Assembly (NCBI GenBank): GCA_965226885.1
Contig: CBDDEL010000015.1
Location: 384,001 to 448,000, forward strand
DNA from: Opitutales bacterium
GTDB lineage: Bacteria; Verrucomicrobiota; Verrucomicrobiia; Opitutales; UBA2987
Length of the DNA stretch: 64,000 nt
Direction: 5' to 3'
Numbering within the stretch: position 1 is the first letter of the stretch; the number at the start of each line of letters is the position of its first letter. The translations under genes and the position numbers were made by a program. Positions 1 through 64,000 of the stretch are shown one piece after another. Below the pieces are notes generated by a model. The model did no database searches. It saw only the letters and a list, made by a program, of their open reading frames with translations, and was not told where the DNA came from.

Positions 1-307
1 GGACAGGCGTTTTTTTCAGAGGGGTGACGATGGGAGCCTCTTCAACGTCACGGCGGGATTACCCACTGATTGATTGGGCGGGGGAGGTTGAGCATCTGAG
101 CCAGTTGCGATATACAAGTTGCGATATACATATTATTCAGGTCATCCATCCAATCTTTTATAAAAAAGGGGGGGAACCTGATTTGACACGCATCATCCAG
201 ATTTTGTTGGATTTTACAACCCACTTCAAATAGAATAAGAATAATAAAATAATGGAGAAGAAAAAAGACAATGTATGTGGGAAATATCCCATTAATTGAT
301 ATCGAAC

Positions 308-1423
308 ATGCTGCAAATCCCCAGACGAATCTCCTTGATATCCGAAACGGCCTCTATTTTGAGGGATGGGATCAATAAGGGACATTGGAAGGGAACCCTT
401 CCGGGGGAGCGCGTCCTTTGCGACCAGTTGCACATCAGCCGTCCAACCTTGCGGGCCGCCCTTTCACTCTTGCAAAGGGAAGGAATGATTCGGGTTACTC
501 ATGGCAAGCGGCGTAAGATTTTCCCTGTTGAAAAGATACCTGTGTTCGCCCCGATACCTGTGTTCGCCCCAAAGAGGATGATCGGATTAATTATTAACAA
601 ACCAATATCCGAAATCTCTCACCTATCCTTCCAGGTATTGATGGAGGCACGCCATCATCTTCACTTGGGGGGATTCGAAACTGAAATCTTCATTTCGCCC
701 ACCCAGGAATTTCGTCATCAAAGGTTGAAATTAGAAAACTTCATTAGAAAGCATTCAGTATCCTGCTGTATCCTCCTGCTCTCCTCCGAGGAACAGCAAA
801 AATGGTTTTACCAAAAAGGCATTCCGGCTTTGGTCTTCGGTTCCAATTACCCCTCTGTCAAGTTATCCTCTCTGGACGTGGATAATTATGCGGTGTGCCG
901 TCATGCAGCCGGTATCTTTCTAGGTCGCGGCCATCGACGGTTGGCTTTCATACGGTCCGATAATCGAATTGCCGGAGACCGTGCCAGCGCAGAAGGCTTT
1001 ATGGATGGGATCACGCAGTCCCGTCATGCCAAGGCCAAAGGGACTGTCATCCGCCACAAGGACACAAGGCGGGATCTTATTCGCCGGTTAGATGGGCTCC
1101 TTGATTCCGAGGACTTAAGACCGACGGGGATTCTTACCTCGAGACCTCTGGAAACCTTGATGGTGGTAATGCACCTGCTGAAAAGAGGCATAACTCTTCC
1201 CGAGGATATTTCATTGATCGCGCGCGACAGGGATCATTCTTTTAATTTTCTAGAGCCGAAAATCGCCCACTACGCTTACCCCAGGGATCTGTTTTCGCGC
1301 CGATTGACGCGGGTCATTCTTTCGCTCCTCGATAACGTGACGGTTTACACCAGCAGAAATCTGATCCAATCGGAATTCATTGATGGGGAGAGCCTGGGCA
1401 CTGTCGATCCCGCTCCGGATTAA
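308..1423 (+). CDS. GntR-type HTH + LacI/periplasmic-binding-fold transcriptional regulator
   Basis: N-terminal LPGERVLCDQLHISRPTLRAAL (GntR wHTH); C-terminal LDVDNYAVCRHAAGIFLGRGHRRLAFI (LacI sensor domain). ATG 308 preferred over TTG 296. Contains an in-frame 18-bp duplication (IPVFAP x2). Confidence 0.85.
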   Translation: MLQIPRRISLISETASILRDGINKGHWKGTLPGERVLCDQLHISRPTLRAALSLLQREGMIRVTHGKRRKIFPVEKIPVFAPIPVFAPKRMIGLIINKPISEISHLSFQVLMEARHHLHLGGFETEIFISPTQEFRHQRLKLENFIRKHSVSCCILLLSSEEQQKWFYQKGIPALVFGSNYPSVKLSSLDVDNYAVCRHAAGIFLGRGHRRLAFIRSDNRIAGDRASAEGFMDGITQSRHAKAKGTVIRHKDTRRDLIRRLDGLLDSEDLRPTGILTSRPLETLMVVMHLLKRGITLPEDISLIARDRDHSFNFLEPKIAHYAYPRDLFSRRLTRVILSLLDNVTVYTSRNLIQSEFIDGESLGTVDPAPD

Positions 1424-1679
1424 AATCGGGACCGGTCGATCGCGGCTCCTTTTCAGGATCGACCGATCTGAAAATTAGACCGGGTTGAAGGCTGCTGCGG
1501 GGGCATAGGCCGACCCGTTCCATTCGCGCGAGAAATCTTCAGTGGTAAAAAAATCTGTCCTTTATCGTGTCATTGACGGTCCTCTTTCCGCACCCACCCT
1601 GCATAAAGAAGTGAACCACTTCACTGTCCAGGTGTTCAGGGAATCGGAAAAAGCCCAATCCTGCTCGGTAAACCGATTT

Positions 1680-1746
1680 GATTTGACTTGATTTGGTAAT
1701 CCAGCATGATTTGACTTGATTTGGTAATCCAGCATGATTTGACTTG
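1680..1746. repeat. 28-bp tandem duplication (x2.4)
   Basis: gatttgacttgatttggtaatccagcat at 1680 and 1708, partial copy at 1736. Confidence 0.95.
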
Positions 1747-1813
1747 GCTAAGGATGGATCAAAATTTGGACAGAAGCGAACATCAAAAAGATTGTTACTC
1801 ATCGATCGATCGA

Positions 1814-4006
1814 ATGAAATCTTACACGTCCACGACTAGTAGGTTATCCACTGATATCAGGTTGAGGGAAAATTTCGTCCTCTTCCGGAAATATCAGCGC
1901 AGGTTTGGAAAAGTCAACCGGCAACTCCAGAGGCAGCTTGAAAATGGGGCCGTTTCGCGCCTGCCACCCGGGAGTCGATGCTGCCTCCTGCGAAGATACA
2001 TTGCTCTTAAAGCTCAACTGGAGCGGCTCAAGAGGCGTCTCTTGAGAATAGCGGGGATTGCCGGCCTCAGTCTGGCCTTGGCCTCTTCCTGGTCCCACGC
2101 CGATGTATCGAGTCCGATAGACCTGTCCAGTCTGGACGGGAACAACGGTTTCATCATTAACGGCATTGACCCGATTGATCAAAGTGGCCATGCGGTGAGC
2201 AACGCCGGAGACGTAAACGGGGACGGCTTCGACGACTTGATTATAGGCGCCGGTGATGCCGGCCAGATTGGTAGAGCGAAAAATGGCGAGACTTACGTGG
2301 TGTTTGGCCGAGCGGGCGGCTTCCCATCCACCCTGGAGTTGAGCGAACTGGACGGGAGCGATGGCTTTGTCCTTATCGGCATCAGCGCAGGTGACCAATC
2401 GGGCCGTTCGGTGAGCGGCGCCGGGGATGTAAACGGGGACGGTTTCGACGACATCATCATCGGTGTCCCTGATGGCGACCCCGTCGAAATCGTTGATGGC
2501 GAACCCAAGGGAAGACTCAATGCGGGAGAATGCTACGTAGTGTTTGGTCATGATGATCCCTTCGAGGCCACTGTGCAGTTGGGCATATTGGTAGGCCCTA
2601 CTTTTGTGCCCACTCTGGACGGGAGCAATGGCTATGTCATTAATGGCATCCTCCAGGAAGACCAGGCTGGATATGCGGTGAGCGCCGCCGGGGACGTAAA
2701 CGGGGACGGCTTCGACGACCTCATTATCGGCGCCTATGATTTCGATCCCGAGGCTCGCATTAACGCCGGAGGAAGCTTCGTGGTGTTTGGTCATGGGCCC
2801 CCCTTCGAGGCGGTTCAGGAGTTGCGCGATCTGGACGGGAGCGATGGCTTTGCCATTTACGGCATCGGCGCGGGGAACCAAGTCGGACGGGCGGTGAGCG
2901 GCGCCGGGGACGTAAACGGGGACGGCTTCGACGACGTCATCATCAGCTCCTACGTCGCCAGCAATAGGCTGACGGGCGAGAGCTACGTCGTGTTTGGGAA
3001 GGCAAGCGGCCTCGGGGCAATTCTGCAGCTATCGGCCCTTAACGGGAGCAACGGTTTCGTCATAAAAGGCATCAAGGAGCGGGACAACTCCGGCCGTACC
3101 GTCAGCGGCGCCGGGGACATAAACGGGGACGGTTTCGACGATCTCATCATTGGCGCCGATCGTGGCGACCCCGTCGGTCGCACCGATGCCGGAGAAAGCT
3201 ACGTCGTGTTTGGAAAGGCAAGCGGTTTCCCGGCCAGCCTGCAGGCGTCGAGCCTGAATGGAAGCAACGGCTTTACCATCAATGGCACCGACCAGTTTGA
3301 ACAATCCGGTATTGCCGTGAGCGATGCCGGGGATGTAAACGGGGACGGCTTCGACGACCTCATCGTCGGCGCCCACATCGCCGCCCCCGGCGGTCGCGGT
3401 GAAGCGGGAAGAAGCTACGTCGTTTACGGTCATGGGGGCGGCTTCGGGGCCAACTTCGAGCTTTCCAGTCTGGATGGAACCAATGGCTTTGTCATCAACG
3501 GCATCAAGGTGCGGGACAAATCCGGTTTTGCGGTCAGTGGCGCCGGGGATGTGGACGGGGACGGTTTCGACGACCTCATCATCGGCGCCTATCAAGCCGA
3601 CCCCCACGGTACCAATGCGGCTGGACAAAGTTACGTGGTCTTCGGCGATGGCGAAGCCGTTGCAACAGATGTCTTCGGAGGGGTCGATATCGACGGGTTT
3701 CCCGGCTGGAAGGCCTCACCCTGGTATCTGAATTACAACGTCGATTTCGAGCCCTGGATTTACCACGACGAACACGGTTGGCAGTTCCTTTTCGATGGCA
3801 GCACGGAGCAGGTTATCTACTTGTGGGATTTGGGCCTGGCAAATTGGATCTTCCTGAATGAAAGCAACTACCGTTGGGAATACCTATTCGGGCCCGAGCA
3901 AGGATGGATTTTTACTTTCGCAGACAATACACCGGAAAGGCGCTTTTTCCAAAAGCTTGACGACGGCAGCATCTTCAGCGTACCACCCGGACTTCCGGTT
4001 CAATAG
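1814..4006 (+). CDS. Secreted integrin-alpha-type FG-GAP repeat protein (7 repeats) with long basic leader and Trp/Tyr-rich C-terminal domain
   Basis: Seven AGD(V/I)(N/D)GDGFDDxII(G/S)...G.(S/T/C)(Y/F)VV(F/Y)G repeats; h-region IAGIAGLSLALASSWSHA|D. Start uncertain (ORF is open from 1721, inside a tandem repeat). Confidence 0.85.
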   Translation: MKSYTSTTSRLSTDIRLRENFVLFRKYQRRFGKVNRQLQRQLENGAVSRLPPGSRCCLLRRYIALKAQLERLKRRLLRIAGIAGLSLALASSWSHADVSSPIDLSSLDGNNGFIINGIDPIDQSGHAVSNAGDVNGDGFDDLIIGAGDAGQIGRAKNGETYVVFGRAGGFPSTLELSELDGSDGFVLIGISAGDQSGRSVSGAGDVNGDGFDDIIIGVPDGDPVEIVDGEPKGRLNAGECYVVFGHDDPFEATVQLGILVGPTFVPTLDGSNGYVINGILQEDQAGYAVSAAGDVNGDGFDDLIIGAYDFDPEARINAGGSFVVFGHGPPFEAVQELRDLDGSDGFAIYGIGAGNQVGRAVSGAGDVNGDGFDDVIISSYVASNRLTGESYVVFGKASGLGAILQLSALNGSNGFVIKGIKERDNSGRTVSGAGDINGDGFDDLIIGADRGDPVGRTDAGESYVVFGKASGFPASLQASSLNGSNGFTINGTDQFEQSGIAVSDAGDVNGDGFDDLIVGAHIAAPGGRGEAGRSYVVYGHGGGFGANFELSSLDGTNGFVINGIKVRDKSGFAVSGAGDVDGDGFDDLIIGAYQADPHGTNAAGQSYVVFGDGEAVATDVFGGVDIDGFPGWKASPWYLNYNVDFEPWIYHDEHGWQFLFDGSTEQVIYLWDLGLANWIFLNESNYRWEYLFGPEQGWIFTFADNTPERRFFQKLDDGSIFSVPPGLPVQ

Positions 4007-4062
4007 CACAATTTTCAATCTGGTTTTCCAAGCTTTCTTTTTTTTGGTCGGGTCGGGTCGTA

Positions 4063-5184
4063 TTGAAGGCCCTTAACTGTTCTATACTCCAAAAAAACTC
4101 CAAAAAAACTTTGGACGAAATTAAAGATAATTTACCCCGGGGTCAGGAAAAGAAATTTGAAGCAGTCGCGTCTCGCCAGTTCACTTCGTGGTTGCTCGAG
4201 CAACGAGTGAGCCTGGCTTTTACGACCTACCAGACAGGCAAGTTGTTTCTCATTGGTCTCGGACAAGACGGGCGGCTCAGTATATCCGAACGTACCTTCT
4301 CCCGTTGCATGGGACTCTGCGCAGCGGACAGCAATACCCTCTACATGAGCAGTCTCTACCAGCTCTGGAGATTTGAAAACGCCATACCGCTTGGACAGAC
4401 TACCAACGGTTATGATCGCCTTTATGTGCCGCAGGTAGCTTATACTACGGCGGATCTGGACCTGCACGACATTGCTATGGATGACCGGGGCAGCCCTCTT
4501 TTCGTTAACACCCTATTTTCCTGTCTGGCGAGGCCCAGCGAAACGCACAGCTTCGTCCCAATCTGGAAGCCGAAATTCATCAGCAGATTGGCAGCGGAGG
4601 ATCGCTGCCATTTAAACGGACTGGCCATGGAGACAGGTAAACCCCGCTACGTCACCGCCGTAGCTACCACTGACGTGCACGAGGGCTGGAGGGAGCACCG
4701 CAAAGAGGGCGGGGTAGTCATCGATGTGGAGAGCGATGAAATTGTCGCCCGTGGTCTCTCCATGCCACATTCCCCGCGCCTCCACGATGGAAAGCTCTAC
4801 CTAGTCAATTCCGGCAAGGGAGAATTCGGAACATTGGACCTGCAAAGTGGAAAATTCGAGTCCATCGCTTTTTGTCCCGGCTATGCCCGCGGGATGACCC
4901 TCATCGGCAAGTTTGCCATCGTCGGCCTTTCCCAGATACGCGACAATAAGACATTTTCGGACCTTCCTCTGGATGCCGCCCTGAAGGAAAAGAAAGTCGA
5001 GGCCCGTTGCGGGCTGCAAGTGATCGATCTATGCTCAGGTGATTCTGTTCATTCCCTGAATTTCCGTGGAATCGTGAAAGAACTCTATGATGTGGTGGCC
5101 CTTCACGGGGTTTCACGACCTACCGCTCTCGGCTTTAAAACCGATGAAATTCGGCGAATCATTACGATCGGAGATGACGATTAA
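4063..5184 (+). CDS. TIGR03032 (DUF4915) family protein
   Basis: Motifs SLAFTTYQTGKL, VNTLFSCL, PKFISRLAAEDRCHLNGLA, GLSMPHSPR. True start may be TTG 4111. Confidence 0.88.
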   Translation: MKALNCSILQKNSKKTLDEIKDNLPRGQEKKFEAVASRQFTSWLLEQRVSLAFTTYQTGKLFLIGLGQDGRLSISERTFSRCMGLCAADSNTLYMSSLYQLWRFENAIPLGQTTNGYDRLYVPQVAYTTADLDLHDIAMDDRGSPLFVNTLFSCLARPSETHSFVPIWKPKFISRLAAEDRCHLNGLAMETGKPRYVTAVATTDVHEGWREHRKEGGVVIDVESDEIVARGLSMPHSPRLHDGKLYLVNSGKGEFGTLDLQSGKFESIAFCPGYARGMTLIGKFAIVGLSQIRDNKTFSDLPLDAALKEKKVEARCGLQVIDLCSGDSVHSLNFRGIVKELYDVVALHGVSRPTALGFKTDEIRRIITIGDDD

Positions 5185-5300
5185 TGATTCCCTTCGTACT
5201 GGTCTAAAAACCTGTCCGTTATTCCGGACTTTACCTTTTTGTTGCGAAGAAGCGTAAAATCAGGCTGAAATTCTTAGAAGCAAAACTTCTTCCTTTTTCC

Positions 5301-6104
5301 ATGATTTCCCAGGTTATGACTGAAATATGTGACTTCAATCGCACTTACGTTCGTTGGGGGTTCGACACATTGATAAAAGCCCCCATAACGGTTTCTCACA
5401 AGCCTCCGCATACTTTTAACAAAGTGCGCGTGCCAGCTGAATGCCTGGCCGAGGCGAGGGATAGAAAAACCGGCCAGGCCACTTCGTATCTCCTCGGCGC
5501 AGCCTGCAAAACGGAACGAGTTGGAGTCGAACAGGACATCTGGACCGAACCCAATGCCGATTTCTTCCCCGTCGCTTCGGCGGAAAATATGCTAATCATT
5601 AAAAAATGGGATCGCTGCGATAAAGGAGTCATGCGCTATCCGGAAAGCCTCGGGGTTCAACCGGAGCGCCAGTTCGAGAAAACCTCGGACGCCTATACCC
5701 ATTTTGCTCGGGAAATAAACAAAGGCCCGGGTATTGTTGTGGATGATATCGAGGAAATGATAAGCATATTGGAATCGGGCCAACACATGGTATCCAGGAC
5801 CTTGATAGCAACCGAACATTATGACCTTATTCTGGAATATCCGGTAAAAACCGTTAACTGGAGCCCTCGGGAGAAATATTACCAGGTAGATACCGGCCCC
5901 GTTCTCCTTCCCGATTTGACCCTGCCGGCATCTGAAATCCACCAATCCTTCCAACTTGCCTATGTCGCGCATACGAAAAAGGATTGGGCGGAATTCCTGC
6001 TGCGCGTTCCAACTCCGGTGTCCGAGGATATACAGGTGCATCATTATTCGAAATCTGTCCGCATCGATTGTCAAAACAGCATGATCGCAGTGCAATCGGC
6101 CTAG
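5301..6104 (+). CDS. Hypothetical protein (267 aa)
   Basis: Long ORF heading a co-oriented cluster; no family recognised. Confidence 0.7.
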   Translation: MISQVMTEICDFNRTYVRWGFDTLIKAPITVSHKPPHTFNKVRVPAECLAEARDRKTGQATSYLLGAACKTERVGVEQDIWTEPNADFFPVASAENMLIIKKWDRCDKGVMRYPESLGVQPERQFEKTSDAYTHFAREINKGPGIVVDDIEEMISILESGQHMVSRTLIATEHYDLILEYPVKTVNWSPREKYYQVDTGPVLLPDLTLPASEIHQSFQLAYVAHTKKDWAEFLLRVPTPVSEDIQVHHYSKSVRIDCQNSMIAVQSA

Positions 6105-6148
6105 AAAACCGGGCCTCTCGAATTCCTCACTTCAACTAAATTGAACAA

Positions 6149-6400
6149 ATGGTGAATATGACTCTTTCCGAATGGATAGGTTCGCTGGGGGTGGCATTGC
6201 TGCTGCTGGCATTTGGTTTGAATTTGTTCGGGTGGTTGACACGCGCCTCGCGTAGTTACCAAAGTCTCAATGTGCTCGGGGCGAGCCTGGCCTGCTACGC
6301 CTCCTGGAGAATCGACTTCATGCCTTTCGTTGTGCTTGAGGCCACCTGGGCAGTGGTCGCGCTGACGGCGCTGTTGCGTCCCAATCAATCCGCCGCTTAA
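6149..6400 (+). CDS. Small membrane protein, CBU_0592-like
   Basis: Three hydrophobic segments; WIGSLGVALLLLAF...YQSLNVLGASL...PFVVLEATW. Confidence 0.7.
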   Translation: MVNMTLSEWIGSLGVALLLLAFGLNLFGWLTRASRSYQSLNVLGASLACYASWRIDFMPFVVLEATWAVVALTALLRPNQSAA

Positions 6401-6408
6401 CCATCACC

Positions 6409-7353
6409 ATGACAGGCCCGCAATTGAGAAAGCTGATCGTCGGCGCCATCGCCACGGTACCGACGGCTTTCGACGACAATTTCGAAATCGACCATGGACT
6501 TATGGCGGCCGCCACGGAGGGTTGGATCGAAGCCGGCCTGGTCAACGGCCAATCGACACTAAAGGTTGCTGCCTCCATTGGCGAAGGGCACCTGTTGCGG
6601 GAAGAGGAATGGCCGCGCCTGCTGCAAACGGTAGTCGAAGCTGCCAGGGGCCGCGTGCCGGTCCTGGGTGCAATCCATCACAAAGACACACGCCGCACAA
6701 TTGAAGATGCCAAACGGGCTGCCGATGTGGGCGTGCCTGCTTTGCAGATATCGCCGCCCATCTTCAATCTGCCAAGCCAGGAAGACATCCTGCGTTATTA
6801 CGGCGCCGTTTCCGACGCGGTTGAAATCGGCATCATTGTTTACACAACACCCTGGCTCAATCACGGTGCCATCCACCCCCAAACACTCGCCAGGATGGTC
6901 GATTTCGAGCAGGTCGTAGCCATCAAATGGTCGCCACCGCCAGAGGCTGAATACGCCGATGTATTTAAATTGGCCGACCGATTCAACATCCTCGACAATA
7001 ACAACGACCCGATTAGTTGTCACAAACTAGGGGGGCATGGCTTTCTCATCGACGGTGTGGAGGCTTATCCGCCTTTCTATCTGATTCTTTGGGAACTGAT
7101 CTTGCAGGGCCAATATGATAATGCCCAAGCAAAGTGGAACTCCTTCGTTGAACCGTTCGGGCAGTTCTTTAGCAAGGTAGTTACGAAATCCGGCAGCGAT
7201 TCCAAGGTGGCCAAGGGAATGTCTAAAATAATGGGCCTGGACCTGGGCCCGCCCCGCCCCCCATCGGTGCCGATGGATGAGCGGGAACTTGCTGAACTGC
7301 GCTCTATGATGATTAGCTGGGGTTGGCCAGTGCCGGATATCTCTGGTCAATAA
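6409..7353 (+). CDS. Dihydrodipicolinate synthase/N-acetylneuraminate lyase family aldolase
   Basis: TVPTAFDD, SIGEG, GRVPVLG, IIVYTTP, VVAIKWS (Schiff-base Lys). Confidence 0.85.
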   Translation: MTGPQLRKLIVGAIATVPTAFDDNFEIDHGLMAAATEGWIEAGLVNGQSTLKVAASIGEGHLLREEEWPRLLQTVVEAARGRVPVLGAIHHKDTRRTIEDAKRAADVGVPALQISPPIFNLPSQEDILRYYGAVSDAVEIGIIVYTTPWLNHGAIHPQTLARMVDFEQVVAIKWSPPPEAEYADVFKLADRFNILDNNNDPISCHKLGGHGFLIDGVEAYPPFYLILWELILQGQYDNAQAKWNSFVEPFGQFFSKVVTKSGSDSKVAKGMSKIMGLDLGPPRPPSVPMDERELAELRSMMISWGWPVPDISGQ

Positions 7354-7376
7354 GTAAAATTAAGGAAATTAATTAA

Positions 7377-7787
7377 ATGCCGGAAAATTCCAATCTGAAT
7401 GAAGTTATCCGCAGGAGCCGGGTCGTGGTCCGCAGGGGACGTTTCGCCTACCTTAAAGCACGGGCACAAACAGACTTGGCCAATCACTTCCTCATCTCCC
7501 GGGACCAGGATGAAATCACCATTGTTACGGAGGAGGCAAATGTCGCCGGGACTTCGTTTGAAGAGGGCGTCAAATGGTTTAAACTCATTGAAGTGAGGGT
7601 TTCCCAACCATTCGTGGCAAAAGGATTTATCGCCAGTATTACTAAGGCAATCTCGGATCGGGACCTGAATGTGCTCGTGATCTCTACATTCTCCAAGGAC
7701 TATTTTCTGATCCGGGAGGAATCAATTGAAGCCGCCGTTTCAGCCTTGCAGGATCTCGGGTTTCCCCTAACCTTTGAGGAATCGTAA
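7377..7787 (+). CDS. ACT-domain protein (ACT_7/CASTOR-like)
   Basis: DEITIVTEE; GFIASITKAI...LNVLVISTFSKDYFLI. Confidence 0.75.
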   Translation: MPENSNLNEVIRRSRVVVRRGRFAYLKARAQTDLANHFLISRDQDEITIVTEEANVAGTSFEEGVKWFKLIEVRVSQPFVAKGFIASITKAISDRDLNVLVISTFSKDYFLIREESIEAAVSALQDLGFPLTFEES

Positions 7788-7788
7788 T

Positions 7789-8589
7789 ATGGAAATCGGT
7801 TCACAACATCGAAAGCAATTCGAACAGGAAGGCTACCTGGTTGTTCGGAATCTGATCACGGGAAGTGATTTAGTCGAACTGGATCGTATGATCGATCACC
7901 TCCTGGACGGTGAGCTAAAACCTGAGACCGGCTACAAAGGCTGGAAGCCGGATCACTTTTATACGTTTTGGGAACCGGAGATGAAAGACCGCCCGGACAA
8001 ACCGCGCCGCGAACGTGTGCGCCTGATGTCGAATATGTTCCATCACCACCCGTATTTCAGGTCAATCGGCAGCCATCCGGCTATCTACGAAGTGGTATCG
8101 TCGCTTTTCCAAACCGGAGTGAAGATGTTCAGCGATACCGTGTTCATGAAATCCGCCCGCCACGGCATCGAAGCCGCCATGCACCAGGATACTTCTTTTT
8201 GGCCCAAGCTGGAACCAAATGCCATGAACTTCTGGCTCGCCATAGATCCAGCCACCATCGAAAACGGCTGTCTGCACATTATACCGGGCTCTCACACCAT
8301 AGACCTCCCGCACCACGATCATCCCGTCCAGGGAAATCTACTTCATGAGAACGAGGTGGAAATCGACAAGCTCATCCCCATCGAGATGGATCCGGGCGAC
8401 GGCATTTTTTTCAATAGCGGGTTGGTGCATAAAAGCTTTCCCAATCGGAGCGATCACAGCCGTCGCGCCTATGCAGCGGTCTATGGGGCGGAAAATCTGC
8501 GGCACCTGGAACCGTGGAAATTATCGACCATCGCCGAGGATGTCCCGGACTACAATTTCGAGCTGATCGAACCGCCTATTCGGGCATAA
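7789..8589 (+). CDS. Phytanoyl-CoA dioxygenase (PhyH) family Fe(II)/2OG dioxygenase
   Basis: HQD motif, WLAIDPATIENGCLHIIPGSH, distal H...NRS..RR. Confidence 0.88.
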   Translation: MEIGSQHRKQFEQEGYLVVRNLITGSDLVELDRMIDHLLDGELKPETGYKGWKPDHFYTFWEPEMKDRPDKPRRERVRLMSNMFHHHPYFRSIGSHPAIYEVVSSLFQTGVKMFSDTVFMKSARHGIEAAMHQDTSFWPKLEPNAMNFWLAIDPATIENGCLHIIPGSHTIDLPHHDHPVQGNLLHENEVEIDKLIPIEMDPGDGIFFNSGLVHKSFPNRSDHSRRAYAAVYGAENLRHLEPWKLSTIAEDVPDYNFELIEPPIRA

Positions 8590-8610
8590 CAATAAGAACC
8601 CAAGTGACGC

Positions 8611-9561
8611 TTACCAAGAGTGGGCCCACTCCATTTCGATATATTTCAGGGGCTCATCACCGATTACCTTGCTGCCATGGAACACCTGCTTGGGGGCAAA
8701 AACCAAATCTCCGGCCTTCACTTCCCGCGTTGTTGATCCAATTTCATAAAGCCCTCTGCCCGAAAAAATAAGAAAAGCCTGCTCGCGGTCGTGATGAGTA
8801 TGCGAAGGTGTCCCACCCCCTGTACCATACTCGGATAAGGCCGATCTTATCATCAGGCTGTTGCCTTTGAAATCCCGGCTTTCCAGGTCTTCGGGATAAA
8901 ACATGAGGGAGGCAGATAATTTGGTATGTCCTCCTGCCCCGATGACCTCCAATCCAGAGTCTTTTTGGCGGGCCGAAGGAGTCACCGTAATGTACCCACC
9001 TTCGCTGTAATAACTAAACGGGTGGGTAATTTCCGAACGTACCACAGGCGCGACGTTATCGTTGGGAATCGCGGCCTCTTCCGTCCAGATTGCTTTCACC
9101 AGGCGAAGCGGTTCGTCTCCCGTGACTTTTGCCTCAAAAGGCATTCCCGCCGGAACCAGGATGAAATTTTCCTTTTCGACATGAGAGCGGAAGGAGCCGA
9201 TCTGAATTTCGGCCGAGCCACCGGTAATTACGACCAATTTTTCACTTTTCCCCTTGGACGATTCCCAGGAGGCCTTTCCCCCGGGAGCGTATTCCAAACG
9301 AACTATGGTCGCCAGAATCGAGTTTGCCCGATGATCAAAATTCTTATTATCTTTCGGGGACACGAGCACCGCCATAGACTTGCCCCGCTCAACTTTGGAA
9401 TCGGGAACCGTCCGCACCGGATTGGTTTTTTCATTAAAGATCAAATGCCCCCATCCAGGACCTTCCGCGGATTGAAGACTCCCAGGCCAGGCAATGAAAA
9501 GAAAGAGAAAGGCAATTAAAGTCCTTTCAGGTTTGTTCCGAAGATATTTGCAGACGAACAT
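8611..9561 (-). CDS. Secreted bicupin protein
   Basis: Signal-like LIAFLFLFIAWPGSLQSA; two cupin domains, C-terminal one with TPSHTHHDREQ...PKQVFHG metal motif. The ORF-track extension to 9678 runs through a 41-bp duplication. Confidence 0.75.
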   Translation of the reverse strand: MFVCKYLRNKPERTLIAFLFLFIAWPGSLQSAEGPGWGHLIFNEKTNPVRTVPDSKVERGKSMAVLVSPKDNKNFDHRANSILATIVRLEYAPGGKASWESSKGKSEKLVVITGGSAEIQIGSFRSHVEKENFILVPAGMPFEAKVTGDEPLRLVKAIWTEEAAIPNDNVAPVVRSEITHPFSYYSEGGYITVTPSARQKDSGLEVIGAGGHTKLSASLMFYPEDLESRDFKGNSLMIRSALSEYGTGGGTPSHTHHDREQAFLIFSGRGLYEIGSTTREVKAGDLVFAPKQVFHGSKVIGDEPLKYIEMEWAHSW

Positions 9562-9566
9562 TACAA

Positions 9567-9648
9567 ATGAAAATGAAAACATTAGTGTCAGCTGTGAAAC
9601 CAGCAAGATGAAAATGAAAACATTAGTGTCAGCTGTGAAACCAGCAAG
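9567..9648. repeat. 41-bp perfect tandem duplication in divergent promoter region
   Basis: atgaaaatgaaaacattagtgtcagctgtgaaaccagcaag x2. Confidence 0.97.
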
Positions 9649-9720
9649 TAATCTAATCTGGATAAGAGTTATGACCATTGGAAGGTTATTGTCCGGCCCG
9701 TCTCTGCTCTAAAGGTAATA

Positions 9721-10509
9721 ATGATGCGCCAATCACTCATCATGAAACGCATCAGAGCCGGACAGCCCGCCTTGGTGGCCTGTCTTTGCACCCCCATTCC
9801 TTGGTTTCCCCATTACGCAAAGAAAAATGGATACGATGGGGTTTGGTTGGAAACGGAACACCACATGTGGGACAACCGTGAAATTCAGTCCTACCTCTCC
9901 AGGCACCAATCCAGCGGCATCGATTGCATGGTACGGCCGGCCAGCCGTTCCGAAAGTGAAGTTTACCGGCTCCTCGATAGCGGTGCGACCGGTGTTATGA
10001 TTCCCCATGTCGAGTCACCGGAGGAGGCGCAAACATACGTTAATTCAATTAAATTTCATCCCCTCGGCGATCGCGGAGTGGACGGTTATGGTTTGGATAC
10101 CGTATATGGTTTGGAAAAACCGGACGACTACTTTGAAGAGTCCAACCGGGAACGTTTTCTCTGCGTTATGCTGGAATCCCCCGAGGCGGTTAAACAGGCC
10201 GACGCCATAGCCGCCGTGCCGGGAGTCGATCTGTTATTTATCGGTCCGGCGGACTTGTTGAGCCGCATGGAATTGCCGATTGACATCACCCATCCCGCTT
10301 ATCTTGAAGCCCAGCGGGAAATCAGTCAAGCCGTCCGATCCCAGGGCAAAGCCTGGGGTTGCCCTTGCCCCAACCCGGCAGCGGCAAAAGCCGCTCTGTC
10401 AGCGGGCGCGGGGTTGGTCGTGATGGGAGGTGATTTTCTTATCATTATAAATGGTCTGGAAAAATCATCACAAGATTTCAGAGAGTGCCGAGACCAACTC
10501 GCGGAATAA
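9721..10509 (+). CDS. HpcH/HpaI (2-keto-3-deoxy sugar-acid) aldolase family
   Basis: WLETEH, LDSGATGVMIPHV, GDRG, VMLES, VPGVDLLFIGPADL. Confidence 0.88.
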   Translation: MMRQSLIMKRIRAGQPALVACLCTPIPWFPHYAKKNGYDGVWLETEHHMWDNREIQSYLSRHQSSGIDCMVRPASRSESEVYRLLDSGATGVMIPHVESPEEAQTYVNSIKFHPLGDRGVDGYGLDTVYGLEKPDDYFEESNRERFLCVMLESPEAVKQADAIAAVPGVDLLFIGPADLLSRMELPIDITHPAYLEAQREISQAVRSQGKAWGCPCPNPAAAKAALSAGAGLVVMGGDFLIIINGLEKSSQDFRECRDQLAE

Positions 10510-10535
10510 TCCAACACAGTCGCTCAAGGCGGAAT

Positions 10536-10758
10536 TTCGGTAAAGGCCGAATGCTTCGGTAAAGGCCGAATGCATAGGTTAGCTTTTTTTACCACTACTA
10601 TGGAATTGCTACCGTTGAATGGCTGAAGTTGAATGGCTGAATTCCAATTTTAAGGCGCTTTCCATCGGGCCACGGGCCAACAACCCATCGGGCCACGGGC
10701 CAACAACCTATCCACTTTGAGTCAAATATTCCTAAAATTGAGTCAAATATTCCTAAAA
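10536..10758. repeat. Cluster of four unrelated tandem duplications (19, 14, 23, 21 bp)
   Basis: 10536-10573, 10614-10641, 10662-10707, 10717-10758; each unit exactly twice. Confidence 0.97.
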
Positions 10759-10768
10759 CATTGCGTCT

Positions 10769-13660
10769 ATGAAAAAATACTATGTTCGCTCAGTCCGGTT
10801 CCGCCGTCTTCCAGGGGCCTTTTTTTCCACTATTTCCAGCCTGCTGCTGTTGGCAGCCATGCTCCCGGGAGCCTCCAATCCGGAGGCATGGACACAAGAT
10901 ACCTTTGAAGATTTCTCCCGTGGCCAGCTTGGAAACGTCGGCAATAACATCTACGTAACCAGGGAGGGAAAGGTTGAAACCATCCAGCGATGGGATCTGA
11001 ACGAGGACGGATTCCTCGATATTATCTTCAACAGCACCCACGATAGAATGTCTTGGGTGCCCCCGACCCTGGCCGAAGTGGATTCGAGTGGAAAGGTTTC
11101 TTCCCGGAAACTGAGCGTTCTGGGTAGTAAAGCCGCGGTGGTCGGGGATTTTAATAAAGACGGCTATAGCGACATCGTCTTCATGCCAAACCAGCAAAAT
11201 GTGCAGGGCTCCTCACGCTATTACCTCACCATCATTTATGGAGGTCCGGACGGCTGGCCCGCGTCCAGAACACAACGACCGCTTCCCCTCTACAACCCAT
11301 CCGCTATTGAAAAGGCGGACCTCAACGCGGACGGCTGGCCGGACCTGGTGCTGGCGGAAAATTTTTCGGGGAAACCGGGATATCGCGATGGTCATTTCAT
11401 GAGTGTTTACTGGGGATCCGAAGATGGATTCAAAGTTGATTCCCTTTCCCAATTCGAGATCGATAAACCGGTCGGGATGGCCCGAGGCGATTTTGATGGC
11501 AGTGGGGGCGTTGATGTGGCCATTGTTGCGGCAGAATCGACGCTTTACACCCTCTACGCGACAAAAGACGCAGAACAAGACTGGGACTGGAAACCGATAT
11601 CCTATACACTCTCGGAAGGGAGTGCGGAAAAGGCAAAAGATTTGAATCTGCAGGCTGTTGCGGCGGAGGATATCAATGGGGACGGCATCCTCGATCTTGT
11701 TTTCGGAAGTTCCGAACCGCGTCTTTATATTCTCAATGGAGAATCAGGTAAGGATTGGGGCGCCCTTGAATCCATTGAAGCCTTTCCCGCCACCCAGGTG
11801 ACAGCCGGAGATATCGATGGGGACGGCGCGCCCGATCTGGTGCTGACCGATCTCAAACTGGGTCAAGCCATGGGAGGGGAAGCCGCCGGAGCCCGTCCCG
11901 ACAGCGTCAGTTCGGTGCGCATCCTATGGGCTGGATCGGATGGATACTCCGCCGACCGAATACTGGTGTTGAATATTCCGGCGGCCATTCACTCGGCTAT
12001 CGGGGAATTTAACGGTGACGGCCGTCCGGATTTAGCCATCGCCGTCCATCAAGGGACCATCACAACGGAAGCCGATTCTCTTCTCTATTTCGGAGCCTCT
12101 GAAAGAAGACTGGATCGGGCTTCAGAGGGCATTCCCACAAGCGGAGCCACCCAGGCGGTTGTGATACCCGGAATGAAGGACACGCCCGATAAGGTTGTGT
12201 TTACGAACAGTATGTTCACAACCTTGGGTGAACTGGTTCCCATACAGATCTACTGGGGCTCCTCGGAAGGCTTTTCACCGGATAATCGATCGGAATTCCC
12301 GAACCGCAGCGGGTATGAATCCAGCGCCGCCGATCTGAATAATGATGGCCAGGTTGACCTGGTATTTGTGAATTCCGGCCATGCCGGGCCTGCGTTTTCG
12401 AAAAACGATCCGGAATTGGGCGCCCATATCTACTGGGGGGGAAAAAGCGGGACGACTCCCGGTCCCAACAAATTCGATATCTCTCGAAGAACTGTTTTGA
12501 ATGAAATAAATCTCGGAGGCACCAATATTGCCGACCTGAATCGGGACGGATACCTCGATCTCATTCTCGGCGCCTTTGAAGGACCAGTCCTGGGCACGCA
12601 CCTGGTGATCTACTATGGGTCAAAGGAGGGATTCAGCGCTGCCGCTCGCGAGGCCATCCCCGTAACGGGCCGCTGCATTAGCCCCCTCGCGGCGGATCTG
12701 AACGGCGATAACTGGCTCGACCTCACCGTGGCTGCTTTTGATGCCGACACACTCTGGACCTTTTATGGCGGCCCGGATGGCTTTTTCGAGGAGAACCGAT
12801 CGAAGAACCGATCGAGACTCTACGTCTCGTCGCCGATCGATATCGAAGCGGCGGACCTGAACGGAGACGGGCATCTCGACATTGTGGCTTCCAGTTATTA
12901 TGACAAGAGCACCGGTTTATCCGATATGGGCAATCGGATTTTCTGGGGAAGCGCGGCCGGCTATACTGCGTCAAACGCCCAGTGGCTGCCGGGGACCGCA
13001 TCGATTGGCTTTGCCGTGGCGGATTTGGATGCAGACGGCTATCTCGACCTGTTCTGCCCCAATTACAATGCAATCGCCACTCGCGAGCATATTCCCTCTT
13101 ACCTTTACTGGGGTGGGCCCGATGGGTTTTCCCCTCAGCTTCGCACCATCATCGTGGCCACTTCGGCCCATGACGCTCAAGTCGCTGATTTTAATCGTGA
13201 CGGGCTTCTCGACCTGGCGTTATCCGAGCATTCAAGCAACAACGGACATATCATCGAATCCACGATATTCTATAATGATGGGAACCGCTTCTCCGACCCC
13301 GAGAAAACAAAGCTGCCCACCATCGGCACTCATTTTATGTGGGTCCAGGACATGGGAAATCTCTACCACCGGCGGTTTGAAGAAACCTACACATCAGAGG
13401 TCTTTTCCTGGAACCGATCCAGCCGCCATGGGGAACTGACCGTTCAGGCGCAAACACCTACGGGAAGCAGCCTGAAAGCCCAAGTCCGCTCTGCCGCAAA
13501 TTCCGGGGCGCTGGAAAACGCATCCTGGCGCCCGGTTAACGAGAATCGGCTCGCCCTCGCTCGCAAGGACCGGGTGCTCCAATACCGGCTCATGCTTCAT
13601 TCTCAATACGGGGATCTTTACCCGTCGGTTGAACGCGTTCAGGTAAACATCGGTCCCTGA
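10769..13660 (+). CDS. Secreted 14-repeat FG-GAP/VCBS-like protein, paralog 1 (963 aa)
   Basis: Signal peptide; WTQDTFEDFSRG..GNNIYV; 14 DxxxDG repeats (8th degenerate); YWG motifs; C-terminal QVRSA...LQYRL...P. Confidence 0.9.
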   Translation: MKKYYVRSVRFRRLPGAFFSTISSLLLLAAMLPGASNPEAWTQDTFEDFSRGQLGNVGNNIYVTREGKVETIQRWDLNEDGFLDIIFNSTHDRMSWVPPTLAEVDSSGKVSSRKLSVLGSKAAVVGDFNKDGYSDIVFMPNQQNVQGSSRYYLTIIYGGPDGWPASRTQRPLPLYNPSAIEKADLNADGWPDLVLAENFSGKPGYRDGHFMSVYWGSEDGFKVDSLSQFEIDKPVGMARGDFDGSGGVDVAIVAAESTLYTLYATKDAEQDWDWKPISYTLSEGSAEKAKDLNLQAVAAEDINGDGILDLVFGSSEPRLYILNGESGKDWGALESIEAFPATQVTAGDIDGDGAPDLVLTDLKLGQAMGGEAAGARPDSVSSVRILWAGSDGYSADRILVLNIPAAIHSAIGEFNGDGRPDLAIAVHQGTITTEADSLLYFGASERRLDRASEGIPTSGATQAVVIPGMKDTPDKVVFTNSMFTTLGELVPIQIYWGSSEGFSPDNRSEFPNRSGYESSAADLNNDGQVDLVFVNSGHAGPAFSKNDPELGAHIYWGGKSGTTPGPNKFDISRRTVLNEINLGGTNIADLNRDGYLDLILGAFEGPVLGTHLVIYYGSKEGFSAAAREAIPVTGRCISPLAADLNGDNWLDLTVAAFDADTLWTFYGGPDGFFEENRSKNRSRLYVSSPIDIEAADLNGDGHLDIVASSYYDKSTGLSDMGNRIFWGSAAGYTASNAQWLPGTASIGFAVADLDADGYLDLFCPNYNAIATREHIPSYLYWGGPDGFSPQLRTIIVATSAHDAQVADFNRDGLLDLALSEHSSNNGHIIESTIFYNDGNRFSDPEKTKLPTIGTHFMWVQDMGNLYHRRFEETYTSEVFSWNRSSRHGELTVQAQTPTGSSLKAQVRSAANSGALENASWRPVNENRLALARKDRVLQYRLMLHSQYGDLYPSVERVQVNIGP

Positions 13661-13755
13661 ATTCCATGACCCCGAGAGTTTACTCGAACGGGAAGGGCGA
13701 CAGGTCTCTTCGGCCGTCAGATTTGAAGCTGCCTAACGTAATTAGTAAGTAATTC

Positions 13756-15255
13756 GTGCACCTGCACACTTTAGATTTCGTCGTCATCACCCTCTACCTC
13801 GTCGGCCTCCTGGGAGTTGGTTTTTTCTTTGCGGGCCGCCAGAAGGGCAAGGAAGACTACTTCCTCGGCAACCGGAAAATGCCCTGGTTTCTAGTCGGAA
13901 TCAGCGTCGTCGCAACTTTGCTTTCTACCGTAACCTACCTCGCGGTACCAGGGGAAATGATCCGTTATGGGATCGGGTTCGCATCTCTGCTCCTGTCCTT
14001 CATTTTTATCATTCCGTTCGTCAACCGGATCATCATTCCCTTTCTCATGAACCTGCGGGTGACGAGCGTTTACGAGTACATCGAAGAGCGCTTTAATGTG
14101 CAGACCCGCCTCCTGGCCGCTTCGGCCTTCATAATTTCCCGGATCATCTGGACGGGTTTGATCACCTACATGGCTTCCTTCGCCATTGCTTCCATGACCG
14201 GTTGGAATAAGCCCATGATTATACTGTTCATCGGTCTCATCACGACCGTATATACCTCCGCGGGCGGAATAAGGGCTGTCATGTGGACCGATTTTGCTCA
14301 GTTTGTCATCTTGTTTGGCGGGGCCTTGTTCGTTTTGTTATACATCGCCATCACTACCCATACCGGGCCGCTCACCTGGTGGGAGACCTTTTCCGCTGCC
14401 GGTAGAACCGAAGTGCCGGTATTCAGCCTGGACCCCGAAGTGCGGCTGACCATGGTGGGAATGATTGCTATCGGTTTTATCTGGAACATTTGCACCCATG
14501 GGGCCGACCAGGTAGCCGCTCAACGCTACCTGAGCACTCCCTCAGCCGCCGCCGCCCGACGCTCCGTCTGGATTTTTTCCATAGCAAACGTAGGCATGAT
14601 TTTGATCCTGATGGTTATCGGTCTGGCCCTCTTTTACTTCTTCTTCCTGAAATCCGGCCTCCCGGTACAGGAATTCCAGGAAAAAATCGCGCCCGAAGCG
14701 GACCAACTGTTTCCACGATTCATCGCAACAGAGCTACCTCCGGGAGTGTCGGGACTCATCCTGGCCGCTATTCTCGCTGCCGCAATGTCCAGCTTGAGTT
14801 CCGCTATCAATTCAATTTCCACAGTGGCGGTGACGGATTTTCTCGATCGTTTCAAAGTCCTCGAAAAGTACCAGGACCACCTCTACCTCGCTGTGGGGAT
14901 GGCGGTTTTAGGTGGTTTGCTGGGAATATTTTCCGCTCTCACCGTAAATCAATTCATGGAATCGGGAGAGTGGAATCTTCTGGAACTGACGGAACGCGCC
15001 AACCACCTCTTCGTAGCCCCACTGGCAGTTCTCTTTTTTGTCGGCATTCTTTTTCCCCGGGCCGACCCAAGGGCCGCCCTCGCCGGATTTTTCGCCGGTT
15101 TGGCAACCGCTATATTCGTCGCCTTCAGCAAGGAACTGTTTGGCATGGAAACCCCGATTGGTTTTATCTGGGTCCTCCCCGGATCCTTTTCAATCAGCTT
15201 TGTTGTCTCCTGGTTGATGAGCCTCGTCTTTCCCCAAAAACCTTCCGCCTCTTAA
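13756..15255 (+). CDS. Sodium:solute symporter (SSS family, SiaT-like)
   Basis: DYFLGNRKMPW, SVYEYIEERF, GGIRAVMWTD, AAAMSSLSSAINS; many TM helices; GTG start. Confidence 0.92.
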   Translation: MHLHTLDFVVITLYLVGLLGVGFFFAGRQKGKEDYFLGNRKMPWFLVGISVVATLLSTVTYLAVPGEMIRYGIGFASLLLSFIFIIPFVNRIIIPFLMNLRVTSVYEYIEERFNVQTRLLAASAFIISRIIWTGLITYMASFAIASMTGWNKPMIILFIGLITTVYTSAGGIRAVMWTDFAQFVILFGGALFVLLYIAITTHTGPLTWWETFSAAGRTEVPVFSLDPEVRLTMVGMIAIGFIWNICTHGADQVAAQRYLSTPSAAAARRSVWIFSIANVGMILILMVIGLALFYFFFLKSGLPVQEFQEKIAPEADQLFPRFIATELPPGVSGLILAAILAAAMSSLSSAINSISTVAVTDFLDRFKVLEKYQDHLYLAVGMAVLGGLLGIFSALTVNQFMESGEWNLLELTERANHLFVAPLAVLFFVGILFPRADPRAALAGFFAGLATAIFVAFSKELFGMETPIGFIWVLPGSFSISFVVSWLMSLVFPQKPSAS

Positions 15256-15276
15256 AATTCTCCTGAATCCACAATC

Positions 15277-18129
15277 ATGCTCACCTCCCGTTACCGCTCA
15301 TCAATTCTCCCCCTCGCGATAGCCTGCACTTTCTTCGCCGTTCCTTTCGGCCTCTCGGGCGAGTCCGAAAAAAAGGCAGACCAGCGGACCTCCGGGAAAC
15401 GTGCCTGGGTTACTCAATCCTGGGAAGATTTCGAGGCCGGCACTTTCTCCGACGGAGGGGTCAACATGTATGCCGCGGCCGACGGCACCCTCAGGTTGAT
15501 CAATCTCTGGGATCTGAATGGGGATGGCAATATCGAGCTTCTTCTTCCCAACTCCCATGGGTCCAACAGCAAGCCGGACCTCTATATTTATTGGGGGCGC
15601 GACGAATGGTCCGAGGATTCCCGGACCCGTCTGCCGGCGAATGGCGCCAAATCGGCCGCCGTGGCGGATTTCAATCTCGATGGCTGGCCGGATCTGGTGG
15701 TCGCAAACCGTTCTAATGGTATAAGGAATGACCTGGACAGCTTCATCTATTGGGGAAGCAAAACCGGCATGTCGCAGGAACGGCTAACCCGGCTACCGGC
15801 TGTAGGACCCGAGGCGGTAGCCGCCGCGGACCTGAACGGAGATGGCTTCCCCGAAATCGTCATAGCGAACAACGGGATGGGTTATCACGTCGCGGAAGAT
15901 TCGTTTCACCGGTCTTTTATTTACTGGAATCGGGAGGGCGCCTTTTCCCCCCAGGACCGGACCGAATTGGAAACATCCAATGCCCAAGGAGTTGCGGTAG
16001 GCGATTTCAACCAGGACGGAAAACTCGATATCGCCTTTGCTAATAAAGGAAACGAGGAGGGAGAGGCCGGCATCTTTATCTACCTGGCGCAGTTAAGGGG
16101 TGAATTCGCAGATCAACCCTCGATACACCTTCCGGGTGAGCGCAGCAGCGCCCTGGTTGCCCACGATCTGAACGGTGACGGCTGGCTCGATCTGGCCCTC
16201 GCAAACGCCTTTCGCCTTAAGGACCGCGAAGGTGGAATTTACGACATCGTGGATACGGTCGCTCTGGATTCCCCGGTTTATTGGGGCGGTCCGGATGGAT
16301 TTTCCGAGGAGCGCGCAACACTGCTTCCCACTGTCAGCCCGACGGCGGTGGACGCAGGGGATCTCAACGGTGATGGCTGGCCCGACCTGGTATTCGCGCA
16401 AACCGCAGGTGGACACAGCTTTGTTTACTGGGGCAGTCCGCAAGGACCGGCCCGGAACCGACGCTTGCAAATTCCGGGCGCCCATTCAGCCACCCGTATC
16501 GCGGACCTGGATGGCGATGGGCGCAATGACCTCATGCTTTCCACAAACGTAGTATCCGGATCCAGCGATGCCCCCACTACCATTTACCTAGGGCGGGACG
16601 ATGGCCTGTCGCTCAGCGATACCCTGGTGGTCCCCTCCTCGCATGCCGGCGGCCTGGTGGCCGCAGATCTGGATCTGGACGGAAAGAAGGATCTGGTCGT
16701 CATCAACATCTCGTCGGGAGGGGGCATTGGAGCCCCAGCCTACATCTACTGGGGGGAGCCGGACGGACGGTTTTCCCCATCCAACCTCACCCTGCTCCCC
16801 GGCACCCAAGGCTCGGGCTCCAATGCGGCGGCCGATTTCAACGCTGACGGACACGTTGACATTCTTATCGCGCAAAACCCTCCCATCATTTTCTGGGGAG
16901 GTGAGAAAGGCTTTTCAGAAGAGCGATCGGAAGCCCTACCCTCTGAACCCGGCTTTTCAGGACGAACCGCGGATTTCAATCGTGACGGGTATCTCGACCT
17001 GGCCATGAGCGAATGGGAACCAGGCAGCGATTCGACTCACCTTTATTGGGGAGGCCCGGGAGGTTATTCTAAGGCAAACAGCCAGACTTTCCCGATCGGG
17101 GGCGTCCGTTATCACACCATCGCGGATCTGAATCAAGACGGATGGGTGGACCTGCTTTATCCCAATTCCTCCGATCAATATGTAGCCATTTTCTGGAACG
17201 GGCCCAATGGGTTTGCGCCGGTTAAAGAGACACGGCTGCCCGCGCGAGCCACCGTCGTCATTGAAGTCGCCGACCTCAACGGGGATGGATTCCTTGATGT
17301 CATTGTTCCGAACATGTATGATAAAAATCCGGCTCCAGGTAAGACCCGGGCATTCGGGGGATCACCCGAGGGAGACACCTTTATCTACTGGGGAGGACCG
17401 GAAGGGCCGGACCCCGGCAACCGCACCGTGCTGCCATCCATCGGAGTGCACGACGCGGCCGTCGCCGATTTAAACCGGGACGGGCACCTCGATCTGGTTT
17501 TGACCTCCTATCACGCCGGGGTAACCCGTTCTCATCCCTCTTATATTTACTGGAACAGCGCCGAGGGGTTCGACACGCGCCGGGTAACGATGCTACCGAC
17601 CCATTCCGCCGCCGGAGTCCTGGTGGCCGACTTTGACCGCGATGATTGGCCGGATATCTTCTTTGCCAACCATACCCGCGATGGCAATCATACTAACGAA
17701 TCCTGGTTGTATTGGGGATCGGCCGATGGTTTTTCACAGACCCGGCGATTGTCTTTGCCCGGGCTTGGCCCGCACAACCTGACCGTAACCGATATCGGTC
17801 ATATTGCAGACCGAAGTGATATCTGGACCTACACCTCCCAGCCCTATTATGCCGGCTCCGGCTCCCGCTTTACTCGTCTGGAATGGGAGGCGGATACCCC
17901 GCACCGCACTCGGGTCGCCTTCCAGGTCCGCGCCGCCTCCGATAGCGAGGCCCTGGGTGATGCCCCCTGGACCGGACCCAAGGGTCCGGATTCCTTCTGG
18001 GATACTTCCGGGGCCCGTCTGCCCGGTTCCCTTTCTCCGAACGCCTGGGTGCAATACCGTATCCGGCTGATTAGCCCGAATTCCGCTAATTCCCCGATCG
18101 TGCGGTCCGTCACTCTTTATCACCGCTGA
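15277..18129 (+). CDS. Secreted 14-repeat FG-GAP/VCBS-like protein, paralog 2 (950 aa)
   Basis: Same architecture as paralog 1; 14 repeats counted. Confidence 0.9.
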   Translation: MLTSRYRSSILPLAIACTFFAVPFGLSGESEKKADQRTSGKRAWVTQSWEDFEAGTFSDGGVNMYAAADGTLRLINLWDLNGDGNIELLLPNSHGSNSKPDLYIYWGRDEWSEDSRTRLPANGAKSAAVADFNLDGWPDLVVANRSNGIRNDLDSFIYWGSKTGMSQERLTRLPAVGPEAVAAADLNGDGFPEIVIANNGMGYHVAEDSFHRSFIYWNREGAFSPQDRTELETSNAQGVAVGDFNQDGKLDIAFANKGNEEGEAGIFIYLAQLRGEFADQPSIHLPGERSSALVAHDLNGDGWLDLALANAFRLKDREGGIYDIVDTVALDSPVYWGGPDGFSEERATLLPTVSPTAVDAGDLNGDGWPDLVFAQTAGGHSFVYWGSPQGPARNRRLQIPGAHSATRIADLDGDGRNDLMLSTNVVSGSSDAPTTIYLGRDDGLSLSDTLVVPSSHAGGLVAADLDLDGKKDLVVINISSGGGIGAPAYIYWGEPDGRFSPSNLTLLPGTQGSGSNAAADFNADGHVDILIAQNPPIIFWGGEKGFSEERSEALPSEPGFSGRTADFNRDGYLDLAMSEWEPGSDSTHLYWGGPGGYSKANSQTFPIGGVRYHTIADLNQDGWVDLLYPNSSDQYVAIFWNGPNGFAPVKETRLPARATVVIEVADLNGDGFLDVIVPNMYDKNPAPGKTRAFGGSPEGDTFIYWGGPEGPDPGNRTVLPSIGVHDAAVADLNRDGHLDLVLTSYHAGVTRSHPSYIYWNSAEGFDTRRVTMLPTHSAAGVLVADFDRDDWPDIFFANHTRDGNHTNESWLYWGSADGFSQTRRLSLPGLGPHNLTVTDIGHIADRSDIWTYTSQPYYAGSGSRFTRLEWEADTPHRTRVAFQVRAASDSEALGDAPWTGPKGPDSFWDTSGARLPGSLSPNAWVQYRIRLISPNSANSPIVRSVTLYHR

Positions 18130-18244
18130 CGGATGTTCTCGCAGGCGGAAGTTCATGCACTACTCCGCGCTCGGGCAGCGCGCAACGTGCTTTTGAGCTA
18201 CGACGAGTAATGGAGGCTTTTCACACCCATCCGTTCAAGGAGAA

Positions 18245-19332
18245 TTGACAGTGTCCAGATTATTCGGCCGCACCTACTCCAAGCAGCAACTCCGAGACCG
18301 TACGGGTGACATGAGCCAACTGGCCGGCGCCCGCTACGCTCACCTTGTCGAAGGCAATGAGCGCGGCGCCGACCTCATCGAAGTCTTCAACGCATCAGGT
18401 CTGTGCTTCTCGGTGCTGCCCGGCCGCTCCCTGGACATCGCTTCAGCCCACTTCAAGGGCATGTCCCTGTGCTTCCGCGGCAATACCGGCGACGTCGGCC
18501 CGGCCTTCTACGAACCCCAGCGCGCCGGCTGGATGCGCGGCTTCTTCGGCGGCCTGGTCACCAGCTGCGGCCTGATTTTTGTCGGGCACCCGGAGACAGA
18601 CCCCGAGGAGGAGAATGAGGAGCTTGGCCTGCACGGCCGTCTCTCCTTCATCGCGGCCAAAGGTGTCGTTGCCGATTGCGATTGGCAACACGAGGAATAT
18701 GTTGTAAAGGTCCGTGGCCGCATACGCGAAGCCGTCGCATTGCATTCGGCACGGACTTGGAACTCAGGCGCGAGATCAGCACCGTCCTGGGAGAGAAATG
18801 CCTACGCATTCACGACCGCGTCGAAAACCTGGGCGCCGACCGCTCGCCTTTGATGTTCGTCTACCACAGCAATCCCGGCTTTCCGCTTTTGGACGCCGGT
18901 GCGCGCCTCGTGCTGCACAGCCGCTTGAGCACCGCGAGGAGCGACGGCCGGCAAGTCCTTCCCGAGGAATATACCATAGCCAAAGGACCGCGGAAGAAAA
19001 TGCGCGACGATGTCTATCTGCACCGCCCCATGGCCGATAAAGACGGCAATGTGCATGTCGGCCTGATCAACGATAAGCTGGCCTTGGGCCTCTATTGGAA
19101 GTTCCCCATCGCCGAGCTCCCCATCCTCAACCACTGGCAGCACTTCCACCGGGGCACCTACGTCACAGGCATCGAGCCGGGCAACACCTCAGTGCTGGGG
19201 CGGAAGTGGAACCGTGAGCATGGCACCCTGCAGTACATCGGACCGGGCGAAATACGGCATTTCCACTTGGAAATCGGAGTCCTTGAGGGCAAGAAGGAGA
19301 TCGCCAATTTCGAGCGTATGGTGGCGCCCTAA
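18245..19332 (+). pseudogene. DUF4432/aldose 1-epimerase family protein, frameshifted
   Basis: VLPGRSLDI, GGLVTSCGL, GLHGRLS, YHSNPGFPLL, GIEPGN. Removing one copy of gcatt x2 (18737-18746) joins the two ORFs as EAVAFGTDLELRREI. Confidence 0.88.
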
Positions 19333-19464
19333 ACCGGATTCGAGCGCGTCCGGTTCCCTTTGTTGTGCAATAAAGAGAATCTCCCCGGGAACATTAAAAA
19401 ATAGAATATGCACTTACACCCGCACGATTTCGTTGTCATCACCCTCTACTTTGGCGGCCTCTTA

Positions 19465-20595
19465 TACCAAATCGCAAAAGGATTGATAAAGATTAAAAAA
19501 CAGCTATAAAGGCGGAATGAGAAGATATATGGGAACCGATGAAGACCGTGAACGTATCAAGAAATTGCTCAACAAAGAGGCTGTCGGCTGGCGTAAAGAG
19601 CGTTTGGTGGCATTAAAAATGGGCTTCCAGCCGCACCACAGCATTGATGAAATTGGAGCCATCGTGGGCCGAGGCAAAGCGACGATCCAGCGTTGGTTTG
19701 ACAAATATCGTGCTGCAGGGCTCGGGGCGGTGCTTACACGCGCCTACAAAGGCGGGATCAAAAGCCGTTGCGACAAAGAGGTGGAGGCCTTCTTGCTCAA
19801 TGGTTTGAAGGTCGCGCGCTGGAACACAGCCGTTCAGGCGGGGCAAGAGCTGGAGCGACATTTCGGGCGCTCCTTCGCCTACAAGACGGTGTGGCGATGG
19901 CTAAAAAAATGCGCCGGGGTGCTTCGAGTCCCTCGCCCCGTGCATGAGAAACGGGACTCGGCAAAAGCGGAAGCGTTCAAGCGAGACTTTTTTAAGATCC
20001 TCCAGGAGCTTTCCCTCACCCGAGGCAATCGGGTTCGGGTGTGGTTTGCCGATGAAAGCCGTTTTGGTTTGCTTCCGGTGTACCGCCGGTGCTGGACGCA
20101 AAGAGGGCTTCGGCCGCACAAAAAATATCAGACAAGATACCAGTGGAGCTACTGTTACGGAGCCCTCGACGTGGTCAACGGCGAGATGGTATGCATCCAA
20201 ACCCCTAGCACGAATCTACAGTGGACGGAGGCTTTCCTCCAACAGATCAAAAAGCAATATCCTGAGGAGGAACATGTGGTTGTATGGGACGGGGCAGGCT
20301 TCCATCCGCACGACTCGGAGCACCCCAACGTCCCCCCGGGCATACATATCGTGAATTTGCCGCCGTATAGTCCTGAACTCAACCCGATTGAAAGACTTTG
20401 GGATATGATACAGGATCAAACGGCCAACAAACTGTGGCCGAGCATTGAGCGACTCGAAGAAGTCGTCGCAACCCATCTCAAAGACTGGTGGGAGGACACT
20501 GAAAAAGTCCTCTCTTTAGTTGGCGGAGGCTGGCAGCACATTCAAGCAAACGCTTCTGCCAAATAACTTATTATCATACCTAATGAGATTTGGTA
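19465..20595 (+). mobile_element. IS630-family insertion sequence (~1131 bp)
   Basis: Ends TACCAAATCGCA / TGAGATTTGGTA; (T)TA duplicated at 19462-19464 and 20596-20598. Confidence 0.92.
19517..20566 (+). CDS. IS630 transposase (single ORF)
   Basis: WFADESRFG, VVWDGAGFH, LPPYSPELNPIERLW. Confidence 0.95.
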   Translation: MRRYMGTDEDRERIKKLLNKEAVGWRKERLVALKMGFQPHHSIDEIGAIVGRGKATIQRWFDKYRAAGLGAVLTRAYKGGIKSRCDKEVEAFLLNGLKVARWNTAVQAGQELERHFGRSFAYKTVWRWLKKCAGVLRVPRPVHEKRDSAKAEAFKRDFFKILQELSLTRGNRVRVWFADESRFGLLPVYRRCWTQRGLRPHKKYQTRYQWSYCYGALDVVNGEMVCIQTPSTNLQWTEAFLQQIKKQYPEEEHVVVWDGAGFHPHDSEHPNVPPGIHIVNLPPYSPELNPIERLWDMIQDQTANKLWPSIERLEEVVATHLKDWWEDTEKVLSLVGGGWQHIQANASAK

Positions 20596-22173
20596 TTAGG
20601 GATCGGGTTTTTCTTCGCGGGCCGCCAGAGGGACAAGGAATCCTACTTCCTCGGCAACCGGAAGATGCCCTGGTTTCTGGTCGGAATCAGCGTCATAGCA
20701 ACGATTCTCTCGACCGCGAGTTACGTGGCTGTACCCGGAGAAATGATCCGATATGGTGTCGGATTTTCAGCCTCCCTTCTGGCCTTCATCCTTATTATTC
20801 CGTTTGTGAACCGGATCATCATTCCATTTCTCATGAATTTGTCCGTCACGAGCGTTTACGAGTATATCGAAGAGCGCTTCAGTTTGCCGACCCGCATCCT
20901 CGCCGCTTCGTCCTTTATATTTGCCCGTCTCATCTGGAGCGGCCTGATCATCTACATGGCTTCCTTCGCCATTGCGGCCATGACCGGCTGGAACAAACCC
21001 CTGGTTATCCTGTTCATCGGTCTCATCACGACGGTTTACACCTCCGCGGGTGGAATCACTGCGGTCATATGGAGTGATTTCGCGCTGTTTGTCATCCTGT
21101 TGGGCGGGGCTATATTCGTGCCGGGATACATCGCCATCGCCACCGACGCGGGTCCCCTCGCCTGGTGGGAAACCTTTTCCGCGGCAGGCAGAACCGAGGT
21201 GCCTGTATTCAGCCTCGACCCTGGGGTGCGGCTGACCATGGTGGGAATGATCGTCTCCAGTTTTATTTGGAACATCTGCACTCATGGGGCTGACCAAATA
21301 GCCGCCCAACGCTACCTGAGCACCCCCTCCGTTGCAGCCGCCCGCCGCTCGGTCTGGATTTTTTCCATCGCAAGCGTAGGCATGATTTTGCTTCTGATGC
21401 TTGTTGGGTTGGCCCTTTCTTTCTTTTTCTTCGAGCAATCCGATCTCACGGTCCAGGAATTCCAGGAAAGTATCGCTCCTCAAGCGGACCAGATGTTTCC
21501 CCGGTTCATCGCAAACCAGCTTCCTCCGGGAGTGTCCGGATTGATCCTGGCCGCCCTTCTCGCCGCCGCCATGTCCAGCCTGAGTTCGGCTATCAATTCC
21601 ATTTCCACGGTGGCGGTTACCGATTTCCTGGATCGCTTCAAAGTTCTTCAGAAATACCAGGACCACCTCTACCTCGCTGTCGGCATGGCGGTTTTAACCG
21701 GGCTGCTCGGGGTAATTTCCGCTTTAACCATAAACCAGTTCATGGAAACGTCGGAATGGAATCTCCTTGAACTGATGCAACGCCTCGACCACCTCTTCGT
21801 CGCCCCGTTGGGGGTTCTCTTTTTTGTGGGCTTTCTTTTTCCCCGGGCCGATACGCGGGCCGCCCTCACCGGGTTCATCGCCGGTGTGGCCACCAGTGTA
21901 TCCATCGCTTTCAGCAAGTCGCTTTTCGGCCTGGAACAACCAATCGGGTTCATCTGGGTCATTCCTGGATCCTTTTTCATAAGCTTTGTTGTCTCCTGGT
22001 TGATGAGCCAGTTCTTACCCAGAAAATCACTCACTCCCTGAATCTATACTTCCATTCTTCCCGTTCACGGTATTGAATTTCCTCTCAACCACACCAAGCT
22101 GGAGGGCCGCTGGGCAGAAGGCGGTGCCAAGTTCATGGATATCGGACAGAATTCTAAAGAGAGGTGATTTCGG

Positions 22174-23220
22174 ATGGAATACCGCAGAATGGGATCGAGC
22201 GGCTTGAAGGTGTCTGAGTTCTGTCTTGGGACCATGACCTTCGGGTATAGCGTGAACGAAGTGGAGGCTCGTCGCATGGTGGACCTGGCGATGGATGCGG
22301 GGGTGAATTTTTTCGATACCGCAAATGCCTACAACGACGGAGAGTCTGAGATCATTTTGGGTAAGGCCCTCAAGGGCCGGCGGCGTGACGCGGTAGTCGC
22401 CACCAAGGTTTTCAACCCTGTCGGTCCCGGGCCCAACGATTCGGGGGTGTCGCGGTTGCATATTATCAATGCGATCGAAGACAGCCTGCGGCGCCTCGAT
22501 ATGGACTACGTGGATCTATTTTATGTCCACCACGTGGACGTTCAGACACCGCTGGAAGAGATGCTCAGGGCGTTGGACGATCTGGTGCACCAAGGCAAGG
22601 TGCGGTATATCGGCTGCAGCAATTATCAGGCGTGGCGCCTCTGCGAGGCGCTCTGGATCAGCGAAACGAAGAATCTAGCCCGCTTTGCTTGCTATCAGCC
22701 TCAATACAGCTTGGTGGTGCGGGATATCGATCAGGAATTGATGCCGCTGTGCCGCGAGAAGGGGCTGGGGGTTGCGGTGTGGAGCCCGCTGGCCGGAGGG
22801 TTCCTTGCAGGCGGATACAACCCGGGGGAACGTTCCGTGCCGGGCACACGGTCGGCGGACGACTGGGGAATCCCGAAGGATTTTTTTGCGCCGAATGCGG
22901 ATGAGTCGCTGCGGGTGCTTCTGGAGGTGGCCGAGGGGCTGCACCCCGCTCACGTGGCGATCCGCTGGGTGCTGGAGCAACCCGGGATTACATCGGCGAT
23001 TGTCGGCGCCCGTAACGCGGAGCAGTTGAGGAATAATCTGGGCGCGTGCGGCTGGAGGCTTGAGGAGGAGGTGCTCAACCGGCTGAATGAGGTTTCTCGT
23101 CTGCCGGACCGTTACCCGGAGTCAATGGAGAGAGATATGCGCGAACGGCGCGATCAGGCAGTGGTTGGCGGCATCCAACCTCTGTCGCCCGACACGCGGA
23201 CCGCGGGACCGGAAAAGTAG
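22174..23220 (+). CDS. Aldo/keto reductase
   Basis: SGLKVSEFCLGTMTFG, FFDTANAY, VVATK, WSPLAGGFL. Confidence 0.93.
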   Translation: MEYRRMGSSGLKVSEFCLGTMTFGYSVNEVEARRMVDLAMDAGVNFFDTANAYNDGESEIILGKALKGRRRDAVVATKVFNPVGPGPNDSGVSRLHIINAIEDSLRRLDMDYVDLFYVHHVDVQTPLEEMLRALDDLVHQGKVRYIGCSNYQAWRLCEALWISETKNLARFACYQPQYSLVVRDIDQELMPLCREKGLGVAVWSPLAGGFLAGGYNPGERSVPGTRSADDWGIPKDFFAPNADESLRVLLEVAEGLHPAHVAIRWVLEQPGITSAIVGARNAEQLRNNLGACGWRLEEEVLNRLNEVSRLPDRYPESMERDMRERRDQAVVGGIQPLSPDTRTAGPEK

Positions 23221-23339
23221 CAATTGTGTTCCCGACCGGCAAAGCCCTCTCCACCGTGTGCGCCGATGCCGACGATACGCTGGGCAGTCATGATGTGGGA
23301 GCAGAATCGGGAGCAACACACTGACCCCTGCTTTCACCC

Positions 23340-24275
23340 TCACTCTGAGTATGGATAGAGCGCGTCGGCGTCTTTTTTCAGGACGCGCCGAATCGCCTTC
23401 TGGCAGGATTGAGTGAGTGGGTAGTTGAGGTGATTTTTCCAGGTGCGGAAAATGCCCATTTCTACCAGAAGATGTTTTTCTCCCGAGAGCCAGCAGGCGC
23501 ATTTTTGGCCGCCGTATACGTCAAACATGATGCGGTTCATGCGGGCCTGGAGCTGTTTGGCAAGAGCGATGTTCTTCTGCGACACTGCGGTGATGATCTG
23601 CAAAGCGAGATATCCGTTGAAAACTCCGCCACCCAGTAGCAGCCCGTTATAACCTGCGACGAGATATTCAACACAGTTAAACTCGTCTCCGCTGAGCAGG
23701 CATAGGTCGGGACGTTTTTTTCGGGCCGCCAGAGCGATGCGCCGGCGCTCAGGGTTGGCGGAACTGTCTTTCACAAGAACCACTTTCGGTTCGGCGTAGG
23801 CGGCTTTAATGACCTGATCGGGAATGATCACGGACCCTGCGAGGCCCCGGTCGTAGATGCCTACCGGCAGAGGGCAGCTTCGGATGGTTTCCAGGTAGAG
23901 GTCGCGCAAGTTCTGTGGCGTGGTGTTGAACCGAAAGTAGGGCGGAGCAATAACCGCGATGTCGGCACCGTCTTCTTTTGCGGCCCGCATATTCTCCCGC
24001 ATGCGTTGGGCAGAATTATCGGTGACCTGTACGGCAATGGGCAATTTGCCTTTTGCGTATTTTGCAACCGTCTGGATAAGAATCCGGCGATCGACATCGG
24101 TCATCCAGGGGCCTTCGCCATTGGTGCCGGCAAGAAAAAGACCTTTGATACCCAGCCGGATTTGGTGGTCTACCATCCGTCTTACGGCGACCCTGTCGAT
24201 GGACATTCTACCCGTGAAGGGTGTCGGCGATGCAGACCAGACGCCGGAGAAATTCATCTTTGATTGGAGAGGCAT
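23340..24275 (-). CDS. DHDPS/NanA-family lyase/aldolase
   Basis: ASPTPF, GLFLAGTNGEG, PVGIYD, VKDSS, LSGDE. Confidence 0.9.
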   Translation of the reverse strand: MPLQSKMNFSGVWSASPTPFTGRMSIDRVAVRRMVDHQIRLGIKGLFLAGTNGEGPWMTDVDRRILIQTVAKYAKGKLPIAVQVTDNSAQRMRENMRAAKEDGADIAVIAPPYFRFNTTPQNLRDLYLETIRSCPLPVGIYDRGLAGSVIIPDQVIKAAYAEPKVVLVKDSSANPERRRIALAARKKRPDLCLLSGDEFNCVEYLVAGYNGLLLGGGVFNGYLALQIITAVSQKNIALAKQLQARMNRIMFDVYGGQKCACWLSGEKHLLVEMGIFRTWKNHLNYPLTQSCQKAIRRVLKKDADALYPYSE

Positions 24276-24299
24276 GATGATTAACCTATCTTAGTTCTC

Positions 24300-24396
24300 C
24301 AATTCGTAAATACGTTGATGTATGTGGGAGCGGGCGCTTTTGGCGCTGCCCAGCATCCAAAATCGCCTCGACATACATCATCGCATTTACAAATTG
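24300..24396. repeat. Imperfect 33-bp inverted repeat between divergent genes
   Basis: 24300-24332 pairs with 24364-24396, 27/33 matches. Confidence 0.75.
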
Positions 24397-24523
24397 ATTA
24401 CTTCATTCTCTATCCACCGTTAACACGTTACAAACATTTCCTGATCCCTTTTCCAATCGTTCGCCATCCCTGCCTTTAAGTCGTAATATCCGCCAATAGC
24501 CACCCACAGACTCATTCATAATC

Positions 24524-27187
24524 GTGAATATTATCAGCGCGATAATAAAAACCGCTTTCGAAATGAACGATGGCCCGCCCGGTCGCGACCATCATCGGAT
24601 GTCTGCTCGGTATTCAACGCCTGTATCGGCGATGTCCTGCCGCATTGCGCTTGCCTGTGGGTTGTTGATCATCGGCGCCGCTCGTGGCGAACCGGGGCGG
24701 GGGCAGTCGACTCTAGTAGAATGGAATCTTGAAGCGCCATTCCCCTACGTTCATGGAGGGACCAGAACCTGGCCCATTTTTCGCGGGCTGTTGCCTGAAG
24801 GAACCGGTATTACCCTGACCGCGCGGCACGATGATGAGCTGCTGGGCGAGGGAGAAGTGTTACATTTCTCCGGTTTTCGCATTTCGATCAACCAACAGGA
24901 TCATCTTCAGGTGACTTCGGAGCAGGCCAGTCCGATGATGTCGTTCGAACTGGAGGTCGCACTAAGTTGGCCAGACGGCGCCTCTGAGTCGCAAAAACTG
25001 GAGGTGCGCCCAGCGCCGCCGAATCGGCCCATTTCCTACGTGGCCGATTTCATAGACGACATTATCAGTATCTTCCAGACTTCGAATGGCATGGGATTCC
25101 GCAATATCGAAAAGAGTGCTTTTGATCAATACTTTCGGCGGTTGCAGGCACAAGGAATTACCCGCCTTATCGTCTGGCTGTTTCCATTTCCCTTTATAGT
25201 CGATCCGGGAAATTACCCGGTTGAGGATTGGGACCGCTATGAAAAGCAGGCCCGCGCGATCCTCGAAAGCAAAGAGCTTACCAAAGCATTTCAAGAGCAT
25301 GGGAAATCCGTCAGCTGGGTGTGGATAAGGAAGCAACTCGAGCTGCGCCTCATGAAAAACTTCGGTGCCCTGCTGTCTGATAGCGCCATCGACCACGGTA
25401 TCTCCCTGACAGTTAGCTTTCGGCCGTTTGAAGCCGCAGTCACCAAATTCATCAATCCGGTCCCCGTTTTTGACAGCGACGGGAGATTTCTCTGGAATTT
25501 CCTGCCTATTGCGACCCCGATCGTCAACTACCACCCGGATCAAGCTTGCTTTGCCCACTACCGTACCATCCTGGGCGAAATGGGATTGTCGGATTTCGGA
25601 AAAATCGATACTATCGAAATACCAGGAGTGCAAAATGCTGATGCTTTTCTGAAACGATTTCTTGCCCAGCGAGATAATCTGAAAATACTGGCAAGTGAAT
25701 TCGCTCCCCTGCGCGAAGATACCTTTGTCCTGCGCCGCCGTCAGGACGGTTCTTTCGAGACTCTTCGCTTTCGTGAAATCCAACCCGAGGTCGAAAAAGC
25801 CCTTCATGTCGTAACCGGCTACAATATAGAACCTGCTGAAAACGACAGTCTAAGAATCACCGGCTTGGATGTTCCCAATCACTGCGGATTTATACTTCTC
25901 ACGAATCCTGCCGAGGTCCCGGAGGCGCTCGATCTTTCAGCGCGCGAACCTGTCAGGTTGTATTCCAAGACCGGTACGCGCCTGGGCCGTAAAAACGTCT
26001 GGTGGGTCCTGAACGACAGCACCGAGCAGCGCAGGAAAACGCTAGTTGCGGGTATCTCTCCTGAAAACGGGGATAATACCGATTTTTTTACTACCGAGCG
26101 CAGTTTGGAGTTCCTAAGGGCCGGGCCGGGCCGGCTGCAGTTGATCGACAACATCCTCGTGATCGATCGCGGGGCGCCGTGGTCGGTGGAAATGATGGAT
26201 TTTAACCAGGCGCCCATGAGGCAAAACGTCGTGAGAGAGTTGAGAACCGTGCTTTCATATCCGGCTTTCGACGAAATCTTCATCAACACCCGGTCTCATA
26301 CCCAGTTGGCCGGTTATATGGGCGATGGCGAGCTGGGCATTCGGCCCGGCGCCTGGTATCGCGACAAAAATATGAACTACAAACACCTTGGAATCGATCT
26401 GGCGTACGCGCCCCGTACCGTAGCACGGGCGGCTCGATTTCGAAAGCTGGCATCCGATCCCAGCACCGTCGAACAGATTACGACGAACCAGGCTGGGGAA
26501 TGGAATGAGACCTGCCAATCGCCCGATTCACCTTATTGCTGGCGTTACACCCGCAATCAGGAGATCGCCCAAGGCGTGCGGAAATTGCTTGTCGACCTTC
26601 AACAGACCTTTCCCGGCGTGCGGATCCGCGCGGTTATACCCGAACGCGAGCGTGTTTTTCACGCCGTCAAAGAGGAAGTCGCTAAAGATAGTTTGGTAGA
26701 GGACGCCGAGCAAAACGTTGCTACCTATGGCCAACTCTACGGCTTGGACTGGTACCACAACTTCTGGCGCAGAACGAATCACATTCCATCTCTTTGTGAA
26801 GGCATGGCGCTGTTGGACCTCACGGGGCTTTCGGTTGAACCGGTGTTTCTGGGCATCCGCCACTTGCCGGCGCAACGGCCTCTTGATTTCTATCTACGAG
26901 AGTGCATCAAGGATATGACAGATAATCATGGCTCAGACTTTCAGGGGCCCCGCAGCTTTTTCTATGAAACCAACCCCACTTTCAGCTTCGAGCCGGCAGC
27001 GCAGGCCCGACGTCGCCGAGAACAAATCGTCTGCTATCTGTTGTCTCATAAGCGAGATATTAACGAAGTGATTCTCTACGAAGCCGCGACTTTGGTGTGG
27101 CACCTGGATATTTCCGACCCTGATCTCTACGGCCACGGTTTTCTGGACCATGCTGATGAGATACTCAGCGAACTTGACATACCGTAG
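24524..27187 (+). CDS. Large hypothetical secreted protein (up to 887 aa)
   Basis: Signal-like RIALACGLLIIGAARG; no family confidently recognised; start uncertain; directly upstream of paralogs 3 and 4. Confidence 0.75.
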   Translation: MNIISAIIKTAFEMNDGPPGRDHHRMSARYSTPVSAMSCRIALACGLLIIGAARGEPGRGQSTLVEWNLEAPFPYVHGGTRTWPIFRGLLPEGTGITLTARHDDELLGEGEVLHFSGFRISINQQDHLQVTSEQASPMMSFELEVALSWPDGASESQKLEVRPAPPNRPISYVADFIDDIISIFQTSNGMGFRNIEKSAFDQYFRRLQAQGITRLIVWLFPFPFIVDPGNYPVEDWDRYEKQARAILESKELTKAFQEHGKSVSWVWIRKQLELRLMKNFGALLSDSAIDHGISLTVSFRPFEAAVTKFINPVPVFDSDGRFLWNFLPIATPIVNYHPDQACFAHYRTILGEMGLSDFGKIDTIEIPGVQNADAFLKRFLAQRDNLKILASEFAPLREDTFVLRRRQDGSFETLRFREIQPEVEKALHVVTGYNIEPAENDSLRITGLDVPNHCGFILLTNPAEVPEALDLSAREPVRLYSKTGTRLGRKNVWWVLNDSTEQRRKTLVAGISPENGDNTDFFTTERSLEFLRAGPGRLQLIDNILVIDRGAPWSVEMMDFNQAPMRQNVVRELRTVLSYPAFDEIFINTRSHTQLAGYMGDGELGIRPGAWYRDKNMNYKHLGIDLAYAPRTVARAARFRKLASDPSTVEQITTNQAGEWNETCQSPDSPYCWRYTRNQEIAQGVRKLLVDLQQTFPGVRIRAVIPERERVFHAVKEEVAKDSLVEDAEQNVATYGQLYGLDWYHNFWRRTNHIPSLCEGMALLDLTGLSVEPVFLGIRHLPAQRPLDFYLRECIKDMTDNHGSDFQGPRSFFYETNPTFSFEPAAQARRRREQIVCYLLSHKRDINEVILYEAATLVWHLDISDPDLYGHGFLDHADEILSELDIP

Positions 27188-27240
27188 GGAATGGAAATTT
27201 ATCTTGCCCCAGGCATTGATCTTCCAATCAACTATCAAGA

Positions 27241-30042
27241 ATGGCCTTCAACCGTATTATCCTCGCCATCTCCATGGGAGCTTTTATGTGCGAACCCTTG
27301 GCGTCTGCTCCCGAGTTCAGGTCATGGATAGAGGAAACCTTTGAGGATTTCTCGGATGGTCAGTTTGACGGCGCCGGCGCTAACCTTTACGTGTCCGCCA
27401 AGGGCACCGTGCAGCTGATCAACCGGTGGGACCTCAACCAGGACGGCCACATCGACCTCTTTTTTGGCAATACCCATGATTTGAAGTACGTCGTGCCGGC
27501 CTCGATCTATTTCCAGGGACAAGCAAAGCAGATCGCTTTGCCTTCAAAGGGCGGCTACCGAATGGGTTCAGCCGATCTCAATGGCGACGGCTATAGAGAT
27601 CTGGTGCTGGGAAACCGTGACAACAATGTGAGCAAGCGACTCAACTCGTATGTTTACTGGGGATCGGTCAATGGTTATTCTGAGGATCGCCGCACTGAGT
27701 TGTGGAGTGAGGGAATTTCGGGCATTGCCAGCGGTGATCTCAACCGCGACGGTTTTCCCGACCTGGTGTTTGCCAACGAGGTAAGTGATGTCTCTTTTAT
27801 TTATTGGGGAGGGATTGAGGGATTTTCCAACGGGGACCGGACCGATGTCCCTACCCGTGGGGCAAAAGGCGTGGCCATCGCAGATCTCGACCAGGACGGC
27901 GCCCTTGATCTGATCTTCGCCAACGGCAGCGGTGATGCCGGGGGTTCGTTTATTTACATGGGGGGCTCTGAAGGTTTTGCAAATGCCAGTAGCGGTCCGG
28001 TGATTTTGGAAACACGGCGGCCCGTGGGGGTGGCAGTGGGAGACTTGGACCGGGACGGGCACCTCGATCTGGTTTTCGCCAATAGCGAACGCGATAGAGA
28101 CGGGACCGCCCGGACCACTATCTACTGGGGGAGTCGCAACGGCTATTCGGGCGCTCGACGGCTCGCCCTGCCCGCCGACGGAGCCAGCGGCGTGGCGTTG
28201 GCCGATTTGGACGGCAACGGATACCTCGACCTGGTAGTCCCCTGCATTTATACGGGTCTGCGCCATTGGATGGTACGAATGTATCGGGACAGGGGGGCGG
28301 CGGAGGGAGATCCCCCCTCCTTGATTTACTGGGGTGGAAGCGAGGGATATTCGGCGCAGCGCATGACCGCACTGCCCACCTACGCAGCCACCTCCTGCAG
28401 CATTGGAGATTACAATCGCGACGGCAGACTGGATGTGGCCTTTAGCCAGTTACGTAACAAGAGACAATTCGAGGCTGACTCCCTTTTGTTCCTGAACACC
28501 GCCTCCGGTATCAACCTGGAAAATCCACTCCCTTTCAAAACTGTGGGCGCAACCGACGTGGTGATGGATGATTTCAATGGCGACGGAATGCCCGACCTGG
28601 CCTTTGCCAATAAGATCAGCGGAAATGCCGAGAGCACGGTTCCAAGCTACGTCTATTGGGGAAGCCAGGAGGGTTACTCAGCCGATAATCGCCTTTCTCT
28701 GCCTTCATCGAGTGCCAACGAGGGTAAATTCGCAGACTTTAACGATGACGGCTGGACGGACGTTCTGGTCGTCAACATGGATCACGGTGACCACACCCTG
28801 AAAACGGGAGGCAGAATCTTTTTCGGCGATGCGCAAGGTATTTCGCCGGATCGCTTCAGCCGTGTGGATGTGGACTTGCCCTATGGCTCTTCCGTGGCCG
28901 ATCTCAACAAGGACGGTTATCTCGACATCGTCTTTTCAACAACACCCGACGACGAGGCTGAGAATGCCCTCTTCGTTTACTGGGGCGGATCCCGGGGTTA
29001 CTTACGGCAGCGGCGCACGGAGCTTCCCCATCGCGACGGCAGAGCCACCGCTATCGGGGATCTCAATCACGATGGCTACCTCGACGTTGTCGCTGCAAGT
29101 GTAGGAGAAAGCATAGTGAGAATTTTCTGGGGAGGCCGGGATGGATTTTCGGCCACTCGGTTCCGGTCGCTGCCGGGTTTGAGCCCCGTCTCGACGGAGA
29201 TTGCGGACCTCAATGCGGACGGCTATCTGGATCTCGTGCTATGTAACTTCAGGAATCCAAGGACCCACAACCACGGGGTGCAGTCCTATATCTACTGGGG
29301 TGGTCCATCGGGCCCGGGCCCGGAGCGTCGCAGTGAGTTGCCCACCATGGCTGCACACGACGCCACCGTGATTGATCTTAACCGGGACGGACATCTGGAT
29401 GTCATCTTCAGCAATTATCGAAGTAATGATTCACGGATCATTCCCGCCTATGCGTATTGGGGCAGTTCGACTGGCTTTGATCCTCGCCACCGCTCGCTTC
29501 TTCCCGCCAGGGGCGGGGCGGGTATGTTGGCGGCTGACTTGAACGGCGACGGAATCGTTGACTTGGTCTTCGCCAATCACAGCGACAACGAGGGGAACCA
29601 TCAGATTGACTCCATGATCCTGTGGGGAAACCGGCAGGGCCATCAAGGGATGGAAGTCACCTGGTTGCCGGCGCTGGGACCTCATAACATGCTCACAGTG
29701 GACGTCGGAAACCGCCATACCCGAGAATTGAAAGAGGAGTATGTTTCGTCCTTTCACCAGGAGGAACAAGGGTTTTCCACGATCCGTTTATTTTGGGAGG
29801 GAGAGACTCCTCATGGCACCGAGTTGCTCTTTCAGATTCGTTCTGCCGCAAGTCGAGAGGAATTGGACAAGGCCTCCTGGAAAGGTCCTTTGGGTGCGGA
29901 GAGCTTTTTTGAGTCTTCCGGACAGCAGCTTTTGCTTTCAGGGACCCAACACTTCTGGCTGCAATACCGGGTCCTTCTCGAGACACCCGATGGAGGAAAC
30001 AGCCCGTTGCTGCATAAGGTCGAAGTGCAAACGCGACATTAG
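27241..30042 (+). CDS. Secreted 14-repeat FG-GAP/VCBS-like protein, paralog 3 (933 aa)
   Basis: WIEETFEDFSDG..GANLYV; 14 repeats; LFQIRSA...WLQYRV. Confidence 0.9.
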   Translation: MAFNRIILAISMGAFMCEPLASAPEFRSWIEETFEDFSDGQFDGAGANLYVSAKGTVQLINRWDLNQDGHIDLFFGNTHDLKYVVPASIYFQGQAKQIALPSKGGYRMGSADLNGDGYRDLVLGNRDNNVSKRLNSYVYWGSVNGYSEDRRTELWSEGISGIASGDLNRDGFPDLVFANEVSDVSFIYWGGIEGFSNGDRTDVPTRGAKGVAIADLDQDGALDLIFANGSGDAGGSFIYMGGSEGFANASSGPVILETRRPVGVAVGDLDRDGHLDLVFANSERDRDGTARTTIYWGSRNGYSGARRLALPADGASGVALADLDGNGYLDLVVPCIYTGLRHWMVRMYRDRGAAEGDPPSLIYWGGSEGYSAQRMTALPTYAATSCSIGDYNRDGRLDVAFSQLRNKRQFEADSLLFLNTASGINLENPLPFKTVGATDVVMDDFNGDGMPDLAFANKISGNAESTVPSYVYWGSQEGYSADNRLSLPSSSANEGKFADFNDDGWTDVLVVNMDHGDHTLKTGGRIFFGDAQGISPDRFSRVDVDLPYGSSVADLNKDGYLDIVFSTTPDDEAENALFVYWGGSRGYLRQRRTELPHRDGRATAIGDLNHDGYLDVVAASVGESIVRIFWGGRDGFSATRFRSLPGLSPVSTEIADLNADGYLDLVLCNFRNPRTHNHGVQSYIYWGGPSGPGPERRSELPTMAAHDATVIDLNRDGHLDVIFSNYRSNDSRIIPAYAYWGSSTGFDPRHRSLLPARGGAGMLAADLNGDGIVDLVFANHSDNEGNHQIDSMILWGNRQGHQGMEVTWLPALGPHNMLTVDVGNRHTRELKEEYVSSFHQEEQGFSTIRLFWEGETPHGTELLFQIRSAASREELDKASWKGPLGAESFFESSGQQLLLSGTQHFWLQYRVLLETPDGGNSPLLHKVEVQTRH

Positions 30043-30096
30043 CGGGGAGCAGAACCCTGTCTACAATCTGCCAAATCAAAAATGTGGGGCAATATT

Positions 30097-32925
30097 ATGG
30101 AAAAAGATATCAAAACAATAATGTCAATCGGGACAGCGTTAGGCTGTTTGCTAACTACGGTTCTCTTGATTAACGCGACCCAGGTTAGCGCGCAGCACGA
30201 GCCTAAGAAGAGAGAGACCTGGGTCCAAAAGGGCTTTGAGGAATTTGCGAGGGGGCAGTTTGAAGACGGCGGGAGCAATCTTTACGTCAACGCCAATGGC
30301 GTCATCGAGATGATTCACCGGCTGGATGTAAACAACGATGGCTACGTCGACCTGGTGCTGGCCAATTCGCACGATTATATCGAACGCGGGCCGACGCACG
30401 TTTATACGCTTCAGGACAAGGGCGCGAGTTGGACCCGGATGCAGATGTCCGCTGACAGCGGTTGGATGAGCCGGATCGTTGATCTTGATAGGGACGGCCA
30501 TTCGGACCTGGTTGTGGCTAACGGCGAGAACGGTGTTACCTCAGAGCTTCCCTCGTTTGTTTACTGGGGCGGCCCCGACGGGCTCGGTGTCGAGCGAACC
30601 GACCTGCCAACGACCGGGGCCTACGATGTGGCTGTCTTAGATATTAACCGCGACGGCATCCTGGATCTGATCTTCCCTACTTCCTGGAACGATCACCATA
30701 ATCCCGGAAAGCCCATGCTCTCCCGGGTCTATCTTGGCGGAGAAGATCGCCGGTTCACCGAGGCCACGGAAGAGTATGCGATCATGGGAATTGCGGCGAT
30801 CTCCATTGCCGCCGCCGATCTCAACCAGGATGGATTTGTCGATCTTGCCCTGGCGAACTATCGAGTTGAGCACGACTACAACACTGAGTCCTACGTTTAC
30901 TGGGGCACGGAGGGTGGATTCGATACATCCGAGCCGGTGCGGCTGCCGACCGCCTACCCTTTGCGGGTGATCGTTGCCGATCTCAATGACGACAAATGGG
31001 AGGATGTCATTTTTTCCGGTGGAAACCGCGTCCAGATCTATTGGAACCGGCAAGGCAAGCTCAACAAAGACGACACCCGGATCATCGAAGCTACCGGATA
31101 TTCTTCCATGTTCAGCACCGGGGCGATCGGTATCGATGTCGCGGACGTCACCGGCGATGGCAAAAACGATCTCCTCATGGCCGCAGCTGAGGGTGTGGAG
31201 ATTCGCTCCGGAACAGATCTTCAGACGGTGCATCTATCGTTGCCGCTGACACACACCGATTGGGTCACGGCGGTCGATCTCGATGGCGATGGGCGAAAGG
31301 ACCTGGTGGTCAGCCGGCATGACGACAACGTGAACTACGATGTTGATTCAGCGGTGTTCTGGAACGACTCAACGGGCTTCTCCATGGATCGAGTGACCTG
31401 GTTTCCGACCGGCGGCGGCGTCGGCAATACGGCCGGCGATCTGAATGGGGATGGCCGACCGGAAGTTGTTTTCAACAACACCATGAGCGGCCATCTGTCC
31501 AAAATCCACAATTACGTCTATCTCGGCAACGAAAAAGCCGAATATGGAATCGAGCGGCGGTTGGAGTTCCCCGTCGACGGCAGCAGCATTGCCCTTGTGG
31601 CCGATGTTGATCTCGACGGCTACCCGGAGTTCATCTTCGACGCTTCGGTCAAGACCGATACAGGATGGACCCCCTTCATTCGAATCCATCCTGGAGGCCC
31701 GGACGGCCCGGCGACGGATCGATTTCAGGACATCCCGGCGAATGATGGCCTCCAGGACCTTCGGCTGGCCGACTTCAATCGCGACGGCTACCTCGATATT
31801 CTAGCCTTTGCGCAAGTGTATGACGCCAAACCGGAAACGCTGGCGAAATCCTCGAGGATTTACTTTGGTTCGGAAGCGGGGTATTCCCTTTCGCGTTCGC
31901 GGGGATTAGAGACTTATGGAAACACGGGCAAACTTGCGGACGTCAACAAGGACGGATTCCTCGACATCTTATGCACCGATAAACGCAATGAGATCCTCAT
32001 CTATCTGGGTGGGCCCGACGGCTTTAGCGGGGACCACAGCTGGCGCGTCCCGGTGCCGTATCCAATCGCCGTGAACACCGCTGACCTTAATGCCGATGGA
32101 TGGCTTGATTTGATTGTCTCATGCGCTGCGCATTACCACCTGCAAAAAGACACCATGCACGTCTTCTTCGGTAGCCGCGACGGTTATCGAAGCGAAAACT
32201 CGCAGAAGCTGCTGGCGGAATACACCCCGATCTTCACGGCCATTGCCGATTTCAACCGCGACGGGCACCTGGACGTGGCTGCCACCGGATACTCGACCTC
32301 CAAGGCACGGGTCATCCCCGCACAAGTATTCTGGGGCACCGGAAAGGCTCTTGACTGGGACCATCCGGTCAATCTGCCGGCGGAAGGTTCCGGCGCCGCC
32401 ACCCAAGTGGACTTGAACCGGGACGGTTGGATTGATCTCGTCCTGGCCTGCCACCGCAATGACATCGGGCATCAGGTTGATTCCTTGATTTACTGGAATG
32501 GCCCGGAAGGCTTTCTGGCCGCTCCGGCAACGCGTCTGCCGGGCTTGGGCCCCCACGGCATGACCGCCCGCGATCGAGGCAATGCCTATACCCGAGAGCC
32601 GGATGAGTCCTACTTTTCCCCGCCATTTGACATGACGGACATGACGGCCAAACGGCTTCACTGGAAGGCCGATGTAATCCTGCCAGCAGAGTTAAAATTT
32701 CAGATGCGAGTCGCGCCTACCAGGGAGGAACTCTCTCAGAGCCCATGGATGGGTCCGCAGGGTCCGGATACCTTCTATGAACGATCCGGTCAGAAATTGA
32801 AGGGGTCCCCCCGCGGCGCCCGATGGCTGCAATACCGGGCCGTGTTTGTTTCGCCCTACGCCTGCCGATCACCCCGGCTCCATGAAGTTCGCGTAGACTT
32901 CGTGCCCGTGGTCCCCAAGAGCTGA
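30097..32925 (+). CDS. Secreted 14-repeat FG-GAP/VCBS-like protein, paralog 4
   Basis: WVQKGFEEFARG..GSNLYV; 14 repeats; start 30082 or 30097. Confidence 0.9.
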   Translation: MEKDIKTIMSIGTALGCLLTTVLLINATQVSAQHEPKKRETWVQKGFEEFARGQFEDGGSNLYVNANGVIEMIHRLDVNNDGYVDLVLANSHDYIERGPTHVYTLQDKGASWTRMQMSADSGWMSRIVDLDRDGHSDLVVANGENGVTSELPSFVYWGGPDGLGVERTDLPTTGAYDVAVLDINRDGILDLIFPTSWNDHHNPGKPMLSRVYLGGEDRRFTEATEEYAIMGIAAISIAAADLNQDGFVDLALANYRVEHDYNTESYVYWGTEGGFDTSEPVRLPTAYPLRVIVADLNDDKWEDVIFSGGNRVQIYWNRQGKLNKDDTRIIEATGYSSMFSTGAIGIDVADVTGDGKNDLLMAAAEGVEIRSGTDLQTVHLSLPLTHTDWVTAVDLDGDGRKDLVVSRHDDNVNYDVDSAVFWNDSTGFSMDRVTWFPTGGGVGNTAGDLNGDGRPEVVFNNTMSGHLSKIHNYVYLGNEKAEYGIERRLEFPVDGSSIALVADVDLDGYPEFIFDASVKTDTGWTPFIRIHPGGPDGPATDRFQDIPANDGLQDLRLADFNRDGYLDILAFAQVYDAKPETLAKSSRIYFGSEAGYSLSRSRGLETYGNTGKLADVNKDGFLDILCTDKRNEILIYLGGPDGFSGDHSWRVPVPYPIAVNTADLNADGWLDLIVSCAAHYHLQKDTMHVFFGSRDGYRSENSQKLLAEYTPIFTAIADFNRDGHLDVAATGYSTSKARVIPAQVFWGTGKALDWDHPVNLPAEGSGAATQVDLNRDGWIDLVLACHRNDIGHQVDSLIYWNGPEGFLAAPATRLPGLGPHGMTARDRGNAYTREPDESYFSPPFDMTDMTAKRLHWKADVILPAELKFQMRVAPTREELSQSPWMGPQGPDTFYERSGQKLKGSPRGARWLQYRAVFVSPYACRSPRLHEVRVDFVPVVPKS

Positions 32926-32933
32926 CCGAGACA

Positions 32934-33802
32934 TTACTCCAGCTCCCAGCGACTCGGGTTGATGCCCGGAGCCTCCCGCGGCATGTCCGGCGGTTTATTG
33001 CCGGCTTCCGGTCGCCAGATGCGGCCGCTGCGATCCCCCATGAGCTCGCGCACCGCCTTCGGCAACCCGGCCACCTCCTGCGCGTCCCATGGCTGCACCC
33101 GGTCGGCCGGACCGGACCAGGTCGGCCGGTAGGAAAGCTGCAGAGACTCCCTCGCGTAAGTGCCCACATTTGGGTAATTGCCGTGAAACAGGTAGTGGTT
33201 GAACACTACGGCCGAACCCGCTTTGCAGGTCACCATGACCTCTTCCGGGTGCTCCTCGTAGCGCAAGTATGGATTGGCTTCGTTGTGGAAGCTCAAATGT
33301 GTCCGCGGTATGACGCGAAAGGGGGATATACCTCAGGAGTGAGATCGTCAAGATAGTAGAGGACACGGACCAATTTTGGGCAAGTATACTCGGCCGGAAA
33401 GATTTGGGAGCCCCACGGCTGGCCATCGCAGTGCAGACTGATGCCGGGGTGCCCGGGTTCGGACCGCCCGTAGTCGTATGACATCGGGACCACCTCGCCG
33501 CACAACGTCTTGAGGAATCGGATCATCGGCGGAAAGGCGATCAACTCGGTTATCGGCCCCCCCTCAAACTGCACGTTCGCGCGACCCCGCTGATGCACGC
33601 TTTAATCCACGTGCGTCGTCTCAAAGGTCGCTGTCTGCGCTTTGAGACGTCTTATGTGTCCGGCGTCGAGAAGGTTGGGAATCAGGACGTATCCCTCCAC
33701 CTCCAAGTGCCGAATTCGGTCTCCAAGGGTAAACCGGCTCCAATCGCGATCATCGATACGCGGTTTGCCGTCGGGTGTATTGGTCGCAGAGAAGTCTGAC
33801 AT
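32934..33802 (-). pseudogene. PhyH-family dioxygenase with a nonsense codon and a frameshift
   Basis: LEVEGYVLIPNLL...HVD*SVHQ (TAA at 33602-33604, in frame); LHCDG; 2-bp duplication at 33327-33330, repair gives PEVSPFRVIPRTHLSFH; LFHGNYPN. Confidence 0.85.
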
Positions 33803-33968
33803 GCCTCGATTTACCAATTAGCCGTAGTCCTACATTACAAACTGATGTGAATTACCATAACCGTGGGCAGAGAGTCAATCACGAACACTTTCGCCCCCTC
33901 GCGCGCGATCAACACGGCAGTAGCCTTGCCATTCCCTCACCCGGGCCCCGAGTTGCCCAGCCACTTCT

Positions 33969-34658
33969 CTACTTTTGGGGTTCAATTCCCAACCCTTCCA
34001 AATAGCTCTGGCCCGAATCCCATTTCTCGAAGATAGCTTCTTCTTCAGCCAGGATCTCATGTGCCGCTTCGATCACGGAAGGCGCATCTTCGGCGCGGCA
34101 GAATACTATGCCATCTTCGTCCGCTATAACCAAGTCACCCGGTGTGGCTACGACACCGCCAATGCAAACCTCAACTTCCGCTTCCGCGCCAATGTAACCT
34201 TCGGGGAATCTAGGTATGACGAAGGATTCCGTCGAGATCAGCCGGTGAAACATTTGCATTCCCTGATTTTTAACATCCGCGATATCGCGAATGGTACCGT
34301 CAATGATTACTCCGCTGAGACCAGCGTGGACAAACGACCGGCAGGCGCCACCACCATAGGGTGAACGCAGTCCCAGCCGCGATTCCGTTACGAGAACAGG
34401 TGATGCCAGTTCTTTCGCCCGCTCGAATGCTTTGGCAAGAACATAAGCGAAAGATGGCTGTTCTGTTGGATAATAATCCAGTAAAACTGTCACATCTGTC
34501 CCCGCCACGCGCTTATCGGGGATGAGTGGGCGCAGAGCGGGGTCGACAATGCGGCGCGTCAAACCCAGTTTCTGCATACCGTCAGCGATAAACGGTGACC
34601 CCAGTTCAAGAAAATTTCTAATGCTGTCTTCATTATTCATATCGATTTCTTCGGTCAT
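33969..34658 (-). CDS. RraA/HMG-aldolase family protein
   Basis: GVIIDGTIRD, IGGVVATPGDLVIADEDGIV. Confidence 0.85.
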   Translation of the reverse strand: MTEEIDMNNEDSIRNFLELGSPFIADGMQKLGLTRRIVDPALRPLIPDKRVAGTDVTVLLDYYPTEQPSFAYVLAKAFERAKELASPVLVTESRLGLRSPYGGGACRSFVHAGLSGVIIDGTIRDIADVKNQGMQMFHRLISTESFVIPRFPEGYIGAEAEVEVCIGGVVATPGDLVIADEDGIVFCRAEDAPSVIEAAHEILAEEEAIFEKWDSGQSYLEGLGIEPQK

Positions 34659-34752
34659 AAGTGATTATAAAATATGTGCTCTTCAATATGTATGTGCAAT
34701 GTTTTCATAATGCCGATTGCCGATCGAAAAGCCTGCGTAGCGCACTGTCTTG

Positions 34753-35825
34753 ATGAACTTTGACCAAACAGGCAAAGTCCAGACCGTCCTGGGCCTCATC
34801 GATCCGCAAGATTTGGGGATGACGCTCACCCATGAGCACATTCTCCTCGACTTGTCTTCAGCGATTGAACCTCCGGAAGAACCTGCGGCGAGGGAATTCT
34901 TTTACAAACCGGTTTCCCTGGAGACGGTGGGCTATATCCGGTTTTATTCCTTCCCCAATGCCGACAATTGTAAATTGCAGGACATCGATACAGCCATCGA
35001 GGAGTTAAATCTTTACAAGCTACACGGGGGGAATTCCCTCGTGGAGGTATCCAGCGTCGGCCTCTCGCGGGACCCGGTCGGCTTGGCAAGAATCGCCCGG
35101 GCGACTGGACTTAATATCGTTATGGGCTGCTCTCATTCTATGTTGACGCGGTGCACCCACCGGACATGGATAACCGCAGTGAGGACGACCTCTGTAACGA
35201 AATCGTGCGTGACGTGACCCAAGGTCCAGGCGATACTGGCATACGGGCGGGTATTATTGGCGAAGTGGGTTGCTCTTGGCCCTTGACCCACAATGAGCGT
35301 AAGGTCTTGCGTGCCTCTGGACGAGCGCAACAGATCACCGGAGCGCCTCTGATGATTCACCCAGGCCGCGACGAGTATGCGCCCGAGGAGATCCTGGATG
35401 TGCTCGGCACGGTAGGCGCCGACCCCAAACGCATGATCATGGCTCACCTGGAACGAACCGTATTCCAGCGCAGCACTCTGAAGTGCATAGCACAGACTGG
35501 ATGCTACCTGGAGTGGGACCACTTTGGTTATGAGCATTCCTATTTTGGAAACAATCCAAAGGTTGAGCTGCCTAACGACGCTGCGAGAATGGACATCATT
35601 GCCTGGGCGATTTCAGAAGGATATGGGGATCAGATCTTGGTAGCGCATGATGTGGCGGCGAAATCGAAATTAATTAAATACGGCGGCCACGGGTACTTTT
35701 ACATCTTTCAGCACATTGTCCCGAGAATGCGCGCCCGCGGCTACAGCGAAGATGATGTGGACCGGATTTTGGTAAGAAACCCCGCATCCGCTTTAACCTT
35801 CGTCACCCCGAAGGGCCTCAAATAA
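34753..35825 (+). pseudogene. Phosphotriesterase-family amidohydrolase, frameshifted
   Basis: GMTLTHEH, AGIIGEVG, IHPGR, AHLER, AHD. tc x2 at 35131-35134; repair gives MGCSFYVDAVHPPDM. Confidence 0.88.
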
Positions 35826-35832
35826 TTGAAAT

Positions 35833-35915
35833 CGAGTCAATACCTCAACCTTATCCGGCAACGGGCTATTCGATCCGTCGGGTGTCGGGAGCAGGACCCG
35901 GTATTGCAGCCAGGA
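35833..35915 (-). pseudogene. C-terminal relic of an eighth 14-repeat paralog
   Basis: WLQYRVLLPTPDGSNSPLPDKVEVLTR versus paralog 3 WLQYRVLLETPDGGNSPLLHKVEVQTR. Confidence 0.85.
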
Positions 35916-35958
35916 GGATTTTTTTCCTATCGGACTTCCCGACAGGGTGATAGATACA

Positions 35959-37066
35959 TTACGAAGACCAGGCGCGCCGAAAGAATCGCAGAGCATTGCC
36001 GTGAAGTATTCCGTTGATGTCTTCCTCGTGGATTCCAGCTTTACGCAAAACCGCAGAGAAGCTTTGTAGATCCGCAATGGTGTCTACATCGGTTGGCGTC
36101 AACTCGGCGCCGAATCCGCCATCCATGTCAGTCCCGATCGCGATATTGTTCAATGATCCGCCGGCCAGATTCGCGATATTCTCAATGTGAGGTATGAGAC
36201 CGTCCATTCCGTACTTGGACTCCCACGACTTCGGCGGGGGAAGGTTTTCCCACACCACGTCGGGATCGATGAAGAACTGACAGAACACCAACCTGATGAT
36301 CCCATCACGTCGAATGACCTCGCGGATCATATCATCCGTCAGATGGCGCTGGCCTTTGACAATTGATCGACACGTGCAATGCGAGGCGAGTACGGGACCA
36401 TCCCAAAGTTCGAGCGACTCCCACACGGCCTGGGTCGGCCATATGGGTGATGTCGAGGATCATTCCGGCCTCGCGCATCGCTTGGTAGAGTGGCTTGGCC
36501 GCGGGTTTCAATCCCCCCTCCGTAAATGTGCCGTGAATATAGGTGTTGTCGCCGAAGTGCGCGGGACCGACGACCCTTAACCCCGCATCCCACCAGAAGG
36601 CGACATCGTCGGGATTTGCGATCGGATCCGCACTTTCCATGGACAGGATGTGATAAATGGGAGTGCGATCGGTCGGATTCTGCCAGACCTCGACCGCTTC
36701 GTTGAGGTCGTCCAGCCCCCCAACAGGCTTGATATCACCGCGCCGCGCCATTGCCTGGTAGTAGGCCAAATGCCCGCGCCCCGTTGCCATGGTTTGCTCT
36801 TGCGTGCGCATGCCGTCTCGCCGGCTGTCCCGGTAGCGCTGTTCAATGCGCGACATGATCGTGCTGAGCATGATGCCGACGCTTCCGCGGCGCATTTCCG
36901 GAAATGTCACCGTGCACAGTCCAGTATCAAAGTCATCCGCGACTTGGGGAATGTCGTTTTCTTCCTGCCGGCGGACCTGGTGAGCCGTCAAAGTCAGATC
37001 GCGGTTCCAAAACAGCGCGTCCCAGGCGAGGTCGAGATGCAAATCGATGATTAAAGGTTGTGCCAT
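35959..37066 (-). pseudogene. Membrane dipeptidase (M19) family amidohydrolase, +1 frameshift
   Basis: IIDLHLD, LSMESADP, ILDITHMAD|QAVWE (extra base in the run at 36432-36434), ASH, IGTDMDGG. Confidence 0.85.
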
Positions 37067-37093
37067 GGCACGCTTAAGGGCCGGCGGTAGCAA

Positions 37094-39955
37094 CTACCGG
37101 GTAGAGGTGTATTGAATCGAGACGGATCGGAGGACAGGAGAGCTGGCCGAGCCGGGGCTGATCAAGCTCGCTTTGTACTGGATCCAGCGAACCTCCGCCT
37201 CTCGTCTCGCCAAGCTGGCGCCTGACTCGGTGTAGAAGCTTTGCGGGCCGTCGGGCCCCCCCCAGGGGGCCGACTCCAGGGCCTCGCGTGTGCCGGCCGA
37301 TCGAACCTGAAACTCGAGGCCCGTCTCAAAGGGAGTGTCTCCCTCCCAGCTGATGGCCTCCAAGCGAACCTTGGACCCCGTATCAAAGGACGGGGAGACG
37401 TAGTCGTAGCGGTCTCCTCGATCATAGACGTGGCCGTTATCGGATGTCAAGTAATGGGGACCTAACCCCGGCAGAAGAGTTCGCCGATCGACAGAGAAAC
37501 CGTCGTCGCTTCCCCAGTAAAGAAAGGAATCGTTGCGGTGGTTGCCCTCCTTGGAGTGACAGGCGAAGAGAATGTCGGCGCGATCATCTCCGTCGAAGTC
37601 GTTGACATAAATGCCGGAGGCCGAATTTGTGGGCAGCAGGGTCATTCGGGAAGCCTCGAAGCCCGCGGCGCTGTTCCAGTAGATCGTGGAAGGATGGCTC
37701 CGGGTATAGCCGGCGTGGTAGCTGGAAAGGACCACGTCCAACATACCGTTGCCGTTCAGATCCGCTACCGCTACGTCGGCATTTCCCACCGAGGGAAGGA
37801 TCTGCCGGCGGGATGCGTCATACCCATCGGGCCCGCCCCAGTAGATGAAGGTGTCACCCTCGGGGGAACCCCCGAAAGACTGGGGCTTGCCGGGAGCGGG
37901 ATTGGCGTCGTAGAGATTAGGCACGATCAGGTCCAGAAACCCGTCTGCATTGAGGTCTGCAACCTCGACGGAAGCGGAGACTCTCGACGGCAGAGCGGTC
38001 TTGCGGTCATTGTCGAAACCCAAGGGACTGTTCCAGAATATGACGAGCTGGTCGATGGTGGTGCTGAAGAAGATGTCCAGCCAGCCGTCGCGATTCAGGT
38101 CTCCGGTGGAGTGGACGCGGATGCTGCCAATCTCGAATTCGAATCGGTTGTTTCCCGTGAATCCCGATGGGCCGCCCCAGTAGAGGCTGGTAGATTCACT
38201 GCCGGGCTCCCACTGGCTGAGAGAAATGTCCAGGTAACCGTCCCGGTTGTAGTCGGCCACCCGGGAGGAGAACCCTCCGAGGTCCGAGAGTAGGTGCCGG
38301 TTGCCGGACGAATATCCATCAGGTCCTCCCCAATAGATACCCGAACCGCTGCTTTCTTCGTCCTCGATCGATGCAAAGACGAGGTCCACGTAACCGTCCT
38401 GATCGATGTCGGCACTGTCGTAGAAGCTGCCGCCAGTGGGCAGGTCCTGGCGGCGCCCGGAATCGAACTTCCCAGCCTCGTCGCCCCAGTAGATGTAGGA
38501 GGGAGTGGGTCGGTTGAAGTTCGATGCGTTGACGAAGACCAGATCCGTGAGTCCATCTCCATTCAAGTCTCCCGTCTGCACACCCGTCGCTTCCGAGGTG
38601 GGCAGTTCCGTCCGCCGGTCGGTACTGAAACCGTCCTCTCCTCCCCAGTAGAGGTAGGCTCGGGGCTGCTTGTAGAGGCCGGCGTTTGTCTGGGCGAAGA
38701 CCAGGTCCATGTGGCCGTCCCCATCCAGATCCACGATGGTGCAGCGGGTCGGGTTCCGCGTCGGCAAGGCCGTTCGTTTGTTGGGGCGGTAGCCTTCAGC
38801 CGTGCCCCAGTAGATGTAGGATGTGTTGCTCGACTTGTTGGCAAATAGCAAATCGGGCCTGCCGTCCCGATTCAAATCGGACGCTGCCACATCGGAAGCT
38901 CCCACCGTAGGCAGCGATGTCCGTGACTCGACCGAGTAACCTTCCCTGGATCCCCAGTACACGTAGGAGTTTACGGCCACCGTGTCGAGGATGTTGTACA
39001 TACCCATTTCCCGCGTTTTTAAACGATAGGAATTTGCCAGGACGATTTCAGGAAAGCCGTCCGCGTTCAGATCGGCCACGGCCACGGCCGAGGTTCTCTC
39101 CCCCGGCAGGTGGGTGCTGGGGCGGTGAGCGTAGTCTCCGTTGCCCCCGCCCCAATAGAGGAGCGCTCCGCCTTCTGCGTCGGTGTTCCCCTCGTTGGCA
39201 AAAACCAGGTCCAAATGGCCGTCTCCATCCAAGTCGGCCACGGCCACATCTCGACCATTGACGGTCCTGAGCGCCAGGCGACGGTCGGGCGAGTATCCTT
39301 GCGCAGAGCCCCAATAGACGAAGGACTGGTTATCGCGATCTACCGACACGTGATAACCGAGGCCACTGTTGGCAAACACAATGTCCAGATGGCCGTCCTC
39401 GTTTAGATCCTCCACCGCCACGGCTCGCGCTCCCCTGGTGGGAAGACCGCTCCGGGTGGAGGCGTCCAGGCCATCTGCACTTCCCCAATAGATGTAGGAT
39501 TCCAGGTCCGTCCTGGTCCCATTGAAGTTATTGGCGACGATCAGATCGGGATAACCGTCGGCATTCAGATCGGCCACGGCTCCGTCGCTCCCGCCGTTCG
39601 TAGGCAACTGCATGCGGCGCTGGGACGAGAACCTGTCGCCACCCCAGTAAATAAACAGGTCTTCCTTCGCGATGGGATCATGATCGTTAGGCAACACGAT
39701 ATCGATGCTGCCGTCGCCATTCAAGTCCCTGCGATTGATAAGCATCACCTCCCCGCCTGTCGTAACGAAGGTGTTGACGCCCCCGTCGCTAAAGCTACCG
39801 TCAACCAGGTCCAGAAAAGTTGAGGTGGTCCACAATTTCGCGTCGGCCCCCACTACCGGGACTGAGGAGACCAGGAATGCCAGCAGGGCCAGTCCCGCCG
39901 TTCCTGCAAGTTTGATGGAGATCCTATGATACTTGATGGAGATTCTATGATACAT
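37094..39955 (-). CDS. Secreted 14-repeat FG-GAP/VCBS-like protein, paralog 5 (953 aa)
   Basis: 14 repeats; closest to paralog 2 (PAPGK...FGGSPEGDTFIYWG, YHAG.TRSHPS); in-frame 21-bp duplication in the leader (YHRISIK x2). Confidence 0.9.
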   Translation of the reverse strand: MYHRISIKYHRISIKLAGTAGLALLAFLVSSVPVVGADAKLWTTSTFLDLVDGSFSDGGVNTFVTTGGEVMLINRRDLNGDGSIDIVLPNDHDPIAKEDLFIYWGGDRFSSQRRMQLPTNGGSDGAVADLNADGYPDLIVANNFNGTRTDLESYIYWGSADGLDASTRSGLPTRGARAVAVEDLNEDGHLDIVFANSGLGYHVSVDRDNQSFVYWGSAQGYSPDRRLALRTVNGRDVAVADLDGDGHLDLVFANEGNTDAEGGALLYWGGGNGDYAHRPSTHLPGERTSAVAVADLNADGFPEIVLANSYRLKTREMGMYNILDTVAVNSYVYWGSREGYSVESRTSLPTVGASDVAASDLNRDGRPDLLFANKSSNTSYIYWGTAEGYRPNKRTALPTRNPTRCTIVDLDGDGHMDLVFAQTNAGLYKQPRAYLYWGGEDGFSTDRRTELPTSEATGVQTGDLNGDGLTDLVFVNASNFNRPTPSYIYWGDEAGKFDSGRRQDLPTGGSFYDSADIDQDGYVDLVFASIEDEESSGSGIYWGGPDGYSSGNRHLLSDLGGFSSRVADYNRDGYLDISLSQWEPGSESTSLYWGGPSGFTGNNRFEFEIGSIRVHSTGDLNRDGWLDIFFSTTIDQLVIFWNSPLGFDNDRKTALPSRVSASVEVADLNADGFLDLIVPNLYDANPAPGKPQSFGGSPEGDTFIYWGGPDGYDASRRQILPSVGNADVAVADLNGNGMLDVVLSSYHAGYTRSHPSTIYWNSAAGFEASRMTLLPTNSASGIYVNDFDGDDRADILFACHSKEGNHRNDSFLYWGSDDGFSVDRRTLLPGLGPHYLTSDNGHVYDRGDRYDYVSPSFDTGSKVRLEAISWEGDTPFETGLEFQVRSAGTREALESAPWGGPDGPQSFYTESGASLARREAEVRWIQYKASLISPGSASSPVLRSVSIQYTSTR

Positions 39956-40083
39956 GGTGCTACTCCCTCAATAGAGGTTTATGGGAAATTCAATTCCGGG
40001 AACGGATAACTTTATTCAGAAAACAAGAAGCATCAGGAATCAAGGCCAAGCACTTGTCAAACTTTATCAACCATTCTATTTTA

Positions 40084-41936
40084 GAGGCTGTCCCAATAAG
40101 AGGCTGTCCCAATAATATAAAGATTTTATAGTCAACTGGATGACGTTGATAAAAAGAGCCGGAAAGAGCAAGTTTTTGCTCGATCCGGCCAAAAAAGGGT
40201 TCTATAATTGAGTTAGCGAAAATCAATATAGCCCTTTCTATGCCCTTTCTATGAAAAATATAGCCATCCAATGCCTCCTGCGTCCAGCTTTAACTGTGGT
40301 CGACCGGTGCCTCGATTACGATAACTTCCGCGCCACCATTGATCGAATCGATCGGCTGCTGATCGACTCGGAGGTGGAATCGCAGGCCATTGAGCTGGCC
40401 TTGGAGGGGTGGCCGCCAATGGGTCTAAAGGCCCGGCGGCAGCGGGCCAGTTTTGCCATCAAGGCACTGCGCATGGATACGCTGGGCCGTCTGCTCGGAG
40501 GGATTTCGTTTCGGCATTTGTCGCGGGCTCTGGGCAGCAGCGATCTGTTGGCCGACTTTTGCCGTGTCCGGCAGATCGATGGCATCAGGGGCATCTCCAA
40601 AAGCACCCTGGAGCGGGCCTCGAAGTTTTTCAGCGAAGAGCAGTTGAGGGCCTTGCACCGGACCTTGACTGAGGTGGTGGGCGATGCCCTTCTGGCCCGG
40701 CAGGTGGGATTGGACAAGCCGATTGACCCCACCATTTGCCTGATCGACGGCACCTGTTTGGAGGCTAACATTCATTGGCCGACGGACTGGGTATTACTCA
40801 AGGATGTAGCCGGCACGTTGCTCAAAGCGATCCGGCTGATCCGCGAGAAGGCCGGTGTGCGCCATCGCATGCCGATCGAACCGGAGCCCTTGGCTCGGCA
40901 GATGAATCGGCTGTGCATACAGATGACCCACAGCCGGCGGCGAAAGGACAGCGCGCGGCAGCGCAAGGGTATCTTGAGGCAGATGAAAAAGCTGCTCAAA
41001 CGGATCGGTGAGCATGCCCGCAGTCACCGGGAATTATTGCAAGCCTGCTGGGAGCAAAGCGATTACAGCGAAAAACAGGTCCAACAGATCCTCGCCCGGA
41101 TGGAGCGCATGAGCGAGCAAATCCCGGTGGTCATCAAACAGGCGCACGAGCGGATCATTGGCGGCCGCCAGGTGAAAAACGCAGAGAAAGTCTTGAGTGT
41201 TTACGAACTCGATGGGCAGGTGATTGTGCGAGGTAAAGCGGGCCAAGAGGTCGAGTTCGGCAACACCCTGTTTTTGGGAGAAAGCGTTGAAGGGTACCTG
41301 CTGGACTGGAAACTCTACGGCAGCCGAACTCCAAGCGAAAATGAACAAATGCAAGAGAGTTTGCAAAGACAGAACCGCTTCAACCTGGAAGAACCCATAG
41401 CGGCCATGTGCGCGGACCGGGGATTTGCCTCCCAGCGGGCCCGCCGGCAGTTAGCCCAGGAGGGAATCTACGACGCGCTCTGTCCACGCGATCCGAAGCA
41501 GTTGAAAAAACGGATGGAGGAACCACTGTTCAGACAATTGCAAAAGCGCCGGGCCAGCACCGAAGGGCGGATCGGGGGGATCGGGGTATTGAAGAATCGC
41601 TGGCAGGCCGGGCGGTTGCGCAGCAAAGGCTTTGCCAACCGCTCGATCAGCGTAGCCTGGTCGGTACTCTCGCACAACCTATGGAAAGTAGCCAAGATGC
41701 TGGCCCAGCAAGACGAACTAAAAACCAAAGCGGCGGCCTAGAGAGCGGAAAAGCAAGGACAATACTTTTTCACAGCCTTACTGTCGGCTCATACAAAGAA
41801 AACCAGGCAACCGGACCCCAAAACCAGTATCCTAACGTCATAGGAGAGCAAAGTTGATACTCTCCCAAATGCAAATACCTCTAAAATGAGCGCCTATCAA
41901 AAGCCCTCGCAAAAATCACCCTTTTGGGACAGCCTC
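40084..41936 (+). mobile_element. IS5/ISNCY-like insertion sequence, copy 1 (1853 bp)
   Basis: Ends GAGGCTGTCCCAA / TTGGGACAGCCTC; TATTTTA duplicated at 40077-40083 and 41937-41943. Confidence 0.92.
40251..41741 (+). CDS. DDE transposase (IS5/ISNCY-like)
   Basis: IDGTCLEANIHWPTD, RGKAGQEVEFG, ADRGF, RRASTEGRIG. Confidence 0.9.
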   Translation: MKNIAIQCLLRPALTVVDRCLDYDNFRATIDRIDRLLIDSEVESQAIELALEGWPPMGLKARRQRASFAIKALRMDTLGRLLGGISFRHLSRALGSSDLLADFCRVRQIDGIRGISKSTLERASKFFSEEQLRALHRTLTEVVGDALLARQVGLDKPIDPTICLIDGTCLEANIHWPTDWVLLKDVAGTLLKAIRLIREKAGVRHRMPIEPEPLARQMNRLCIQMTHSRRRKDSARQRKGILRQMKKLLKRIGEHARSHRELLQACWEQSDYSEKQVQQILARMERMSEQIPVVIKQAHERIIGGRQVKNAEKVLSVYELDGQVIVRGKAGQEVEFGNTLFLGESVEGYLLDWKLYGSRTPSENEQMQESLQRQNRFNLEEPIAAMCADRGFASQRARRQLAQEGIYDALCPRDPKQLKKRMEEPLFRQLQKRRASTEGRIGGIGVLKNRWQAGRLRSKGFANRSISVAWSVLSHNLWKVAKMLAQQDELKTKAAA

Positions 41937-41975
41937 TATTTTAACCGGCGACCAGGACAAATTTTTCTAACTCTG

Positions 41976-42995
41976 CTAAGATAACGGCACCAGTCTGAGG
42001 GAATTCTGCGAGAGGATTTTGTCGAGGACAGAATCCGGCAATTCCAGGTCTTTGAGGAACATGAGATGGAAGCCCTCAAAATTATCCCGGCCAAACAGAA
42101 TGCGATCCTGGTACGAGATGAGAAAGCGACGAGCGTTTTCCGCATCTCTCTTGAGGGCATTCAATCCCGAACCGGCGGATATGTCACAGTAGAGATTGGG
42201 ATACTTGTCGAGCAGGGAAATTAACTTTCCGCCCGCTACTACGGGACCGCCGGGATACATCTCGAGGACTTGCTCCGAATCCCCGCTGATCTCCCGCCAG
42301 AATCCCGGGGCGTGACCGATGAAGTTGGTATCCGGGCAACGTTGTAATACGCGTTCGATGGTATCGATCTCGCCGCCCCACCAATAACGCCGCGGCGAAT
42401 CTTTGAGATCGACCCTCAGCTGGCCCGTCGGGTCCGGAAGGATGACTTCCAAATGAAACAGCACCGGCAGTCCCAGTTCACCGCAGAGCTCAAACATTTC
42501 AATCAGGTCCAGGTTGTCGTACATGAGGCGAAGCTTGAGCTCACCATAGACGCGAACATTATAGGTTTCCACGGCCGCGCGGAGGCGATCTTTAGCCTGG
42601 GGAAGGCGTGGATCGGTGACCCAGGCGGCCACAAAACGATCGGGATACAACTCTGTTGCAAGGATCACATCCTCGAAAGGTAGTCCCAACTTGTGTGGAG
42701 AGAGGTCGAGATGAACCCATGGGGGAAATTCCTCGCGCGGTCCTTCCCAAGGAAGCAACCAGGCGACATCAATGCCCAACCGGTCCATGTTTTCAACGAC
42801 TTCGTGGATGTTATAGCCGTGATAGTTCACATGGGTGTGAACATCGATGATGCGTTTGCCCTGGAAGGGGGGCTTGGCCGGACTGGCAGCAAAAGAAGGA
42901 GACCGAAAAGCCAGCCCCCCCGCAGCACCTAGCAAACCCATGCGCAGGAACTTCCGTCGATCAATTTCAAGCGCATTCATCCGAGAAATCCTCAT
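41976..42995 (-). CDS. Tat-exported amidohydrolase (Amidohydro_2)
   Basis: DRRKFLRMG twin-arginine signal; IIDVHTH, GELK, PVLFH, FIGHAPG, YCDISAGSG, ILFGRD. Confidence 0.88.
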   Translation of the reverse strand: MRISRMNALEIDRRKFLRMGLLGAAGGLAFRSPSFAASPAKPPFQGKRIIDVHTHVNYHGYNIHEVVENMDRLGIDVAWLLPWEGPREEFPPWVHLDLSPHKLGLPFEDVILATELYPDRFVAAWVTDPRLPQAKDRLRAAVETYNVRVYGELKLRLMYDNLDLIEMFELCGELGLPVLFHLEVILPDPTGQLRVDLKDSPRRYWWGGEIDTIERVLQRCPDTNFIGHAPGFWREISGDSEQVLEMYPGGPVVAGGKLISLLDKYPNLYCDISAGSGLNALKRDAENARRFLISYQDRILFGRDNFEGFHLMFLKDLELPDSVLDKILSQNSLRLVPLS

Positions 42996-43090
42996 TAGTC
43001 GAGGGGATGTTGAAAGGGAAATGGAAAAATGGCAAGATCGTTAAAGAACGATGAATCAATGAACTCACCGGGCTGTCTTACGCACCTAAG

Positions 43091-43730
43091 TCACTCCACG
43101 ACGGCATACTGAACAGTGAGCTTCTTCAGTTGCTCGGGAACAGGTTCAGAAATGCTGTTGAAGGGGCAAACGCTCGGCAATCCGGCCTCTGAACGATGCA
43201 ATTCAAGTGGCGGGCACGAGAGGTCCTGGTGGTAGAAACGACTGCTGGGAAAGATGTCGGCCGGGTAGGTGAAATAATCGAGCATCCCCAACGCGCTGCA
43301 GATCGCACCGCCGGTAGCGCTCTCGAGCATACCACCCACCCAGCATGGGATACTTACGTCGTGGAAGATGTCGTGGATCGCTACCGTATTGGTCAAACCA
43401 CCGGCCCTCTCGGGCTTGATATTCACGTAACGGCAGCTCTTCAGCTCGACAGCCTGCTCGGCATATCTCGCCGAGGTCATGCTCTCATCGAGACAGACTG
43501 GAGTCTTGATCCTCACCTGCAACCGCGCATGGTCCACCAGATCGTCGTGCTGCAAGTGGTTGCTCGATCATGGCAAGGTCAAACTCGTCAATCTTTTCAA
43601 AAAGAGCGAAATCGGAGAGGCGGTAGCCGCTGTTGCAGTCGATGTGGATGATTTCTTCAGGAAACCGGCGGCGCACTCTCTCCAGGACAGGCATGTCCCA
43701 CCCGAGGCGGAACTTCAGCTTGAGTAGGCA
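43091..43730 (-). pseudogene. 5'-truncated, frameshifted o-succinylbenzoate synthase/N-acylamino acid racemase (enolase superfamily)
   Basis: KLKF..GWD, IDCNSGY, MIEQPL|QHDDLVDHARLQ, PVCLDES, NIKP, CWVGGMLES; N-terminal capping domain absent. Confidence 0.82.
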
Positions 43731-43800
43731 TGAAGTTGTCCGAAATTGCTTTTTGGCCTGTCGAATGGGTGGGCGTATTAGCGCCATATCGAAGCCGTGA

Positions 43801-45276
43801 TTAAACGATTTCTTCAAATGGAAACATCGGTTTTCGTCGATACCGATATGCAAACGTCCGCATATCGGCCGCCGTCGCCCCGGTCGTGTCGACCCGAATC
43901 AGCGCCCTGCAAACCGGCTCATACGCCGCGACGGGAGCGTGAACACCTTTGGCCACCAGAATCTGAAAGTCGGATGGTTCCAATCCAATGCTCGTGACGA
44001 CTCCCAGACTGACCGGCACAACGCGCAAACTCGTCAGACTGATCGTCAGTCCGGTTTCCATCGTCACGATGGCAGTTGGACCCATATTGAAATGTGTGTA
44101 GCCACCGTGACGGACTGCCGGCTCTTCGAAATAGCCATCGTGCAGACCCCTGACGGTCACTTCGGCTATGAGCGGTTCGCCGTGTCGATCGTCCGTCTTC
44201 CCGCCCATAGTCAGCGTCAGGTTACTGCCAACGCCTGTCTCCCGCGCTTGTTCCTGGGACTCTGGATCGTATAGACAGACGAATCCGGTGGTATCACTAC
44301 GCCGATGGATCTCGTGAGCGATCAACGTGCCGTCTGCCGCCGATCCGCCCCCTACGTTGTCGCCCATATCCAGCAAACAAACCGGACCCGGCATCCCGAC
44401 CGCCTGGTTGACGGCCTCCTCGATTGTAGTGTATTCCCCGACGAATTCCTCTTTGTGCGCCAACATGTAGCCAGCCAATTCATCCGCCAGCCGTTGCGCG
44501 AGATCGGGATCGTCATCAGTCACGACGACAGCGGACGAGCCCATCTCTTCGACGTCTGCGTAAGGGAATCCGAGGATAACACTGTTGGAGAGAACACCGG
44601 TCTCATTCAATTGGCGATTCGACAGTTCATAGAGCGGAAGGCACGGCCATCGGTTGGTCCCTTGCCTCTCGATATTGATCGCGAAGGCAGGGAACGACGC
44701 TTTTTGAATCGGCTTGATTTCTCCCCGGAGCGTCCGAACCATCAGATCAGCCGCTTCCAGACCCCGCTCCTTCTGATCCAGATGTGGATTCGACCGGTAG
44801 GCGATGGTCGCGTCGCACACGTCAATCATTCGTTCCGAAAGATTCGCGTGGGGATCGATGACACAGATAATCGGTGTTTCCTGCCCGACACGTTTTCTCA
44901 GCTTGGTCAGCCAGAATCCATCAAGGTCCCGATAATCGGAACCCTCACCAGCATTGGCTCCGTGAGGTGATACCAGATACCCGTCGAGTGGCCCCGCATC
45001 GTCCAGCGCCTCGAACATCAATCGGATCAGTTCTTGGCATGTCTCCTTGGTGATGGTCCCGGAGGGCGATGTCGAGGCGTAAAAAATCGGGACGGCTTCA
45101 ACACCCACGCTCTTCAGACCTTCAAAGAAACCGCTGATCTGATGGTGCCCACCCTCGAACTCCCGACGAACTTCCTGGCCGATCAGAAGGTTGTCCCGGC
45201 GAAAGAATTCGCTCGTCGTTGGAGTGACGGCGAATGTATTCGATTCGTGAATAAGCGACAGGATTCCGACACGCAT
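43801..45276 (-). CDS. MlrC/M81 family metallopeptidase/deacylase
   Basis: HESNTF, HGA, DPHAN, YRSNPHLD, DMGDNVGGG, VAKGVHAP. Confidence 0.92.
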   Translation of the reverse strand: MRVGILSLIHESNTFAVTPTTSEFFRRDNLLIGQEVRREFEGGHHQISGFFEGLKSVGVEAVPIFYASTSPSGTITKETCQELIRLMFEALDDAGPLDGYLVSPHGANAGEGSDYRDLDGFWLTKLRKRVGQETPIICVIDPHANLSERMIDVCDATIAYRSNPHLDQKERGLEAADLMVRTLRGEIKPIQKASFPAFAINIERQGTNRWPCLPLYELSNRQLNETGVLSNSVILGFPYADVEEMGSSAVVVTDDDPDLAQRLADELAGYMLAHKEEFVGEYTTIEEAVNQAVGMPGPVCLLDMGDNVGGGSAADGTLIAHEIHRRSDTTGFVCLYDPESQEQARETGVGSNLTLTMGGKTDDRHGEPLIAEVTVRGLHDGYFEEPAVRHGGYTHFNMGPTAIVTMETGLTISLTSLRVVPVSLGVVTSIGLEPSDFQILVAKGVHAPVAAYEPVCRALIRVDTTGATAADMRTFAYRYRRKPMFPFEEIV

Positions 45277-45384
45277 AACTGAAGGAAAAATGTATTCAGC
45301 CAGTGTCTTGTCAAAAGTGTTTTTGCGGTATCCGGAGGATTCGAAGCACGCCGCCACCGTCTGCTATCCCTCGAAATCCGGATC

Positions 45385-45480
45385 CGGTGTAGGAATGCAT
45401 CATGTATATATCGATAACATCCGTTTGCAGGCGCTCCAGAGGCCCTTGACCGCCCGGTGGACGTTGGCGGCCTGGCCGGA
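45385..45480 (-). pseudogene. Aldo/keto reductase internal remnant
   Basis: Manual translation ANVHRAVKG-(frameshift)-LERLQTDVIDIYMMHS matches the AKR SLxRLxTDxIDLY motif. Confidence 0.6.
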
Positions 45481-45564
45481 CAAGAAACTTTCAGTGGACA
45501 AAATATCTATCCAGCCTAGTAAGATTGACTATGCCAACACAGAATCCAACAATCAAGGGGTATA

Positions 45565-48399
45565 GTGACCTTGCGACGAACGGCGATTGTTTCCCCAATT
45601 CTACTCGGAATTTTCCTCGCCTCTGTGTCAGGGGTCTATGCGACCGAAACCTGGACCGTTTCGACCTTCCTCGAATTCAGCGAAGGGACCCTCCAAGACG
45701 GCGGCGCCAACACCTATGTGACCGCAGCGGGGGAGATCCGCCTGGTTAGCCAGTCGGACCTGAATGATGACGGATTTCTCGACATCGTATTTGCCAATAC
45801 CCATGACAACAACACCCAAATCGACCTCTTCATCTACTGGGGAGTTGACGGTTTCGAAGTAGGCCAACGGACGCGATTGCCGAGCGATGGAGGCCAGGCG
45901 CAGGCCATCGCCGATCTCAATCGCGACGGGTTCGAAGACCTCGTTGTCGTCAACGGAAACAACGGGGTAAAGTCGAACACCAACTCCTACATTTACTGGG
46001 GAAGCCAGGATGGATTCGACGAGGAGCGTCGGGCGGAACTTCCGACTAACGGAGCCACCGGAGCAGCTATCGAGGATCTCAACGCGGACGGATTTCTCGA
46101 TCTGGTCTTTGCCAACAGCGCGAATACGAAGGACACGTCAATGAAACCGGGGAACTACTCCACCATCTACTGGGGCTCAAAAGAAGGTTTCTCAACCAAG
46201 AAACTCTCCCACCTCCCTACCCAGGCCGCTACCGACGTTAAAATAGCCGACCTGAACACGGACGGTGCGCTCGACATCGTTTTTTCGAATCAAGGCGATG
46301 GACAGCAATCGGGCAACGTAATGATTTATTGGGGAAAAGGGCAGGAGAAATATTCCGAAAAGCGGCGGACGACTCTCCCTGGCGAGCGGAGTGCCGCCCT
46401 CGCCCTCGCAGACCTCGACGGCGACCGCTTCCCCGATATCGTGGTGGCCAACCGTTACCGCCCCCTCAAACGTGACCCGGAGGAGAAACGCGAACTGGAC
46501 ACGGACTCTGTCACGGACGCCATCTCTTCCTTCATATACTGGGGTTCCAGAGAAGGTTACGAGGCGGCACGCCGAACCGAATTGCCGACGCTGGCGGCGG
46601 CAGGAGTGGCGGCGGGCGACCTCAATGGAGACGGTCTCATCGACCTGGCATTTGCCAATGGTCCGCAACTGACCGGCCACGCCGCCGCGTCTGCTGGAGC
46701 CGGCTCCTATGTCTACTGGAACAGCCCGCAGGGCTTCCAGGCTCACCGGCGCAGCACCTTTCCGACCCTCAATCCCCAAGATTGTCTGATCGACGACATC
46801 AACAACGACGGCCACCAGGACCTCATCTTCGCCAACGATAACGACGCGCGGTCGCATCGCACGACATCCTACGTTTACTGGGGAGGGTCGGATGGGCTTG
46901 ACAGCGGCCGCCGGCTGGATCTGCAGACTGTAGGCGCCGCGAGTATCGCCGCGGGCGACTTTGACAAGGACGGAAAGAAGGATCTTGTCTTCATCAACGC
47001 GATCGACGGCTCCGCCGGCGCGCCGATACCCGCCTACATCTACTGGGGCAATGAAACGGGGGATTACTCCGTCGATCAGCGTTCGGACCTCTTGCACCCC
47101 TACGGTTCTCCGGCCGAAGGACACGCCACCTCGGATATTGACAACGACGGATATGTCGACCTGTTCCAGGGGGGGGCCGAGAGTGCGGTTTACTGGGGCT
47201 CGAAACAGGGGTACTCGACGGGCGACAAAACCTTGGTCTCGTCTAACATGTCCTTCAGCGGCCTTATCGCGGATTACAATCGTGACGGCTACCTCGATAT
47301 TTCCATCAGCGATTTCGCGGCGGGCGGGGTGGCCAGCCTGCACTGGGGCGGCCCGATGGGGTTTGCGGGCAACAATCAATTCATTTTCCAAGCCGACGGA
47401 ACACGCTGCCAATCGTTTGGCGACTTCAACGGCGACGGTTATCTGGATATCGTTTTTCCGAACGTCCACAGCGAGTTGGTGATCTACTGGAACGGTCCAA
47501 ACGGATTTGACAACGTGCGAAAAACCATACTCCCGGCAGCACTGACGGTGGCCACAGAGGTCGCCGATCTCAATCGGGATGGTCATCTCGATATCATTTC
47601 GTGCAACCTGACAACCGCGGATGGCGACTATAAAGCGGGCACCTTTATCTACTGGGGAAGCGCGGACGGTTTTTCTAAGTCACGGAGGCTGGTCCTGCCT
47701 ACCGTTGGCAATGAAGACGCCGCCGTGGCGGACTTGAACGGCGACGGCCACCTGGACCTGGTTCTGACCAGTTACCACGCAGGGGAAACGCGTTCCCACC
47801 CCTCCAGCATCTACTGGAATAGCGATCAGGGGTTCGACCCCGAGCGGGTTACCATGATGCCGACCAATTCAGCCTCCGGCGCCACCGTAGCGGACTACAA
47901 TTACGATGGATTCCCGGACATCCTCTTCTCCAACCACCGCCTGGAGGGGAGCCATCGCAACGATTCCTTTCTCTATTGGGGAGGGCCGGATGGCTTTTCT
48001 CCGGAACACCGCACACTTCTGCCCGGCCTAGGGCCTCATTTGTTGATGGTGAACGACATTGGCAACATCGCTCACCGGGGCGAACGATATGATTACATCT
48101 CCAGGGTCTTCGACTCGGAACGCGCCGCTGACTTCGAATCACTGGACTGGGATGGCGACACTCCCTTTGCCACAGGCATCGAGTTTCAAGTGCGCGCCGC
48201 TCCTTCCTCCGAAGCGATCGAGAAGACTCCCTGGGCAGGGCCGGAGGGACCCGGGAGCTATTATCGCAAGCATCACTCTCTCCTGAGTGGTCTGGCCAAG
48301 GACGCCCAGCATTTCCAGTTCAAGGCGAGCCTCATTTCGCCCAACGGCGCCAATACCCCGGTGCTTCGTTCAATTTCCGTCAACTATCGGCATCATTAA
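45565..48399 (+). CDS. Secreted 14-repeat FG-GAP/VCBS-like protein, paralog 6 (944 aa)
   Basis: WTVSTFLEFSEG..GANTYV; 14 repeats; same subfamily as paralogs 2 and 5. Confidence 0.9.
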   Translation: MTLRRTAIVSPILLGIFLASVSGVYATETWTVSTFLEFSEGTLQDGGANTYVTAAGEIRLVSQSDLNDDGFLDIVFANTHDNNTQIDLFIYWGVDGFEVGQRTRLPSDGGQAQAIADLNRDGFEDLVVVNGNNGVKSNTNSYIYWGSQDGFDEERRAELPTNGATGAAIEDLNADGFLDLVFANSANTKDTSMKPGNYSTIYWGSKEGFSTKKLSHLPTQAATDVKIADLNTDGALDIVFSNQGDGQQSGNVMIYWGKGQEKYSEKRRTTLPGERSAALALADLDGDRFPDIVVANRYRPLKRDPEEKRELDTDSVTDAISSFIYWGSREGYEAARRTELPTLAAAGVAAGDLNGDGLIDLAFANGPQLTGHAAASAGAGSYVYWNSPQGFQAHRRSTFPTLNPQDCLIDDINNDGHQDLIFANDNDARSHRTTSYVYWGGSDGLDSGRRLDLQTVGAASIAAGDFDKDGKKDLVFINAIDGSAGAPIPAYIYWGNETGDYSVDQRSDLLHPYGSPAEGHATSDIDNDGYVDLFQGGAESAVYWGSKQGYSTGDKTLVSSNMSFSGLIADYNRDGYLDISISDFAAGGVASLHWGGPMGFAGNNQFIFQADGTRCQSFGDFNGDGYLDIVFPNVHSELVIYWNGPNGFDNVRKTILPAALTVATEVADLNRDGHLDIISCNLTTADGDYKAGTFIYWGSADGFSKSRRLVLPTVGNEDAAVADLNGDGHLDLVLTSYHAGETRSHPSSIYWNSDQGFDPERVTMMPTNSASGATVADYNYDGFPDILFSNHRLEGSHRNDSFLYWGGPDGFSPEHRTLLPGLGPHLLMVNDIGNIAHRGERYDYISRVFDSERAADFESLDWDGDTPFATGIEFQVRAAPSSEAIEKTPWAGPEGPGSYYRKHHSLLSGLAKDAQHFQFKASLISPNGANTPVLRSISVNYRHH

Positions 48400-48426
48400 T
48401 GCCGGACATGAAGAATCACCTTCGAC

Positions 48427-48710
48427 TCAACGTGGGGTACCGACATACACATTGAGGTTGCGAATACCTTCGCCACCGACTTCACCGCTTGGGATTAAAT
48501 AACTGTGGCCCCATTTGGTGGCATTTGTCACGATTTGATTGGAAGGTATTTCACCACTGGTCGACCATGTATCGATTTCGGTATTATAGATAAAGGTATC
48601 GCGGAATAGACCTACTGGCATTGCCTTTTCTTCTTCACTGCTGCCGGTGTCGGCCCCTTCATAGCCACCGCAAATTGCGATCTGTGATTCTCCAAGATCA
48701 TGTGCGGCTG
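48427..48710 (-). pseudogene. C-terminal remnant of a Kelch/NanM-like mutarotase
   Basis: LGESQIAICGG...FRDTFIYNTEIDTWSTSGEIP...VTNATKW...IPSGEV..GIR; upstream in-frame stop, N-terminal blades missing. Confidence 0.6.
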
Positions 48711-48854
48711 GGACACGGAAGACGATATCAGGCAGTTCGTGGCCGATGCCCTAGAATTGGCCGGGATAGAGAAAAGGTAAAGGTTCGGGTCGCAGTGGTG
48801 CTGTTTTTCAGAGCCATTCCGGTTTTACCCCATTTTCTGTCCGAGTTTTTACCA

Positions 48855-49919
48855 TTACCAGTCGACCCGCAGTTTGGTCCAACGGATACCAAAAGGTCCC
48901 TCCTCCTTGCACCAGTGCGTCGCCAGGATGGTGCCATCTTGCAATTTGATCGCCGTCGGGAATCCAAACATAAAGCTATCAAACACCTCCACTCCCGTCT
49001 CCGCGTCCTGTTGCCGTTCGCGCCGGGCCCCGCCGTCGTACATCAGTCCTTCATAATGCAGGTTCCAGGCGCTGTCGGTGAAGGTCTCCAGGTTCATGAC
49101 AATGCCTTGATCCCCATAGCGACGGTTATAGAGGACCAGGAGCCGGTCCCCGCCGAGGGGAATCGGGGTCATGGTTTGGCCCCATATGCCGGTGGATCGG
49201 GGCGGGCTCCAGGTTGATCCATTGTCGCGGGATAGCACGAAGCTGTCGGGCTGGTCAACCGCATCACCCAGAGTCACGGTCCAACAGGTTGCTATCAACA
49301 GGTCCGGGGAGACTTGCGCCAGCTTCTGCTCCAGGTAGCCGAATTTTTTTTCGGGATCCTCGAAAACGACGGCCAGACGCGGCCATGTTTGACCGCCGTC
49401 ATCAGAAATGGATGCCAGCACTTGCTCTCCCAAACGGTCTTCAGTCGGCAGGGTAGCAGATGGCGCCAGGATACGTCCGGATTCCAGCGCCAAAACTCCA
49501 TGGGAAATCTCGATGCGGGAATGCCCGCCCATGGGAACTGCCTGAGGTCCCGACCATGTGCGACCCCCATCGGCCGAGCGGAGCAGCACCGGTTCATTGG
49601 TCCCCTCCCCGAATTTGGCTTGGCCCTCACGAAAGTAATGCCCACCGTAGGCAAAAACGGTTCGTCCATCGGCGGCAAGACTCAGCTTGAGTGCATAGCT
49701 AGAAGGTGGGTTCGAGGTGGGCGAGACAAGAGTCCCTTCGAGCATCCAAGACTCACCATTGTCCGTTGAGCGGGCCCAATCGGAACCACCAGTGACAAAG
49801 GGACCATCCCCGACGTTGAAGGAGCAGAGAAGATCGCCGTCGGGCAGTTGTACCGCCTGGGGGAACGCCGAATCACGTTGATCGACCCAACCAGTTCCGA
49901 GTAATTCTATCGCGGGCAT
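48855..49919 (-). CDS. BNR/Asp-box sialidase-fold protein
   Basis: Four Asp-boxes: STDNGESW, SADGGRTW, SDDGGQTW, SRDNGSTW; no signal peptide. Confidence 0.85.
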   Translation of the reverse strand: MPAIELLGTGWVDQRDSAFPQAVQLPDGDLLCSFNVGDGPFVTGGSDWARSTDNGESWMLEGTLVSPTSNPPSSYALKLSLAADGRTVFAYGGHYFREGQAKFGEGTNEPVLLRSADGGRTWSGPQAVPMGGHSRIEISHGVLALESGRILAPSATLPTEDRLGEQVLASISDDGGQTWPRLAVVFEDPEKKFGYLEQKLAQVSPDLLIATCWTVTLGDAVDQPDSFVLSRDNGSTWSPPRSTGIWGQTMTPIPLGGDRLLVLYNRRYGDQGIVMNLETFTDSAWNLHYEGLMYDGGARRERQQDAETGVEVFDSFMFGFPTAIKLQDGTILATHWCKEEGPFGIRWTKLRVDW

Positions 49920-50127
49920 CGGGAATTCCTTGTTTTGAGATTTAAGTTCGCAGAGAGCGCTTGTTCGAGAATCTCCTTCAAAAACGCCGCTCTGAGCTGT
50001 AATTAATCATCCATAAGTAAATACCTATTGCAATACTCTACATTCGCATCCAACGATAGCTTGCCAGAAAGGTGATGTGGCCGCCAAAAACACGACCATT
50101 GTCAGTGAGAGTTTTTTGGCGGTCAGA

Positions 50128-50904
50128 TCACATCGCATAAACCCTCCCGAGAAATTCCGAAAGCGCCCGATTCACCGCCTCCGGCTGCTCCAGGTTCGCG
50201 ATATGACCCGCCCGCGGTATCTTTGTTAAAGTCACATCGGCCATAGCCTCCAACATCGGTAGCGCCCACTCTGTCAGATAAGCTGTTTCCTCCTCCCCCT
50301 GCACAATCAGTGTCGGCACCCGGATGTCCCCCACCAGCGCTGACAAATCAGCCTTGTATATCCACGTCATCCCTTGATGATATACCGTCCGTGCGCGCGC
50401 CTCGGTCCAACGGTCCGTCCAGAAGTCGATCAGGGCACGGTTTTTCGCAAACGTAGTTTGCCCGAACACCACGTGAGCCGTCTTTACCGCCCATGTGAGC
50501 GGCACAGTACCTTCGATGTCCAGCTCCGCAAAACTTTCACCTGTAATTTCCTGTATCTTCTTCGGAAATGCCGCCGCCCCAGCGCCGGTCACCACCAACC
50601 CGTCCAGCCGTTCCTGATATTTCAGCGCGAATGAAATCGCCATATGGCCTCCCATCGACATTCCCACAAGCACACATCGCTCAATATTCAATCTGTCCAG
50701 CAAAGTACGGCAATCTTCAACCAGATCGTCCAGGTTGTGCTGCGTGTCCGGCTCGGCCCACGTCCGGTTGTTGTAGGCAATGACACGGTATTTCCGCGCC
50801 AGATATGCCATCTGTGGCTCAAACATCGAATAGTTCATCATCGACCCGTGACTAAACACCACCACCGGTCCTGAACCCCTTTCGATATATAAATCCTGAG
50901 TCAT
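50128..50904 (-). CDS. Alpha/beta hydrolase (enol-lactonase-like)
   Basis: GMSMGG nucleophile elbow; AGHIANLEQP. Confidence 0.9.
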   Translation of the reverse strand: MTQDLYIERGSGPVVVFSHGSMMNYSMFEPQMAYLARKYRVIAYNNRTWAEPDTQHNLDDLVEDCRTLLDRLNIERCVLVGMSMGGHMAISFALKYQERLDGLVVTGAGAAAFPKKIQEITGESFAELDIEGTVPLTWAVKTAHVVFGQTTFAKNRALIDFWTDRWTEARARTVYHQGMTWIYKADLSALVGDIRVPTLIVQGEEETAYLTEWALPMLEAMADVTLTKIPRAGHIANLEQPEAVNRALSEFLGRVYAM

Positions 50905-51255
50905 TGTTCTAGGGTAGATTAATGGTGGATAGGCCAGATCATTCTCAGCAGTTTTCCTGTCACCGGAAGTGGTCGGACCCCATCTTTGCTACCACTTTAT
51001 GTGAGAGTCCTTCCCGTTGGGTAGGTGTTCATTAATACTTATCGTTTTCAATTTTTCTATTGTGTTTGGACAGAACGTATTATCTTTTCTATTATCGCAT
51101 TGGTTCTTGCCGCTGATTCTCCGGTACTGGGTTGATCTGACCGCCGAAAACACGATCATTGCAAGAGTGAAGTGGACGGGGTTGTTTGGACAATTTTGAC
51201 GTGGGATTAAGGTGGAAATCGTGTTCATATTATTTTTTAAAAATATATTTTGTCC

Positions 51256-52119
51256 TTAGCCAAAGACGGGCACGCAGGTGCCCGCAAGCTGTATTGGCGG
51301 GGAGGTTGGTTTTGCTCCGATTGCATGGACTTCGGCCGGGGTCCGGTAGCCCAGGGCTTGGTGGGGGCGCAGGTGGTTGTAGAAGTCCAGGTAGCGGGCT
51401 ATCCCTTCGCTGGCTTCCTTTGCCGTGGCGTATTCGCGCAGGTAAATGTCTTCATACTTGAGGGTTCTCCAAAAGCGTTCAACAAATATGTTGTCCAGGT
51501 AGCGGCCACGCCCGTCCATGCTGATGCGCACCCCGGCTTGCCCCAGCACCGAGGTGAACTCGCTGCCGGTAAACTGGCTGCCTTGATCGGTGTTGAAGAT
51601 TTGAGGTTGGGCCCGCCTCAGAGCTTCCTCCAGGGCGAGCACACAGAAGCGGCTCTCCAGGGTGTTGGAAAGCTGCCAGCTCAACACGTAGCGGCTGAAC
51701 CAGTCCAACACCACGGTCAAGAAAAGGAATCCTCGGCTCAGCCGCAGGTAAGTGATGTCGCTGCACCATACCTGGTCGGGCCGCTCGACCGCCAAACCCC
51801 GCAGCAGATAAGGGAAAATGCGGTGCTGCCGGTGCCCCTGGCTCAAGTTTCGACGCGGATAAATAGCCTCCAGGCCCATTTGGCGCATGAGCCGCTGGAT
51901 GCGGCCTCGTCCCACTGCATGGCCCTCTCGACGCAGCCACTGGGTCATCCGGCGAGAACCAAAAAACGGATATTGGGTGTAGAGCTCATCCATGCGATGC
52001 ATGTAGAGAACGTTCTGCTCGCACTGGGCACGGGCCCGATAGTAATAGCTGCCGCGGGCCAGCCCCAGCAACTGACATTGCCTGCCGATACTGATTTTTC
52101 CTTGAAGTGGTTGCACCAT
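51256..52119 (-). CDS. IS3 OrfB (rve integrase core)
   Basis: WCSDITY, FNTDQGSQFT, DNIFVERFWRTLKYE. Confidence 0.95.
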   Translation of the reverse strand: MVQPLQGKISIGRQCQLLGLARGSYYYRARAQCEQNVLYMHRMDELYTQYPFFGSRRMTQWLRREGHAVGRGRIQRLMRQMGLEAIYPRRNLSQGHRQHRIFPYLLRGLAVERPDQVWCSDITYLRLSRGFLFLTVVLDWFSRYVLSWQLSNTLESRFCVLALEEALRRAQPQIFNTDQGSQFTGSEFTSVLGQAGVRISMDGRGRYLDNIFVERFWRTLKYEDIYLREYATAKEASEGIARYLDFYNHLRPHQALGYRTPAEVHAIGAKPTSPPIQLAGTCVPVFG

Positions 52120-52129
52120 CTTGCGCCTC

Positions 52130-52435
52130 TCACCAACCGAATTGTTCAGACTTTTTTTTTAGCCAATCGCATTCTACTTTCAGCTTTCCAATCTCCTGGT
52201 AAAGGTGATCTTTTTCCGTCTCGTTGTCCTTGCTGAGAGTCTGCCGCTGGCGCGAAAACAGCTCCGTTGCTCCCTGCAAAAGCTGCTTCTTCCATTGGGT
52301 CACCTGGTTGGGATGCACCTCAAAACGACCGGCGATCTCGTTGATGGTATGAGCGCCCCTGATGGCTTCCAGGGCCACTCGGGCTTTAAACTCAGCACTG
52401 TATTGTCTTCTCTTTCGTGATTTAATAACATTCAT
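52130..52435 (-). CDS. IS3 OrfA (HTH)
   Basis: RRQYSAEFKARVALEA...VHPNQVTQWKKQ...LYQEIGKLKVECDWLKKK. Confidence 0.93.
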   Translation of the reverse strand: MNVIKSRKRRQYSAEFKARVALEAIRGAHTINEIAGRFEVHPNQVTQWKKQLLQGATELFSRQRQTLSKDNETEKDHLYQEIGKLKVECDWLKKKSEQFGW

Positions 52436-54766
52436 AGGTTAGCGGATTTAGTGGTTCAAGACCACCTTATTCCACTGTCCAGTTTTCCCCGTCCATTTCA
52501 GAGTGAGTCTTTATGGGGTGTTTTCTTTTCAATTTCGCGCAAATACACGGAAAGAGGCGGTGATTGGTTCCGCGAGTCAGTCTCCAGCTATTTTGACTCC
52601 CTCCACTCCCTGTATAATCTACAATAATCTACAATACCAAACCCGCGGAAATACTCTCACTTAAAGTGGTAGCAAAGATGGGGTCCGATCAAAACGCCCT
52701 TTCCTTCCTGTCCCTGCCAAACGTTAGCACACACCATCCCCATTGCCAAGGCAGAGACCAGGCAGGGAGGCACGATTGAACCATTGGTTCGCTGCTTCTT
52801 TGCCCCGTTATTTTTGCCGGCGCGGGATTATCTAGAAAATTTAAAACCTGAGTCTAAACCGACCGGAGAGCCTCTTTGATCGGGGTATTGCCATCCAGCA
52901 GGCTGAAACACTTGCCAACGGTGTTTTCGAGACCCAGACACATCACCAGCGTGGTGGCGAGATTATCCCGCGAAGTCTTTCCAGCGCCTTTCAACTCAGG
53001 GCTGACCATCACATTACCTGTGCCCGGATCGTCGGTCAGCCCGCCCGGGCAAATAATCGTGTAATCCAGATCGGTCTGACGCAGGTGGTTGTCTGCGTGC
53101 GCCTTGGCTTTGTGATAATGAGCGATGCGTGATTGACTATTAACGTCCGCATCGATCGAGCTGAGCATAATGAACCGTTTTACACCATGTACTTGGGCCG
53201 TTACCATTGCCCGAATGGCGCCGATGTGGTCAATCAGCACTGTTTTATCCTTTCCGGTATGCCCGCCGGAGCCGGCAGCAAAAATAATCGCGTCGCAGCC
53301 TTTAGCCCGGATATTTCATGAAGGGTAAAGTTTGGCTCGTTATTGCTATTGGAGATGGATTTCTTTGTATTTTGAGCAGATCGTCTTGATTTTTAGGTGT
53401 TTTTCAGGGTGTAGAGACACTGCCCCCTTTCCCCCATTGGTTCGGTAGTGCCGGGGGCAGCACCAATGCACCCTTTAGGTTGGCACCAATCGGCGGGCCG
53501 CATGGTTGAAAAGACTGGCCCAAGGATAACTCTCACTTAGGTGAAAGTGAATCGTTCGGGTGTTGCGCACGATGACCGCTCCGATCTTGATTAATTTGAG
53601 CCGCAGGGTGTGGCATTGGGCCCGCGCCCACTTCGTCCCTTTTAAGGCTAACCGGCGCATGGCTTCCATCAAGGTGTAGGCCAGCGCCGACAAGAGCAAT
53701 CGCCACTGATTGGCCCACCATTGATGGGCGCTGGTGCGCTCGCTGAACAATTGCATCTGTTCCTTGATTCGGTTCTCCATTTCACCGCGGCCACAGTATA
53801 CCTTGTCGTAAAGCTCCTGGGGATCGCCCGGCAGGTTCGTCACCACGAAGCGCGGGTTGGACCCCTGTGCGGTGTGTTCGGCTTTATGGATGACCAACCG
53901 CAGCCATCGCCACGAATCGGCAGCATAGACGAAGTCCTGGAATAACCGTTGTTTTTTACCCCTTAGTTCGAACCATTCTTTGGCCTGCTTTTGCAACTGC
54001 TGGGCGTCTTGCTGCAAGCGTGCATTGCGAGCCATCCCCACGATGTAACTAACTTCGTTGCGGTCGCACCAAGAGAGTATCCGGTCTCGACAAAATCCAC
54101 TGTCGGCGCGCCAAATAATCCGCGTACGGGGCCAGCTTTGGCGCATCCGTTTAACCAGCAATTTGAGGATGGCCCCGGCATGCTTGCTGGCATCGATCTT
54201 GCTCGGCCGCAGGTAGGCCACCAGCAGCTGATCACCGCAAAAAACATATAGCGGCAGAAAACAGTAATGATCATAATAACCGTGGAAAAAACGTCCCTCC
54301 TGGAGCCCGTGCACCGGATTGTCGGTGGCGTCAAAGTCCAGGATGATCTCTTCGGGTTCCTCGGCAAAGGAGCCCATGAACTGTTCGACCAACAGCTCGT
54401 TTACCGCAAAGGCCGCCCGCCGATCCTGCCCGTTTTCAAAACGACACAAAGTCGGCGCGCTGGCCAACGTTTCAATGCGCCCCGTTACCGTTTGCAACAA
54501 TGGATCGTGGCGCAGGGTATCAAAGTCGTTCAAATCCTCATAGCCCGCCACCAGCCCGTAAACGCGCTGCCGCAGCATCCCCAATACCTCATGGCGTACT
54601 TTGCCCTTCTGCCGTTTGTCCACTAACTGTCGGGCCGCTCGTTCGGTCAAGCCCAACTGCCGATCCACTTCCCGGATCAAAAGCAGTCCGGCATCCGAAG
54701 TAACCTCTCCGCCCTTGAAATCAACCCGCACACGGCGGCCTGGCGGCCTTTTACCCTTGTCAACTG

Positions 54767-55581
54767 GGTAGTGTATAAAAAAAGAATGTTATTTTGTATT
54801 TTTAGCTGTACAAATAGCGTTAGGCAGTTTATTCTTAGTGCATGGTTACTAAAATTATTAATTGTCGGCACTGTGGAAGTGAAAATATCATTAAATTTGG
54901 CAAGACGCCCAACCATAAACAGCGCTACCGCTGCCATGATTGTGGTAAACAAAGCCGCGAAAACCCCACAGTGAAATACACCGAAGAGCAAAAAGAAATG
55001 ATCCTTCGAGTCTATCAGGAACGCAGCAGTCTACGCGGTTTACAGCGCGCCTTCGGGGTGAGTCCCAACACCGTTTTGAGTTGGTTAAAAAAAACGACAA
55101 TCGCTGCGACCGCTCAAAAGCACGATTCTTGCGGCCCGCCGCCATGATGTCATTGAACTGGACGAACTGTGGTCTTCTGTGGGGCGCAAGAGCGATGCCC
55201 AATGGGTTTGGATCGCTCTTTGCCGACGCACCCGTCAAATGCACCCGTCAAATCCTCTCCTATGCCATTGGGCCTCGGGATTGGTATCGTTGCCGGGAAC
55301 TTTACGAGCGTCTGCCACGGGCCTACAAAAGATGTGCCACCTACAGCGACTTTTGGAGCACTTATGATGAAGTCTTTCCTCATAACCGATCCGTGGGAAA
55401 AGAAACCGGTGAAACGGCCCATGTGGAACGATGGAACAATACCCTGCGCCAACGACTGGGTCGTTTCACACGCAAAACCCTCTCCTTTTCCAAGCTTAAG
55501 AGTATGCATGAAACCTGTCTGAGACTTTTCATTCATCAATATAATCAAGAATTAGCCACCATTCCTACTTAATACACTACC
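54767..55581 (+). mobile_element. IS1-family element, copy A (815 bp; insB frameshifted by a 13-bp duplication)
   Basis: GGTAGTGTAT / ATACACTACC ends; 8-bp TSD GTCAACTG; gcacccgtcaaat x2 at 55228-55253. Confidence 0.93.
54842..55147 (+). CDS. insA: IS1 InsA (zinc ribbon + HTH)
   Basis: CRHCGS...QRYRCHDCG. Confidence 0.85.
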
Positions 55582-56173
55582 GTCAACTGTAGCTTTAATT
55601 GTTTACCTTTTGTCATCGCTGATATTGCTTTAATTATTGATCTATCCTGCTGTATATCAGCAGTTAAGCATATCAACGATACTTTTTTTACGAAATATCC
55701 GGGTTAGCCGCATGATCGATGGGATACTCAAGATCGGCCAGAACCGTCGGCACACCCATATCGTCGAACTTAGCCCGTTGGGCCGTATTTCGAATCATTG
55801 CCAGCGGTTCATGCTGACCACTCTTTAATTTCCGCACCACACGTGTTGCCGTGTTTCCATTTGCGCCTATGACCAGTACTTTCATAGCTCTCTCTTTCTT
55901 TTTTTCGAATTACATAAATTAAATTGGCTGCCAGCCTGCTTTGCCATCCGCCAGATTTAAGTGAAGGATCTTCTGACTGTCGGGATTATGCCACGCCTGG
56001 ATTTTGAAAGGGATCATGCCGCGACTTTTTGAATTAACTTTTTAAGTTTCACTATTGTCGAAAAATAACAGTTTAACCGAGATTTCCCATACAAACTTTC
56101 ATAATCGTTGAATAAACCGGTTACCTGTGCTATATATTCCATCATCTTAACCCCTGAACTACACCCAGCAACC

Positions 56174-56521
56174 ATGATCAGTATTTACAAACCGGGTGCC
56201 GGCAGCGAACCGTCGCGGTTGTTTTCCCCCGGCGACATTGTTAAGCACAAACGCTACCATTACCGTGGGGTCGTTGTCGAATTCAATCTGGTCTGCCAGG
56301 CGGGTGAGAGCTGGTACCAGTCCAACCAGACGCAGCCCGATCGCGACCAGCCCTGGTACCGTGTGCTTGTGGACGGCAATTCCGCGACGACTTACGCGGC
56401 CCAGAGCAGTCTCGAACCCGACGATTTCGATGCCCCCGTCGACCACCCCCTTGTCGAGGCCTTTTTTGCAGGTTTCATGGACGGCGTCTACGTCCGCAAT
56501 GACACCCCGTGCCCGACGTAA
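56174..56521 (+). CDS. hspQ: Heat shock protein HspQ (YccV-like)
   Basis: FSPGDIVKHKRYHYRGVVV, QPWYRVLVD, TTYAAQSSL, HP. Confidence 0.85.
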   Translation: MISIYKPGAGSEPSRLFSPGDIVKHKRYHYRGVVVEFNLVCQAGESWYQSNQTQPDRDQPWYRVLVDGNSATTYAAQSSLEPDDFDAPVDHPLVEAFFAGFMDGVYVRNDTPCPT

Positions 56522-56671
56522 CAGTCTGGATAGGAACACGGAAACTGGGTATTATTTCATTGCAGGTAATCGTCAGAGCCTCGAGGGGAAGCAAAGGCCT
56601 TTGGTTGGGCTAGCCTTTCGGGTATGTCTAAATTTGCATCCGCCACGCACGGCGTCGCCGAAATCTACGTA

Positions 56672-56971
56672 TCAACGAGCGTCCGGATTAACGCAACTCG
56701 GCCCCAGGAGGGGCTTCTTGGTTTCGTTGATCATCGGATAATTCTCTGCTTCCTCATTTTTCTCGATCCACTCCTCGTATTCATCCGGAACCTCGGAATC
56801 CTGGAAGATGGCGTCCACCGGGCATTCAGGCACACAGAGATCGCAATCGATGCAGGTATCCGGATTGATGTAGAGACGGTCGGGCGCTTCATGAAACGCC
56901 TCAACAGGACAAACTTCAGCACAATCAGTGTACTTGCAATCGACGCATAGTCCCGTAACAACGTAAGTCAC
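56672..56971 (-). CDS. fdxA: Dicluster ferredoxin (FdxA-like)
   Basis: (M)TYVVTGLCVDCKYTDCAEVCP...CIDCDLCVPECPVDAI; GTG start. Confidence 0.88.
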   Translation of the reverse strand: MTYVVTGLCVDCKYTDCAEVCPVEAFHEAPDRLYINPDTCIDCDLCVPECPVDAIFQDSEVPDEYEEWIEKNEEAENYPMINETKKPLLGPSCVNPDAR

Positions 56972-56994
56972 AGGTGGTTGGTGGTCCTTAGTTA

Positions 56995-58815
56995 GAGGCT
57001 GTCTCAAAAGGGTGATTTTTGCGAGGGCTTTTGATAGGCGCTCATTTTAGAGGTATTTGCATTTGGGAGAGTATCAACTTTGCTCTCCTATGACGTTAGG
57101 ATACTGGTTTTGGGGTCCGGTTGCCTGGTTTTCTTTGTATGAGCCGACAGTAAGGCTGTGAAAAAGTATTGTCCTTGCTTTTCCGCTCTCTAGGCCGCCG
57201 CTTTGGTTTTTAGTTCGTCTTGCTGGGCCAGCATCTTGGCTACTTTCCATAGGTTGTGCGAGAGTACCGACCAGGCTACGCTGATCGAGCGGTTGGCAAA
57301 GCCTTTGCTGCGCAACCGCCCGGCCTGCCAGCGATTCTTCAATACCCCGATCCGCCCTTCGGTGCTGGCCCGGCGCTTTTGCAATTGTCTGAACAGTGGT
57401 TCCTCCATCCGTTTTTTCAACTGCTTCGGATCGCGTGGACAGAGCGCGTCATAGATTCCCTCCTGGGCTAACTGCCGGCGGGCCCGCTGGGAGGCAAATC
57501 CCCGGTCCGCGCACATGGCCGCTATGGGTTCTTCCAGGTTGAAGCGGTTCTGTCTTTGCAAACTCTCTTGCATTTGTTCATTTTCGCTTGGAGTTCGGCT
57601 GCCGTAGAGTTTCCAGTCCAGCAGGTACCCTTCAACGCTTTCTCCCAAAAACAGGGTGTTGCCGAACTCGACCTCTTGGCCCGCTTTACCTCGCACAATC
57701 ACCTGCCCATCGAGTTCGTAAACACTCAAGACTTTCTCTGCGTTTTTCACCTGGCGGCCGCCAATGATCCGCTCGTGCGCCTGTTTGATGACCACCGGGA
57801 TTTGCTCGCTCATGCGCTCCATCCGGGCGAGGATCTGTTGGACCTGTTTTTCGCTGTAATCGCTTTGCTCCCAGCAGGCTTGCAATAATTCCCGGTGACT
57901 GCGGGCATGCTCCCCGATCCGTTTGAGCAGCTTTTTCATCTGCCTCAAGATACCCTTGCGCTGCCGCGCGCTGTCCTTTCGCCGCCGGCTGTGGGTCATC
58001 TGTATGCACAGCCGATTCATCTGCCGAGCCAAGGGCTCCGGTTCGATCGGCATGCGATGGCGCAAACCGGCCTTCTCGCGGATCAGCCGGATCGCTTTGA
58101 GCAACGTGCCGGCTACATCCTTGAGTAATACCCAGTCCGTCGGCCAATGAATGTTAGCCTCCAAACAGGTGCCGTCGATCAGGCAAATGGTGGTGTCAAT
58201 CGGCTTGTCCAATCCCACCTGCCGGGCCAGAAGGGCATCGCCCACCACCTCAGTCAAGGTCCGGTGCAAGGCCCTCAACTGCTCTTCGCTGAAAAACTTC
58301 GAGGCCCGCTCCAGGGTGCTTTTGGAGATGCCCCTGATGCCATCGATCTGCCGGACACGGCAAAAGTCGGCCAACAGATCGCTGCTGCCCAGAGCCCGCG
58401 ACAAATGCCGAAACGAAATCCCTCCGAGCAGACGGCCCAGCGTATCCATGCGCAGTGAGTGCCTTGATGGCAAAACTGGCCCGCTGCCGCCGGGCCTTTA
58501 GACCCATTGGCGGCCACCCCTCCAAGGCCAGCTCAATGGCCTGCGATTCCACCTCCGAGTCGATCAGCAGCCGATCGATTCGATCAATGGTGGCGCGGAA
58601 GTTATCGTAATCGAGGCACCGGTCGACCACAGTTAAAGCTGGACGCAGGAGGCATTGGATGGCTATATTTTTCATAGAAAGGGCTATATTGATTTTCGCT
58701 AACTCAATTATAGAACCCTTTTTTGGCCGGATCGAGCAAAAACTTGCTCTTTCCGGCTCTTTTTATCAACGTCATCCAGTTGACTATAAAATCTTTATAT
58801 TTTTGGGACAGCCTC
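56995..58815 (-). mobile_element. IS5/ISNCY-like element, copy 2 (1821 bp; transposase 57190-58675 frameshifted)
   Basis: Near-identical to 40084-41936, inverted; TAGTTA duplicated at 56989-56994 and 58816-58821; agtg x2 at 58454-58461 breaks the ORF. Confidence 0.93.
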
Positions 58816-58884
58816 TAGTTACATTTAAATCAGAAAAACCGGATCGCCTGGGACTGCATCCGGGTTATTTCCATAATTCTAACT

Positions 58885-59193
58885 CTAAACTTCGATTTCA
58901 ACGTCTTCGTTCGTCACGCGAACGTTGTAACTGGAAACATGAGCTGCCGCCGGTAGGCAAAGCACCTTGCCTGTTTTTATATTAAAGGTTGCTCCATGCC
59001 AGGGGCATTCGACTTCATCATTTTCAATCAGGCCCTCCGAGAGTGGACCGCCCGCATGGGTACAATTGTTATCGATCGCGTAAAATTCTCCTTCGAGGTT
59101 AAAGAGGGCGAGTTCCTTTCCTTCGACTTCGATCATTATAGCTGATTTGTCAGCTACGTCTGATTTTCTAGCAATTTTAATAAATCTCGACAT
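58885..59193 (-). CDS. Rieske-type [2Fe-2S] ferredoxin
   Basis: CTHAGGPL...CPWHG. Confidence 0.92.
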   Translation of the reverse strand: MSRFIKIARKSDVADKSAIMIEVEGKELALFNLEGEFYAIDNNCTHAGGPLSEGLIENDEVECPWHGATFNIKTGKVLCLPAAAHVSSYNVRVTNEDVEIEV

Positions 59194-59361
59194 TGCCACT
59201 TGGATCTTGAATCTCGCCAACCATAGAAATTTGCTGGGCTTGCGCTGACTTAATTATTCAGTGGACCATCGCTTGTCAAATCGAACAGTAACTTTTTCTT
59301 TTTCCCGGTCGAAAACAGGAATCCCTGGCCCTGGATTTTCTAGTAGGAATATTCTCCCAGC

Positions 59362-60163
59362 GGTAGTGTATAAAAAAAGAATGTTATTTTGTATTTTTAG
59401 CTGTACAAATAGCGTTAGGCAGTTTATTTTTAGTGCATGGTTACTAAAATTATTAATTGTCGGCACTGTGGAAGTGAAAATATCATTAAATTTGGCAAGA
59501 CGCCCAACCATAAACAGCGCTACCGCTGCCATGATTGTGGTAAACAAAGCCGCGAAAACCCCACAGTGAAATACACCGAAGAGCAAAAAGAAATGATCCT
59601 TCGAGTCTATCAGGAACGCAGCAGTCTACGCGGTTTACAGCGCGCCTTCGGGGTGAGTCCCAACACCGTTTTGAGTTGGTTAAAAAAAACGACAATCGCT
59701 GCGACCGCTCAAAAGCACGATTCTTGCGGCCCGCCGCCATGATGTCATTGAACTGGACGAACTGTGGTCTTTTGTGGGGCGCAAGAGCGATGCCCAATGG
59801 GTTTGGATCGCTCTTTGCCGACGCACCCGTCAAATCCTCTCCTATGCCATTGGGCCTCGGGATTGGTATCGTTGCCGGGAACTTTACGAGCGTCTGCCAC
59901 GGGCCTACAAAAGATGTGCCACCTACAGCGACTTTTGGAGCACTTATGATGAAGTCTTTCCTCATAACCGATCCGTGGGAAAAGAAACCGGTGAAACGGC
60001 CCATGTGGAACGATGGAACAATACCCTGCGCCAACGACTGGGTCGTTTCACACGCAAAACCCTCTCCTTTTCCAAGCTTAAGAGTATGCATGAAACCTGT
60101 CTGAGACTTTTCATTCATCAATATAATCAAGAATTAGCCACCATTCCTACTTAATACACTACC
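59362..60163 (+). mobile_element. IS1-family element, copy B (802 bp; insA 59437-59742, insB to 60154)
   Basis: Same ends as copy A; ELDELWSFVG, SDFWSTY, HVERWNNTLRQRLGRFTRKT; no exact TSD. Confidence 0.93.
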
Positions 60164-60366
60164 GACCAGCCTGACCTAATTGTTTTCCATCAGGCGGTAA
60201 TAATGCCACATATCATTTTGCTCCTTTACAAAAAGCACTTTTCGATCCTATTGTCGAACAAGTAATTGCGAATATTATTGAAAATTCGGAATTTTCATTT
60301 TCTGTACGTTTCAAATTTACAATTATTTCAATTGCGAATATATACCTGGCAACAAATGAAAGGAAG

Positions 60367-63240
60367 ATGTTTTCTGCATTGAGCATGATTAGAGATATCA
60401 CGAAAAGCTTGAGCCTGACTCTGGCCTTCCTGGGCGCATCCTGCTTTTGCCTTGCGGAAGTTTGGCGGGAAAGCTCCTTCGTCGACTTCGCCGACGGCAC
60501 CTTCGGAGACTCGGGGGCCAATATTTACATTTCCGCCGCGGGCCGCATGCAAACGGTCAATCGCTGGGATGTGAATGGAGACGGGCATATCGATATTCTC
60601 AGTGTAAACAGTCACCCGTTGATCGAGATGCTCGACATGTCGCTCTACTGGGGAAACGGCAAAGATTTCAGCATAAAGAGACACAATTACATTCCCGCCG
60701 ATGGTCCCATGCGCCTGGCGGCGGGTGACCTCAATGGCGACGGCTGGGCGGATCTGGCTGTGGCCAATTTTTCCAACGGCACCTGGACAAGCATGGATTC
60801 GTCCGTCTATTGGGGAAATCCCCGGAAATTAAATAAAGACCCGGACGGGAACCAGTGGTTTGCTTACCCATTTACGGGTAAGACCGATTTGCCGGCCAAA
60901 AACACCCAGGGGGTGGCCATTGCCGATTTTAACCGGGACGGGTTTCCCGACATTGTTTTCGCCTTTTCCTCCGGCTACTGGGAATACCGCGGAGAAGCAG
61001 GCGAGTCGCCATCACGAATATACTGGAACGGGGGCGGTGAATTCGATCCAGCCAATTTTACCGAATTGGGAACCAAAGGCGCCGCCGATGTGGCTGCCGG
61101 AGATATTAATGAGGATGGCTGGCCGGACCTCGTATTTGCCAACGGATCGGGCGATTATTCCTATCTTTATTTAGGCGGCAAAGAAGGGTTTTCCACGGAA
61201 CGGCGAATGGAACTACCGACCCGCAAGGCTCACGCCGCAGCCATTGCAGACGTGAACAACGACGGCCGCCCTGACCTCCTTTTTGCCAACGAGTCCGGCG
61301 GGACATCTTTTGCCTACATAAACGAAAATGGAGAATTCCCCCTGGACAAACGGTTGGAGTTTACCACCCACACGGCCAAGGATGTTCTCGTTACCGACTT
61401 CAACAAGGACGGCTTTAACGATGTATTTTTTTCCAACCATCTGTTCTCTATTACCGGCAAAGCGCGATTAGGAAACCGTTTGATCGAATCGTATCTCTAC
61501 TACGGTTCCGCCGATGGTTTTTTGCAAGAAAATCGCATAGACTTGCAAACCATCGGGGCATGGGAAGCCAGCGCGGCCGACTTGAACGGCGATGGCTGGA
61601 CCGATTTGCTGATTTGCAATTTTAAGGAACACTACTCTTTCGAAGTCCCGTCTTTCATTTATTGGAATGGCCCCGATGGTTTTGAAATCACCAGGCGAAC
61701 CCCGCTTTACGAGCACGGCGCCCAGGGCAATGTCATCCACGATTTCAACAATGATGGAAACCTGGATATTATCATCACCTCAATGATGGGCGCCACACGG
61801 GGCGAGTACGATCCGTCTTATCTTTATTGGGGAAACCCTGACGGTAATTATAATGCCGCCAATCGTATTTCGCTGCCCGGACGGGAAGCTTACGAGCAAG
61901 GGATGGCAGACCTGGATGACGACGGTCAGGTCGATATACTCCTGCTCAACCAGGGAGAAGTGACCCGCTACGAGAACGAAATGTGGATTTACTGGAACGA
62001 AAAAAACCAATTCGATCCCTGGCGCATAACGGGCCTTCCCGCCCATGCCGGGGTGGGCGTCGAAGTGGCCGATCTGGACCGGGACGGATACATCGACGTT
62101 ATTATTTCCAACAACAAAGATTATGAAGATGCGGATTTGAGTGAAGAAGGCGCTTTCCCCGCAACGAAGCCCGGCTCCTACATTTACTGGGGTGGGAAAA
62201 ATGGTTGGGTAATAACCAATCGCACAACTCTCAATATCTCCCGCGCCCGCTCGCCATCCATTGCCGACATCAATCAGGACGGTCATCTCGATCTCGTCTT
62301 CGCGGGTACGGGCGCTTCCATTTTTTATGGAGACGGAACGAGAAATTTCAGCGACCAAAGGCGTCAAAAAATACTCGGCACATTAGGTCAACTTAATCAT
62401 CAAACCGAGGTAGCCGACCTCGACAAGGATGGTTATCTCGACATTGTTTTCGCCGGGCCGAAAGTTCTCATTTATTACGGAGACAATTCCCATTCCTACT
62501 CGGCAGAGAAAAAAATCACACTGGAATTACAGGCCAAAACGATGAACATTGCGGATGTCAATGGAGACGGCTGGCTGGACCTGGTTTGTCCCCTATACAA
62601 ATTAGACGGGCGGCGTTCCCTCGACTCCAACATTCTGCTGGGAAGCTCCCAAGGTTTCTTCCTCGAAAAGCGCATCTCCCTACCCACCGATGGCGGCACG
62701 GGCAGCCTGGTCAGCGATTTTAACGCGGATGGTTATGCCGATATTTTCTTTTTCTGCCATCGCAAAGACGGAAGCGCGGAGGAAATCGGAAATTTTGGCG
62801 ATCATCATACCAATTCGCGGCTTTACTGGGGAAGCGCCAACGGTTTTAAACGGAATTATTTTTTAGCCATTCCCAGTGTCGGCGCACACTACGATGCGGG
62901 GATGGACATCGGCCATATAAAGGATCGGAGTTTCAAGTGGGATTACACATCTTCTCCCTATTTCACCAAGGATAAACAGCTGCTTTCGATCGATTGGGAG
63001 GCGGAAACGCCCGGATCTACCTCGGTTAAATTTCAAGTGCGTATTGCGGAAACTGAATCCGCCCTCAATCAATCGCAATGGCTTGGCCCAAACGGCCCCG
63101 GCTCCTATTTTACAAAAAAGAAAAGCTCAATGGAAAATCTTCAGACAAAAAACTGGATGCAATACCGGGCCATTCTGGATACCGCAAACGGCGCCAATTC
63201 TCCTGTATTACAAACGGTGGAAATTGAGTTTAAACCTTAA
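60367..63240 (+). CDS. Secreted 14-repeat FG-GAP/VCBS-like protein, paralog 7 (957 aa)
   Basis: WRESSFVDFADG..GANIYI; 14 repeats; FQVRIA...WMQYRA. Confidence 0.9.
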   Translation: MFSALSMIRDITKSLSLTLAFLGASCFCLAEVWRESSFVDFADGTFGDSGANIYISAAGRMQTVNRWDVNGDGHIDILSVNSHPLIEMLDMSLYWGNGKDFSIKRHNYIPADGPMRLAAGDLNGDGWADLAVANFSNGTWTSMDSSVYWGNPRKLNKDPDGNQWFAYPFTGKTDLPAKNTQGVAIADFNRDGFPDIVFAFSSGYWEYRGEAGESPSRIYWNGGGEFDPANFTELGTKGAADVAAGDINEDGWPDLVFANGSGDYSYLYLGGKEGFSTERRMELPTRKAHAAAIADVNNDGRPDLLFANESGGTSFAYINENGEFPLDKRLEFTTHTAKDVLVTDFNKDGFNDVFFSNHLFSITGKARLGNRLIESYLYYGSADGFLQENRIDLQTIGAWEASAADLNGDGWTDLLICNFKEHYSFEVPSFIYWNGPDGFEITRRTPLYEHGAQGNVIHDFNNDGNLDIIITSMMGATRGEYDPSYLYWGNPDGNYNAANRISLPGREAYEQGMADLDDDGQVDILLLNQGEVTRYENEMWIYWNEKNQFDPWRITGLPAHAGVGVEVADLDRDGYIDVIISNNKDYEDADLSEEGAFPATKPGSYIYWGGKNGWVITNRTTLNISRARSPSIADINQDGHLDLVFAGTGASIFYGDGTRNFSDQRRQKILGTLGQLNHQTEVADLDKDGYLDIVFAGPKVLIYYGDNSHSYSAEKKITLELQAKTMNIADVNGDGWLDLVCPLYKLDGRRSLDSNILLGSSQGFFLEKRISLPTDGGTGSLVSDFNADGYADIFFFCHRKDGSAEEIGNFGDHHTNSRLYWGSANGFKRNYFLAIPSVGAHYDAGMDIGHIKDRSFKWDYTSSPYFTKDKQLLSIDWEAETPGSTSVKFQVRIAETESALNQSQWLGPNGPGSYFTKKKSSMENLQTKNWMQYRAILDTANGANSPVLQTVEIEFKP

Positions 63241-63266
63241 ACTATATATATCAATTACGATTTTAA

Positions 63267-64000
63267 ATGATAAATAATCACGAGAAATTTCTGAACCGAT
63301 ACGTCACATTAACCGCTTCCTTATGCTGGCTTATTTTTCTATTGCCGGGAATTATGGCCGGGCAAGAGGCCGACAATGGCCTCGATATAGCAAGGGTGGG
63401 GCCCCGAACGGTAGAGGTAGCGATTGAGGACTACGCCGGGCTCCAATATGTATCCACGGCAAACGGTTCCGATAAAAAGGGGGACGGCACGGAAGAAAAT
63501 CCATGGGCTTCAATCGAGGAGGCCTTGAGGGGGATCAACGATGCCAGGGCTTCAAAGCGTTATGCCGTTCTCGTCGCAGCCGGAACTTATTTCCGGGGAA
63601 CCATCCAGATGCAGGAGCACGTCGATCTTTACGGCGGATTCGATCCCGAAACCTGGAAGCGCGATATTTTCAAGAATCCCACCATCCTTGACGGGCGGGA
63701 AATTCGCAGGGTAGTGATCGGCGCGAGCAATAGCCGCCTCGACGGGTTTATTGTCACAAGGGGCCGCGCCCAGGGTCCGGGCGGCGGCATTCTCTGCGAT
63801 GGAACTTCGCCTCAAATAACCAATAACCGGATCACCAATAACGCGACCGTGGCGCCCTCAAACCTTCGATCGGATATAATCCACCAGGACGGGAATATCG
63901 GGGGAGGAATGGCTTGTTTTTTCAATGCCGTTCCGCGAATCGCCAATAACGTATTCAGCGAAAACATAACCGAGGTGGGCAATGGCGGAGGTCTCTCCAT
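63267..64000 (+). CDS. Secreted right-handed parallel beta-helix protein (DUF1565-like), runs off the window
   Basis: Not in the ORF track (no stop in window). Manual translation MINNHEKF...YVSTANGSDKKGDGTEENPWASIEEAL...VAAGTY...LYGGFD...TILDG...GGGILCDGTSPQITNNRITNN. Confidence 0.85.
   Translation, partial: MINNHEKFLNRYVTLTASLCWLIFLLPGIMAGQEADNGLDIARVGPRTVEVAIEDYAGLQYVSTANGSDKKGDGTEENPWASIEEALRGINDARASKRYAVLVAAGTYFRGTIQMQEHVDLYGGFDPETWKRDIFKNPTILDGREIRRVVIGASNSRLDGFIVTRGRAQGPGGGILCDGTSPQITNNRITNNATVAPSNLRSDIIHQDGNIGGGMACFFNAVPRIANNVFSENITEVGNGGGLS

Follow-up and report, generated by a model that had tools for sequence, protein, structure and literature searches.

The window analyzed here, a 64,000-nucleotide stretch of a contig from an Opitutales bacterium, carries seven intact open reading frames of 933-963 aa, with a summed length of 19,962 bp, where a first-pass annotation of this DNA had placed them. 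They are p1 (10769..13660, + strand, 963 aa), p2 (15277..18129, +, 950 aa), p3 (27241..30042, +, 933 aa), p4 (30082..32925, +, 947 aa), p5 (37094..39955, -, 953 aa), p6 (45565..48399, +, 944 aa, with a GTG start) and p7 (60367..63240, +, 957 aa), all assigned by Pfam and alignment; p5 was the one modelled. The reading frame of p4 is real, but the start first given for it, 30097, is an in-frame ATG five codons downstream of the longest ATG start at 30082. Paralogs 2-7 align end to end with p1 at 27-33% identity, and p5 shares ~50% identity with p2 or p6. All seven share one layout, in which 14 FG-GAP/VCBS repeats with calcium motifs stand between an N-terminal cap and a C-terminal domain of ~100 aa; in p5, a signal peptide (~1-38) is followed by the N-cap (39-61), 14 blades (~62-841) and the C-terminal module (~846-953). 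Pfam recognizes FG-GAP_3 in all seven (E about 1e-53 to 1e-81; 8.8e-53 for p1) and, apart from weak matches to PF12256, reports only FG-GAP-type repeat families, while NCBIfam reports only generic repeats.

Counted with the strict regular expression Dx[DNS]x[DN]..xx[DEP], the "exactly 14 repeats" noted earlier are present in five of the seven paralogs (p2 among them), whereas 13 are found in p4 and, because its calcium motifs are degenerate, 11 in p1. The AlphaFold model of p5 (pLDDT 90.1, pTM 0.86; a second model gave 85.0 and 0.86) contains 14 four-strand units. That these build two seven-bladed propellers is borne out by the predicted models and by fold searches, in which residues 106-480 of the p5 model matched seven-bladed propellers with Z scores of 27-31 and the C-terminal half with Z scores of 21-24. 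Among the matches of propeller 1 are aldos-2-ulose dehydratase (AUDH, 4a7k), the EPTP domain of LGI1, integrin alpha and CRTAC1, and the fold matches also include Bap1 and the lectins PLL and BP39L. Both fold searches returned generic propellers only, a large share of which are lectins, integrins or scaffolds, with no PL or GH propeller enzyme among the best 50 of each. Foldseek with the whole chain yielded nothing beyond multi-propeller scaffolds, namely DDB1, integrins and AUDH, at TM 0.2-0.3, and thus no match to the complete architecture. The seven-bladed target 3hfq_B aligns 305 residues spanning model range 82-837, which fits blade 1 joining blades 9-14; in the predicted structure, blade 1 most likely closes the second propeller. 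At the sequence level, a PDB search with a single sequence gave no match, and a profile search gave 53 sequences at E <= 0.1, all of them CRTAC1 or integrin alpha.

Outside the repeats, the N-terminal motif is well conserved, with W42, G53, G59 and N61 (p5 numbering) kept in 20-21 of 21 diverse members, and the C-terminal domain is equally real, S854, R885, W898, Q926 and P940 being invariant in all 21. The two segments had been thought to form one split beta-sandwich. The C-terminal ~100 aa, however, are a complete module by themselves, found as 2-29 tandem copies in unrelated giant proteins that also bear LamG, fn3, Kelch and DUF2341 domains, and this autonomy argues against a split sandwich. 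Compared alone with Pfam, the module gave nothing beyond noise at E <= 1.

A further set of conserved residues lies in the propellers. All 21 members compared, which come from at least eight phyla, have Y746, H800 and H806 (p5); R752 is kept in 20, H834 in 19 and H92 in 16. According to the DSSP string of the p5 model, blades 13, 14 and 1 carry these residues in their B-C or D-A loops. The VCBS calcium motif sits in loop AB (excerpts of PMC8023676), and we propose from this topology that the conserved residues may cluster as a patch on propeller 2, on the side facing away from the calcium loops. That blades 13-14 conserve one Tyr, one Arg and three His residues suggests a binding or catalytic site. 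Equally, a receptor without catalytic activity could use such a patch to bind a ligand or a metal, and the family, profile and fold searches revealed no resemblance to a known catalytic domain or active site.

The seven copies in the window begin with Sec-type N-termini (judged by eye as a charged start, a hydrophobic run and small residues before the cap). None of them has a lipobox, a membrane anchor, a hydrophobic C-terminal segment, a sorting tail or a long stalk. Secretion, which the first-pass annotation took as a trait of the whole family, does not extend to all its members: signal peptides are missing from the C17 member of the same genome, three of the 14 members in the related genome G039, a Latescibacterota member (L002) and a Paenibacillus member, which begins directly at the cap motif. 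No support was found for extracellular capture.

The catabolic character of the neighborhood was confirmed in that the window contains genes for two SSS symporters, aldolase-type proteins (one HpcH, two DHDPS and one RraA), and DUF4432, PTE, M19, Amidohydro_2 and M81 proteins; a catabolic context recurs across phyla. One sodium:solute symporter gene (13756..15255, +; PF00474 E 1.9e-37, TIGR00813) lies between p1 and p2, and a second at 20590..22041 (+). Upstream of p1 are an HpcH/HpaI-type aldolase gene (9721..10509, +), whose family is also represented near four members elsewhere (L004, L005, L007, L017), and a PhyH-type Fe/2-oxoglutarate dioxygenase gene (7774..8589, +). A gene for a BNR_2 six-bladed-propeller-type protein (48855..49919, -) adjoins p6; its product is 29% identical (E 5e-40) to the neighbor of the L017 member, and homologous neighbors occur in other phyla. 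An M19 dipeptidase-family gene (35959..37093, -), split into two ORFs, abuts the stop codon of p5, and G039 (L095) has an intact M19 gene in a same-strand run with a family member. Directly downstream of p7, a right-handed beta-helix (NosD-like) gene (63267..64000, +; L086:140-946) runs past the window end, and its product is 47% identical to that of the gene directly 3' of the member in a Chlorobiota MAG (L008), so that the pair of member then beta-helix is common to both. L004 and L017 likewise share the order enolase, member, Kelch/NanM, M20. Just upstream of the Paenibacillus member, on the same strand, are the genes for an ABC importer (a solute-binding protein and two permeases) and a PLP-enzyme gene. 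The span also includes at least six transposase genes and four broken neighbor genes (DUF4432, PTE, M19 and an enolase fragment), which the earlier annotation had missed.

Within ~6 kb of 39 members, aldolase-type, PhyH and enolase-superfamily genes were each found near 10, SSS genes near 8 and BNR_2 genes near 7, in a hand tally with a rough control from one genome and with related loci that are not independent of each other. In the genome under study, the stretches within 10 kb of members add up to 3.6% of the total and contain 3 of the 12 SSS genes and all three BNR_2 genes. The suggestion that SSS transporters take the place of SusC/D fared poorly, given SSS genes near only those 8 of the 39 members and the presence of TonB-dependent receptor genes in the island and beside one homolog. 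SSS transporters are inner-membrane symporters and hence no stand-in for the outer-membrane SusC/D pair. As to the pair typical of a Bacteroidota-type PUL, no match to SusD or to a TonB receptor was found among the 37 window ORFs scanned; a Plug-domain receptor gene lies ~2 kb upstream of the window. None of the 14 members in G039 has an aldolase-type gene nearby, and seven of them adjoin a gene for a ~740-aa Ig_7 protein with no counterpart at the other loci compared. The neighbors as a whole are mixed, comprising sugar-type as well as amino-acid- and peptide-type enzymes, and from such heterogeneity no single substrate emerges. Sialic-acid-type, deoxy-sugar oxidative and hydroxyproline- or ectoine-type catabolism were each considered and rejected, the neighbor sets differing too much among loci.

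The genome has 13 family members in total, nine of them within ~107 kb of one contig; the six outside the window had gone unnoticed. All 13 are intact, as opposed to the four broken neighbor genes inside the window. They represent old subfamilies (24-51% identity) and two recent duplicates, p4 sharing 93% identity with a contig C12 copy and p6 97% with one at C15:341308-344172. In a quick version of the subfamily tree, p1 groups with g9, L004 and L017 in a subclade with a short C-terminal domain, and the deeply split subfamilies of this genome also occur in other phyla, as expected for differing specificities. G039 has 14 members, homologs number roughly 4,000, Paenibacillus nasutitermitis is a cultured carrier, and the spread among phyla is patchy. 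Homologs from other phyla keep the length and architecture, with no variation in repeat number, and the public names seen for them go no further than "VCBS repeat-containing protein", "FG-GAP-like repeat" or "hypothetical protein"; a protein atlas holds only FG-GAP clusters of like length, from Acidobacteriota and Bacillota. As the first-pass annotation had supposed, no characterized family emerged from Pfam, NCBIfam, PDB sequences or the literature. Neither Pfam nor NCBIfam has a dedicated model, and no structure has been solved; literature searches combining FG-GAP/VCBS with polysaccharide lyases, beta-propellers or Verrucomicrobia found no account of the family, and the papers listed under "VCBS repeat-containing protein" were unrelated. 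We describe a widespread, uncharacterized family of ~950 residues with two predicted seven-bladed propellers.

With the VCBS/FG-GAP supercluster (PF13517, PF01839) the family shares the Dx[DN]xDG motif in loop AB and the seven-bladed fold (excerpts of PMC8023676); its DxDxDG-type motifs recur every ~50-60 residues, and its fold is known from predicted models only. It differs in that a single ~950-aa chain has two propellers in fixed tandem, along with a conserved N-cap, the conserved Tyr/Arg/His patch of blades 13-14 and a specific C-terminal module. The supercluster contains enzymes, namely AUDH, a sugar-metabolism enzyme on a VCBS-type propeller (excerpts of PMC8023676), and the PL11 lyases (excerpts of PMC8023676 and PMC9218822). 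Propeller 1 matches AUDH best in structure (Z 31.2, 347 aligned residues, rmsd 3.2; Z 22.9 for propeller 2), yet the identity is just 11-12% and the whole-chain TM as low as given above. In AUDH, cupin domains and a lectin domain follow the propeller, with metal sites; Pfam found no cupin or lectin domain in the seven paralogs. The best PDB sequence-profile match is CRTAC1 (9etn; E 1.8e-13, fold Z 27.7, 19% identity), which also has an FG-GAP propeller, but only one; PF07593, which we take to be ASPIC/UnbV, was absent from all seven paralogs at Pfam E <= 0.01, and no NCBIfam family matched. The PL11 rhamnogalacturonan lyases YesW and YesX are catalytic propellers tied to the VCBS cluster (excerpts of PMC8023676 and PMC9218822). 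No PL11 enzyme was among the 53 PDB profile matches (E <= 0.1) or the best 50 of each fold search. PL11 enzymes are single, eight-bladed propellers, and their genes in Bacillus sit in an ABC-importer context, like the Paenibacillus member. GH74 xyloglucanases do have two seven-bladed propellers per chain, but of Asp-box/BNR rather than FG-GAP blades, and were absent among the structural matches listed.

The usual reading of an FG-GAP/VCBS annotation is that of cell-surface adhesins or self-recognition proteins, and the exclusive Pfam matches to FG-GAP and FG-GAP_3, the signal peptides of the seven window copies and a fold akin to integrin alpha would suit it. We nonetheless regard it as unlikely: the anchor, lipobox, sorting tail and stalk of such proteins are lacking in all seven, members without a signal peptide argue against it, the genes are embedded in catabolic runs, and the length is tightly conserved, as opposed to the variable blade numbers of repetitive VCBS proteins (excerpts of PMC9218822). 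A relation to Tc toxins (TcB) or other toxin-type propeller proteins, hinted at by the PF12256 (TcdB_toxin_midN) matches in all seven (E 5.6e-9 to 0.0053), is highly improbable, as no PF12256 stretch passes alone, the matched parts are 20-40-residue FG-GAP repeat segments, and no RHS, Tc or other toxin domain and no toxin-type neighbors were seen in the window. We consider it more probable that the members are enzymes for, or binders of, imported compounds than that they act as adhesins.

Non-catalytic, calcium-dependent binders of carbohydrates or other ligands, acting as lectin-like receptors or scaffolds in the periplasm that use the patch as their binding site and keep substrates at hand for neighboring enzymes and transporters, are a possible but doubtful alternative. 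Most VCBS/FG-GAP propellers serve in recognition, as in lectins and integrins (excerpts of PMC9218822 and PMC8023676), LGI1, integrins, Bap1 and the two lectins are among the best fold matches, the C-terminal module is found together with LamG, fn3, Kelch and DUF2341 in giant proteins, and many diverged paralogs stand beside differing enzyme sets. However, proteins of the clade that lacks a signal peptide would reside in the cytoplasm, an unusual place for a capture lectin; a patch rich in His, Tyr and Arg is typical of catalysis or metal binding, and the architecture is fixed and single-copy with a constant repeat number. We tentatively favor, with a probability of about 0.4, substrate-specific processing enzymes that act on oligosaccharides or small carbohydrate-derived nutrients and feed neighboring transporters and pathways. 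The C-terminal module counts against these processing enzymes in that such modules usually belong to giant multi-domain proteins, which are probably located at the surface.

From the architecture, conservation, distribution and gene context we infer catalysis, substrate class and compartment as follows. A soluble protein, with a Sec signal peptide that one clade lacks, would consist of an N-cap, 14 FG-GAP/VCBS blades that bear calcium-binding motifs and make up two seven-bladed propellers, the predicted ring closure, and an autonomous ~100-residue C-terminal beta-sandwich. Tyr746, Arg752, His800, His806 and His834, joined by His92 in most members, would form the active or ligand site of a putative hydrolase, lyase or dehydratase working in the periplasm, except that the clade lacking a signal peptide would do so in the cytoplasm. 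The products might then pass to the neighboring transporters and to aldolase, dehydratase and dioxygenase pathways.

If the members are enzymes, thousands of genes named only "VCBS repeat-containing protein" would gain a function, and the unassigned catabolic islands in which they lie in marine and soil bacteria could be interpreted; if they are binders, they would still be a distinct receptor type tied to catabolism. The Tyr/Arg/His patch is a direct target for a mutational test, and the paralog sets (13 in this genome, 14 in its relative) are a panel for specificity screening. More speculatively, and with some doubt, the family may be an unrecognized class of double-propeller, probably metal-assisted enzymes that process carbohydrates or sugar acids at an active site in blades 13, 14 and 1, with many specificities and horizontal spread together with matching catabolic cassettes. 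In Verrucomicrobiota, Acidobacteriota, Planctomycetota and Bacillota, such a class would amount to an accessory capacity for processing nutrients.

The seven open reading frames of the family that had been claimed for the window are all present: p1 (10769-13660, +), p2 (15277-18129, +), p3 (27241-30042, +), p4 (30082-32925, +), p5 (37094-39955, -), p6 (45565-48399, +) and p7 (60367-63240, +), encoding 933-963 amino acids each and summing to 19,962 bp. Proteins p2 to p7 align end to end with p1 at 27-33% identity, and all seven share an N-terminal cap (W42, G53, G59 and N61, p5 numbering), a repeated Dx[DN]xDG unit and a conserved C-terminal ~100 residues. The first-pass annotation had counted exactly 14 repeats throughout; with a strict regular expression, five of the seven have 14 calcium motifs, but p4 has 13 and p1, several of whose motifs are degenerate, has 11. 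Judged by eye, all seven N-termini have the appearance of Sec-type signal peptides, without a lipobox. Pfam matches were to FG-GAP_3 and FG-GAP, otherwise weak repeat-driven noise; a TcdB_toxin_midN match in p1-p7 was rejected as such noise, no stretch passing, and an NCBIfam scan of p1-p7 assigned no family.

An AlphaFold2 model of p5, built on a 28-row alignment (pLDDT 90.1, pTM 0.86), has by DSSP 14 four-strand units in residues 62-813, then one strand and a strand-rich C-terminal domain. In a wide structural search, residues 106-480 aligned to seven-bladed propellers, among them AUDH (4a7k, Z 31.2), the EPTP domain of LGI1 (Z 30.6), integrin alpha (Z ~29) and CRTAC1 (Z 27.7). Residues 478-953, folded alone (pLDDT 85.0), again gave a propeller, with matches to LGI1 (Z 24.2), AUDH (Z 22.9) and Bap1 (Z 22.4). 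Both halves of p5 thus match propellers, in agreement with the two seven-bladed propellers initially proposed. Since residues 481-841 contain only six repeats, and one seven-bladed target spans 82-837 of the model with 305 residues aligned, we infer that blade 1 (~62-103) completes the ring of the second propeller. A whole-chain Foldseek search of p5 returned multi-propeller scaffolds only (TM 0.2-0.3), and PDB sequence searches found no solved relative.

Among 21 members, taken from the present genome and from genomes under seven other phylum labels, Y746, H800 and H806 (p5 numbering) are invariant, while R752 occurs in 20, H834 in 19 and H92 in 16. H92 is replaced by Gln in the other five, four of which belong to a clade without signal peptides. 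In the p5 DSSP assignment these residues occupy the B-C loops of blades 13, 14 and 1 and the D-A loop after blade 14; in the family alignment they are absent from the equivalent loops of the other blades. The VCBS calcium motif sits in loop AB (PMC8023676), so that, by meander topology, the patch would lie on the face opposite the calcium motifs.

Searching a library of 1.84 billion proteins with a profile built from the final ~106 residues of 21 members gave 4,744 representatives at E <= 0.001, 1,603 of them at E <= 1e-10. Many of these are proteins of 1,000-6,000 amino acids with 2-29 tandem copies, each copy in the giant proteins covering profile positions ~6-105. Pfam matches were obtained in 11 of 20 module-bearing examples scanned, the partners being LamG-like (3), DUF2341 (3), fn3 (3), RCC1 (2), Kelch (2) and FG-GAP (1). 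Pfam holds no model for the module itself (for example, 37097-37420, -). Judged from these sequences, the module is autonomous and widespread, and looks like an undescribed domain. Its repetition on its own in giant proteins speaks against the suggested single sandwich split between the N- and C-terminal segments. A ~94-aa ORF (35793-36077, -) weakly matches the module HMM (E 1.5e-5), and may be a relic of a further member or a chance match.

HMMs from the family alignment located 13 full-length members in the 5.48-Mb, 17-contig genome, all with intact frames. Besides p1-p7, three lie on C15, the contig on which the window occupies 384001-448000, two upstream (341308-344172 and 351890-354907) and one beyond (603827-606655), and contigs C12, C13 and C17 carry one each. 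Most pairs share 24-51% identity; recent duplicates are p6 and the C15:341308 copy (97%), and p4 and the C12 copy (93%). In a quick maximum-likelihood tree of 39 rows, the window paralogs fall in separate, well-supported clades alongside other phyla: p1 and another member, g9, with two Acidobacteriota members; p2 with one Opitutaceae and one Planctomycetota member; and p4 with a Paenibacillus member and members from G039, a relative's genome. In the same tree, members from Latescibacterota, Spirochaetota and Armatimonadota share a clade with the C17 copy. This placement argues that old subfamilies have been assembled in the genome, and against a local burst of recent origin. At the 5' end of p5 (39913-39954, -), 21 bp are imperfectly duplicated in tandem, giving YHRISIK twice, and P0001, a database protein 99% identical to p5, has a single YHRISIK and is 7 residues shorter; SGVYAT occurs twice in the C15:341308 copy and once in p6. 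Both in-frame duplications are in signal-peptide regions.

A word-indexed search gave 4,474 proteins at E <= 0.001 among 8,000 candidates. Among the 120 matches listed, lengths were 879-1025 aa and names solely "VCBS repeat-containing protein", "FG-GAP-like repeat" or "hypothetical protein". Near-full-length matches (query ~40-950) were confirmed at 12 of 78 loci returned, in genomes titled Acidobacteriota/Terriglobia, Latescibacterota, Armatimonadia, Planctomycetota, Spirochaetia, Chlorobiota, Zipacnadia and Paenibacillus nasutitermitis. The family is rare in the window's own phylum: when up to five candidates per genome were scored, 13 of the 301 genomes sampled had a member. It occurs in 7 of 41 relatives, G039 having 14 copies.

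The family had been described as secreted, which holds for the seven window copies by eye but not for the C17 copy, L002 (a locus in another genome), three of the 14 G039 members, or the Paenibacillus member, which starts directly at the cap motif; a further locus, L003, probably lacks a signal peptide likewise. A crude rule scored 105 of 142 sequences as signal-peptide-like and 10 as having short N-termini; its motif regex missed 25 of the 142, most of them N-terminally hydrophobic by eye. Thus export, although common, is no family trait. The Paenibacillus gene lies on the same strand as, and just downstream of, genes for a solute-binding protein, two permeases and a PLP enzyme. In G039, a signal-peptide-less member adjoins a corrinoid methyltransferase set (L089:552-6424) comprising a RACo activator, a B12-binding protein, a URO-D-type methyltransferase and a homocysteine S-methyltransferase-type gene.

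The SSS, aldolase and amidohydrolase genes expected from the first-pass annotation were found between window members: two SSS symporters, aldolase-type genes (HpcH, two DHDPS, RraA), PhyH, cupin, aldo-keto reductase, DUF4432, PTE, M19, Amidohydro_2, an enolase fragment, M81, BNR_2 and an alpha/beta hydrolase. Three are broken into two overlapping ORFs, namely DUF4432 (18245-19332), PTE-family (34750-35825) and M19 dipeptidase-family (35959-37093), and only a C-terminal fragment remains of the enolase-superfamily gene (43091-43555). At least six transposase or integrase genes intervene (19517-20566, 40251-41741, 51256-52119, 53475-54731, 55081-55572 and 57190-58473; types DDE_3, ISNCY/IS5-like, rve, DDE_Tnp_1_4, IS1 fragment and DDE_Tnp_1), and members on C12, C13, C15 and C17 are flanked by further 456-aa DDE_Tnp_1_4 transposases whose Pfam scores are nearly the same. 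The island extends upstream (C15:330-384 kb) with many more oxidoreductases, aminotransferases and enolases, a sulfatase and a TonB-receptor gene. A different FG-GAP protein (1721-4006; 761 aa, seven classical repeats at ~72-aa spacing) lacks the family C-terminal domain, matches the family HMM at only E 1.2e-17, and adjoins a DUF4915/TIGR03032 gene (4063-5184). Directly upstream of p3, an 887-aa ORF (24524-27187) had no match in Pfam, NCBIfam or PDB searches; weak protein-atlas leads were to GHL6/GHL10 glycosyl-hydrolase-like clusters (0.81-0.90).

The regions up to 10 kb from a member cover 3.6% of this genome and contain 3 of its 12 SSS genes and all three of its BNR_2 genes. A hand tally within ~6 kb of 39 members (13 own, 14 G039, 12 other phyla), in which related loci are not independent and the control is a rough, own-genome one, found aldolase-type genes (HpcH, DHDPS, RraA), PhyH and enolase-superfamily genes beside 10 members each, SSS beside 8, BNR_2 beside 7 and Kelch/NanM beside 4; G039 contributed seven PhyH cases and no aldolase. 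The order enolase, member, Kelch/NanM, M20 is common to two Acidobacteriota MAGs; a beta-helix protein follows both p7 and a Chlorobiota member (47% identity between the two beta-helix proteins); BNR_2 neighbours are homologous across phyla; and GHL10-like neighbours occur at four loci. A ~740-aa Ig_7-domain protein stands beside seven of the 14 G039 members (L091, L092, L094, L096, L097, L099 and L100), its full-length copies 59-77% identical, and none of the other loci compared showed it. Also in G039, a single ORF (L095:11-2245) appears to join a Kelch/NanM-like propeller (~1-230) to an SSS transporter (285-687), being either a fusion or two merged genes. The idea of a system with SSS transporters in place of SusC/D was not sustained, as it confuses compartments and only a fifth of members have an SSS neighbour.

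Searches of Pfam, NCBIfam, PDB and the literature found no dedicated family model, solved structure or paper, in line with the initial impression that this is not a characterised family. It belongs to the known VCBS/FG-GAP kind, within which the double-propeller architecture is, as modelled, distinct and conserved. An adhesin, as a reading of such repeats, fits poorly with the lack of an anchor, the fixed length, the members predicted to be cytoplasmic from their missing signal peptides, and the location of the genes within operon-like catabolic runs. We favor, at a probability of roughly 0.4, a substrate-specific processing enzyme, in which case the family would act by catalysis; a non-catalytic binder, somewhat less probable, is our second choice.
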